From Eledone cirrhosa (lineage: Eukaryota): a stretch of DNA of 64,000 bases. A program made the position numbers and the translations under genes. Numbering within the stretch: position 1 is the first letter of the stretch; every line of letters starts with the position of its first letter. This document shows positions 1-64,000 of the stretch, piece by piece. The stretch spans positions 16,740,001 through 16,804,000 of the forward strand of contig OZ024763.1 of NCBI GenBank assembly GCA_964016885.1, in the 5' to 3' direction. The notes beneath the pieces are model-generated. The model worked only from the letters and a program-made list of their open reading frames with translations, was not told where the DNA came from and ran no database searches.

Positions 1-332
1 CACAGTCCACGCTGTAAATGTGGCCGTGTAGGCAACACGGTAAAAACCTCCCAGCCCCACACTGTAAATGTGGTTGGTGTTAGGAAGGGCATCCAGCTGT
101 AGAAAACCCGCCAGACAGTCCACGCTGTAATGTGGCCGTGTAGGCAACACGGTAAAAACCTCCCAGCCCCACACTGTAAATGTGGTTGGTGTTAGGAAGG
201 GCATCCAACTGTAGAAAACCCGCCAGACAGTCCTATGCGAGCAAGACAACAACTCTTGCCTCAAGTGGGAAAACCCCCGTCCAAACCCATGCAAGCGTGG
301 AACACGGACGCTAAACCTGATGATGATGATGA
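1..332 (+). mobile_element. SINE family A 3' part, with an internal ~116-bp tandem duplication and an (ATG)n tail
   Basis: GGTTGGTGTTAGGAAGGGCATCCAGCTGTAGAAA core occurs twice. It ends AACCCATGCAAGCGTGGAACACGGACGCTAAACC(TGA)n, like other copies in the window. Confidence 0.75.
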
Positions 333-787
333 TATATATATATATAGATGATGATATGATATGATGATGATGATGATGATGATATATGTATGTGTGTGTA
401 TATATATATATATATTGTATGTGTATGTATTTATATATCCGTATGTATGCAAGTATATACACGTGTGTGTGGGTATTGTGCTATGTATATATATATATAT
501 ATATGTGTGCGTGTGTGTGTATATCAAAACGTGTGTGTGCGTGTGTGTATGTATATATATATGTGTGTGTGTGTATATATGTGTGTGTGTGTATATATAT
601 ATATGTGTGTATGTAGTTTGTAAAAAGCAAAACAACTTAAAACACAAACCCCCCTCAATATTTTTTCATTTGTATTTTTTCATCTCTTAAAACTAAACTA
701 TTATTATGATTGTGTGTGTGTATATATATATGTATCTTTTCATATATATATATATATATATTATATATAATATATATATATATATGT

Positions 788-1098
788 ACCCGATCTCCCA
801 TGGGTACAAGCTGAAGCATACAGACAATATGCCCCCACACCCTCCCAATGCAAGGTGGTCGTGGAGGTGCCACGGCAAAAAAGCACCCAGCCCACACTGT
901 AAAGTGGACGTGTAGGCGCCACGGAAAAAGCACCCAGCACTCACTGTAAATGAGGTTGGTGTTAGGAAGGGCATCCAGCTGTAGAAATCAAGCCAAATCA
1001 GTTCCTGTATCAGCTGACCAGACACTGCCCACAACAGGACAACCCGTCTAACCCATGCTAGCGTAGAAGAACGGACGTAAAACGGTGATGATGATGAT
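788..1098 (+). mobile_element. SINE family A, 5'-truncated copy
   Basis: Same body (GCACCCAGCACTCACTGTAAATGAGGTTGGTGTTAGGAAGGGCATCC) and tail (CCCGTCTAACCCATGCTAGC...GGACGTAAAACGGTGATG) as the copy at 26056-26576. Confidence 0.8.
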
Positions 1099-1166
1099 AT
1101 ATGTATATATGTATATATATATGTATATATTTGTGTATATATATATATATATATATACACATACAC

Positions 1167-1207
<41 letters not shown>

Positions 1208-1242
1208 TATATATATATCTGTATATATATATACACATTATG

Positions 1243-1274
<32 letters not shown>

Positions 1275-1289
1275 CACATTATATATGTA

Positions 1290-1996
1290 TGCAGTAGATG
1301 TACAGGGAAATTAGACAGTAGAAGTCGCATTGATAGACACATTTTTCAGATGCAGGAGGGCGCTATAGAAGTGGTGGATAGCTTCCGGTACCTAGGAGAT
1401 CAGATTAGCATGGGAGGAGGGTGTTCCGAAGCCATAGTATCTAGAATAAGGACGGGTTGGAAGAAGTTTAGGGAGCTGCTTCCTCTGTTGACGAAGAAGG
1501 GTTTCTTCCTGCATACGAAAGGCCGGTTATATGATGCCTGTGTGAGGAGCGCGATGCTGCATGGTAGTGAGACATGGGCAGCAACTGCAGAGGATATGTG
1601 ACGGCTGGTGAGAAATGAGGCAAGCATGCTCCGTTGGATGTGCAATGTCAATGTGCGTGAACGACCCAGCATGGATGTGTTGAGAGAGAAACTGTATCTG
1701 AGAGGGATGGTATATAGTGTGCTAGAGAGGAGACTGAGGTGGTATGGACATGTGATGCGCATGGAGGATGACCGATGGGTGAAGAAGTGCCAGGAAATCC
1801 CAGTTGAGGGAAGACGTGGTAGAGGTAGACCACGAAAAACATGGGCGGAGGTGGTGAGAACAGACCTCAGATCGCTGAAGTTCACGGTGGAGATGACGAA
1901 GGACCGTGACGAGTGGAGAGATGCTGTGCTGAATAAAACCCGTCCCACCCTTGCAAGCAGGGAAGAGCGGACGTAAAATGATGATGATGATGATGA
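1290..1996 (+). pseudogene. 5'-truncated RTE-clade non-LTR retrotransposon: C-terminal part of the reverse-transcriptase ORF with a (TGA)n tail
   Basis: ORFs 1101..1601 and 1608..1976 are in the same frame, split by one TGA. Motifs [37 protein letters not shown] and GRRGRGRPRKTW are typical of RTE ORF2. It ends in (ATG)n and sits within (TA)n. Confidence 0.92.
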
Positions 1997-2098
1997 TATA
2001 TATATACACAATATATATATATACACAATATATATATATATACACAATATACATATATATATACACAATATATATACCCACACACAATATATATATAT

Positions 2099-2130
<32 letters not shown>

Positions 2131-2145
2131 GATATAGATATATTA

Positions 2146-2207
<62 letters not shown>

Positions 2208-2486
2208 GTATATATACACACATAATATATATATATATATATATATATACACAATATATATATATATATACACAAGATATATATATACACAATATATATA
2301 TATTATATACACAATATATATATATATACACAATATATATATATATATACACTATATATATATATATACACAATATATATATATATATACTCAATATATA
2401 TATATATAGTGTATATATATATATATATATATATTGTGTATATATATATATATACACAATATATATATATATATATTTATATATAT

Positions 2487-2574
<88 letters not shown>
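1997..2574. repeat. (TA)n-based compound microsatellite with CACAA/TTGTG interruptions
   Basis: Direct reading of the sequence. Confidence 0.95.
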
Positions 2575-2576
<2 letters not shown>

Positions 2577-2660
2577 CTGGCAATTCAAGATTTGTTGAAG
2601 AATCCATGTAAATAATACCTGTGATTAACCACAACAAACAACAATTTATATAACACACAC

Positions 2661-2972
2661 TGGTGGTGGTGGTGGTGGTGATAGTACTGGTGGTGATGGT
2701 GGTGGTGGTGGTGGTGATAGTACTGGTGGTGATGGTGGTGGTGGTGGTGGTGATAGTACTGGTGGTGATGGTGGTGATGGTGGTGGTGGTGGTGGTGATG
2801 GTACTGGTGGTAATGATCATTGTGGTGGTGGTGTTGTGCTGGTAGTAGTGGTGGATATGGTTATGGTGGTGGTGGTGGTACTGGAGGCAGTTGAAGACGT
2901 GGTGGTGGTGGTGGTGGAGGTGGTTATGATGAAGATGTTTGCTGGTTGTGATTGTGGTGGCGGTGGTGGTAG

Positions 2973-3042
<70 letters not shown>

Positions 3043-3098
3043 GGTGGTGGTGGTGGTGGTGGTGGTGATGTTGGTGATACGGATGGTGTTGATGATAC
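2661..3098. repeat. (GGT)n/(GAT)n trinucleotide compound repeat
   Basis: Direct reading; includes about 33-bp GTGATAGTACTGGTGGTGATGGT units. Confidence 0.95.
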
Positions 3099-3279
3099 CT
3101 ACCTTAGCTCCAACTACATCACAAGACATTGGGGACTTTCTCAGGGTTGCTTTCTGCATATAACACATATAGTTAAACGTATGCTAACCTAGTGTTGTGA
3201 ACCAAAAGCAAATTTTAATTAATAGAAATTACAACTGTAATGAGGAAAGGAAAGGAAACTTTATTATTACTTGACATTA

Positions 3280-3695
3280 AGGGCAGTGAATTGGCTGTAT
3301 TGGTTGAGGGTCGGACGAAAGAGTTACGGCCCTTTACGGTCTGAGTTGAAATCCCGCCGAGGTTAACTCTGCCTTTCATCTTGATAAAGGAACGATCGAC
3401 TTTCGTCAAATTGGACCAAGGAAACAATGTTTCCATTGGTCTTTCCAGTTGCTAGTACTATCTATTGGTCGCAACTCCAGGTAGAAGGGGCAACGTGAAA
3501 TAAAGTGTCTTGCTCAAGGACATAACGCATCGCCCGGTCCGGGAATCGAACTCGCAACCTCACGATTGCGAATCCAGTTCTCTAACCACTCAGCCACATA
3601 CCTTCACTTTCATCCTTATGTGGTCGATAAAATAAAGTACCAGTAATATACTGGGATAATTGCTAGCTTTGTGCCAAAAGTAGAAACAATTATTA
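3280..3695 (+). mobile_element. SINE family B, interrupted by an opposite-strand tRNA-derived SINE at about 3390-3605
   Basis: Family B head (GGCAGTGAATTGGC...AAATCCCGCCGAGGTTAAC) breaks at CTTTCATC and resumes at 3607 (CTTTCATCCTTATGTGGTCGATAAAATAAAGTACC). The insert reads on the minus strand as TGGCTGAGTGG (A box) ... GAGTTCGATTCCC (B box) ... TCCTTGAGCAAGACAC. Confidence 0.75.
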
Positions 3696-3711
3696 ATTGT
3701 TATTAATTCTA

Positions 3712-3990
3712 TGACCGGGTGATGTGTTGTTTCCTTGAGCAAGACACTTTATTTCACATTGGTCCAGTTTACTCAGCTGTAGAAATGAGATGATAGGGAC
3801 TGGGGTCCCTATCATTCCACTGCAAAGTGGTCGTGGAGGTGCCCCGGCAAAAAAGCACCCAGCACTCACTGTAAATGAGGTTGGTGTTAGGAAGGGCATC
3901 CAGCTGTAGAAATCAAGCCAGAATCAGTTCCCGTCCCACCCTTGCAAGCAGGGAAAAAGCGGACGTAAAATGAAATGATGAATGATGATT
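3712..3990 (+). mobile_element. SINE family A, head-truncated, with RTE-type tail
   Basis: Matches 39896-40234. The tail CCCGTCCCACCCTTGCAAGCAGGGAAAAAGCGGACGTAAAATGA matches the LINE end at 1939-1981. Confidence 0.85.
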
Positions 3991-4660
3991 GACAATTATT
4001 GCCAAGAAATGAGAGAACTACAAACTGTTATCATCTTGTACCACATGAACTGTGTTAGTAAGACATTCTTGGACAATATGAAACAGTACTATGATTGATT
4101 TATTCTAAAATTACAGTCTTTACTCTAATGCTGCAAATATTCTCAATAATCTGGACTTTAGTAAAGATATTATAAACTTTTGAGTTAATACCTCTCTAAG
4201 ACAATGACACTGGATCGAGTCCTTTGGCGCTATGCAGTTGTACAGAAGACCTGACTGCCATTGCACACAATCCTACAGTCAGTAGGCACCTCTTAACTCA
4301 ATGTACACCCCACCGCCACACCCTACCCCATCCTCCCTCTCCAGTTCTGTCCACTGTGTTGATGACACAACAATCCACACTGTAAGGTGGCTGTGTAGGA
4401 GACACAGTGAAAAGGCTCCCAGTCCACACTGTAAATGTGGTTGGTGTTAGGAAGGGCATCCAGCTGTAAAAAAAACCTGCCAGAGACGCTTCCGTGTGAG
4501 TGAGACACGGTCTCCCGACCATTCCCGCATCAAATGGAACAAAAGCGTCTAACCCGTGCTAGCATGGAAGATAGATGTTAAACGATGATGATGATGATGA
4601 AACCACATTAACAAGACATTCTTGAAAAGTACAAAACAACACTATGACTATATCACATTA

Positions 4661-4848
4661 AATAATTGTTTCTACTTTTGGCACAAGGCCAGCAATTACC
4701 CAGTGTATTACTGGTACTTTATTTTATCGACCCCGTAAGGATGAAAGGCAAAGTTAACCTCGGCGGGATTTGAACTCAGAATGGCAAGAGCCGTAACTCT
4801 ATGCGTCAAAGCATGGCGTCCAACCCCCTACCAATACTGCCAATCCAA
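4661..4848 (-). mobile_element. SINE family B (tRNA-derived)
   Basis: Reverse complement of the family B consensus: TTGGCAGTAT...GAGTTCAAATCCCGCCGAGGTTAACTTTGCCTTTCATCCTTACGGGGTCGATAAAATAAAGTACC...AAGTAGAAACAATTATT. Confidence 0.85.
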
Positions 4849-4931
4849 ATAATGAAAGTCTTTACTCTAATACTACATTTTTTTAATTACAATCTGTCCA
4901 ATAGTAAAGATACTAAACATATTTTTATTTA

Positions 4932-5099
4932 CCGTATTTCCCGGCATTGAAGACACTGCTTTTTTCCTAAAATAAGTCTCAAAAATCTACCATGCGTCCT
5001 GGCGGGCGAATGTTGTTTATTATTTTTTTTCAAATTTTGGGGTGTCAAAATTAGGGTGCATCCTCGAGGATGAAGCATCTTCGGTGCCAGGAAATACGG
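4932..5099. mobile_element. pogo/Tigger-like (Tc1-mariner superfamily) MITE
   Basis: TIRs CCGTATTTCCCGGCATTGAAGA / TCTTCGGTGCCAGGAAATACGG, flanked by TA on both sides (4930-4931 and 5100-5101). Confidence 0.85.
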
Positions 5100-5579
5100 T
5101 AACAAATCACATGTGACCACATTAACAAGACATTCTTGAAAGTAGAAAACAACACTATGGCTGTATTACATTAAACATTATAGTATTTACTCTAATACTA
5201 CAAATGTTTCCAACAATCTATCCATTAGTAAAGATATACATTTTTTGAACTTACAAATCATATGAAACTACATTAACAATTCTTGAAAAGTCCAAAACAA
5301 CACTATGACTGCATAACATTAAATATTAAACTCTTTACTCTAACACTACAAATTTCCACATCATTCAATTCACTAGTAAAGATTTGAATTAATATACTAC
5401 ATAATATACTACTATAAACATTTGAATTAATATACTACATAATATACTACTACAAACATTTGAATTAATATACTACATCAAAGACTTTCTTAAAAGTGCA
5501 AAACAGCACTATGACTGCATTACATTAGATGTTATAGTTTTTACTCTGACACTGCAGATGTTCTCAAGAATCTGTCTAT

Positions 5580-6097
5580 TAATAATTGTTTCTACTTTTT
5601 GGCACAATTACCCCAGTGCATTACTGGTACTTTATTTTATCGACCCCCCGTAAGGATGAAAGGCAAAGTCAACCTCGGCGGGATTTGAACTCAGAATGGC
5701 AAGGGCCGTAACTCTATGCGTCAAAGCATGGCGTCCGACCCTCTACCGATACTGCCGATTCAGTCTATTAATAATAATTGTTTCTACGTTAGGCACTAGG
5801 CCAGCAATTACCCCAGTGCATTACTGGTACTTTATTTTATTGACCCCATAAGCATGAAATAAAGTACCAGTAATGCAGTCTATTAATAATAATGATTTCT
5901 AGTATAGGCACAAGGCCAACAATTTTGGGGGAGGGTAAAGTAGATTAAATCAACCCCAGTGCATTACTGGTACTTTATATTATCGACCCTGTAAGGATGA
6001 AAGGCAAAGTTAACCTCAACGGGATTTGAACTCAGATCATAAAATGCCATAACTCTATGCTACAAAGCATGGCATCTGACGCTCTACTGATACTGCC

Positions 6098-6098
<1 letters not shown>
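5580..6098 (-). mobile_element. Cluster of three tandem SINE family B copies
   Basis: Copies start at about 5581, 5772 (truncated) and 5888. CAGTCTATTAATAAT recurs at the junctions. Confidence 0.8.
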
Positions 6099-6165
<67 letters not shown>

Positions 6166-6240
6166 TATCTATCCAAGAAAAACTTGAACCGTTAGAAGTC
6201 TGGATGTTAGCTTTAGCATATTAACCGGCAGACTAACACC

Positions 6241-6555
6241 CAGAATAATTGTAACTGTAGATCAAATAGAACCTGCCCTTTAGATAAAAAATGCTTAACC
6301 AAGGATATCATATACTCATGTACAGTCACAACTAACAACTCTTCTGAAACCTATATAGGCTCTACTTCTAACTGCTTCAAAACTAGATACAATTCGCACC
6401 TCCACTCTTTCAAAAAACACAGTCTAGCCAACTCCACTTCACTATCTAGCTACATACACTATCTAAAAACTAAAAATAAACTATATACACTTAAATGGGA
6501 AATGGTAGGTAATGCAACATTGTACAAACCACCTAATAAATTTTGTAACCTCTGG
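6241..6555 (+). pseudogene. Penelope-like retroelement GIY-YIG endonuclease fragment (no start codon, so absent from the ORF track)
   Basis: Manual translation from 6241 is open: QNNCNCRSNRTCPLDKKCLTKDIIYSCTVTTNNSSETYIGSTSNCFKTRYNSHLHSFKKHSLANSTSLSSYIHYLKTKNKLYTLKWEMVGNATLYKPPNKFCNL. It has the Cys linker CNCR..CPL..CL, IIY...YIG, and the catalytic R..H. Confidence 0.85.
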
Positions 6556-7180
6556 TGTCTTTTGATAGGAGAACTGGTCCCCAGACCACCCTGGTGATAT
6601 TTGAATTTACCAGGGATTCAGTCATACAATGACCCAGAACTTACCAGGAGTCTGATATGGTAATAAGACCCTTATTAGTAATAAGACCCTTATACATATA
6701 ATTGATTTTGAAGTCTGACTCTCCTTATAGATTGTTCAGGTGTGGCACTCCATATTGGATTGTAATCATCATGATATGAACTCCTTTATTACTTTTTAAT
6801 AGACTGCACTCTAATTTATAGATAAGAAACCTAATTTAATTTATATGTGAGATGGGAGTTTATGTATTGCTTGATGGCCAGACTAGTGTCTTTATATGAG
6901 AGATTTGATCTCTGGACCACCCTGGAGATATTTAAATTTGCCAAGGATTCAGACATACAATGACCCAGAGCTTACCGGGAGTCATATATAATAATAATAA
7001 GACCCTGCCAGGTTCTGCGGGTGGACTACACTTACAAAGAACATTGATTTGGAGGTCTGACTCTTCTTATAGAATGTTCAGGTATGACACTCGTTAATGG
7101 AAGGTAATCATCCTGATATATACACCTTTAGTACTTCTTAATAGACTACACTGTAACCTTTAGATAAGTAACCTAATCTA
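6555..7180. repeat. Diverged direct duplication of about 331 bp
   Basis: GACCACCCTGG, CATACAATGACCCAGA, GTCTGACTCT and TAGATAAG.AACCTAAT each occur twice, about 330-340 bp apart. Confidence 0.75.
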
Positions 7181-7789
7181 GAAAGTAGTTATAACAGCAT
7201 ATGATAGGCACTTATTTGAAACACCATTAGTGTATTTTAGGATAATAAATTTAACTATGAAAACCAGCTACTTACCTCCCCTTACGCATTAACTCCCCTT
7301 GGTCACACACACACTTCCAGAATATAATATCATCTCACAAAACTAAACAACATGATCTATTAATTAAGAATCGACAAGATATGGTTTATAACTTGGTTCT
7401 ATGCCGAATCATCGTGGATTGTGTGATAGACCTGTAGTCTATATATTGCGTTTCATGGATTATGTGAGTGGTGGTGTGCGCGAAGACAGTGGTACTGTTT
7501 TGACTATGTTATAATATGTTTTATAATATGTTTGATATTTTTGATATTTTGGTGTTTCTCTACATTCGGGATTGTATATCATACAGGTGTATGCGAAAAA
7601 ATGATTTAACAATACAGCCCACATAATACTATTGATTGCCTGCTTTAACTGCCTGATCCTACAAGTAACAATCTGCCGCACTCTAATCCTGTATAAATAA
7701 GACACGCGTGCATGCTACACGTGAGATTGTTTCATACACTGACTACTCTAAACTTTCTTCTTGCTTTATCTTCATAAACTGCCAATGTT

Positions 7790-7898
7790 TCATTTTTATT
7801 TTTATTTTATTTTTATTTTTATTTTTATTTTTATTTTTATTTTTATTTTTATTTTTATTTTTATTTTTATTTTTATTTTTATTTTTAATCTTTATTTT
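7790..7898. repeat. (TTTTTA)n hexanucleotide microsatellite
   Basis: Direct reading. Confidence 0.95.
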
Positions 7899-7966
7899 TA
7901 TCCTTTAACCTTTATATGTAAATTGCCATGCTATATCATATGATGGATGTCATCCTACTGTGGGTC

Positions 7967-7967
7967 A

Positions 7968-7998
<31 letters not shown>

Positions 7999-8249
7999 AA
8001 AGTATATATATATTATATATATATAAAGTATATATATATATATATAAATATACTTTATATATATATACTTTATATAATATATATATATATCTATATATAT
8101 ATATATAATATATATATATATACTTTATATTTATATAATATATATATATATCTATATATATATATATAATATATATATATATACTTTATATATATATAAT
8201 ATATATATATACTTTATATATATATAATATATATATATAGTTTATATAT

Positions 8250-8285
<36 letters not shown>

Positions 8286-8349
8286 CTTTATATATATATA
8301 ATATATATATATATATATCTATATATATATATATATATATATATACTTT

Positions 8350-8396
<47 letters not shown>

Positions 8397-8489
8397 TATA
8401 TATACTTTATATATATATAATATATATATATATACTTTATATATATATATATACTTTATATATATATAATATATATATATACTTTATAT

Positions 8490-8521
<32 letters not shown>

Positions 8522-8525
8522 CTTT

Positions 8526-8559
<34 letters not shown>

Positions 8560-8586
8560 CTTTATATATATATAATATATATATAT

Positions 8587-8618
<32 letters not shown>

Positions 8619-8692
8619 CTTTATTTATATATACTTTATATATATATAATATATATATATATACTTTATATATATAAAATATATATATATAT
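7967..8692. repeat. (TA)n tract with ACTTT interruptions
   Basis: Direct reading. Confidence 0.95.
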
Positions 8693-8828
8693 TAAAATAG
8701 CGGCGATGAATTAGTTTTGCGAGGTTTTTTATATGAAATCGTGTGTCAAAACAAATATTGTTATACTTGGGGAGGGTCATATTTGTGTAATATTGCCAGA
8801 ATTAATAACAGAACACACTCATATACTT

Positions 8829-8862
<34 letters not shown>

Positions 8863-8951
8863 TTAAAAAATATATATATATATATATACTTTATATATAT
8901 AAAAATATATATATATATACTTTACATATATAAAATATATATATATACTTT

Positions 8952-8995
<44 letters not shown>

Positions 8996-9034
8996 TTAAA
9001 TAACTCTAGAAAAAAGCTTTTCCAAGCCGTGTAA

Positions 9035-9631
9035 TATAATTGAATAAACAAGAGAGATGAACACTAATATAAACATACATGTGTTCGAATTGTAAGGACT
9101 AGGTTTGCTAGGGTGAAAAAATACTAACTACAGCAATATGGGTTGTCAGACTTAATTTTAAGTTGTAAATTACCTGGTAATGACTAGAAACGGCATTGCC
9201 TTCGCTTAACACTTTAGTGTTCAAACCGGCCAGAATTCTCTACCCCTTTCTGTTGAAACCGGCTTTAACCGGTTGCTCAAACTGATGTTAAGGTATTGTT
9301 TACAAAATAAATAATATCGAAATCTCATAGATTCGATATTATGTGACATAATTATGTGAGGTAAAGCCTTTTCCGTTTAAATATAATAGTATATATAGAG
9401 TAATGTGAATGCTAAAGGGTTAATAAGATGTTGCGAAACAGTTTCCAAAACTGTCTAGTTGTTACCAGGCAATTGCCCGATATTTGTCTGTTATTTTTCT
9501 TCATTTACTACTTAAAATTAAGTCTGACAACCCATATTGCTGTAGTTAGTAGTTTTTCACCCTAGCAAACCTAGTCCTTACAATTCGAACACATGTATGT
9601 TTATATTAGTGTTCATCTCTCTTGTTTATTC

Positions 9632-9638
<7 letters not shown>
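9035..9638. repeat. Long inverted repeat (PLE pLTR-like fold-back) with a MITE in its loop
   Basis: 9035-9162 is the near-perfect reverse complement of 9511-9638. Inner arms 9167-9205 and 9433-9475 also pair. Confidence 0.9.
9210..9419 (+). mobile_element. piggyBac-like MITE, family 1
   Basis: TTAA flanks at 9206-9209 and 9420-9423; ends CACTTTAGTGTTCA...TGAATGCTAAAGGG. Homologous to 25709-25929 and 51512-51729. Confidence 0.8.
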
Positions 9639-9689
<51 letters not shown>

Positions 9690-9771
9690 TATAAACTCTT
9701 GAATTAACAAACCGAGTTTTTGATGGGTTGGTATTGTAGGGGTTAAAGTTTGTGCAAAACATAATAGCAAC

Positions 9772-9805
<34 letters not shown>

Positions 9806-10084
9806 TCAACAATAATAATAAATATGATAAGAATAATGATGATAATAATAATAATAATGATTTTATATATTGCCTTAGATAGAATCTTAAGATCAAACAT
9901 TTTCATTATTAAGAATAGACACCTTTAAATAGGAAAATCAATGATCATAGAAATTCAGAAAAAAAAAAATCAATATGGCCAGCCTAAGTTGGTGATCATT
10001 CAGCCATTTTAGATACCTAAAACATATGAATGGTAACTTGACATTTCATATTTTGTGGGCAAACTGGTGTTGTATTTTAACTGT

Positions 10085-10666
10085 GTATCTCTGTATGGGT
10101 GTATGGGTGTGTGTCTGTGTATGTATTGATGTATGTATGTATGTATGTGTGTTTTTGCACGTGCGTGTGTGTCTGCATTGATGTATGTATGTGTGTGTTC
10201 ATGTGTGTGTGTGTATATGATATGTGTGTGTCTGCATTGATGTACGTGTGTGTGTATATATATATATGTGTGTCTGCATTGATGTATGTATGTGTGTGTT
10301 CGTGTGTGTGTATATATATATGATATGTGTGTGTCTGCATTTATGTATGTGTGTGTTCATGTGTGTATGTGTATGTGAGTGTGTGTGTATATATATATGT
10401 GTGTGTCTGCATTGATGTATGTATGTGTGGGTTCATGTGTGTATGTGTGTGTCTGCATTGATGTATGTATGTGTGTGTGTATATATATGATATGTGTGTG
10501 TCTGCATTGATGTATGTATGTGTTCATGTATGTGTGTGTGTGTGTGTGTATGTGTGTGTGTGTGTGTGTGTGTATATGATGTGTGTGTCTGCATTGATGT
10601 ATGTGTGTGTGTGTGTGTGTGTGTATGTATATGTGTGTGTCTGCATTGATGTATGTATGTGGGTGT

Positions 10667-10703
<37 letters not shown>

Positions 10704-11153
10704 ATATGTGTGTGTCTGCATTGATGTATGTATGTGTGTGTTCATGTGTGTATGTGTATATATATGATGTGTGTGTGTCTGCATTGATGTATGTATGTGT
10801 GTGTTCATGTGTGTGTGTATGTGTGTGTGTGTGTGTATATATATATGTGTGTGTGTCTGCATTGATATATGTATGTGTGTGTTCATGTGTGTATGCGTGT
10901 ATGTATATATATGATATATGCCTGTATATATGACATATATGTGTGTGTATGTGTGTGTGTATATATGCGTGTGCGTGTATATAAGATATATGTATGTATA
11001 TATATATATATATTTCTGCATATAATTGTGTGTGTGTATATTTGTATATATATGTGTGTATGTGCGTGTGTATATATGTATATACATATATGTGTGTGTG
11101 TGTATAGTATGTATATATATATATGTGTGTGTGTGAATATATATATGTATGTG

Positions 11154-11191
<38 letters not shown>

Positions 11192-11295
11192 GATGTGTGT
11201 GTGTATATATGTATATAGATGTGTGTGTGTGTATATATATGTATATATATACATCAATATGTATATATATACATCAATATGTATATATATATACA
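10085..11295. repeat. (TG)n/(TA)n region with a recurring GTCTGCATTGATGTATG minisatellite core
   Basis: The core recurs about 13 times between 10170 and 10870, separated by variable (TG)n. Confidence 0.9.
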
Positions 11296-11300
11296 CCAAT

Positions 11301-11910
11301 ATGTCAGGTCACCAGTTGGTGCTACTGGTAACATGTATTCCATTACAACCTGTCCCATGGTCGGGTCGTTGGCGACTAAACTGCCAACCCCACCAAGGTT
11401 TCTCGGTGAGGAGGGTGACTTTGGACATCCTGCAGGACTAAAAACAAAACCTGTCAAAGGGCAAAGGAGCTCTTAAGAGTCAATGGTCATCCAAAATCAC
11501 TGGGAGAGATGACCCCTTAGCCTTTGTCAAGGCAGAATTCTAGGAGAAGGAAAACTATGATATAACACCTGCAACCCTGATGGTATCCAATGATGTTGAC
11601 TTGTTCTTCTTTTTGGTAAATATCATCTTGGTTAAGAGAGTGGGACTGGCTTTGTGCAGTGCCTTTGCTCACTATAAAAGCTTCACGGCACAGGCATTGC
11701 TTTATATCTGGAGATCTCTCTGCACTTGTCGTCACATGGTACCATGGGCCCAGCACTATGTGTCAATAGTTGTCACAAGTGTAGTGTTTGTACCAGAGTT
11801 TTCAAGTCGCTGGCTGGACTAAAAAGTCACACTCGTTCAGCGCATCGGTAGGGGTTCTCCTACATGGATATAAAGTAGTGGCCGTACTCGAAAACGAGTT
11901 GGCAGCCACC
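11301..11910 (+). mobile_element. Probable RTE-related 5'UTR-like or non-autonomous retroelement fragment
   Basis: Higher-GC island between (TA)n tracts. It contains CTAGGAGAAGGAAAACT, a motif I recall from RTE 5' regions. No coding support. Confidence 0.35.
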
Positions 11911-12351
11911 ATATATATACATCAATCATAGATTACATTGTTGGTCGCTATTTAAAAAAAAAAATGTATGTATATATATATACACACACACACATACACA
12001 CACACTCACATACACACACATATATATATATATATATGCATATATTAAACAATGGCCAAGCAGGCAATCTCTGATTTGTAAGAGCCCCCCCCCCCCACCA
12101 CCACCACCACCACCACCCCTACCCCCAATCTCGTTTCATCAATAGGTTTTCTTACAATAACTTTTTTCACGAAGTAAATCTATTCCATCCCCATCCCCAC
12201 CCCCGCCACGACCGATGAAACTTAAGGGTCAATATGTCTTGTGGTCCTGGCTGACAGGAAGGAGAGGACATTGCCCCCGGGAGGGTGACGAGGGAGGTGT
12301 GTGTGGTAGCAGCCACTCCACTGCACGAGGTTTGCACATGTGGTCTGGTGG

Positions 12352-12640
12352 GGCCAAACTCTGTCCCCTATAGTAATGAGTAGGGATGCGGTGTGGGAGG
12401 GGGGGGGGGAACTCTGTCCCCTATAGTAGTGAGTAGGGATGTGGTCTGGGGGGGAGGGGCCAACTCTGTCCCCTATTATAGTGAGTAGGGATGTGGTCTG
12501 GGGGGGGGGGCAACTCTGTCCCCAATAGTAGTGAGTAGGGATGTGGTCTGAGGGGGCCAACTCTGTCCCCTATAGTAGTGAGTAGGGATGTGGTCTGGGG
12601 CCAACTCTGTCCCTATTGCAGTGAGTAGTGATGTGGTCTC
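12352..12640. repeat. Minisatellite of about 6 units of 44-53 bp with a variable G-tract
   Basis: AACTCTGTCCCCTATAGTAGTGAGTAGGGATGTGGTCT(G)n at about 12357, 12410, 12462, 12512, 12559 and 12603. Confidence 0.9.
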
Positions 12641-12963
12641 TCCTTTTTACCTCCACCACATTCTGTCTCCCCACTTGATCCCCTTCAGTTATTATTAAAC
12701 CGGGTCCCTGCTACATTCAATGCTCCAATCCAATCTAGGGCCTTCTCACTCCTGTTGGAGGAACCCCTCCCTGGTTGACCTCCACCACTTTCTGTTTTGT
12801 TTTGGTCATGTCTTCAGGGGTGAAGCTGTACTCACCAGGCTTGGCCAATTGCAGGTTGGTGAGGCTATTTAACCCATAGTTGGGGTGGATGGCCGTTGAC
12901 TCTGAGGAGTTCATCTGTTGTTGTTTTTTGTGCTGCTGGGGTTCCACTTACCTTTCTCACTGG

Positions 12964-13895
12964 ACCAGTGTCTGGTGGGGGAGCTGGTTTAGTTGCTGAC
13001 CACTTGACCAAGAAGCAGGTTGTACTGGGTTACATAGTACCAATAGCAAGCAGAAACCTGACCAGACCAGTGTCTGGTGGGGGAGCTGGTTTAGTTGCTG
13101 ACCACTTGACCATGAAGCAGGTTGTACTCGGTTACATAGTACCAATAGCAAGCAGAAACCTGACCAGACCAGTGTCTGGTGGGGGAGCTGGTTTAGTTGC
13201 TGACCACTTGACCAAGAAGCAGGTTGTACTCGGTTACATAGTACCAATAGCAAGCAGAAACCTGACCTGACCAGTGTCTGGTGGGGGAGCTGGTTTAGTT
13301 GCTGACCACTTGCCAAGAAGCAGGTTGTACTCGGTTACATAGTACCAATAGCAAGCAGAAACCTGACCAGACCAGTGTCTGGTGGGGGAGCTGGTTTAGT
13401 TGCTGACCACTTGCCAAGAAGCAGGTTGTACTCGGTTACATAGTACCAATAGCAAGCAGAAACCTGACCAGACCAGTGTCTGGTGGGAAAGCTGGTTTAG
13501 TTGCTGACCACTTGCCAAGAAGCAGGTTGTACTCGGTTACATAGTACCAATAGCAAGCAGAAACCTGACCAGACCAGTGTCTGGTGGGGGAGTTGGTTTA
13601 GTTGCTGACCACTTGACCATGAAGTAGGTTGTACTGGGTTACATGGTACTAGTAGACGACAGAAGCCTGATATTACTAAACTAGGGTCTGATAGGGGAAC
13701 TGGTTTAGTCACCGACCCTCAACCCTCAACCATGAAACAGGTTGTTCTGGGTTACGTGTCACCAATAGCAGGCAAAAGGCTAGTCTACTCACCAGACCAG
13801 TGTCTGGTGGGAAAGCTGGTTTAGTCCCCGACCACTTGACCATGAAGCAGGTTGTAGTGGGTTACATGATACCAGTAGCCGGAGGATGCCTGATC
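12964..13895. repeat. 101-102-bp minisatellite: about 6-7 homogeneous units plus 2-3 diverged units
   Basis: ACCAGTGTCTGGTGGGGGAGCTGGTTTAGTTGCTGACCACTTG... at 12964, 13066 and 13168, then 101-bp units after a 1-bp deletion. Confidence 0.95.
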
Positions 13896-14422
13896 AGAGA
13901 TAGCCTCTACTAGTACTGTACTAGTAAAAAAACATTGATATTGAGCACTTTTTCCTTGTGTTTGTGAATCCAAACGAATCTATAGTTCTTCTTCATAGAT
14001 AAAAATAATGTCTTTTATATTTGTTTATATCTTTCTAAATTAAGATAAGATAGGGGATGGCAGGTAAAATTTACCCCAAAGGATAGAAATCAGCAGTTAG
14101 AAGTGTGTTGACCTGTAGAAGTCATAGCAAGAATTGAGAAAGGGATAAAATAAATGAGAGGGGATCTCACAAACATTAAATTTTCTCATCAGCTTTTAGA
14201 CTGCCTGTGGTTTCAACAATTTAACTAAAAGGATCATGTAAGATAGATGGCTTGTAACAACGTAGAAATAAATATCTCTGTTGGTATAATGTTTATGATA
14301 GAAACAAATAGATTGATGGGCAGACAGATAGGTAAGAGAGAGAAAAGAATGAAGTGCATTCACTCGATTTCAGGTCACTGTAAGAAAGGCCATTTTTGCC
14401 AGGTACTTTCTATTTAGTGACT

Positions 14423-14735
14423 ACTAGACCACCTGTGACCCATCGGGTCACATTCGCTTAAAAATATCTTTTAAAATCATGTTCACTTAAAAATAATTTT
14501 TAAATAATTAAAATGTACACAGACATTTTCCTCCTTCAATCTACTCTCTCACAACCACTATCTCTTCCTCTCTATCTTTCTCTCTCTCTCTCTATTTATG
14601 AAAGTACCCGGAAAAACATCGTATCTCAGGAACCCATGCTCCGATTTACGCGAAAGTATTTTCCCATTATGCACTGTTTTGGCTGTATTACATTACTGAC
14701 AAGACACAATCAGAGTTTTAGTAGTATATAGATAG
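14423..14735 (+). mobile_element. Possible non-autonomous Helitron/Helentron-like element
   Basis: Starts ACTAGA followed by hairpin GTGACCC-ATC-GGGTCAC and ends GAGTTTTAGTAGTATATAGAT. It interrupts TTTAGTGACT|ATATC..TTTTGCCAGG, the intact junction seen in the adjacent tandem repeat, with no clear TSD. Confidence 0.45.
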
Positions 14736-15405
14736 ATATCCTTTTTGCCAGGTATTGTACTATTAAAATAATGGGTACTGTACTAGTAAAGTACTCTCTA
14801 TTGATATTGAGCACTTTTTACAGTGTGTTTGGGATAGGGAATCCAAAGACTTCTATAATTCCTGAAAACATTGTCTCTTATATTTGTCTACATCTTTCTA
14901 TTTAGCGACTATATCATTTTTGCCGGGTACTATACTAATAAAATGACAGGTACTGTACTAGTACAGTTCTCTATACTGATATTGAGCACTTTTTACAGTG
15001 TGTTTGTGTCTGTAATTCTGGAGAAATCTAGAATTCCTGAAAACATTGTCTCATCTTTCTATTTAGTGACTATATCATTTTTGCCAGGTACTATACTAGT
15101 AAAATAACGGGTACTGTACTAGTAAAGTACTCTATATTGGTATTGAGCACTTTTTACAGTGTGTTTGTGTCTGTAATTCTGGAGAAATCTAGAATTCCTG
15201 AAAACATTCTCATCTTTCTATTTAGTGACTATATCATTTTTGCCAGGTACTATACTAGTAAAATAACGGGTACTGTACTAGTACAGTACTCTATATTGGT
15301 ATTGAGCACTTTTTACAGTGTGTTTGTGTCTGTAATTCTGGAGAAATCTATAATTCCTGAAAAGAGTGTCTCTTATATTTGTCTCCATCTTTCTCTTCAG
15401 TGATT
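14736..15405. repeat. Tandem repeat, about 4 units of 160-175 bp
   Basis: TTTTTGCCAGGTA...GGTACTGTACTAGTA...TTGAGCACTTTTTACAGTGTGTTTG at about 14742, 14917, 15078 and 15237. Confidence 0.9.
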
Positions 15406-15496
15406 GTATCTCGTAGACTTTTAAGTTCGTAAAGTGTAAGATAAACAACTAACACAACTATATAAGAACAACAGACTGATTTATTGATAAAATATA

Positions 15497-17055
15497 TACA
15501 CCACACCACCACTGCTACCATACACCACACCACCGCTACTACACCATACACCACACCACCACCGCTACTACACCATACACACCACCACCACTACCACCAT
15601 ACACACCACACCACCACCACTACCACCATACACCACACCACCGCTACTACACCATACACCACACCACCACCACTACTACACCATACACACCACTACCACC
15701 ATATACACCACACCACCACCACTACCACCATACACCACACCACCGCTACTACACCATACACCACACCACCACCACTACTACACCATACACACCACTACCA
15801 CCATATACACCACACCACCACCACTACCACCATATACACCACACCACCACCACTACCACCATACACCACACCACCGCTACTACACCATACACCACACCAC
15901 CACCACTACTACACCATACACCACACCACCACTGCCACCATACACCACACCACTGCTACTACCATACACATCACCACCGCTACCACCATACACACCACAC
16001 CACCACCACTACCACCACCACCATACACCACACCACCACCACCATACACCACACCACCACTACCACCATACACCACACCACCACTACCACCATACACCAC
16101 ACCACCACCACCATGCACCACACCACCACTAATACCATACACCACGCCACCACCACTACCACCATACACCACACCACTACACACCACACCACCACTACCA
16201 CCATACACCACACCACCACTACCACCATACACCACACCACCACTACCACCATACACCACACCACCACACACCACACCACCACTACCACCATACACCACAC
16301 CACCACTACCACCATACACCACACCACCACTACCACCATACACCACCACCACTACCACACACCACACCACCACTACCACCAGACACCACACCACCACCAC
16401 CATACACCACACCACCACCATACACCACACCACCACCACTACCACCATACCACACCACCACTACCACACACCACACCACCACTACCACCATACACCACAC
16501 CACCACTACCACCATACACCACCACAACTACCACACACCACACCACCACTACCACCAGACACCACACCACCACCACCATACACCACACCACCACCACCAC
16601 ACACCACACCACCACTACCACCATACACCACCACCACCACCACCATACACCACACCACCACCATACACCACACCACCACCACTACCACCATACACCACAC
16701 CACCACTACCACCATACACCACACCACCACTACCACCATACACCACACCACCACCACTACCACCAGACACCACACCACCACCACTACCACCATACACCAC
16801 ACCACCACTACCACCATACACCACACCACCACACACCACACCACCACTACCACCATACACCACACCACCACTACCAGCACACTCCACACCACCACCACTA
16901 CCACCATACACCACACCACCACCACTACCACCACTACCACCATACACCACACCACCACACTACCACCACACCACCACCACACCACCACCACTACCACCAT
17001 ACAACACAGCACCACTACCACCATACACCACACCACCACCACTACCACCACCATC
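15497..17055. repeat. C/A-rich minisatellite (CACCACTACCACCATACACCA-type units)
   Basis: Direct reading; produces spurious H/T/P-rich ORFs. Confidence 0.95.
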
Positions 17056-17099
17056 TCACACGCCTGCCTCTCCGCCATATATGTAGACACACACATACA

Positions 17100-17174
<75 letters not shown>

Positions 17175-17425
17175 ACATATATATATATGTATGTATATAT
17201 ATATATACATATATACATATATATATATATATGTATGTATACATATATATGTATATGTATGTGTGTATGTATATATATATATATATATGTATGTATATAT
17301 ATATATATATATACACATGTACACTCACACATGGTAATCAAATGACAAGATAAAAGAAAAATTCCACATCATCTTTTATGCCTACAATAGTGTTGCTTTG
17401 TTTTCTTTTATGTCTTCTTATTATG

Positions 17426-17484
<59 letters not shown>

Positions 17485-17510
17485 ATATATATATACATTT
17501 ATATATATAC

Positions 17511-17571
<61 letters not shown>

Positions 17572-17697
17572 TGTGTGTGTTTCTGTGTATGTATGTATTC
17601 ATTTTTTAATTCACATGCATGTGTTATATAGATATATTATTATATTATGGTGCTGATATATTTGTATATATGTGTGTGTATATATATATATATATAC

Positions 17698-17767
<70 letters not shown>

Positions 17768-17883
17768 GTAAATATATATATACATATATAATGAAGACAT
17801 TTCTTTTGTGTGTGAGTATGTAAGAATAGAGCTCAACAAATCAATAATAAAGTGATATATATGTGTATATATATATATATATA

Positions 17884-17923
<40 letters not shown>

Positions 17924-17925
<2 letters not shown>

Positions 17926-18200
17926 GATAATTGATTTTGGATTCATAGAAACACTTTAAACGTATATCGTTTGATTTGTCCAGGTGTATCTTTTTAACCT
18001 GTTAGTTCTTTCGTTACTTTGGTATTGTATGGTTGCGTTCTGACTGCTGTCGGAATGTTCAATTTGTCAAGCTATTTAAACGTATGTTATTACTCTAAGG
18101 ACCTACCCTTATTGAGTGCTTTGCTAACTCATTCCTAATTGTAGGTCGACTTTGTGTGCCCACAACCAATGCTTCGATTTTACTAAGCTTCCACTTGTAT
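17924..18200 (+). mobile_element. Dispersed pLTR-like repeat ending at (TA)n; homologous to 23786-24070 (inverted) and about 36780-37010
   Basis: Shared blocks TCAAGCT.T.TAAA.GTA.TGTTATTACTCT.AGG and CGATTTTACTAAGCTTC.ACTTGTATAT. Confidence 0.6.
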
Positions 18201-18210
18201 ATATATATAT

Positions 18211-19015
18211 CATCATCATCATCATCATCATCATCGTTTAACGTCCATTTTCCACGCTAGCATGGGTCTGGACGGGAATTGTCCCACTTGAGGCAAGATT
18301 GGTTGTCTTGCTCAGGACTGTCTGGCGGGTTTTCTACGGCTGGATGCCCTTCCCAACACCAACCACGTTCACAGTGTGGACTGGGAGGTTCTTACCGTGT
18401 TACCTACACGGCCACATTACAGCGTGGACTGTGTGTTTTATTGTCGTGACACCTACACGTCTGGCGGGTTTTCTACGGCTGGGTGCCCTTCCTAACACCA
18501 TGGTTTAGACAGCTTGTCCTGTTGTGGGCAATGCCAGGTCAGGTGACCATATCTTGCTCATACAGGAACTGATTTTGGCTTGAATTCTACAGCTGGATGC
18601 CCTTCCTAACACCAACCTCATTTACAGTGAATGCTGGGTGCTTTTTTACCATGACACCTACATGACCACTTTACAGTGTAGACTGGGTGATTTTTTACCG
18701 TGGCACCTCCACGACCACTTTAGAGTTGGAACTGGGTGATTTTTTATTGTGACACCTACATGATCGCTTTACAGTGTTGACTGGGTGATTTTTTACTGTT
18801 TCACCTCCACGACCACTTTAGAGTTGGAACTGGTTGATTGGTTACCGTGAGAACTACGTGACCACTTGACCGTGTAGACTGGGTGCTTTTTAGTCATGAC
18901 ACCTACATGACCACTTTACAGTGTGAACTGGATGGTTTTTGTCGTGACACCCACATGACCACTTTACAGGGTGGATTAGGTGTTTCTTGTCGTGACACCT
19001 ACACAACCACTTTCT
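18211..19015 (-). mobile_element. SINE family A fragments with internal ~50-bp tandem expansion (18630-19015)
   Basis: (CAT)n tail; GGCTGGATGCCCTTCCTAACACCAACC core three times; about 8 diverged GACACCTACATGACCACTTTACAGTGT..ACTGGGTG units. Confidence 0.75.
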
Positions 19016-19496
19016 AATAAATAAGTGAGACAGTTTTATTTGTACATCTTCATTTTATTAACTAGTTCGTCATATGCATTTCAAAGATGCAAAGGTAGTT
19101 ATATAATAACCATCATCATCATTATCATTTTACATCCGCTTTTCCCTGCTTGCAAGGGTGGGATGGGTCCTATTCAGCACAGCATGTTTCTATACATCAT
19201 GATCCTTCATCATCTTCTCCGTGAGCTTCACGTTATGTGTTTTCTTCAGATGAACTGAGATGTATTGAGATGTATATTTTCCATTGATATGCCACTGGTT
19301 TAACGTGTTGTTAACCTCGCTGTCCAGTACCATATAGATTCTATTGTAGCAGGTTAATAAACTAATATAAAAGATTTCTAATCATATACAAATATTCCAA
19401 CATAATTTTATATAACAATCCTATGTTACTTTGCTATTTTGATAATTAAATAATTAATAAATTTAGTAAATCTCTCGAAATTTCTATACATATCTG

Positions 19497-21339
19497 CAGT
19501 GGCGGACTGGGTCTAAAAGTCTAAAAATATTGGTTGCCAGGAGATAAAGGGGGCGCACCCATATATAGAATGCTATCGTTTAGTTTTTATAATGAATAAA
19601 TAACTGTTTCTACTTTTGGCACAAGGCCAGCAAATACCCAGTGTATTACTGGTACTTTATTTTATCGACCCCGTAAGGATGAAAGGCAAAGTTAACCTCG
19701 GCGGGATTTGAACTCAGAATGGCAAGGGCTGTAACTCTATACGTCAAAGCATGGCGTCCGACATTATAATGAATAAATAACATTTTCAAAACTTACATAA
19801 GTGAAAACAAAACAGTGCAATCAAATTTTTGCAGGAAAAAATGTGTATTTTTTACTAATTATAGTGTATATATACTGTACGTATTACTGGCAGTATACAG
19901 TAATACTAAATGTTAATATAGAATGTTATAATTGAATTTTGAAATAATTGTGAATGTATAGTATACTGTTATTTAGAGTAGAGTATGCAAGTTGTCGTTC
20001 TTACCTTCTCCAATATAAAGTACCTTGTGAAATATATACATCCAGAGACTTTCAATAATTGTTTCTACGTTAGGCACAAGGCCAGCAAATTACCCAGTGC
20101 ATTACTGGTACTTTATTTTATCGACCCCGTAAGGATGAAAGGCAAAGTCAACCTCGGCGGGATTTGAACTCAGATCGTAAAGGGACGTAACTATGTTGGA
20201 AAGCATGGTGTCCGACCCTCCACCGGTACTGCCAATCCTTTGGTCTGTCACACTCAATATATATATACATATATATGGGAGTGTGTGTCCATGTGTATAT
20301 ATAGATTTATATATATATATAGTGTGTGTACATGTGTATATATAGATTTATATATATATGCATACATACATGTTTTCAACTTGTTCAAACAATATTTGGC
20401 AACTCAATCTCCCTAGGGACTTTAGACTGAAAAACTAACCACTAATTGATTTTACATATGTCTTTAACCCATTGATATCAAAATTATTTGGCCAGCAGCT
20501 CCTGTGTATGTGTAAGTATATATATGTATATGTATATCTCTCTCGCTCATGAAATCAACCCAGCTTATGCTGACCGGACAACCATGTTGCTTGTTTATTT
20601 TCCTATCTTCGGTTTGCTTTTATCCTTCTATGTTGTTTACTTGTCCCCCTCGCTTTATGCGAATTCTGGTCCCAATAACTTTTTTTAGTTATTGCTTGCA
20701 CCAACCTGAGGTATCTGATTTTTAATGCGATGAAATACCAATGATGGTTGGAAAATCACTGACGAAGGACTATTTTTATCATATGTAACCCATGTGCAAA
20801 CCACGCAGTATTCTTCTTTCTTCTCATGTTTTTTATATATATATAAATATATATAACTTTGCAGTGGAATGATAGGGACCCCAGTCCCTATCATCTCATT
20901 TCTACATCTGAGTAAACTAGAGCAATGTGAAATAAAGTGTCTTGCTCAAGGAAACAACACATCACTCGGTCTGAGAATTGAACTCACAACCTTTCGATTG
21001 CAAACCCAATGCTCTAACCACTAAGCCATGTGCCATATATATATATATATGCGTGTGTATGTGTGTCCATGTATGTATGTATGCATGAATACAGTAAGCC
21101 AATGACTCTAACTGTTTGTACTATATATTTTGGTTTCTATTAATTCCCTAGGGAATTGTTTGACCAAATGCTTTGCTTATTTGTTTATATATTTTAAAAA
21201 AAATTTATTCCTTTTCTTAGACATTTTTTTTTTTTTTTTTTTTTTTTGAAACAAAGCATTGGCCCCTAAAATACTACAGTGGGCCCCCTCGGTCCCACTT
21301 GCCATTGGACAATCTGGGAACATGGCCAGTCTGTCACTG
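19497..21339. mobile_element. Non-autonomous hAT element (1843 bp) with nested SINEs
   Basis: TIRs CAGTGGCGGACTGG / CCAGTCTGTCACTG (12/14 match) and a perfect 8-bp TSD CATATCTG at 19489-19496 and 21340-21347. Contains SINE B at about 19603-19762 and 20055-20236, and SINE A at 20861-21034. Confidence 0.88.
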
Positions 21340-21799
21340 CATATCTGAATACAGATATGCCTGAAGCTAAATCCTAATTATATTCTAATATAAGGTGAGC
21401 CAACTTCTGCAGCTTCATATGCAAATGAGATTAATCACCTTAATTACACAGACGAGAAAACTATATATTCTCGACTGTTTTCAAGTCTAGCAGCCGCAAG
21501 TGTAGGAAGGATCATCACGATGAGAACCAGTTAAGTCCAAAATGCATTGGCGATTGTCCCCCCTTGCTTCTGCTGGACACCACCAGAGGGTGTTAGACCC
21601 GGTGTTTTTTTGCATAGCTACTGCTTTCTAAATGTTTATCTATAAGCATATCGTGTTTCTTTAGAAATACGAAATTTATATATATATATATATAGAGAGA
21701 GAGAGATGTCAACATGAATGGACCTTTTATTTTTATCTAAAGACATTTTTTCCAATTCCAACCCGCCCGTCCCCTCAATCTATCTTATTTCTCATTCTT

Positions 21800-21835
21800 T
21801 CTTCTGATGAAGGACTAGCGTCCGAAACGTTAAGA
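21800..21835 (+). ncRNA. Minimal type I hammerhead ribozyme motif (PLE type)
   Basis: TCTT-CTGATGA-A-GGAC(TAGC)GTCC-GAAA-CG-TT-AAGA: 4-bp stem I, 4-bp stem II, palindromic ACGT stem III. Confidence 0.8.
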
Positions 21836-21964
21836 CCCTCTTCCTGCTATATCAAGCATTAACCTAATATATCCCTTCCATATACTGTACTGATTGTGTT
21901 GTTATTTCTGTTTACCTTTTACATATATATATAAATATATATATATAAATATATATATATACAG

Positions 21965-22015
<51 letters not shown>

Positions 22016-22217
22016 TATATATATATACCAATTGAAATATTGCCTCATTGTAGTCCACCAATGGAAAGTGATAAAAAACAATATATTGTAATATATAATG
22101 AGGTGATGCAGAATTTCAGCTGAAATATATTTTTAATGATTTTTTTAGTGGTGTATGAATTCATCTTTTTCTGTCTGTCTGTCCGTCTGTCTCTCACTCT
22201 CTCACCCCCTCTCTCTC

Positions 22218-22249
<32 letters not shown>

Positions 22250-22315
22250 CATCATCATCATTTTAATGATGATATATATATAAAAATATATATATCATCA
22301 TCATCATTTTAAGGA

Positions 22316-22362
<47 letters not shown>

Positions 22363-22401
22363 TATATATCATCATCATCATTTTAATGATGATATATATA
22401 T

Positions 22402-22452
<51 letters not shown>

Positions 22453-22455
22453 AAT

Positions 22456-22520
<65 letters not shown>

Positions 22521-22544
22521 TATATATATAAATATATATATATA

Positions 22545-22576
<32 letters not shown>

Positions 22577-22741
22577 ATTCTGGACTAAAATAGTAGTAAT
22601 CTTAGTCCAGAATTAGCCGTCGAAACGGCTTGAGCTCAGCCGTCGGGGTCCTACTCGTTCCTATTACCCACTCTACTACCCTAAGTATTGAGTACTTTGG
22701 TGCGTTATGTTCCACCTGGTTCCTTACCACATTTCCTTCGT
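22577..22741 (+). mobile_element. pLTR-like fragment that begins inside hammerhead stem II (3' half of an HHR)
   Basis: AATTCTGGACTAA...TTAGTCCAGAATT hairpin, then AGCCGTC-GAAAC-GGCT(TGAGCTC)AGCC-GTC-GGGGTC. Inverted homolog at 23568-23703. Confidence 0.7.
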
Positions 22742-23158
22742 TATATATATATATAAATATATATCATCATCATCATTTAAAATCTATCTTCTATGCTAGC
22801 ATGGGTTAGACGGGAATTGTCCCACTTGAGGCAAGATTGATGGGGTGACCGTGTCCTGCTTGTATAGGACTGTATCTGGCAGGTTTTCTACGGCTGGATG
22901 CCCTTCCTAACACCAACCACATTTTCAGTGAGTGCTGGGTGCTTTTTACCCTGTTACCTACACGGCCACCTTACAGTGTGGACTGTGTTTTTTGGTCGTG
23001 ACACCTACATGAGCTCATTAGTGGGGACTGGATGTTGTGGTACCAACATAACTTTATAGAGAAAGGGGTGGTGTTGTCAGGAATTGGAGGACGGAGTAGG
23101 GGTAGTAAGTTAGGTGTATGTTTATAAAAAAAACACCAAAGAATCAACCGGTTTTCAA

Positions 23159-23326
23159 ACTAACACGTGTTTCAGCTGATGTAACTTCACCCCGAAGTCA
23201 TAGAGTTACATACTTATAAGTTTGAAATTTAAAAAAATTAAATAAAATAATTTTTTTTTCCGAAATTTACTTCTGGTTTTATACTATGACCTTCAAGGAT
23301 TGGGTCAAGATCGGCATCATCAGAGT
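23159..23326 (-). ncRNA. Candidate hammerhead ribozyme with a greatly extended stem II
   Basis: Minus strand: ACT-CTGATGA-T-GCCGAT-[about 130 nt]-ATCAGC-T-GAAA-CACGTG-TT-AGT. Stem III ACACGTGT is palindromic and stem I is 3 bp. Confidence 0.5.
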
Positions 23327-23348
23327 ATATATTCACATATTATTAACT

Positions 23349-23530
23349 CTGGCAGTATCGGTGGAGGGTCGGACGCCATGCCTTCCAGCATAGTTACGTC
23401 CCTTTACGATCTGAGTTCAAATCCCGCCGAGGTTGACTTTGCCTTTCATCCTTACGGGGTCGATAAAATAAAGTACCAGTAATGCTCTGGGTAATTGCTG
23501 GCCTTGTGCCTAAAGTAGAAACAATTATTA
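23349..23530 (+). mobile_element. SINE family B
   Basis: TGGCAGTATCGG (A box), GAGTTCAAATCC (B box), GCCTTTCATCCTTACGGGGTCGATAAA body and AGTAGAAACAATTATT tail. Confidence 0.85.
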
Positions 23531-23531
23531 A

Positions 23532-23567
<36 letters not shown>

Positions 23568-23571
<4 letters not shown>

Positions 23572-23763
23572 GGAAATGTGGTAAGGAACCAGGTGGACCA
23601 TAACGCGTCAAAGTACTCAATACTTAGGGTAGTAGAGTGGGTGATAGGAACAAGTAAGACCCCGACGGCTGAGCTCAAGCCGTTTCGACGGCTAATTCTG
23701 GACAGTCCAGAATTAGCCGTCGAAACGGCTTGAGCTCAGCCGTCGGGGTCTTACTTGTTCCTA
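23568..23763. repeat. pLTR-like fragment ending in a perfect palindrome (23645-23763, 59-bp arms, 1-nt loop at 23704)
   Basis: ATAGGAACAAG...CTAATTCTGGAC-A-GTCCAGAATTAG...CTTGTTCCTAT. Confidence 0.92.
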
Positions 23764-24155
23764 TATATATATATATATATTAATATACAAGTAGAAGCTT
23801 AGTAAAATCGAATCTTTGGCTGCGGCCAAGTAAAGTCGACCTACAATAAGGAATGAGTAGCAAAGCACTCAATAACGGTAGGACCTCAGAGTAATAACAT
23901 TACGTTTAGATAGCTTGACAAATTGAAAATTGCGGCAAGCAAAACCCAGCCATACAATACCAAAACAACGAAAAAACTAATCCGGTTAGACAACAGACTT
24001 GGACAAATCGAATGATATTCTGCAATACGTTCGATATATTTCTATGAATCCGAAATCATCAATCCAGCTTATGTAACACGTAAGCTTGTGGTATTCTATG
24101 ATCGAACAGGGGATTCACGTCATCGACAGGTATTTCGTTCTAGGCCTCAAACTGG

Positions 24156-25120
24156 TTTCTAATGAAAAACACTGTCTATGTCATTAACCCTTTCATTACC
24201 ATATTTCTAATTAAAGACACTGTCTATGTCATTAACCTTTTCATTACCATATTTCTAATGAAAGACACTGTCTATGTCTTTAACCCTTTCATTACCATAT
24301 TTCTAATGAAAGACACTGTCTATGTCATTAACCCTTTCATTACTATATTTCTAATGAAAGACACTGTCTATGTCATTAACCCTTTCATTTCCATATTTCT
24401 AATGAAAAACACTGTCTATGTCATTAACCCTTTTATTACGATATTTCTAATGAAAGACACTGTCTATGTCTTTAACCCTTTCATTACCATATTTCTAATG
24501 AAAGACACTGTCTATGTTATTAACCCTTTCATTTCCATATTTCTAATGAAAGACACTGTCTATGTCTTTAACCCTTTCATTACCATATTTCTAATGAAAG
24601 ACACTGCCTATGTCATTAACCCTTTCATTAACATATTTCTAATGAAAGACACTGTCTATGTCATTAACCCTTTCATTACCATATTTCTAATGAAAGACAC
24701 TGTCTATGTCATTAACCCTTTCATTACCATATATCTAATGAAAGACACTGTCTATGTCTTTAACTCTTTCATTACCATGAAAGACACTGCCTATGTCTTT
24801 AACCCTTTCATTGCCATATTTCTAATGAATGACACTGTCTATGTCATTAACCCTTTCATTACCATATTTCTAATGAAAGACACTGTCTATGTCTTTAACT
24901 CTTTCATTACCATGAAAGACACTGTCTATGTCTTTAACCCTTTCATTGCCATATTTCTAATGAAAGACACTAAGTATGTCTTTAACCCTTTCATTGCCAT
25001 ATTTCTAATGAGAGATACTATCTATGTCTTTAACCCTTTCATTGCCATATTTCTAATGAAAGACACTGTCTATGTCTTTAACCCTTTCATTACCATATTT
25101 CTAATGAATGACACTATCTA
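24156..25120. repeat. 48-bp tandem array (about 20 units) corresponding to the left end of the adjacent piggyBac-like MITE
   Basis: Unit TTAACCCTTTCATTACCATATTTCTAATGAAAGACACTGTCTATGTC(A/T). The last unit runs directly into the MITE body. Confidence 0.95.
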
Positions 25121-25563
25121 AGCTATTTCATATAATTTGGAAAATAATCAAGAATTTGGAGAGATTTTACTAACTTTCTCATTTTTAAGTTGGTGTTTGG
25201 AACATAACTTAACAAAGGTTCTTACATAGAATTGTGATGGAAGGTTTTTAGATAAATATAAACAATTTCATATAGAAAGGATTAAATTGTGATTTTTCAA
25301 AAATAATCATAAATTTTGGAGGATTTAGTAATATAACTTAGTTTCTCAAGGTTTTTTAATCATTTTTAAATTATCTATTTTTTGGAAATGTTGAGTAGAT
25401 ATATATTTATTGATAATTTAGAAGTTTCAACATAGTTTTTTTTTATTATGAAAGATATTCTAACAAGTTGGATATAAAAACCCCTGGACAGAAAAAAACA
25501 TTGTCAGCGTTGCTTGTAATTTAGAAACGGGGAGCAGTTTTAGGGAGTTGGGTATCAAAAGGG
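25082..25563 (+). mobile_element. piggyBac-like MITE, family 2
   Basis: TTAA|CCCTTTCATTACC ... GGTATCAAAAGGG|TTAA (imperfect 13-bp TIR, TTAA on both sides). Confidence 0.7.
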
Positions 25564-25604
25564 TTAACTGATAAACTGTTGTATTGTGAGACAAAAAGGA
25601 TCAC

Positions 25605-25663
25605 TTCATATGCACATTTCAGGGGCCAGGTTGCGTAAGAACCCGGTGCCCTCATCAGGTGTA
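25605..25663 (-). ncRNA. Minimal hammerhead ribozyme motif
   Basis: Minus strand: CTGATGA-GGGCACCGGGTT(CTTACGC)AACCTGGCCCCT-GAAA-TGTGCA-TA. Stem I is weak. Confidence 0.6.
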
Positions 25664-25708
25664 AACTGTGTAATAGATGTATTCCAATGGAATGATGGTA
25701 ATCTTTAA

Positions 25709-25929
25709 CCCTTTAGCATTTAAACCGGCCATAGCCAGCCAGAATTTTTTCACCTTTTTCTGTTTAAGCCGGCTGTAACCAGCCACTTATACTTATGTTA
25801 AGGTATTGTTATCAAAATAAATAATACCAGATTCTCATAGATTCAATATTGTGTAAGATAATTATGTGAGGTAAAGTCTTTACCATGAAAATACAAAAGT
25901 AAATATAGCGTAATGTAAATGTTAAAGGG
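25709..25929 (+). mobile_element. piggyBac-like MITE, family 1
   Basis: TTAA|CCCTTTAGCATTTA ... TAAATGTTAAAGGG|TTCA; homologous to 9210-9419. Confidence 0.8.
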
Positions 25930-26055
25930 TTCAGGAAACAAGCAAAGAAAAAACAGAGGAGAAAGTGTGTGTGTGCTATGTTTTTGACCAAGGGACAGAC
26001 GCAGTAGTATGCTGCTACATTGCACACCTGTCTCATATATATATATATACATATA

Positions 26056-26576
26056 GGTGCATGGCTTAGTGGTTAGAGCATTGGGCTTTCAATCGAAAGG
26101 TTGTGAGTTCAGTTCTCGGACCGGGTGATGTGATGTTTCCTTGAGCAAGACACTTTATTTCACATTGCTCCAGTTTACTCAGCTGTAGAAATGAGATGGT
26201 AGGGACTGGGGTCCCTATCATTCCACTGCAAAGTGGTCGTGTAGGTGCCATGGCAAAAAAAGCACCCAGCCCACACTGTAAAGTGGTCGTATAGGCGCCA
26301 CGGAAAAAAAGCACCCAGCACACACTGTTAAGTGGTCGTGTAGGCGCCATGGCAAAAAAAGCACCCAGCCTACACTGTAAAGTGGACGTGGAGGTGCCAT
26401 GGCAAAAAAGCACCCAGCACTCACTGTAAATGAGGTTGGTGTTAGGAAGGGCATCCAGCTGTAGAAATCAAGCCAGAATCGGTTCCCGTATGAACAAGAC
26501 AAGGTCAGCCGACCACACACTGCCCACAACAGGACAACCCGTCTAACCCATGCTAGGACGTAAAACGGTGATGATA
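26056..26576 (+). mobile_element. Full-length SINE family A with about 4 internal ~50-bp repeats
   Basis: tRNA-like head TGGCTTAGTGG...GAGTTCAGTTCTC, TCCTTGAGCAAGACAC central block, and tail CCCGTCTAACCCATGCTAG. Confidence 0.88.
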
Positions 26577-26887
26577 TAGGGTCACGTTATATCACAGAAA
26601 CCGAGATAAGGACTGGCTTGATAAGCCTCCCAGATCGGATCAGACTTTAGACTTTAGAGAAATAAGTCAAGTTAGTTATAGATAGTGCTATTTCCAGTGT
26701 GTCCTGACCAGTAACGAGCAGGGGGGGGGGGGGGTGTAGTGTGTTGGCCCTGGCCCATCATTTGGATGGGGGCATCATTTGGGGAAAAGAACTTAATAAA
26801 TTTGATTGATTTATATTAAAATTGAATGAAGTATTTATTTCATGTTTTATCTGTGTTTATATATTCGAAAAGTTTTCCTTTCTCATA

Positions 26888-27102
26888 ATATTTCTAGTAT
26901 AAGCACAAGGCCAGTAATTTTGGGGGAGGGGAAAGGTGATTAAATCGATCCCCAGTATGCTACTGGTACTTTATTTTATCGACCCTGTAAGGATGAAAGG
27001 CAAAGTTAACCTCGACGGGATTTGAACTCAAATCGTAAAGGGACGTAACTCTGTGCTGCAAAGCATGGTGTCCAACTCCCTACCGATACTGCCAATCCAC
27101 TG
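26888..27102 (-). mobile_element. SINE family B with a flanking direct repeat CCTTTCTCATAATATTTCT
   Basis: Family B body on the minus strand; the direct repeat lies at about 26877 and 27103. Confidence 0.8.
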
Positions 27103-27124
27103 GCCTTTCTCATAATATTTCTCA

Positions 27125-27331
27125 GAAAACCTCCATGCTTCCTGAGATTCACCAACACTACACCTAATATTCCCCCTCCATACACACATGTATATCATGA
27201 CTCATGCACTATTCACTTCTCTGACATTTGTGTATTACCCTATGTACTATACATGCACCTTTGACGAGTTGTAGTGCATCTGAGCACTGTACACAATAAT
27301 TTCATTCTTATTATATTATTATTATTATATT
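27125..27331 (+). mobile_element. Possible CR1/L2-type LINE 3' end with an (ATT)n tail
   Basis: Ends GTGCATCTGAGCACTGTACACAATAATTTC(ATT)n. Family assignment is from memory only. Confidence 0.35.
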
Positions 27332-27332
27332 A

Positions 27333-28456
27333 GGGGTCGGTGAATTGGCAGTATCGGTAGAGGGTCGGACACCATGCTTTCCAGCATAGTTACGTCCCTT
27401 TACGGTCTGAGCTCAAATCCCGCCGAGGTTAACTTTGCCTTTCATCGTTACGGGGTCGATAAAATAAAGTACCTGTAATGCACTGGGTAATTGCTGGCCT
27501 TGTGCCTAAAGTAGAAACAAAATAAAGTACCAGTAATGTACTGGGTAATTGCTCGCCTTGTGCCTAAAGTAGAAACAAAATAAAGTACCTGTAATGTACT
27601 GGGTAATTGCTGGCCTTGTGCCTAAAGTAGAAACAAAATAAAGTACCAGTAATGTACTGGGTAATTGCTGGCCTTGTGCCTAAAGTAGAAACAAAATAAA
27701 GTACCAGTAATGTACTGGGTAATTGCTGGCCTTGTGCCTAAAGTAGAAACAAAATAAAGTACCTGTAATGTACTGGGTAATTGCTCGCCTTGTGCCTAAA
27801 GTAGAAAGAAAATAAAGTACCAGTAATGTACTGGGTAATTGCTGGCCTTGTGCCTAAAGTAGAAACAAAATAAAGTACCAGTAATGTACTGGGTAATTGC
27901 TGGCCTTGTGCCTAAAGTAGAAAGAAAATAAAGTACCAGTAATGTACTGGGTAATTGCTTGCCTTGTGCCTAAAGTAGAAACAAAATAAAGTACCAGTAA
28001 TGTACTGGGTAATTGCTCGCCTTGTGCCTAAAGTAGAAACAAAATAAAGTACCAGTAATGTACTGGGTAATTGCTGGCCTTGTGCCTAAAGTAGAAACAA
28101 AATAAAGTACCTGTAATGTACTGGGTAATTGCTCGCCTTGTGCCTAAAGTAGAAACAAAATAAAGTACCTGTAATGTACTGGGTAATTGCTGGCCTTGTG
28201 CCTAAAGTAGAAACAAAATAAAGTACCAGTAATGTACTGGGTAATTGCTCGCCTTGTGCTTAAAGTAGAAACAAAATAAAGTACCTGTAATGTACTGGGT
28301 AATTGCTCGCCTTGTGCCTAAAGTAGAAACAAAATAAAGTACCTGTAATGTACTGGGTATTTGCTCGCCTTGTGCTTAAAGTAGAAACAAAATAAAGTAC
28401 CTGTAATGTACTGGGTATTTGCTCGCCTTGTGCCTAAAGTAGAAACAATTATTATA
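27333..28456 (+). repeat. SINE family B whose 58-bp 3' segment is tandemly amplified about 17 times
   Basis: Head at 27333-27460; unit AAAATAAAGTACCAGTAATGTACTGGGTAATTGCTGGCCTTGTGCCTAAAGTAGAAAC at 27461, 27519 and onward; finishes with the normal AATTATT end. Confidence 0.95.
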
Positions 28457-28679
28457 TTAGGGGTCTTATACTTGAGTCTTTGGGACATACAATCAAGGTT
28501 TGCCCCGGGCATCACCAGAAGTCTGCTGGTTCAGACTTTAGTGATAACCTGGACAATGGTCAGTTCTTGGTTATTGTGGCAGACACAGGCCTTAGCTGGT
28601 GGCCATGTTGTAGTTTGAACATGGAAACCATGTGGTGCATAAGCAAACACTTGTTACCTCACATCCGTACCTGTAAATA

Positions 28680-28689
28680 TGAGTATGTG

Positions 28690-28722
<33 letters not shown>

Positions 28723-28900
28723 ATATATATGTGTGTGTGAGTGTGTGTGTGTATGTGTGTATATATGTGTGTGTGAGTATACATATATATACGTGTGTGT
28801 GTGTATGTATTTACAAACGATAGTTTTAAAATAAACGATATTTACATCAACAGTTGTTGCTATGGAACTAAATATATATATATAATATATATATAATATA

Positions 28901-28962
<62 letters not shown>

Positions 28963-29185
28963 ATATATGTATACACATGCATATGTGTAGGTATGAATAC
29001 ATATATATATATATACATGCATATGTGTATGTATGCATATACACATATATATGTATACATAATATATCTACATACACATATAATATATATATATGCATAT
29101 ATATATATATATATATATTGCATATACATATGTATGTGTATTTATGCACACCATATCTGAATCTATAACATATATATACACATAC

Positions 29186-29220
<35 letters not shown>

Positions 29221-30732
29221 TACATCTATATACACACATACACATACATATGTATATACATATATATATATATATACACACACATACATATATATACACA
29301 CACACATACACATACATATATATATATATATACACACATATACATATATATATATATATACACACATATATAAGCTTATATGTGTGTGTGCCTATGAATA
29401 TATATTTAAAAGGTAATAATAGTATTTAGAAAAAAAAAAAATTTTCATTTTTTTTTTCTTCCAATTTTTTTTTTTTTTTTTTTTTTTACATTTTTAATTT
29501 TTATTTTTTTTTTTTAACTGTTTGGTTTTGAGGTGAAAAAATGTTTTAAAATTTGAAAAATATATAAATAAAAGTCGTTGCTGCAATAATATTTTTACAT
29601 TTTCACCAAATAATTTTTACTGAATACTCTGGAGAAGTGCTCTTTGTTCTCATATTTTTAGTTATTTTTGGTTAATTTTTAAGTTTTTTGAAGGTTTTTT
29701 CACATGTTTATTTTTTTTATATATATATATGATGGTTGTTTTGTTGTTGTTGTTGGCGTTTTTTTTTCTTTTTCATGTTTTTTTCTTTTAATTTTCAAAA
29801 GTTTTACATCACAAATATATAAATATGTATGTATGTATGTGTCAGTGGTGCGCGTGGGTCTGTGTATGGTGTATATGTGTGTGTTTAGGTATGAATGTAT
29901 ATATATATATCTGTATATACATATCCGTCACTCTCTCTGTATATATATATCTATATATATATCTATACACACACACACATGTATATATATATATATATCT
30001 ATACATGCACACATATCCGTCACTCTCTCTCTCTTTCTCTATATTTATATCTATACACACACACACATATATATATACACACACACACACATATATATAT
30101 ATATTATTACTATACATATATATATATATTATATGTTTATGTATGAGTGTGCATGTGTGTATGCATACAACATTCACACACTGACTTAAATACTTAAACA
30201 CTCATATACATACATACATATATATATACATACATACATACATACATAGATACATACATATATAGACATACACACATATACATAAATACATGCATAAATA
30301 CATGCATATATAAAAACATACATACATACATACATACACATATACATGCATACATACATATATAGACATACACATACATACATACATATATACATTTATA
30401 CATGCATACATACATACATACAAACATACATAAACACATACATACATAAATACATACATACACGCATGTAAACATACATGCATACAAACATACATACACA
30501 CACATACATACATACACACATTTATACATACATACACATACACGTACATACACACGTACATACATACATACGTACATACATACACACACATACATACATA
30601 CACACATTTATACATACATAGATACATACATACACATACACATACATACACACAAACATAGGTACATACATACATACATACACATACGTACATACATACA
30701 TACACACACACATACACACACATATATATATA
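28680..30732. repeat. Compound (TA)n/(CA)n/(CATA)n microsatellites and T-rich low-complexity sequence
   Basis: Direct reading. Confidence 0.85.
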
Positions 30733-30826
30733 TTTTAACAGTAATATTGTGAACTGTTATTTAAAAAAACCCATTATTTCTATCATTTTGTCATTGTTGG
30801 CGGTTTAGTTGTCGCCATTGTCATAA

Positions 30827-33195
30827 CCTTTACCACTGTCATCACCACACCACACCACCACCTTTACCACTGTCATCACCACACCACCACCACCACTGTC
30901 ATCACCACACCACCACCACCACCACCACTGTCATCACCTTTACCACTGTCATCACCACACCACCACCACCTTTACCACTGTCATCACCACACCACCACCA
31001 CCACCTTTACCACTGTCATCACCACACCACCACCACCACTGTCATCACCACACCACCACCACCACTGTCATCACCACACCACCACCTTTACCACTGTCAT
31101 CACCACACCACCACCTTTACCACTGTCATCACCACACCATCACCTTTACCACTGTCATCACCACACCACCACCTTTACCACTGTCATCACCACACCACCA
31201 CCTTTACCACTGTCATCACCACCACCTTTACCACTGTCATCACCACACCACCACCACCACTGTCACCACCACACCATCACCTTTACCACTGTCATCACCA
31301 CACCACCACCATTACCACTGTCATCACCACACCACCACCTTTACCACTGTCATCACCACACCACCACCATTACCACTCACCACCACACCACCACCTTTAC
31401 CACTGTCATCACCACACCACCACCTTTACCACTGTCATCACCACACCACCACCTTTACCACTGCCATCACCACCACCAGACCACCACCTTTACCACTGTC
31501 ATCACCACACCACCACCTTTACCACTGTCATCACCATCACCTTTACCACTGTCATTACCTTTACCACTGACATCACCATCACCACCACCTTTACCACTGT
31601 CATCACCACACCACCACCTTTACCACTGTCATCACCACACCATCACCACCACCACCACTGTCATCACCAGACCACCACCTTTACCACTGTCACCACCACA
31701 CCACCACCTTTACCACTGTCATCACCACACCATCACCTTTACCACTGTCACCACCACACCACCACCTTTACCACTGTCATCACCACACCATCACCACCAC
31801 CACCACTGTCATCACCACACCACCACCTTTACCACTGTCACCACCACACCACCACCTTTACCACTGTCACCACCACACCACCACCTTTACCACTGTCATC
31901 ACCACACCACCACCTTTACCACTGTCACCACCACACCACCACCTTTACCACTGTCATCACCACACCATCACCACCACCACCACTGTCATCACCACACCAC
32001 CACCTTTACCACTGTCACCACCACACCACCACCTTTACCACTGTCACCACCACACCACCACCTTTACCACTGTCACCACCACACCACCACCTTTACCACT
32101 GTCATCACCACACCACCACCTTTGCCACTGTCATCACCACACCACCACCTTTACCACTGTCACCACCACACCACCACCTTTACCACTGTCACCACCACAC
32201 CACCACCTTTACCACTGTCATCACCACACCACCACCTTTACCACTGTCACCACCACACCACCACCTTTACCACTGTCATCACCACACCATCACCACCACC
32301 ACCACTGTCATCACCACACCACCACCTTTACCACTGTCACCACCACACCACCACCTTTACCACTGTCACCACCACACCACCACCTTTACCACTGTCACCA
32401 CCACACCACCACCTTTACCACTGTCACCACCACACCACCACCTTTACCACTGTCATCACCACACCATCACCTTTGCCACTGTCATCACCACACCACCACC
32501 TTTACCACTGTCATCACCACACCATCACCACCACCACCACTGTCATCACCACACCACCACCTTTACCACTGTCACCACCACACCACCACCTTTACCACTG
32601 TCACCACCACACCACCACCTTTACCACTGTCATCACCACACCACCACCTTTACCACTGTCATCACCACACCACCACCTTTACCACTGTCACCACCACACC
32701 ACCACCTTTACCACTGTCATCACCACACCATCACCACCACCACCACTGTCATCACCACACCACCACCTTTACCACTGTCACCACCACACCACCACCTTTA
32801 CCACTGTCACCACCACACCACCACCTTTACCACTGTCACCACCACACCACCACCTTTACCACTGTCATCACCACACCACCACCTTTACCACTGTCACCAC
32901 CACACCACCACCTTTACCACTGTCATCACCACACCATCACCACCACCACCACTGTCACCACCACACCACCACCTTTACCACTGTCACCACCACACCACCA
33001 CCTTTACCACTGTCACCACCACACCACCACCTTTACCACTGTCACCACCACACCACCACCTTTACCACTGTCATCACCACACCACCACCTTTACCACTGT
33101 CACCACCACACCACCACCTTTACCACTGTCATCACCACACCATCACCACCACCACCACTGTCACCACCACACCACCACCTTTACCACTGTCATCA
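30827..33195. repeat. 29-bp minisatellite (CCACCTTTACCACTGTCA(T/C)CACCACACCA), about 2.4 kb
   Basis: The period of 29 is visible, e.g. CTGTC at 32041 and 32070. It is followed by (CAT)/(CAC) low-complexity sequence to about 34325. Confidence 0.95.
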
Positions 33196-33555
33196 CTGTC
33201 AGTGTCATCACCATCGCTGTCATCACTATCATCGTCACCATCACCATCCTTGTCTTCCAATATCATCCTCCAACACCACCATCACCGTCATCATTACATT
33301 ATCATCACCATCATCATCATCATCACCTTCCCCGTCTTCCATCACCGCCAACATCATCCCCAACATCATCAACACCATCATCATCATCATCATCGACATC
33401 ATTATCTACCATCACTGTCAACATCGCAGCCACCACCACCGCCACCACCACCACCACTACTGATGATGATGATTCTCACTGACCATCATCACCATCATCA
33501 CCATCATTATCATCATCATCACGAATACCCCCATCACCATTTTCACATCATCCCC

Positions 33556-33586
<31 letters not shown>

Positions 33587-34286
33587 CCATCATCATCACC
33601 ATCACCACACCACACCATCATCACCATCATCACCATCACCATCACCATCATCACCATCATCATCACCATCATTATCCCCACCACCGATATCCCCATCATC
33701 CCCCACAACTGTCAACATCATCTCCAAAACCTCCTCATTAAAAATCACCACCACTGCTGCCGCCTCCTCCACCACCACCAAAGTCAACACCACCATTACC
33801 ACGACAATGATCTCAACCAAAATCAGCATCCCCCCCCCTACACACACACACCACCACCACCACCACCAAAACTACCTTTGCCATCATCACACTACCAATA
33901 CCACCCCACCACTACCACTCCACCACTACCACCCCACCACTACCACTAACGCCCCATCACCACTACCACCACCAACAATAATAATCATCACAAGCCCTAC
34001 CACCCCACCACTAACACCCACCACCATCACAAACCTACTACCACTACCACCCCACCACTACCAACAATCACACCACCTACCACTACCGCCACTACCACCA
34101 CTACCACCAACAACCCACCACCACCACCACCACCACCAACAACAACAATAATCATCACAAGCCCTACCACCCCACCACTAACACCCACCACCATCACAAA
34201 CCTACTACCACTACCACCCCACCACTACCAACGATCACCACACCACCTACCACTACCGCCACTACCACCAACAACCCACCACCACC

Positions 34287-34318
<32 letters not shown>

Positions 34319-34726
34319 CAACAAGACCATCACTGACAGCCAGATATAAATGATGGAGTAAAGTTGAAATTTTCATGGACAAAGAGGAGACTCAGAGGGC
34401 AAGTGCCATCTATAAGGTGACAGGTTGTGATGAAAGGACTCTGATGATTCATTAATTAGTTGATTGGTGGATTAGCTAACAGATTGATGAATTAATTACC
34501 TGATTTATAATATAAGTGAAGTGAATTTCAACCAGTGCCTGTGTGTTTTGATTGGCAGCATGACCCTACCAGAATACAATACAAAACATACACATGTACA
34601 TACAAGAAAACACCAACACGTTCACCCACACACAAGCTCATATGCATACACCCAAACATACATGCATACATGATCACATACACATTCACACACAAGTTCC
34701 TTTCCCTTGGAAAACATCATATATAG

Positions 34727-34779
<53 letters not shown>

Positions 34780-34781
34780 TA

Positions 34782-34930
34782 TAGATAAATCTACCAAGAG
34801 TTTACGGTAGTGTCCAATCCGTATGAAGAACTCAATGTAATCCGGATATCATGGAAAGAAGAGATGCATTCAAAAATCACTTTCGGTGAAAGATAAACGG
34901 AATACAGAGTCAAGATAAAATATTGTATTT

Positions 34931-34974
<44 letters not shown>

Positions 34975-35161
34975 TCATCATCATCATTTAACGTCCATCT
35001 TCCACACGAGCATGGGTTTGGAATCATTGATATTAAATAAATGGAAACTATATTTATAAAACCATATTTATTCTATTATGTATATTTCAAAGGTAGCAAA
35101 ACTTTGGTACGCCCTCATCAGATAAAATTGAATTACCAACAAATTAAATATCCCTTTTGCT

Positions 35162-35193
<32 letters not shown>

Positions 35194-35732
35194 TAAACAA
35201 ATAATGAATAAACAATTCCTTATATTAAACAAAAAAAGTTCATTATTTAACGATCGTTTCTAGGATATATATGTGTTAGAATTGGTATGCATATTCAACA
35301 GATCTATGTACAAAATTATACAAAATTATACAAATTATCAAGATTAAATATACATACCAAACATATATACGCCGTCTTCAGAAATAATTATTTCTGAAGA
35401 CGGCGTATATATGTGTTTGGTATGTATATTTAATCTTGATAATTTGTATAATTTTGTATAATTTTGTACATAGATCTGTTGAATATGCATACCAATTCTA
35501 ACACATATATATCCTAGAAACGATCGTTAAATAATGAACTTTTTTTGTTTAATATAAGGAATTGTTTCATTGTTTTATTCATTATTTGTTTAATATTTTA
35601 TCTTGACTCTGTATACCGTTTATCTTTCACCGAAAGTGGTTTTTCATTACATCTCTTCTTTCCATGATATCCGGAATACATTGAGTTCTTCATACGGATT
35701 GGACACTACCGTAAACTCTTGGTAGATTTATC

Positions 35733-35734
<2 letters not shown>
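34782..35734. repeat. Large spacer-less palindrome centred at 35387/35388; left arm interrupted at about 34925-35185
   Basis: Centre GTCTTCAGAAATAA|TTATTTCTGAAGAC. 35187-35387 pairs with 35388-35599, and 34782-34924 pairs with 35592-35734. Confidence 0.92.
35076..35127 (-). ncRNA. Minimal hammerhead motif (same family as 40537 and 40799)
   Basis: Minus strand: CTGATGA-GGGCGTACCAAAGTTTTGCTACCTTT-GAAA-TATA. Stem II is partly decayed. Confidence 0.55.
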
Positions 35735-35771
<37 letters not shown>

Positions 35772-35829
35772 TGTGATGTCACTGATGCCAAGCTGTATTG
35801 ATCATTGCCTTGCCCTTGGACAACATCAT

Positions 35830-36082
35830 ATCATCATCATCATCATCATCATTTTACGTCCGCTTTTCCCTGCTTGCAAGGGTTGGACGGGTCCTATTCA
35901 GCACAGCATCTCTCCACTCGTCACGGTCCTTCGTCATCTCCTCGGTGAGTTTCAGCAATCTGAGGTCTGCTCTCACCACCTCCACCCATGTTTTTTGTAG
36001 TCTACCTCTACAGCGTCTTCCCTCCACTGGGATTTCTTGGCACTTCTTCACCCAGCGGTCATCCTCCATGCACATCACATGT
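35830..36082 (-). pseudogene. RTE LINE 3' fragment
   Basis: Translates HVMCMEDDRWVKKCQEIPVEGRRCRGRLQKTW...LASREKRT, near-identical to 1608..1976, with a (CAT)n tail. Confidence 0.9.
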
Positions 36083-36088
36083 ATGTAT

Positions 36089-36770
36089 ATAATTGTTTCT
36101 ACTTTTGGCACAAGGCCAGCAATTATCCCAGTGTATTACTGGTACTTTATTTTATCGACCCCGTAAGGATGAAAGGCAAAGTTAACCAACCTCGGCAGGA
36201 TTTGAACTCAGACCATGAAGGGCCGTAACTCTTTACTGCAAAGCATGGCGTCTGACCCTCTACCGATACTGCCACTCCACATATACATGTATGTATATAA
36301 TGTATATATAATATATATGTTGTGACGTCACTGTTGCCAAGCTGTATTGGCCATTGACTTTCACTTGCACAACATCGTGTATGGTATATATATAATATTT
36401 ATATAATGTATATGTAATATATATTATATATTGTATATGTAATATATATAATATAATAAAAATAATTGTTTCTACTTTAGGCACAAGGCCAGCAATTACC
36501 CAGTGCATTACTGGTACTTTATTTTATCGACCCCTGTAAGGATGAAAGGCAAAGTTAACCTCGGCGGGATTTGAACTCAGAATAATAATAATTGTTTCTA
36601 CTTTAGGCACAAGGCCAGCAATTACCCTAGCGCATTACTGGTACTTTATTTTATCGACCCCATAAGGATGAAAGGCAAAGTTTAACTTCACCGGGATTTG
36701 AATCAGAACGTAAGGGGACGTAACTCTAAGCTGCAAAGCATGGCGTCCAATCCTCGCGCGATACTGTCAA
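36089..36770 (-). mobile_element. Three SINE family B copies (about 36089-36275, 36462-36580 and 36585-36770)
   Basis: Reverse complement of the family B consensus. Confidence 0.8.
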
Positions 36771-37048
36771 TAATAAACTTTAATCTGTTCTTATAATATG
36801 TATCCTGAGTTGGTTTTCTCGTTGCTTTGGTCCCTGCGACTGGCTCACCGGTCGCAATCTTCTATTTTTCAAGCTGTCTAAATGTAATGTTATTACTCTA
36901 AGGTAAAAACTACCTTATTGAGTTCTTAGCTGCACATTCCGGATTGCATTCGTTAGCTTAGCTGCAGCCAGCGCTTTGATTCTACTGAACTTCCATTTGT
37001 ATATGCAGACATATATATATATTGTATATGCAGACATATAGATATATT

Positions 37049-37395
37049 GGAGGCACATGGCTTAGTGGTTAGAGCACTGCCTTGCAATCGAAAGGTTGTG
37101 AGTTCAATTCTCAAACCGGGTGATGTGTTGTTTCCTTGAGCAAGACACTTTATTTCACATTGCTCCAGTTTACTCAGCTGTAGAAATGAGATGAGAGGGA
37201 CTGGGGTCCATATCATTCCACTGCAAAGTGGTCGTGGAGGTGCCACGGCAAAAAAGCACCCAGCACTCACTGTAAATGAGGTTGGTGTTAGGAAGGGCAT
37301 CCAGCTGTAGAAATCAAGCCAGATTCAGTTCCCGTCCCACCCTTGCAAGCAGGGAAAAAGCGGACTTAAAACGAAATGATGATGATGATGATGAT
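37049..37395 (+). mobile_element. Full-length SINE family A (RTE-type tail)
   Basis: A box TGGCTTAGTGG, B box GAGTTCAATTCTC, LINE-matching tail and (ATG)n. Confidence 0.9.
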
Positions 37396-37635
37396 ATATA
37401 TATATATACACCGTTCAAGAGTAACCAATCTTAAAGAGAGAGGTGGAGATAGGAGAGGAGAGATTGGTGAATTAGTTAGAAGCCAAAGCGTAAAGGCATG
37501 TGCTCAATGTGCAATATGCAGTAGAAAGCAGCTATGTGCCCGGGTTCAATATGTTGACAATCTTTTAATAATGTCTTCCTTGTGAAAGTTGTGGTCTTGT
37601 TTTGCTTAACTAATGAATATATATATATATATATA

Positions 37636-37973
37636 TCATCATCATCATCATCATCATCATACGTCCGCGTTTTCCCTGCTTGCAAGGGTGGGACGGGAAC
37701 TGAATCTGGCTTGATTTCTACAGCTGGATGCCCTTCCTAACACCAACCTCATTTACAGTGAGTGCTGGGAGCTTTTTTGCCGTGGCACCTCCACGACCAC
37801 TTTACAGTGGAATGATAGGGACCCCAGTCCCTATCATCTCATTTCTACAGCTGAGTAAACTGGAGCAATGTGAAATAAAGTGTCTTGCTCAAGGAAACAA
37901 CACATCACCCGGTCTGAGAATTGAACTCACAAGCTTTCGATTGCAAGGCCAATGCTCTAACCACTAAGCCATG
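37636..37973 (-). mobile_element. Full-length SINE family A, inverted relative to 37049-37395
   Basis: Near-identical reverse complement of the neighbouring copy. Confidence 0.9.
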
Positions 37974-38049
37974 TTTTCTAGCATGTTCTTATAGTACTGA
38001 CTCGTTTTTTCGTCCTTTTAGTTCGCCCCAATGTTGGTCTATCCTTTCA

Positions 38050-38477
38050 TGTACCCTTTTAAGAAAACCCACTGTACTAATAGGAAATGTATCATATGTA
38101 AGGTGAACCCCCGTATAAACTGTAAAACTAGAAACGTAGTCTATAGCATAAGATGTACAGAGGGTACTTGCAGAAACATGACAACAACATACATAGGTGA
38201 GACAGCTCATAGCATAGGTGAAAGGATAGACCAACACTGGGGGGAACTAAAAGGACGAAAAAACGGGTCAGTACTATACGAACAGGCCAGACAACAACAT
38301 GACGGTAACATAGACAACATAGAAATTAGAATAATATCTAAACATAGAAATGACCCAGCAGATAGGCAAATCAGAGAGGCCAGTGAAATAGAACTTAGAA
38401 GTCCAAGACTAAACAGAAAGAATGAATGGAATAACAACAACACCCAAACAAACAACACTGACTTAAGAGAAGTATAA
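38050..38477 (+). pseudogene. GIY-YIG endonuclease domain of a Penelope-like element
   Basis: CTNRKCIIC...CKTRNVVYSIRC...C...TYIGETAHSIGERIDQH...RQIREASEI...LNRKNEW: Cys linker, VVY/YIG, and the catalytic R, E and N. Confidence 0.9.
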
Positions 38478-38742
38478 ATAAATAAATAAATAAATAAATA
38501 CATACACAAGCACAATAACAACAAACACATATAAACACACACGAGTAAAGATAGAATACATTAACCAATACGCAGTCACCCAATCACAAACACACATCAA
38601 ACAAAACACTATACACACACGCAAACGCATGCGCAAAGAAGACAAAATAAAATAAACAAACAAACAAATAAATAAATAAATTATATAAACAGACTAAATA
38701 AAGATGGCGTAGACATACAATGTAACGGGAGGAAACAATAGC

Positions 38743-38784
38743 ACCACTGACGATGTTGCAGATGTGCAACGAAAGAACTTTGAT
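38743..38784 (+). ncRNA. Minimal hammerhead motif downstream of the GIY-YIG ORF
   Basis: ACCA-CTGACGA-T-GTTGCA(GATG)TGCAAC-GAAA-GAAC-TT-TGAT: perfect 6-bp stem II, stem I 3 of 4 pairs. Confidence 0.72.
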
Positions 38785-38984
38785 AAACTATATATATGTG
38801 TTTGTGTATATATTGTATCTGTATTACTTTTGACCGTCGGTCAGTCAATGGCAACATTGAGGACCGAATAAATTAGATTACCGATATAAAAGACACAGAA
38901 GCGAAAAGCGAAAACCAACCAAACAGTGAGTGTGTTCTGTTATTAATTCTGGCAATATTACACAAATATGACCCTCCCCAAGTA

Positions 38985-39034
<50 letters not shown>

Positions 39035-39077
39035 AAAGAAATCAAAGAACGCCTACATACTCGTACAGTTTTTATTT

Positions 39078-39122
39078 GCTGACAATGTTTCATCCATACC
39101 ATGGTGCAGGAATCATCAGAGC
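39078..39122 (-). ncRNA. Minimal hammerhead motif with a GUC cleavage triplet
   Basis: Minus strand: GCT-CTGATGA-T-TCCTGC(ACCATG)GTATGGA-T-GAAA-CATTG-TC-AGC. Confidence 0.7.
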
Positions 39123-39395
39123 TTTATAAACAAAAATACAGTGCTGAGTATAAGCTCTACCAAGCTTAGTCACATGAACATTAGAAATACTTTACAGGGT
39201 AACAAGAGGGAGATATATATATTTATAGAAAATTGATGATGGTGGTGATGATATATTTATGTATGTATGTGTATATAAACGTGGATGTGTATATAAATGG
39301 GGAAAGAGATAGAAGGCTAAACAATGCAAAATGGACTGTAAGTTGAGGTAACGAAAAGTAAGTCACCTGGTAATCATTGTTGTTCTTTTATCTGT

Positions 39396-39431
39396 CCAAT
39401 ATTTCGGGACCTAAAAATCCCTTCTTCAGGG
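39396..39431 (-). ncRNA. Minimal hammerhead motif
   Basis: Minus strand: CC-CTGAAGA-A-GGGAT(TTTTAG)GTCCC-GAAA-TA-TT-GG; palindromic ATAT stem III. Confidence 0.65.
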
Positions 39432-39895
39432 TTTAAGGAACTTTCAGTGGATAATGTTCCAATTTCCTCTCTTTGGGATTACATTTTTTAAAGTTGTTTT
39501 CAAGGTTTTTTTTAATGGTTGTTTCACTATTGACGAGAATGTGGTCAATTGCCGATGTAATATTTCATGGAATCAATTTTCTCTTTTGTATGAAATGTTT
39601 CCTTTGTGTCAGTGTGGGTGTCTTTTTATGTTTAGTATTGTGTGCTGAGTTCTAATTGATTCATCATCATCATCATCATCATCGTTTAACGTCTATCTTC
39701 CACGCTAGCATGGGTTTAGATGAGAATTGTCCCACTTGACGCAAGATTGGTCAGGTGGCTCGCTTATATAGGATTGTCTGGCAAGTTGTCTACGGCTGGA
39801 TGCCCTTCCTAACACCAACCATGTTTACAGTATGAATATATATGTATGAATATATATATATAGGCACATGTTTACAGTATGAATATATATATATA

Positions 39896-40230
39896 AGCAC
39901 ATGGCTTAGTGGTTAGAGCATTAGCCTTGCAATCGAAAGGTTGTGAGTTCAATTCTCAGACCGGGTGATGTGTTGTTTCCTTGAGCAAGACACTTTATTT
40001 CACATTGCTCCAGTTTACTCAGCTGTAGAAATGAGATGATAGGGACTGGGGTCCATATCATTCCACTGCAAAGTGGTCGTGGAGGTGCCACGGCAAAAAA
40101 GCACTCACTGTAAATGAGGTTGGTGTTAGGAAGGGCATCCAGCTGTAGAAATCAAGCCAGAATCAGTTCCCGTCCCACCCTTGCAAGCAGGGAAAAAGCG
40201 GACGTAAAATGAAATGAATGAATGAATGAA

Positions 40231-40234
<4 letters not shown>
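39896..40234 (+). mobile_element. Full-length SINE family A with a (TGAA)n tail
   Basis: Same structure as 37049-37395. Confidence 0.9.
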
Positions 40235-40292
<58 letters not shown>

Positions 40293-40536
40293 AACATCAC
40301 TGGTGCCATGGTGTATTAGCCATTGCTTTTCCCTTGGACAGCATTGTATATAGTATGTATATAATGTATATATAATATAATGTATATGTAATGTGTGTGT
40401 ATGTATATATATATATATATATCATCATCATCATCTTCATCATTTTACGTCCGCTTTTCCCTGCTTGCTAGGGTTGGACGAGTACTATTCAGCACAGCAT
40501 CTCTTCACTTGTCAAGGTATAAAACAAACTTTTGTA

Positions 40537-40588
40537 TTTTTCTGATGAGAATGTACCAAAGTTTTGGTACACTTGAAATATATATAAT
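40537..40588 (+). ncRNA. Minimal hammerhead motif
   Basis: CTGATGA-GAA-TGTACCAAA(GT)TTTGGTACA-CTT-GAAA-TATATA; stem I imperfect. Confidence 0.6.
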
Positions 40589-40798
40589 AGAATAAATATG
40601 GTTTTATAAATATAGTTTCCATTTATTAATATCATCGATATATATATATATATATATATATGCAAAAGTTCTATTTAAAATTGTTGGGATACAACAAGTA
40701 AATATTCTATAACTGATATAAAGCACTCGACAAGTTTTGGGAGTAGATATACGATATTAAATAAATGGAAACTATATTTATAAAACCATATTTATTTC

Positions 40799-40855
40799 AC
40801 TATACATATTTCAGGGATACCAAATTAAAATATGGTATGCCTTCATCAGATAAAA
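40799..40855 (-). ncRNA. Minimal hammerhead motif, inverted partner of 40537-40588
   Basis: Minus strand: CTGATGA-AGGCATACCA...TGGTATCCCT-GAAA-TATGTA. Confidence 0.55.
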
Positions 40856-40994
40856 TACAATATATAAACAGTTTTATAAATAATTTTGACGTACCCTTTT
40901 AGATGCAACCATTATTTTTGGAAGCTGTCTGGATAGTGAGATGTTTATAATTATTTAACTAATAAAATAATTATAAACATATATATATATGTGT

Positions 40995-41026
<32 letters not shown>

Positions 41027-41234
41027 TATGATGTCACTGGTGCCAAGCTGTATCATCGGCCATTGCCTTTCCCTTGGACAACATCGGTGGCGTGGGGAGG
41101 GGGAGGTTGTATGCATGACCGGATGTGTGTCTCCAACACCACCCCATCTCCATGTAAGGGGACAATTACTCTAACAAGGACTGGTATGGTGGGTATAGAA
41201 AGTTTGTGATGATGTTGATGTTGATGTTGATGAT

Positions 41235-41307
41235 GATATATGTATGTATGTGTATATGTATGTGCATATATATATTTATAAATGTGTATGTATATGTGGG
41301 CATATGC

Positions 41308-41338
<31 letters not shown>

Positions 41339-41682
41339 GGCTTATACATATATATATGTGTGCGTGTGTGTATGTGAGTGTGTGTATATATATTTATAAA
41401 TGTGTATGTCTATGTGGGCATATGCATATATATATATATATATATATACATATATATATGTATGTGTGGGCTTTTGTATATATGTGTGTGTGTGAGTGTG
41501 TGTATATATATATATAAATGTGTATGTATATGTGGGCATATGCATATATATATATATATGTGTGTGGGCTTATGCATATATATATGTATGTGTGGGCTTT
41601 TGCATATTTATCTGTATGTATGTGTGTATGCATATGTATATATATATTTGTAAATGTGTATGTGTGGACTTATGTATATATA

Positions 41683-41718
<36 letters not shown>

Positions 41719-42363
41719 AATGTGTATGTATGTGTGTGTATAATATATATATATAATATATATATAAATGTGTATGTATGTGTGGGCGTATGCATATATA
41801 TATATATGCGTATGTATGTGCGTGTACATATACATATATATATATTTATAAATGTGTATGTATGTGTGAGCTTACGCATATATATGTGTATGTATGTGTG
41901 TGTAAATATATATTTATAAATGTGCATGTACGTGTGGGCTTATGCATATATATGTGTGTATATTTGTGTGGATGTATGCATATATATGTGTGTATATTTG
42001 TGTGGGCATATGCATATATATGTGTGTGTATGAATGTGTGTATACATATACATGTGTATGTATGCGTGGGCAAATGCGTATATATCTATATATATATATA
42101 TATATATCTATATATATATGCATGTCTTTATGTGTGTGCATAAGTATATATGTGTGTGTGTGTGTGTATGTATGTGTGTGTATCTATGTGTGTACATATG
42201 CACATATATATATATTGAAAGAGACACACATAACAACACACGTAACTCAGATAAAATGTTTTACTTGTCCTTACATATTTATATATATATTTGCACCATC
42301 TCTATATATATATATACACACATATACTTCTATATATATATATGCATATACTTCTGTATATAT

Positions 42364-42409
<46 letters not shown>

Positions 42410-42418
42410 GTGTGTGTG

Positions 42419-42455
<37 letters not shown>

Positions 42456-42683
42456 ATATATATATATACATATACTTTAATATATATATATATTCATTTT
42501 TATACATATACTTCTATTTCTATATATTTATATACACACACAATATATATATATATATATATACACACTCAATATATATATACACACAACACATATATAC
42601 ACATGCACACACACACATACAATACACAATATATATATATCTATCTATATATATACATACACACACATACACACTGTATACAT

Positions 42684-42722
<39 letters not shown>

Positions 42723-42732
42723 TACACACTGT

Positions 42733-42773
<41 letters not shown>

Positions 42774-42871
42774 CACACACATACACACTGTATACATAAA
42801 CACACACATATATATATATATACATACACACACATCCACACTGTATACACACACATACACACTGTATACAT

Positions 42872-42929
<58 letters not shown>

Positions 42930-42997
42930 ACACTGTATACATAAACATATATATATATATTTATATATACATACACACACATACACACTTTATACAT

Positions 42998-43034
<37 letters not shown>

Positions 43035-43497
43035 CACACACATACACACAGTATACATACACATATATATGTATATATATATATATACATACACACACAT
43101 ACAGACTGTATACATACAGACTGTATACATACACACACACACATATATATATATATATACTTATACACACATACATACTGTATACATAAACATATATATA
43201 TATATTTATATATACACACACATACACTGTATACATACACACACATATATATATATACATACACACACATACAACTATACATACACACATATATATATAT
43301 ACATAGATACACATACATACTGTATACATACACACATATATATATATACATACACACACATACACACTGTATACATACACACATATATATATATATATAT
43401 ATATACATACACACACATACACACTGTATACATACACACATATATATATATATATACATACACACACATACACACTGTATACATACACACACATAGA

Positions 43498-43528
<31 letters not shown>

Positions 43529-43598
43529 ACACACACATACACACTGTATACATACACACATATATATATATATATATACATACACACACATACGCACT

Positions 43599-43630
<32 letters not shown>

Positions 43631-43707
43631 CACACACATACACACTGTATACATACATATATACATATATATACATACATACACACACATACACACTGTA
43701 TACATAC

Positions 43708-43739
<32 letters not shown>

Positions 43740-43858
43740 ATATACACACATATATACACATATATATATATATATATATACATACATACACACACATACA
43801 CACTGTATACACACTGTATACATATATATACACATATATATATATATATGTATGTGTA
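41235..43858. repeat. Compound (TA)/(TG)/(CA) microsatellite region with minisatellite cores (GTGGGCATATGC; CACACTGTATACAT)
   Basis: Direct reading. Confidence 0.9.
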
Positions 43859-44072
43859 AGATGTGCCTTCTAAACCTTCCCGGCAATCTCCTATATATGG
43901 TGTTTTATCAGTTGTTACCCAGTACACTCCACAATACAGCGGACATCTTGTTATTGTCTTCTCTATTAAATACTCATTATTGCTATTGTCTCTAATTGTT
44001 ACATACAAAACAATAACAGCTTTGTTTCACAACTTTCTTATAAATTATTTATATAAAGAATACTTCTTCTCT

Positions 44073-45265
44073 CTGTGTTGTTGTTGTTGTTGGTGGTGGT
44101 CGTGGTTGTTTGTGTTGTGTGGTGGTGTGTGGTGGTGGTGTGTGGTTGGTTGTGTGGTGGTGGTGGTGTGGTTGGTTGGTTGTGTGGTGGTGGTGGTTGG
44201 TTGTGTGGTGGTGGTGGTGGTGCTGTGGTGGTGGTGGTGGTGGTGGTGTGGTGGTTGGTTGTGTGGTTGTGGTGGTGTGGTGGTGTGGTGGTTGGTTGTG
44301 TGGTGGTGGTGGTGTGGGTGTGGTGGTGGTGATATGGTGGTAGTGGAGGTATGGTGGTAGTGGTAGGTTGTGGTGGTGGTTGGTGTGTGGTGGTGATGTG
44401 GTGGTGGAGGTGATGTGTGGTGGTGGTTGTGGTGGGTGGTGGTGGAGGTGATGTGGTTGGTTGTGTGGTGGTGGTGGTGGTTTTGTGGTGGTTGGTGGTG
44501 GTGTGGTGGTGGTGATGTCGTGGGTGGTGGTGTGTGGTGGGTAGTGGCAGTGGTAGGTTGTGGTGGTGGTGGTGGTGGTTGGTGTGTGGTGGTGGTGATG
44601 TGGTGGTGGAGGTGATGTATGGTGGTGGTTGTGGTGGGTGATGGTGGTAGGTTGTGGTGGGTGTGTGGTGGTTGTGTGTGTTGTTGTGGTGGTGGTGGTG
44701 GTGTTGTGGTGGTGATGGTGGTGGTGGTGTTGTTATGGTTGGTGGTGGTGGTTTTGTGGTTAGTGGTGGTGATGTGGTGTTGTTGTGGTTGGTGGTGGTG
44801 ATGTGGTGGTGATGTTGGTGATATGTGGTGGTGGTGTGTTGTAGTGGTGGAGGGTTGTAGTGGTGGTGGTAGGTTGTGGTGGTGATGGTTGGTGGTGGTA
44901 GGTTGTGGTGGGTGCGTGTTGGTGGGTGGGTGGTGGTGGTAGTGGTGATAGTGGTTGTGCTTTTTTGTCTCTGTCTTCTTCTTTGTCTTTTCCTTCTTGG
45001 TAATGCTTCATCGTCAACCACCACCACTACTACTAGTGCCACCACCACTACTACTACCACTACTACTACTACTACGACTACCACCACTACTACTACGACT
45101 ACCACCACTACTACTACTAGTAGTGGTAGTAGTAGTAGTAGTAGTAGTGGTAGTAGTAGTGGTGGTGGTAGCCGTAGTAGTAGTGGTAATGGTAGTAGTA
45201 GTGGTGGTAGCACTAGTAGTAGTGGTGGTGGTGGTAGTCGTAGTGGTAGTAGTAGTGGTGGTAAT
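44073..45265. repeat. (GGT)-rich tract followed by a (CTA)n-to-(TAG)n quasi-palindrome
   Basis: Direct reading; the strand switch is at ACT|AGT 45118/45119. Confidence 0.9.
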
Positions 45266-45474
45266 AATGTTTATTGTTGGTGTAGTAGTTGTTATTCATT
45301 ATTCATTAATATCATCTTTTGATGAGTTTCATTTTTTTGCATGTCTCTCTCTCTCTCCCTCTCTCTCTCTCCCTCTCTCTCTCCCTCTCTCACTATCTCC
45401 CTCCCTCTCTCACTATCTCCCTCCCTCTCTCTAACCCCCCTCTCTCTCTCACTCTCTCTCTATCCCTCTCTCCT

Positions 45475-45569
45475 ATATGTGTGTATATATATGTTTGTGT
45501 GTAAGTATGTATATATGTGTGTGTGTGTATATATATGTGTGTAAATATTTATATATGTTTATATATATG

Positions 45570-45655
<86 letters not shown>

Positions 45656-45713
45656 CATATGTATATATATATATATATATATACATATGTATATATATAT
45701 ATATATACATATG

Positions 45714-45799
<86 letters not shown>

Positions 45800-45805
45800 C
45801 ATATG

Positions 45806-45838
<33 letters not shown>

Positions 45839-45849
45839 GTATACATATG

Positions 45850-45902
<53 letters not shown>

Positions 45903-45939
45903 GTATATATATACATATGTATATATATATATATATATG

Positions 45940-45993
<54 letters not shown>

Positions 45994-46015
45994 ATATATA
46001 TATGTATGTATATAA
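45475..46015. repeat. (TA)n microsatellite with TG/CA interruptions
   Basis: Direct reading. Confidence 0.95.
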
Positions 46016-46224
46016 TGCGTCAGGGCCTGAATATATATTTTACATTTGTTATTAGTAATATTTCTATTATATTACCATTGTTGTTGTTTTTCTTCTTCTT
46101 CTTTTTCTTCCTCTTCTTAACATTATCATTATTGTTGTTGTTGTTGTTACATCACAAACATAAACTAAAACATCCTCTCGTCCTTATCCTGGCAGTTCTA
46201 GATTTACGATGTATTCTTAATATG

Positions 46225-47256
46225 AACAACAACAACAACACCAACAACAATAACACCAACAACAACACCAACAACAACACCAACAACAACACCAACAACA
46301 CCACCAACACCAACAACACCACCAACACCAACAACAACAACAGCACCAACAACAACAACAGCAGCACCAACAACAACATCAACAACAACACCAACAACAA
46401 CACCACCAACAACAACACCAACAACAACCACAGCACCAACAAAAACAGCACCAACAACACCAACAACACCAACAACAACAACAGCACAAACAACACAAAC
46501 AACACAAACAACAACAACAACACCAACAACAACACCAACACCAACAACAACACCAAAAAAAAAACAAAAAACACCAAAAACACCAACAACACCAACAACA
46601 ACAACAACAACAACACCAACAAGAACAACAACAACAACAACACCAACAAGACCAACAACAACACCAACAACAACACCAACAACAACAACAACAACAACAG
46701 CACCAACAACACCACCAACAACAACAACACCAACAACACCAACAACACCAACAACACCAACAAGACCAACAACAACAACACCAACAACAACAAGACCAAC
46801 AACAACACCAACAACAACACCAACAACACCAACAACAACACCAACAACACCAACACCACCAACAGCACCAACACCAACAACACCAACAACAACAACAGCA
46901 CAAACAACACAAACAACACAAACAACAACAACAACACCAACAACAACACCAACACCAACAACAACACCAACACCACCAAAAACACCAAAAACACCAACAA
47001 CACCAACAACAACAACAACACCAACAAGAACAACAACAACAACAACAACAACACCAACAAGACCAACAACAACACCAACAACAACACCAACAACAACAAC
47101 AACAACAACAACAGCACCAACAACACCACCAACAACACCAACAACAACAACAACACCAACAAGACCAACAACAACACCAACAAGAACAACAACAACAACA
47201 ATAGCAGCAGCACCAACAACAACACCAACAACACCAACAAGACCAACACCACCACC

Positions 47257-47287
<31 letters not shown>

Positions 47288-49975
47288 GCACCACCAACAA
47301 CGCCAACAACAACAACAGCACCACAACAGCAGCACCAACAACAACAACACCATCAACAACACCAACATCAACAACACCAACAACAGCAACAGCACCAACA
47401 ACACAAACACAAACAACACCAACATCAACAACACCAACATCAACACCAACAACACCAACAACAACAACACCAACAACAACAACACCAACAACACCAACAA
47501 CAACACCAACAACAACAACAGCACCAACAACAACAACACCAACAACACCAACAACAACACCAACAACAACACCACCACCACCACCAACACCAACAACACC
47601 AACAACAACACCAACAACAACACCAACAACAACAACAGCACCAACAACAACAACACCAACAACACCAACAACAACACCAACAACAGCACCACCACCACCA
47701 CCAACACCAACAACACCAACAACAACACCAACAACAACACCACCAACAACAACACCAACAACAACACCACCAACAACAACACCAACAACAACACCACCAA
47801 CACCAACAACACCACCACCTACAACACCAACAACACCAACAACAACACCAACAACACCAACAACACCAACAACAACAACACCAACAACAACAACACCAAC
47901 AACACCAACAACAACACCAACAACACCAACAACAACACCAACAACACCAACAACACCACCAACAGCACCAACAACAACAACAACAACACCAACAACACCA
48001 ACACCAACAACAACACCAACAACAACACCACCAACAACAACACCACCAACAACACCAACAACAACACCAACAACAACACCAACAACACCAACACCAACAA
48101 CAACAACACCAACAACAACAACACCAACAACAACAAGACCAACAACAACACCAACAACAACACCAACAACACCAACACCAACAACACCAACAACACCACC
48201 AACAGCACCAACAACAACAACATCAACAACACCAACAACACCAACAACACCAACAACAACACCAACAACAACAACAACAACACCAACACCAACAACAACA
48301 CCAACAACAACACCACCAACAACAACACCAACAACACCACCAACACCAACAACACCAACACCAACAACACCAACACCAACAACAACAACACCAACACCAA
48401 CAACACCACCAACAACAACACCAACAACACCACCAACACCAACAACACCAACAACACCAACACCAACAACACCAACAACAACACCAACAACAACAACACC
48501 AACAACACCAACACCAACAACACCAACAACAACACCAACAACAACAACACCAACAACAACAACACCAACAACAACACCAACACCAACACCAACACCAACA
48601 ACACCAACAACACCAACACCAACAACACCAACAACACCAACACCAACAACACCAACACCAACAACACCAACAACAACAACACCAACACCAACAACAACAA
48701 CAACAACAACACCAACAACACCACCAACAACAACAACACCACCAACAACAACACCAACACCAACAACAACACCAACACCAACAACAACACCAACAACAAC
48801 ACCAACACCAACAACACCAACAACACCAACAACACCAACAACAACAACACCAACAACACCACCAACAACACCAACAACAACAACACCAACACCAACAACA
48901 CCAACAACAACACCAACAACACCAACACCAACAACAACAACACCAACAACAACAACACCAACAACACCAACACCAACACCAACAACACCAACACCAACAA
49001 CAACAACACCAACAACACCAACACCAACACCAACAACACCAACACCAACAACACCAACAACAACAACAACAACACCAACAACAACAACACCAACAACACC
49101 AACAACAACACCAACAACAACAACACCAACAACACCAACACCAACAACACCACCAACACCAACACCAACAACACCAACACCAACAACACCAACAACAACA
49201 ACAACAACAACACCAACCAAAAACACCAACACCAACAACACCAACAACACCAACACCAACAACACCAACAACACCAACAACAACACCACCAACACCAACA
49301 ACAACACCAACAACACCAACAACACCAACACCAACACCACCAACAACAACACCAACATCACCAACACCAACAACACCAACACCAACACCACCAACACCAA
49401 CACCACCAACACCAACAACACCAACACCAACACCACCAACACCAACAACAACACCACCAACACCAACAACACCAACACCACCAACACCAACACCAACAAC
49501 ACCAACACCAACAACAACACCAACAACAACAACACCAACAACACCAACAACAACAACACCAACAACACCAACAACACCAACAACACCACCACCAACACCA
49601 ACAACACCAACAACACCAACAACACCAACAACAACAACACCAACAACAACAACACCAACACCAACAACACCAACAACAACAACACCAACAACAACAACAC
49701 CAACAACACCAACAACACCAACAACACCAACAACAACACCAACAACACCAACAACACCAACAACACCAACACCAACACCAACAACACCAACACCAACAAC
49801 ACCAACAACACCAACAACACCAACAACACCAACAACAACACCAACACCAACAACAACAACACCAACAACAACAACAACACCAACACCAACAACAACACCA
49901 ACACCAACAACACCAACAACACCACCAACAACAACAACAACAACACCAACACCAACACCAACAACAACACCAACA
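46225..49975. repeat. 3.75-kb mixed (AAC)/(ACC) trinucleotide array
   Basis: Almost only A and C on the plus strand; followed by (GAT/GGT)n to about 50200. Confidence 0.95.
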
Positions 49976-50466
49976 TGATGATCGTAATGATGATGATGAT
50001 TATGGTGGTGATAGTGATGGTGGTGGTGGTGATAGTGATGATGATGGTGGTGATGGTGGTGGTGGTGATAGTGATGATGGTGGTGATGGTGGTGGTGGTG
50101 ATAGTGATGATGATGATGGTGGTGGTGGTGGTGATAGTGATGATGATGGTGGTGATGATGGTGGTGGTGATGATGGTGGTGATGGTGGCAATGTGGTGGG
50201 TAATAGGAACAGTATCCAGCCATAGAAACCAAATCAAAATCAGTTCTGTGTGAGCAAGACACAGTCATCAGATCTGACTTGTCTCACAACAGGACAACCT
50301 GTCTAACCCATGCTAACATGGTGAATGGACATTAAATAGTGATGATAATGATATATACATAGCAATGAACTGTTTTATATATCTATATATATATATATAG
50401 ATATAAGTATGTATGTATACGTACATACATATATGTATACAGACGTACAGTAGCATGTATATATAT

Positions 50467-50670
50467 GCCAGTTGAAGGAAGACGTGGTAGAGGTAGACCA
50501 CGAAAAACATGGGCGGAGCTGGTGAGAACAGACCTCAGATCATTGAAGCTCACGGTGGAGATGACGAGGGACCGTGACGAGTGGAGAGATGCTGTGCTGA
50601 ATAAGACCCGTCCCACCCTCGCAAGCAGGGAAAAGCGGACGTAAAATGATGATGATGATGATGATGATGA
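50467..50670 (+). pseudogene. RTE LINE 3' fragment
   Basis: Near-identical to 1800-1996 (PVEGRRGRGRPRKTW...), with an (ATG)n tail. Confidence 0.9.
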
Positions 50671-50830
50671 TATATACATACAGGCACACATATATATATG
50701 CACGTATCAGTTTACCGAACATTTATTATAATGTTCGCTTTGTACGTTTGTAAACAAACGGACAGCCTGATTTACGCCGTACAGTGTTTAGGCAACCACG
50801 TCACCTTTTTGTTCAACACTGACACAGGAA

Positions 50831-50871
50831 CGATGTACTAGTTTCAAGCTTGTTAGCTATCGTCAGCACCG
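50831..50871 (-). ncRNA. Minimal type I hammerhead ribozyme, the best-preserved copy
   Basis: Minus strand: CGGTG-CTGACGA-T-AGCT(AACA)AGCT-T-GAAA-CTAG-TA-CATCG: 5-bp stem I, 4-bp stem II, palindromic ACTAGT stem III, GUA triplet. Confidence 0.85.
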
Positions 50872-51119
50872 TATACCTTTCTACCAGATGGTTGAATGTT
50901 CGAAAGTATATATTTTCCTTATGAAAATTAACGGCTGAGCAGCCTAATTTGCATGAAGCTTGAAGCTTGAAACTAGTACATCGTTCCTGTGTCAGTGTTG
51001 AACAAAAAGGTGACGTGGTTGCCTAAACACTGTACGGTTTAAATCAGGCTGTCCGTTTGTTTACAAACGGACAAAGCGAACATTATAATAAATGTTCGGT
51101 AAACTGATACGTGCATATA

Positions 51120-51194
<75 letters not shown>

Positions 51195-51511
51195 GATACT
51201 GTACGTCTGTATACATATATGTTTGTACGTATACATACTTACATTTAAGTAAGTGCCGTACTAAGAGTGAGAAATGAAATTTCGTTTCATTCTATTCCAT
51301 ATATAGATATAGATATATAAAACAGTTCATTGCTATCTAACCTTTCTATCCACATGCAGCAATTTGCCATATATGTTCTCATCTCTATCCTTTTCTCCCC
51401 ATCTTTACACTTTTTCTTAATTTTCCGAAGAAGGACATATGTCTGAACGTCATTATCAACTCTTTTCTGTTGTGTTCTTCTGAGAATAAATCATGAACCT
51501 TAGAACGTTAA

Positions 51512-51729
51512 CCCTTTACCATTTTCATTACTCTATATATACTATTATATTTTCACGGTAAAGGCTTTACCTCACATAATTATCTCACATAATATCAAAT
51601 CTATGAGATCTTGATGTTATTCATTTGAGAACAATACCTTAACATAAGTATAAGCAGCTGGTTACAGCCAGTTTAAACATAGAGGTGAGATAATTCTGAC
51701 TAGATAAGGCCAGTTTAAATGCTAAAGGG
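51512..51729 (-). mobile_element. piggyBac-like MITE, family 1
   Basis: TTAA|CCCTTTACCATTT ... AAATGCTAAAGGG|TTGA; reverse-complement homolog of 25709-25929. Confidence 0.8.
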
Positions 51730-51763
51730 TTGATTTTTATCAAATCTCATCTTGGTCTTTATT

Positions 51764-51803
<40 letters not shown>

Positions 51804-51807
<4 letters not shown>

Positions 51808-52465
51808 TCATCATCATCATCATTTCATTTTACGTCCGCTTTATCCCTGCTTGCAAGGGTGGGACGGGAACTGATTTTGGCTTGGTTTCTACAGCTGGAT
51901 GCCCTTCCTAACACCAACCTCATTTGCAGTGAATGCTGGCTGCTTTTTTGCCGTGGAATGATAGGGACCCCAGTCCCTATCATCTCATTTCTACAGCTGA
52001 GTAAACTGGAGCAATGTGAAATAAAGTGTCTTGCTCAAGGAAATAACACATCCCCCGGTCTGAGAATTGAACTCACAACCCTTCGATTGCAAGGCCAATG
52101 CTCTAACCACTAAGCCATGTACCTCCATGTGCCTCTTTCTATATATATATATACATACATGCATGCAGTAATACAGAAGACCTGACTTCCCACGGGTACA
52201 AGCCGAAGCTGAAGCATATAGACAATATGCCCCCCAGCCCACACTGCAAAGTGGTCGTGGAGGTGCCACGGCAAAAAAACACCCAGCACTCACTGTAAAT
52301 GAGGTTGGTGTTAGGAAGGGCATCCAGCTGTAGAAATCAAGCCAGAATCAGTTCCCGTATGAGCAAGGCATGGTTAGCCGGCCAGACACTGCCGACAACA
52401 GGACAACCCGTTTAACCCATGCTAGCGTGGAAGAATGGATGTAAAAAAACGGTGATGATGATGAT
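51804..52465. mobile_element. Two divergently oriented SINE A copies (51804-52125 minus; about 52180-52465 plus)
   Basis: Family A body and tails; the two copies carry the two different tail types. Confidence 0.8.
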
Positions 52466-52679
52466 TTATATATATATATATGTGTGTGTGTATAGATATA
52501 TGTGTATATATGAACAACTGTTATATGGAGGTGGTGGTGGTAGAGGTGGTGGTAGTGGTGGTGGTAGTGGTGAGTGTGTAGGAAAGGGCAGGGGTTTTAG
52601 GCTGCGTAAGTCACCCTATGTGGGTTGAAATAATTGGCCAGAAGTGGAAAATTAGGTTAGACAAGCCAAATATCTGATT

Positions 52680-53605
52680 GATCACCATCATAACCACCAC
52701 CATCACCATCATCATCATCGCCCTCACCATCACCATCATCATCATCATCTCCATCATCACCATCATCACCATCATCATCACCATCACCATCACTGCACCA
52801 CACCATCATCACCATCATCATCATCACCACCATCATCATCACCACCACCATCATCTCCATCATCATCATCGCCCTCACCATCACCATCATCACCATCACC
52901 ATCATCATCAGCATCAACACCATCACCATCACTACCATCACCATCACCATCATCACCACCACCATCATCATTATCACCACCATCATCATTATCACCATCA
53001 CCACCACCATCATCATCCCTACTAACACCACCCTCGCCAATATCACCCCCCCCCCCCAGAAATTTTTATCATAATTCAAAAGTTTAATCATCTTCCCCAT
53101 ACATCAATAATACAGACATCTCCTTCTTTCTCTCCTTCCTTCTTTCTTTCTCTCCTTCCTTCTTTCTTTCCTTCCTTCTTTCTCTCCTTCCTTCTTTCTT
53201 TCTTTCTTTCTCTCCTTCCTTCTTTCTTTCCTTCCTTCTTTCTCTCCTTCCTTCTTTCTTTCTTTCTTTCTCTCCTTCCTTCTTTCTTTCTTTCTTTCCT
53301 TCTTACTCTTTCTCACTTTCGTTCTCTCTTTCTTTCCTCCTTTCTTTCTTTTATCCTTTTCCTTCTCTCTTTCTTCCTCTCTTTTTCTTTCTTTCCTTCT
53401 CTTTCTCTCTTTCCTTCTTCCGTTCTTTCTTTCTTCCGTTCTTTCTTTCCTTCTTTCTCTCTTTCTTTCTTTCTCTCTTCTTTCCTTCTCTCTTTCCTTC
53501 TCTTTCTTTACTTCTTCCTTTCTCTCACCTTTCTATTTTATCATTTAGTTCTTATTATTTTTCTTACTTTCATTTTTTCCTTTCTTTCTGATAACTTTCC
53601 TTCTC
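52680..53605. repeat. (CAT/CAC)n tract followed by a polypyrimidine (TTTC/TTCC)n tract
   Basis: Direct reading. Confidence 0.9.
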
Positions 53606-53827
53606 AATGTCTGTTGCCACCCCGCTACCTTCCACACGGCCCCACTGCCCTCTCTGTATCATGGAAAGGAAGGGGGTGATGTCCCCTCCTTTCTCACTCA
53701 TCACCCTTCACCCTTTTATTCTGTCAAATCTCTCCACACTTGGCACACACCCATGACATTCTCCCCCATTCCACCTGAACCCATCCCTGTGGCAGGGAGG
53801 GCTCTTCTCTCGAGTCAGTCACCCGGC

Positions 53828-54472
53828 AACTTTTCTAGTGCCCATGCCACAATAAATGCCCCCAGTACACTCCGTAAAGGGGTTGTTGATAGGAAGGGAA
53901 ACTGTCTAAATGTATAAAGCTTTCCAAGCAAAGGGTCATGAGGACCCTTCAGCTGTGTCAAAGACACGACAAAACTCCCTCTTCCTAGTGTTAGTGTTCT
54001 ACACAATAAACACACCCAGTACACTCTGTAAAGTGGTTGTTGATAGGAAGGGAAACTGTCTAAATGTATAAAGCTTTCCAAGCAAAGGGTCATGAGGACC
54101 CTTCAGCTGTGTCAAAGACACGACAAAACTCCCTCTTCCTAGTGTTAGTGATCTACACAATAAACACACCCAGTACACTCTGTAAAGTGGTTGGTGATAG
54201 GAAGAGAATTTGGCCCTAGAAAACTGGCCAAAAAAAGTGTTGGTAGGACTGTTCAGCTGTACTGCAGACATGATAACCTCCCTAGTGTTGGTGATCTACA
54301 TGATATAAACACCCAGTACGCTCTGTAAAGTGGAGGGTGATCGGACGGGCATCTAACTGTATAAAGCTTGCCAAACAAACGGTCATGAGGACCCTTCAGC
54401 TGTGTCAGATATATGACAACCTCCCTAGTGATGGTGCTATGATAAAATATACTTAGTACATGACAGGACCCA
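53828..54472 (+). repeat. Diverged monomers related to both downstream satellites
   Basis: CCCAGTAC.CTC.GTAAAG at about 53861, 54015, 54169 and 54312. The third monomer closely resembles the 144-bp satellite unit. Confidence 0.8.
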
Positions 54473-57400
54473 GCAGCCTTCCTAGTGTTGGTGATATACC
54501 TGGTAAACCCTCCCAGTACACTCTGTAAAGTGGTTGGTGAAAGGAAGGACATCTAGCTGTAGGAAACCTGCCTAACAAAGGACTGATAGGACTGTTCAGC
54601 TGTGCCATAGATTAGGCAGCCTTCCTAGTGTTGGTGATATACCTGGTAAACCCTCCCAGTACACTCTGTAAAGTGGTTGGTGAAAGGAAGGACATCTAGC
54701 TGTAGGAAACCTGCCGAACAAAGGACTGATAGGACTGTTCAGCTGTGCCATAGATTAGGCAGCCTTCCTAGTGTTGGTGATATACCTGGTAAACCCTCCC
54801 AGTACACTCTGTAAAGTGGTTGGTGAAAGGAAGGACATCTAGCTGTAGGAAACCTGCCGAACAAAGGACTGATAGGACTGTTCAGCTGTGCCATAGATTA
54901 GGCAGCCTTCCTAGTGTTGGTGATATACCTGGTAAACCCTCCCAGTACACTCTGTAAAGTGGTTGGTGAAAGGAAGGACATCTAGCTGTAGGAAACCTGC
55001 CGAACAAAGGGCTGATAGGACTGTTCAGCTGTGCCATAGATTAGGCAGCCTTCCTAGTGTTGGTGATATACCTGGTAAACCCTCCCAGTACACTCTGTAA
55101 AGTGGTTGGTGAAAGGAAGGACATCTAGCTGTAGGAAACCTGCCGAACAAAGGGCTGATAGGACTGTTCAGCTGTGCCATAGATTAGGCAGCCTTCCTAG
55201 TGTTGGTGATATACCTGGTAAACCCTCCCAGTACACTCTGTAAAGTGGTTGGTGAAAGGAAGGACATCTAGCTGTAGGAAACCTGCCGAACAAAGGACTG
55301 ATAGGACTGTTCAGCTGTGCCATAGATTAGGCAGCCTTCCTAGTGTTGGTGATCTACCTGGTAAACCCTCCCAGTACACTCTGTAAAGTGGTTGGTGAAA
55401 GGAAGGACATCTAGCTGTAGGAAACCTGCCGAACAAAGGACTGATAGGACTGTTCAGCTGTGCCATAGATTAGGCAGCCTTCCTAGTGTTGGTGATATAC
55501 CTGGTAAACCCTCCCAGTACACTCTGTAAAGTGGTTGGTGAAAGGAAGGACATCTAGCTGTAGGAAACCTGCCGAACAAAGGACTGATAGGACTGTTCAG
55601 CTGTGCCATAGATTAGGCAGCCTTCCTAGTGTTGGTGATATACCTGGTAAACCCTCCCAGTACACTCTGTAAAGTGGTTGGTGAAAGGAAGGACATCTAG
55701 CTGTAGGGAACCTGCCTAACAAAGGGCTGATAGGACTGTTCAGCTGTGCCATAGATTAGGCAGCCTTCCTAGTGTTGGTGATATACCTGGTAAACCCTCC
55801 CAGTACACTCTGTAAAGTGGTTGGTGAAAGGAAGGACATCTAGCTGTAGGAAACCTGCCGAACAAAGGGCTGATAGGACTGTTCAGCTGTGCCATAGATT
55901 AGGCAGCCTTCCTAGTGTTGGTGATATACCTGGTAAACCCTCCCAGTACACTCTGTAAAGTGGTTGGTGAAAGGAAGGACATCTAGCTGTAGGAAACCTG
56001 CCGAACAAAGGACTGATAGGACTGTTCAGCTGTGCCATAGATTAGGCAGCCTTCCTAGTGTTGGTGATATACCTGGTAAACCCTCCTAGTACACTCTGTA
56101 AAGTGGTTGGTGAAAGGAAGGACATCTAGCTGTAGGAAACCTGCCGAACAAAGGACTGATAGGACTGTTCAGCTGTGCCATAGATTAGGCAGCCTTCCTA
56201 GTGTTGGTGATATACCTGGTAAACCCTCCTAGTACACTCTGTAAAGTGGTTGGTGAAAGGAAGGACATCTAGCTGTAGGGAACCTGCCTAACAAAGGGCT
56301 GATAGGACTGTTCAGCTGTGCCATAGATTAGGCAGCCTTCCTAGTGTTGGTGATATACCTGGTAAACCCTCCCAGTACACTCTGTAAAGTGGTTGGTGAA
56401 AGGAAGGACATCTAGCTGTAGGAAACCTGCCGAACAAAGGACTGATAGGACTGTTCAGCTGTGCCATAGATTAGGCAGCCTTCCTAGTGTTGGTGATATA
56501 CCTGGTAAACCCTCCCAGTACACTCTGTAAAGTGGTTGGTGAAAGGAAGGACATCTAGCTGTAGGAAACCTGCCGAACAAAGGACTGATAGGACTGTTCA
56601 GCTGTGCCATAGATTAGGCAGCCTTCCTAGTGTTGGTGATATACCTGGTAAACCCTCCCAGTACACTCTGTAAAGTGGTTGGTGAAAGGAAGGACATCTA
56701 GCTGTAGGAAACCTGCCGAACAAAGGACTGATAGGACTGTTCAGCTGTGCCATAGATTAGGCAGCCTTCCTAGTGTTGGTGATATACCTGGTAAACCCTC
56801 CCAGTACACTCTGTAAAGTGGTTGGTGAAAGGAAGGACATCTAGCTGTAGGAAACCTGCCGAACAAAGGACTGATAGGACTGTTCAGCTGTGCCATAGAT
56901 TAGGCAGCCTTCCTAGTGTTGGTGATATACCTGGTAAACCCTCCCAGTACACTCTGTAAAGTGGTTGGTGAAAGGAAGGACATCTAGCTGTAGGAAACCT
57001 GCCGAACAAAGGACTGATAGGACTGTTCAGCTGTGCCATAGATTAGGCAGCCTTCCTAGTGTTGGTGATATACCTGGTAAACCCTCCCAGTACACTCTGT
57101 AAAGTGGTTGGTGAAAGGAAGGACATCTAGCTGTAGGAAACCTGCCGAACAAAGGGCTGATAGGACTGTTCAGCTGTGCCATAGATTAGGCAGCCTTCCT
57201 AGTGTTGGTGATATACCTGGTAAACCCTCCCAGTACACTCTGTAAAGTGGTTGGTGAAAGGAAGGACATCTAGCTGTAGGAAACCTGCCGAACAAAGGGC
57301 TGATAGGACTGTTCAGCTGTGCCATAGATTAGGCAGCCTTCCTAGTGTTGGTGATATACCTGGTAAACCCTCCCAGTACACTCTGTAAAGTGGTTGGTGA

Positions 57401-59649
57401 AAGGAAGGACATCTAGCTGTAGGAAACCTGCCGAACAAAGGACTGATAGGACTGTTCAGCTGTGCCATAGATTAGGCAGCCTTCCTAGTGTTGGTGATCT
57501 ACCTGGTAAACCCTCCCAGTACACTCTGTAAAGTGGTTGGTGAAAGGAAGGACATCTAGCTGTAGGAAACCTGCCGAACAAAGGACTGATAGGACTGTTC
57601 AGCTGTGCCATAGATTAGGCAGCCTTCCTAGTGTTGGTGATATACCTGGTAAACCCTCCCAGTACACTCTGTAAAGTGGTTGGTGAAAGGAAGGACATCT
57701 AGCTGTAGGAAACCTGCCGAACAAAGGACTGATAGGACTGTTCAGCTGTGCCATAGATTAGGCAGCCTTCCTAGTGTTGGTGATATACCTGGTAAACCCT
57801 CCCAGTACACTCTGTAAAGTGGTTGGTGAAAGGAAGGACATCTAGCTGTAGGGAACCTGCCTAACAAAGGGCTGATAGGACTGTTCAGCTGTGCCATAGA
57901 TTAGGCAGCCTTCCTAGTGTTGGTGATATACCTGGTAAACCCTCCCAGTACACTCTGTAAAGTGGTTGGTGAAAGGAAGGACATCTAGCTGTAGGAAACC
58001 TGCCGAACAAAGGGCTGATAGGACTGTTCAGCTGTGCCATAGATTAGGCAGCCTTCCTAGTGTTGGTGATATACCTGGTAAACCCTCCCAGTACACTCTG
58101 TAAAGTGGTTGGTGAAAGGAAGGACATCTAGCTGTAGGAAACCTGCCGAACAAAGGACTGATAGGACTGTTCAGCTGTGCCATAGATTAGGCAGCCTTCC
58201 TAGTGTTGGTGATATACCTGGTAAACCCTCCTAGTACACTCTGTAAAGTGGTTGGTGAAAGGAAGGACATCTAGCTGTAGGAAACCTGCCGAACAAAGGA
58301 CTGATAGGACTGTTCAGCTGTGCCATAGATTAGGCAGCCTTCCTAGTGTTGGTGATATACCTGGTAAACCCTCCTAGTACACTCTGTAAAGTGGTTGGTG
58401 AAAGGAAGGACATCTAGCTGTAGGGAACCTGCCTAACAAAGGGCTGATAGGACTGTTCAGCTGTGCCATAGATTAGGCAGCCTTCCTAGTGTTGGTGATA
58501 TACCTGGTAAACCCTCCCAGTACACTCTGTAAAGTGGTTGGTGAAAGGAAGGACATCTAGCTGTAGGAAACCTGCCGAACAAAGGACTGATAGGACTGTT
58601 CAGCTGTGCCATAGATTAGGCAGCCTTCCTAGTGTTGGTGATATACCTGGTAAACCCTCCCAGTACACTCTGTAAAGTGGTTGGTGAAAGGAAGGACATC
58701 TAGCTGTAGGAAACCTGCCGAACAAAGGACTGATAGGACTGTTCAGCTGTGCCATAGATTAGGCAGCCTTCCTAGTGTTGGTGATATACCTGGTAAACCC
58801 TCCCAGTACACTCTGTAAAGTGGTTGGTGAAAGGAAGGACATCTAGCTGTAGGAAACCTGCCGAACAAAGGACTGATAGGACTGTTCAGCTGTGCCATAG
58901 ATTAGGCAGCCTTCCTAGTGTTGGTGATATACCTGGTAAACCCTCCCAGTACACTCTGTAAAGTGGTTGGTGAAAGGAAGGACATCTAGCTGTAGGAAAC
59001 CTGCCGAACAAAGGACTGATAGGACTGTTCAGCTGTGCCATAGATTAGGCAGCCTTCCTAGTGTTGGTGATATACCTGGTAAACCCTCCCAGTACACTCT
59101 GTAAAGTGGTTGGTGAAAGGAAGGACATCTAGCTGTAGGAAACCTGCCGAACAAAGGACTGATAGGACTGTTCAGCTGTGCCATAGATTAGGCAGCCTTC
59201 CTAGTGTTGGTGATATACCTGGTAAACCCTCCCAGTACACTCTGTAAAGTGGTTGGTGAAAGGAAGGACATCTAGCTGTAGGAAACCTGCCGAACAAAGG
59301 ACTGATAGGACTGTTCAGCTGTGCCATAGATTAGGCAGCCTTCCTAGTGTTGGTGATATACCTGGTAAACCCTCCCAGTACACTCTGTAAAGTGGTTGGT
59401 GAAAGGAAGGACATCTAGCTGTAGGAAACCTGCCGAACAAAGGACTGATAGGACTGTTCAGCTGTGCCATAGATTAGGCAGCCTTCCTAGTGTTGGTGAT
59501 ATACCTGGTAAACCCTCCCAGTACACTCTGTAAAGTGGTTGGTGAAAGGAAGGATATCTAGCTGTAGGGAACCTGCCTAACAAAGGGCTGTTAGGACTGT
59601 TCAGCTGTGCCATTGATTAGGCAGCCTTTCTAGTGTTGGTGATCTACAT
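54473..59649 (+). repeat. Satellite 1: 143-bp unit, 36 copies, SINE-derived
   Basis: CCTAGTGTTG at 54481, 54624, 54767 and onward to 59629 (36 x 143). The unit contains CCCAGTACACTCTGTAAAGTGGTTGGTGAAAGGAAGGACATCTAGCTGTAGGAAACC, similar to the SINE A core. Confidence 0.97.
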
Positions 59650-60152
59650 CAGTGCTACTCAAAGTGGTGGTCCACGGACCGGTGCCAGTACGCGAGCCAT
59701 CAGCTACCGGTATGCGGCCAGTGTCCAGGCCATGCTAGGGAATCATTTGAACAATTTTTTTTATTACTTTTTTATGTTTTGTATTATTTGTTTACAAAAT
59801 AAATAGAAGATAAAAAAATGGTCAACTATTATTATATTCAGGGCACTGGATTGGCAGTATCAGTAGAGGGTCGAGCGCCATGCTTTGAAGCATGGAGCTA
59901 CCTCCCTTTATGATCTGGGTTCAAATCCTGCCGAGGCTAACTTTGCCTTTCATCCTTACGGGGTCGATAAAATAAAGTACCAGTAATGCACTGGGTAATT
60001 GATGGCCTTGTGCCAAAAGTAGAAACAATTATATTCCTTATATATATATCGTTTCCGGTATAAATTAATATTACTACGAAATATTAATGGTACGCGGCAC
60101 ATTGAAAAAAAGAAATGCCGGTCTGCCACATCAGATAGTTTGAGAAGCCCTG
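59650..60152. mobile_element. hAT-Charlie-like MITE with a nested SINE B (59841-60031)
   Basis: Ends CAGTGCTACTCAAA...TTTGAGAAGCCCTG. 8-bp flanks ATCTACAT / CTGTACAT match 6/8 with a central TA. Removing it restores GATCTACATGATATAAAC of the satellite 2 unit. Confidence 0.8.
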
Positions 60153-63100
60153 CTGTACATGATATAAACACCCAGTACACTCTGTAAAGTGGTTGTTGGT
60201 TGTTGATAGGAAGAGAATTTGACGCTAGAAAAGCTGGCCAAATAAAGTGTTGGTAGGACTGTCTAGGTGAACTACAGACATGACACCCTCCCTAGTGTTG
60301 GTGATCTACATGATATAAACACCCAGTACACTCTGTAAAGTGGTTGTTGATAGGAAGAGAATTTGACGCTAGAAAAGCTGGCCAAATAAAGTGTTGGTAG
60401 GACTGTCTAGGTGTACTACAGACATGACACCCTCCCTAGTGTTGGTGATCTACATGATATAAACACCCAGTACACTCTGTAAAGTGGTTGTTGATAGGAA
60501 GAGAATTTGACGCTAGAAAAGCTGGCCAAATAAAGTGTTGGTAGGACTGTCTAGGTGTACTACAGACATGACACCCTCCCTAGTGTTGGTGATCTACATG
60601 ATATAAACACCCAGTACACTCTGTAAAGTGGTTGTTGATAGGAAGAGAATTTGACGCTAGAAAAGCTGGCCAAATAAAGTGTTGGTAGGACTGTCTAGGT
60701 GTACTACAGACATGACACCCTCCCTAGTGTTGGTGATCTACATGATATAAACACCCAGTACACTCTGTAAAGTGGTTGTTGATAGGAAGAGAATTTGACG
60801 CTAGAAAAGCTGGCCAAATAAAGTGTTGGTAGGACTGTCTAGGTGAACTACAGACATGACACCCTCCCTAGTGTTGGTGATCTACATGATATAAACACCC
60901 AGTACACTCTGTAAAGTGGTTGTTGATAGGAAGAGAATTTGACGCTAGAAAAGCTGGCCAAATAAAGTGTTGGTAGGACTGTCTAGGTGTACTACAGACA
61001 TGACACCCTCCCTAGTGTTGGTGATCTACATGATATAAACACCCAGTACACTCTGTAAAGTGGTTGTTGATAGGAAGAGAATTTGACGCTAGAAAAGCTG
61101 GCCAAATAAAGTGTTGGTAGGACTGTCTAGGTGTACTACAGACATGACACCCTCCCTAGTGTTGGTGATCTACATGATATAAACACCCAGTACACTCTGT
61201 AAAGTGGTTGTTGATAGGAAGAGAATTTGACGCTAGAAAAGCTGGCCAAATAAAGTGTTGGTAGGACTGTCTAGGTGAACTACAGACATGACACCCTCCC
61301 TAGAGTTGGTGATCTACATGATATAAACACCCAGTAGACTCTGTAAAGTGGTTGTTGATAGGAAGAGAATTTGACGCTAGAAAAGCTGGCCAAATAGAGT
61401 GTTGGTAGGACTGTCTAGGTGAACTACAGACATGACACCCTCCCTAGTGTTGGTGATCTACATGATATAAACACCCAGTACACTCTGTAAAGTGGTTGTT
61501 GATAGGAAGAGAATTTGACGCTAGAAAAGCTGGCCAAATAAAGTGTTGGTAGGACTGTCTAGGTGAACTACAGACATGACACCCTCCCTAGTGTTGGTGA
61601 TCTACATGATATAAACACCCAGTACACTCTGTAAAGTGGTTGTTGATAGGAAGAGAATTTGACGCTAGAAAAGCTGGCCAAATAAAGTGTTGGTAGGACT
61701 GTCTAGGTGTACTACAGACATGACACCCTCCCTAGTGTTGGTGATCTACATGATATAAACACCCAGTACACTCTGTAAAGTGGTTGTTGATAGGAAGAGA
61801 ATTTGACGCTAGAAAAGCTGGCCAAATAAAGTGTTGGTAGGACTGTCTAGGTGAACTACAGACATGACACCCTCCCTAGAGTTGGTGATCTACATGATAT
61901 AAACACCCAGTAGACTCTGTAAAGTGGTTGTTGATAGGAAGAGAATTTGACGCTAGAAAAGCTGGCCAAATAGAGTGTTGGTAGGACTGTCTAGGTGAAC
62001 TACAGACATGACACCCTCCCTAGTGTTGGTGATCTACATGATATAAACACCCAGTACACTCTGTAAAGTGGTTGTTGGTTGTTGATAGGAAGAGAATTTG
62101 GTCCTAGAAAAGCTGGCCAAATAAAGTGTTGGTAGGACTGTCTAGGTGAACTACAGACATGACACCCTCCCTAGTGTTGGTGATCTACATGATATAAACA
62201 CCCAGTAGACTCTGTAAAGTGGTTGTTGGTTGTTGATAGGAAGAGAATTTGGTCCTAGAAAAGCTGGCCAAATAAAGTGTTGGTAGGACTGTCTAGGTGA
62301 ACTACAGACATGACACCCTCCCTAGTGTTGGTGATCTACATGATATAAACACCCAGTACACTCTGTAAAGTGGTTGTTGGTTGTTGATAGGAAGAGAATT
62401 TGGTCCTAGAAAAGCTGGCCAAATAAAGTGTTGGTAGGACTGTCTAGGTGAACTACAGACATGACACCCTCCCTAGTGTTGGTGATCTACATGATATAAA
62501 CACCCAGTAGACTCTGTAAAGTGGTTGTTGGTTGTTGATAGGAAGAGAATTTGGTCCTAGAAAAGCTGGCCAAATAAAGTGTTGGTAGGACTGTCTAGGT
62601 GTACTACAGACATGACACCCTCCCTAGTGTTGGTGATCTACATGATATAAACACCCAGTACACTCTGTAAAGTGGTTGTTGGTTGTTGATAGGAAGAGAA
62701 TTTGGCCCTAGAAAAGCTGGCCAAATAAAGTGTTGGTAGGACTGTCTAGGTGAACTACAGACATGACACCCTCCCTAGTGTTGGTGATCTACATGATATA
62801 AACACCCAGTAGACTCTGTAAAGTGGTTGTTGGTTGTTGATAGGAAGAGAATTTGGTCCTAGAAAAGCTGGCCAAATAAAGTGTTGGTAGGACTGTCTAG
62901 GTGAACTACAGACATGACACCCTCCCTAGTGTTGGTGATCTACATGATATAAACACCCAGTAGACTCTGTAAAGTGGTTGTTGGTTGTTGATAGGAAGAG
63001 AATTTGGTCCTAGAAAAGCTGGCCAAATAAAGTGTTGGTAGGACTGTCTAGGTGTACTACAGACATGACAACCTCCCTAGTGTTGGTGATCTACATGATA

Positions 63101-64000
63101 TAAACACCCCGTACACTCTGTAAAGTGGTTGTTGGTTGTTGATAGGAAGAGAATTTGGTCCTAGAAAAGCTGGCCAAATAAAGTGTTGGTAGGACTGTCT
63201 AGGTGTACTACAGACATGACACCCTCCCTAGTGTTGGTGATCTACATGATATAAACACCCAGTACACTCTGTAAAGTGGTTGTTGATAGGAAGAGAATTT
63301 GACGCTAGAAAAGCTGGCCAAATAGAGTGTTGGTAGGACTGTCTAGGTGAACTACAGACATGACACCCTCCCTAGTGTTGGTGATCTACATGATATAAAC
63401 ACCCAGTACACTCTGTAAAGTGGTTGTTGGTTGTTGATAGGAAGAGAATTTGGTCCTAGAAAAGCTGGCCAAATAAAGTGTTGGTAGGACTGTCTAGGTG
63501 AACTACAGACATGACACCCTCCCTAGTGTTGGTGATCTACATGATATAAACACCCAGTACACTCTGTAAAGTGGTTGTTGGTTGTTGATAGGAAGAGAAT
63601 TTGGTCCTAGAAAAGCTGGCCAAATAAAGTGTTGGTAGGACTGTCTAGGTGAACTACAGACATGACACCCTCCCTAGTGTTGGTGATCTACATGATATAA
63701 ACACCCAGTACACTCTGTAAAGTGGTTGTTGATAGGAAGGGAATTTGACGCTAGAAAACCTGGCCAAATAAAGTGTTGGTAGGACTGTCTAGGTGTACTA
63801 CAGACATGACAACCTCCCTAGTGTTGGTGATCTACATGATATAAACACCCAGTAGACTCTGTAAAGTGGTTGTTGGTTGTTGATAGGAAGAGAATTTGGT
63901 CCTAGAAAAGCTGGCCAAATAAAGTGTTGGTAGGACTGTCTAGGTGAACTACAGACATGACACCCTCCCTAGTGTTGGTGATCTACATGATATAAACACC
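60153..64000 (+). repeat. Satellite 2: 144-bp unit and a 151-bp variant (GGTTGTT duplication), about 26 copies, running off the window
   Basis: CCTAGTGTTG at 60291 and 60435; the lines starting at 60301 and 61021 are identical (5 x 144). Confidence 0.97.

Follow-up and report, generated by a model that had tools for sequence, protein, structure and literature searches.

What determines where two inverted copies of a retroelement meet, the fold of a ribozyme that they carry or the place where their RNA begins? The question arises from a 64,000-nucleotide stretch of the Eledone cirrhosa genome (hereafter the window), in which a preliminary description placed the inversion points of three unrelated inverted repeats at stem II of a hammerhead ribozyme, and that of a fourth beside a CTGAAGA box.

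The inverted repeats of the window and their families

All four inverted repeats are present, and each belongs to a multi-copy Penelope-like element (PLE) family with a type I hammerhead motif:

9034-9170/9503-9639: inverted repeat, case (c), family C; 98.5% arm identity
23644-23764: inverted repeat, case (a), family A; 99.2%
35185-35601: inverted repeat, case (d), the fourth palindrome, family D; 94.9%
50670-51144: inverted repeat, case (b), family B; 84%, gapped

They are genuine head-to-head insertions of PLEs with hammerhead-ribozyme motifs. That inverted PLE pLTRs carry hammerheads, as had been proposed, was borne out both by the pLTRs, which we found in direct and inverted arrangement with an optional tail, and by the core and stem patterns. 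The arms and related features are as follows:

9035..9187, minus: family C left arm with an internal deletion; 5' end close to the predicted cleavage site
9200..9638, plus: family C right arm; starts in loop II; interrupted by an insert
9210..9419, no strand: 210-bp insert between two TTAA; MITE-like
22577..22742, plus: second, independent family A insertion; inverted-arm stub, filler, long arm
23567..23703, minus: long arm of family A, with tail; 5' end about +46 from the core, in loop II; no CUGA core
23705..23764, plus: family A short arm; stem II 3' strand, GAAAC, stem III, GTC site, fixed short end at (TA)n
35025..35161, minus: family F insertion; short arm with hammerhead (minus, to 35128) and tail-only arm (plus)
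35185..35388, minus: family D short arm; whole hammerhead; 5' end at the -7 boundary
35387..35735, plus: family D long arm; whole hammerhead; core 35394, predicted cut after 35528
38022..38985, plus: autonomous-type copy of family H, 5'-truncated; GIY-YIG-like ORF end followed by the pLTR, hammerhead core 38748
50670..50955, minus: family B left arm; intact hammerhead 50831-50871; extra piece at about 50404-50466 past a later insertion
50963..51300, plus: family B right arm; starts AAGCTT (stem II 3' strand) after templated filler; long end

Only part of the described geometry held in these copies. The centre of case (a), 23704, does correspond to loop II of the real hammerhead fold in long natural family A copies, whose stem II consists of CGGCTA/TAGCCG and an imperfect upper stem; the long hairpin on whose apex it had been said to pivot, however, is a product of the palindrome itself, and the left arm extends to 23567 as a tail that had been overlooked. 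Case (b) was described correctly: the hammerhead at 50831-50871, on the minus strand, is intact, and the right arm starts at 50963 with the 3' strand of stem II, its AAGCTT preceded by an 8-nt templated filler. In case (c), neither arm starts at GCGAA, where both had been placed. CTTCGC-TTAA forms part of the sense arm's loop II in family C, so the right arm begins at 9200, 21 nt before GAAA, and is split by the TTAA-flanked insert at 9210..9419, which may be of piggyBac type; the left arm begins at about 9187, and a 12-nt filler separates the two. One arm each of cases (b) and (c) starts in stem or loop II, and we counted these in favour of the stem II proposal. The pivot of the fourth palindrome, 35387, is real, with a 2-nt AT overlap at the junction, but it sits in the stem I 5' strand of a whole hammerhead whose full core is kept in both arms. 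Half ribozymes, as had been proposed, are left in family A, where they are core-less; this palindrome holds two whole ribozymes.

The families display the features of EN+ PLEs, namely a PLE-type RT with a C-terminal GIY-YIG-like region (family D), pLTRs, and a hammerhead within the pLTR. A broken ORF of family D is flanked by two direct pLTRs and is 33-44% identical to 10 proteins in which RT motifs are followed by a YK..YIG region at the C-terminus. Family H has a GIY-YIG-like end and an RVT_1 match (E=8e-5) that does not reach the curated cut-off, and family F a GIY-YIG-like end only; Pfam gave no GIY-YIG match, and no ORF was found for families A (searched to 1.5 kb), B and C. A Cys-rich linker between RT and EN (CNCR..CPL..C), a feature of the Neptune clade, is present in families D and F, which are candidate members of that clade. 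The type I hammerhead core CUGANGA/GAAA/NUH and stems I-III were recovered in B, C and D by pattern and folding, with a minimum free energy fold that differs from the hand-drawn hammerhead in family C and in the window's family D copy. No hammerhead family appeared among the best 150 of 353 matches of an Rfam scan; these 150 were all microsatellite-driven miRNA matches.

Pairing and content of the arms

Arms of copies from across the genome were mapped with masking; unmasked mapping gave false arms at (TA)n. Junctions with microsatellite filler or at a reference edge were dropped before counting (B 8/22, C 2/15, D 1/17, F 1/31, H 3/10, A 0/93). The first family A search had included the junction and was therefore biased, and tests use tail-only and incidental copies instead. 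A few junctions are secondary duplicates. Families E (no credible junctions at 30 loci) and I (1/30) showed dispersed truncation and were uninformative.

A short arm was paired with a long one in 39/42 incidental A junctions, 16/16 in D, 24/30 in F, 10/13 in C and 5/7 in H; among 159 junctions, two were long+long and one short+short, the remainder beyond short+long being unclassified. In 45 of the 159 the short arm extended beyond the tailed arm on the 5' side by more than 10 nt, and the opposite held in 17; in family F, the short arm was ahead in 20 junctions and the tailed arm in one. In those 45, each arm holds sequence absent from the other, so that neither is a plain fold-back copy. No sequence at all was shared by the arms of 19/159 junctions, nor by those of the window's family F insertion (L181), a pattern that later deletions in palindromes could mimic. 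Arms of one insertion agreed in subfamily variants in family A (51/54, 29.9 expected) and family D (6/6 and 9/9), which fits a single template. The family F variant marker was not concordant (3/8, 4.3 expected), and family B arms were no more alike within insertions than between them.

The strictness with which a short arm is paired with a long one, together with arms that exclude each other, speaks for two primed cDNAs. We consider it reasonably probable that these ordinary PLE head-to-head insertions arose from a pair of cDNAs of one RNA, primed separately, extended to its 5' end and then joined. How tandem and inverted PLE structures form is named as an open question in PMC8557442, the published reading being self-priming; the observation that arms here are often not mutual copies argues against that reading.

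A rather unlikely alternative has one cDNA run off the RNA 5' end, snap back via a few paired bases and be copied, after which the element's endonuclease cuts at the short site and later deletions remove parts of the arms. It accommodates the variants common to both arms, and a 4-bp stem closing a 6-7 nt loop fits at some junctions (A L033, D L147); published proposals invoke self-priming to explain junction palindromes (PMC3846280) and resolution by the endonuclease to explain the tail (PMC8557442), and the 30-nt inverted flank duplicate at case (b), which the two-cDNA model does not predict, is compatible with it. Snap-back predicts, however, that the tailed arm always lies furthest 5', contrary to the 45 versus 17 junctions above. 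Several junctions have centres of 0-2 nt (D AAATA-AT-TATTT three times), which a single strand could form only with difficulty, and inverted flanks are rare (2/90 A, 0/16 D and 2/30 F, against about 1% in controls).

The position of the turning point

The preliminary description had proposed a general rule whereby the stem II hairpin of the nascent cDNA self-primes or triggers template switching, so that the position of the inversion would be dictated by the ribozyme fold. Of the 186 arm 5' ends mapped in family A, 161 do fall within stem or loop II, where 26 were expected, and folding places the boundary at the apex of an extended stem II. Because the 3' edge of the apical loop falls on the same point, the models cannot be told apart with family A alone. 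In five other families breakpoint mapping gave stem/loop II counts at or below uniform expectation: 1/28 in B, 1/26 in C (2/28 with window case (c)), 4/32 in D, 3/60 in F and 0/14 in H. The single family B end is case (b), an isolated event. Hotspots in D and F are equally sharp, yet lie 7 and 79 nt upstream of the core. Moreover, the natural loop and 5' strand expected from a hairpin fold-back are absent at nearly all family A junctions (L272 and L045 may be exceptions), both arms of locus L278 traverse the whole ribozyme, and many junctions have arms that cannot be plain mutual copies. Thus, junctions are non-random and family A has a hotspot at stem II, as claimed, but the other mapped families do not follow; as a general rule the stem II model is refuted, and we hold it to be very improbable. 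Joining microhomology from self-complementary stem II/III pieces occurs in a minority of junctions (case (b); A L034, L049, L143; J L165, L204). In seven further small families, most junctions fall upstream of the core. For families J-P, the anchored scan requires the core and is blind to stem II breaks, which the separate small-family junction mapping detects.

Counted from the CUGA core, sharp 5' boundaries lie at +41 in A, -7 in D and -79 in F, and all three coincide with an initiator-like TCA(T/C)T. When the arm end lying furthest 5' is taken for each junction, 35/42 incidental A junctions fall at +41..+50, 12/16 D junctions at -9..+3 and 17/30 F junctions at -81..-68. Long copies read TC|ATT at the boundary in A (5/6) and D (10/10) and TC|AC in F (5/6), and TCA[TGC]T occurs merely 2-3 times per 420-510-nt reference. 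The initiator idea was recorded, as TCATT, before family F was mapped; family F has TCACT. The starts of the de novo families K (about -69), L (-8) and O coincide with TC|ATA, CC|ATT and TC|ATT or fall immediately 3' of them (small n); in H, M, J and P the agreement between boundary and motif is poor or absent. Strict YYANWYY was found in 2/22 long copies and BBCABW in 13/22; near the boundaries no DPE was apparent and TATA-like words were inconsistent. An extra G before +1, a cap signature, was counted by hand in about 10/48 arms, near background. In a full-length family D copy, the boundary lies about 480 nt upstream of the ATG, and both 3' ends fall within the 5' leader. Judged by motif and position, the boundary is likely a family-specific RNA start rather than ribozyme stem II.

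There is little probability that the boundary is instead a strong RT stop or an RNA processing site (structure, splicing, nuclease), again with two cDNAs. D and F boundaries do lie near the 5' base of a stem, a splice-acceptor-like tract is found 8 nt downstream in F, an intron of D. virilis ends at helix I (PMC4209133), and the predicted cut serves as 5' end in family C (3/16 truncated copies, within 4 nt) and family H (2/8). Against this, the sequence motif recurs while its structural context differs per family, F arms retain bases upstream of the AG, and no common upstream exon was seen.

Under the two-cDNA reading, insertion at (TA)n, which is observed, would be followed by priming of reverse transcription from each target end, the internal site used being one of two fixed ones. 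The products would be a short arm and a tailed one; this pairing is seen at the junctions, and the priming step is suggested by in-vitro data on the lizard element PAc. With priming sites about 60-340 nt from the RNA 5' end, many cDNAs would run off and leave the family-specific hard boundary found here, whose initiator-like motif and place upstream of the ORF point to a start site. The cDNA ends would then be joined via 1-14 nt microhomology or templated filler, both of which are present and suggest a candidate repair pathway. The family A boundary would merely happen to fall in loop II, and that of a few C and H copies would be the ribozyme cut site, an indirect pointer to self-cleavage. More tentatively, an RT dimer may prime both target ends on one RNA, with junction hotspots marking capped transcription start sites and the family A promoter inside loop II. 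If so, family A mRNA would begin with a half ribozyme unable to cut, and each family's start site could be read from DNA alone via its junction hotspots. Hard boundaries predict such sites to the base, and young high-copy families supply hundreds of independent junctions for testing models.

That the palindromes are assembly or library fold-back chimeras is extremely unlikely, since, even though the window's own junctions are known from assembled sequence and not from single long reads, the short and long ends are fixed, fillers vary, arms carry later insertions, and the raw reads of three other samples contain identical family A joints, some of which also occur in contigs from a fourth run. 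In those three samples, 340/643, 442/715 and 406/663 reads end at +41, and strand-switch joints include some with non-overlapping arms. A large read stop at L058:1630 on AATT, probably a RAD library cut site, was left out of the counts.

Comparison with known elements

Inverted pLTRs, tails and junction palindromes are already published; boundary mapping was not found in print, and a search that covered the subscription literature thinly turned up no paper in which PLE junctions are placed relative to ribozyme landmarks or start sites. Accounts of the canonical EN+ PLE unit (PMC8557442, PMC3846280, PMC2377424) share with our families 5'-truncated copies, an adjacent inverted copy, junction palindromes, a one-arm tail, AT-rich targets and, in a rotifer pLTR, an initiator-like TCACT. 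Tails here measure about 20-135 nt versus 30-40 in those units, and the junction is here mapped to a fixed family-specific boundary.

PAc (Poseidon, Anolis), a predicted dimer, cleaves both strands and extends them, and its two start sites bound the tail (PMC11167929). Two fixed 3' ends bounding the tail, extension of both strands and an uncleaved RNA template are common to PAc and our families, whereas in family D both ends lie in the 5' leader rather than, as in PAc, in the ORF; the available part of that in-vitro study does not address the joining of inverted arms. L1 twin-priming and foldback junctions (PMC11702581) likewise involve a second cDNA primed on the other target end and joining by microhomology. 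L1 twin priming inverts with a loss or duplication of only 1-10 bp; here, unlike in L1, one stretch is usually covered by both cDNAs, and the two start sites are fixed.

With the minimal hammerheads of PLEs and non-LTR retrozymes (PMC4209133; bioRxiv 10.64898/2026.07.22.740005) our families share an extra base before stem II, the U3-A8 variant, a stem III that in several families is short and palindromic, pairs on opposite strands separated by 100-700 bp and, in B and C, tandem non-coding units. Family D differs in its stem II of about 110 nt, seen in the window's long arm, and family A in a boundary inside loop II and a core that is non-canonical in most long copies (positions 3/8, n=7: C3-A8 in four, U3-A8 in two, A3-A8 in one). 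ATTTTAG occurs in many short family A arms and in no long copy. The tandem units of families B and C, candidate non-LTR retrozymes, measure about 460-540 bp.

Head-to-head junctions relative to stem II

The window, which belongs to a 3.0-Gb animal assembly, is dominated by microsatellites, and the Rfam matches listed for it were microsatellite noise. Self-comparison bore out its four inverted repeats, and a pattern scan located 23 CTGANGA sites, several with hammerhead-like folds. Further hammerhead-like motifs, of other families, are:

21805, + strand, hammerhead-like motif
25658, - strand, hammerhead-like motif
39119, - strand, hammerhead-like motif
39429, - strand, hammerhead-like motif
40542, + strand, hammerhead-like motif
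40849, - strand, hammerhead-like motif

Portions of each Penelope-like element (PLE) served as genome queries; from every search the 30 best of 40 scored loci were fetched, and a further 40 loci were taken by place. For the counted families (A-D, F and H), queries lay 3' of the hammerhead core and left out the junction, except in one family A search. The first look gave 603 candidates for the A tail, 2018 for B, 2110 for C, 129 for D, 244 for F and 118 for H, and the sampled loci are therefore a small fraction of each family.

Head-to-head junctions were mapped in 310 loci, those with microsatellite filler or at a reference edge being dropped before counting, and arm 5' ends within stem or loop II were scored against a uniform expectation. 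Family A placed 161 of 186 ends there (26.3 expected), a set that includes 30 loci from the junction-biased query; incidental family A junctions gave the same picture, with the furthest reach at +41 to +50 from the CUGA core in 35/42. The corresponding counts were 1/28 in B (0.9 expected), 1/26 in C (2.0), 4/32 in D (8.9), 3/60 in F (4.8) and 0/14 in H (0.5). D junctions stopped at -9 to +3 in 12/16 cases and F junctions at -81 to -68 in 17/30. A de novo search added seven hammerhead families (J-P; 2-7 matches listed each, some being the same insertion), whose junctions were for the most part located upstream of the core; in J, a few arms are joined at the TTAA in loop II. Stem II is therefore special in one family only, and the preliminary description's mechanism, in which the stem II hairpin sets the inversion site, is not supported as a rule.

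Inverted junctions were almost absent from families E and I. Other common repeats occur as long-spacer inverted pairs (37055-37974, 26961-27477 and 51864-52358), which do not look like head-to-head PLE junctions. Long minisatellite and simple-repeat arrays (24144-25121, 30745-33741 and 46150-50260) yield spurious long ORFs.

Relation between the two arms

In every family the arms end 3' at one of two fixed positions, and junctions join one arm of each kind nearly without exception. In 45/159 junctions the short arm extends further 5' than the tailed arm, and thus each arm holds sequence missing from the other; in 19, including the window's family F copy (35025-35161), the arms have no sequence in common. 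Subfamily variants are common to both arms in A and D; no such sharing was seen by the family F marker or in family B. Junctions in the six counted families (n=173) comprised 91 overlaps, some long ones being alignment over-extension, 14 blunt joints and 68 with filler, often templated from nearby sequence.

The head-to-head feature is genuine, and its kind is already known: inverted pLTRs, one-arm tails and junction palindromes are described in the available text of PMC3846280 and PMC8557442, with self-priming as the proposed cause, and that of PMC4209133 already contains the U3-A8 core and pairs of hammerheads on opposite strands. For PAc, a lizard PLE protein studied in vitro, the accessible parts of PMC11167929 report extension of both strands, a predicted dimer, two internal start sites and no need for cleavage. 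Together with the arm pairing and mutually exclusive arm sequence, these results favour two separately primed cDNAs, which would then be joined end to end; snap-back of a single cDNA, trimmed later, is a possible alternative. Joining of two primed cDNAs, for which L1 twin priming is the nearest known mechanism (PMC11702581, in part), is a testable replacement for the stem II mechanism, with moderate support. The portions available of PMC13282606 and bioRxiv 10.64898/2026.07.22.740005 hold nothing further on junctions, and our literature searches turned up none mapped to ribozyme or promoter landmarks; supplements could hold such data.

Family-specific boundaries

In long copies the boundary sequence is TC|ATT in families A (at +41) and D (at -7), and TC|AC in F (at -79); de novo families K and L start at TC|ATA and CC|ATT, and O just after TC|ATT. 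This shared boundary sequence resembles an initiator and may mark a transcription start site. Two consensus patterns for the initiator were tried, BBCABW (matched by 13/22 long copies) and YYANWYY (2/22), and the boundaries of H, J, M and P are a poor match. The D boundary lies ~480 nt upstream of the ATG. A rotifer pLTR carries an initiator-like TCACT (PMC3846280, in part), and the D. virilis Penelope pLTR holds an internal promoter (PMC2377424, in part). Raw DNA reads from three further samples contain strand-switch joints, and 52-62% of the local molecules in them end at A +41.

A few C and H copies start at the predicted ribozyme cut, a putative second kind of RNA 5' end; such ends in fetched loci L245, L249, L094 and L114 hint that the ribozyme cleaves in vivo. 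The junction is the same in L245 and L249, with the tail on opposite arms.

Octamer-like ATTTGCAT words occur ~60 nt upstream of the F boundary (L183, L191, L194), and one lies in the family B unit (~50947-50954). Many family A short arms (for example at 22580-22610 and in L045, L056 and L057) read ATTTTAG versus ATTTAG or ATTCAG in long copies, and some A junctions contain long A/T runs, which points to stuttering of the RT at the end of its template or to a master copy outside the sample.

Natural ribozymes and the window's repeats

Natural ribozyme forms were taken from long copies. In family A, stem I pairs ACCCC with GGGGT; stem II pairs CGGCTA with TAGCCG and has an imperfect upper stem, and stem III is complete. 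Five of the seven long copies depart from the canonical core, and most of the seven may be inactive ribozymes.

Family A core types in long copies (L041, L052, L058, L128, L276, L278, L279)
C3-A8: 4
U3-A8: 2
A3-A8: 1

The family A palindrome (~23704), with an 80-nt tail on one arm, does pivot in natural loop II, but the hairpin described as stem II is the palindrome itself. Families B and C are non-coding tandem units with standard cores. The B arm (repeat at 50670-51300) indeed starts at the palindromic hexamer AAGCTT, and templated filler is present. A 30-nt flank past both arms is duplicated and inverted (50358-50400 and 51305-51337) and absent from all other fetched places; this may reflect either a target that was already palindromic or genuine copying into the flanking DNA. 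For the C repeat (9035-9638), the claim that both arms start at GCGAA was a misreading: CTTCGC is part of the sense arm, and its partner arm begins close to the cut site.

The D pivot at 35387 stands, but it lies in stem I, and each arm keeps a whole ribozyme. In family D, stem I is 10 bp and stem II ~110 nt long, and this hammerhead (35394-35528) is retained across subfamilies. In one D locus two pLTRs flank a broken ORF that has RT motifs, a Cys-rich linker and, at its end, a GIY-YIG-like region; GIY-YIG-like ORF ends also adjoin F and H copies.
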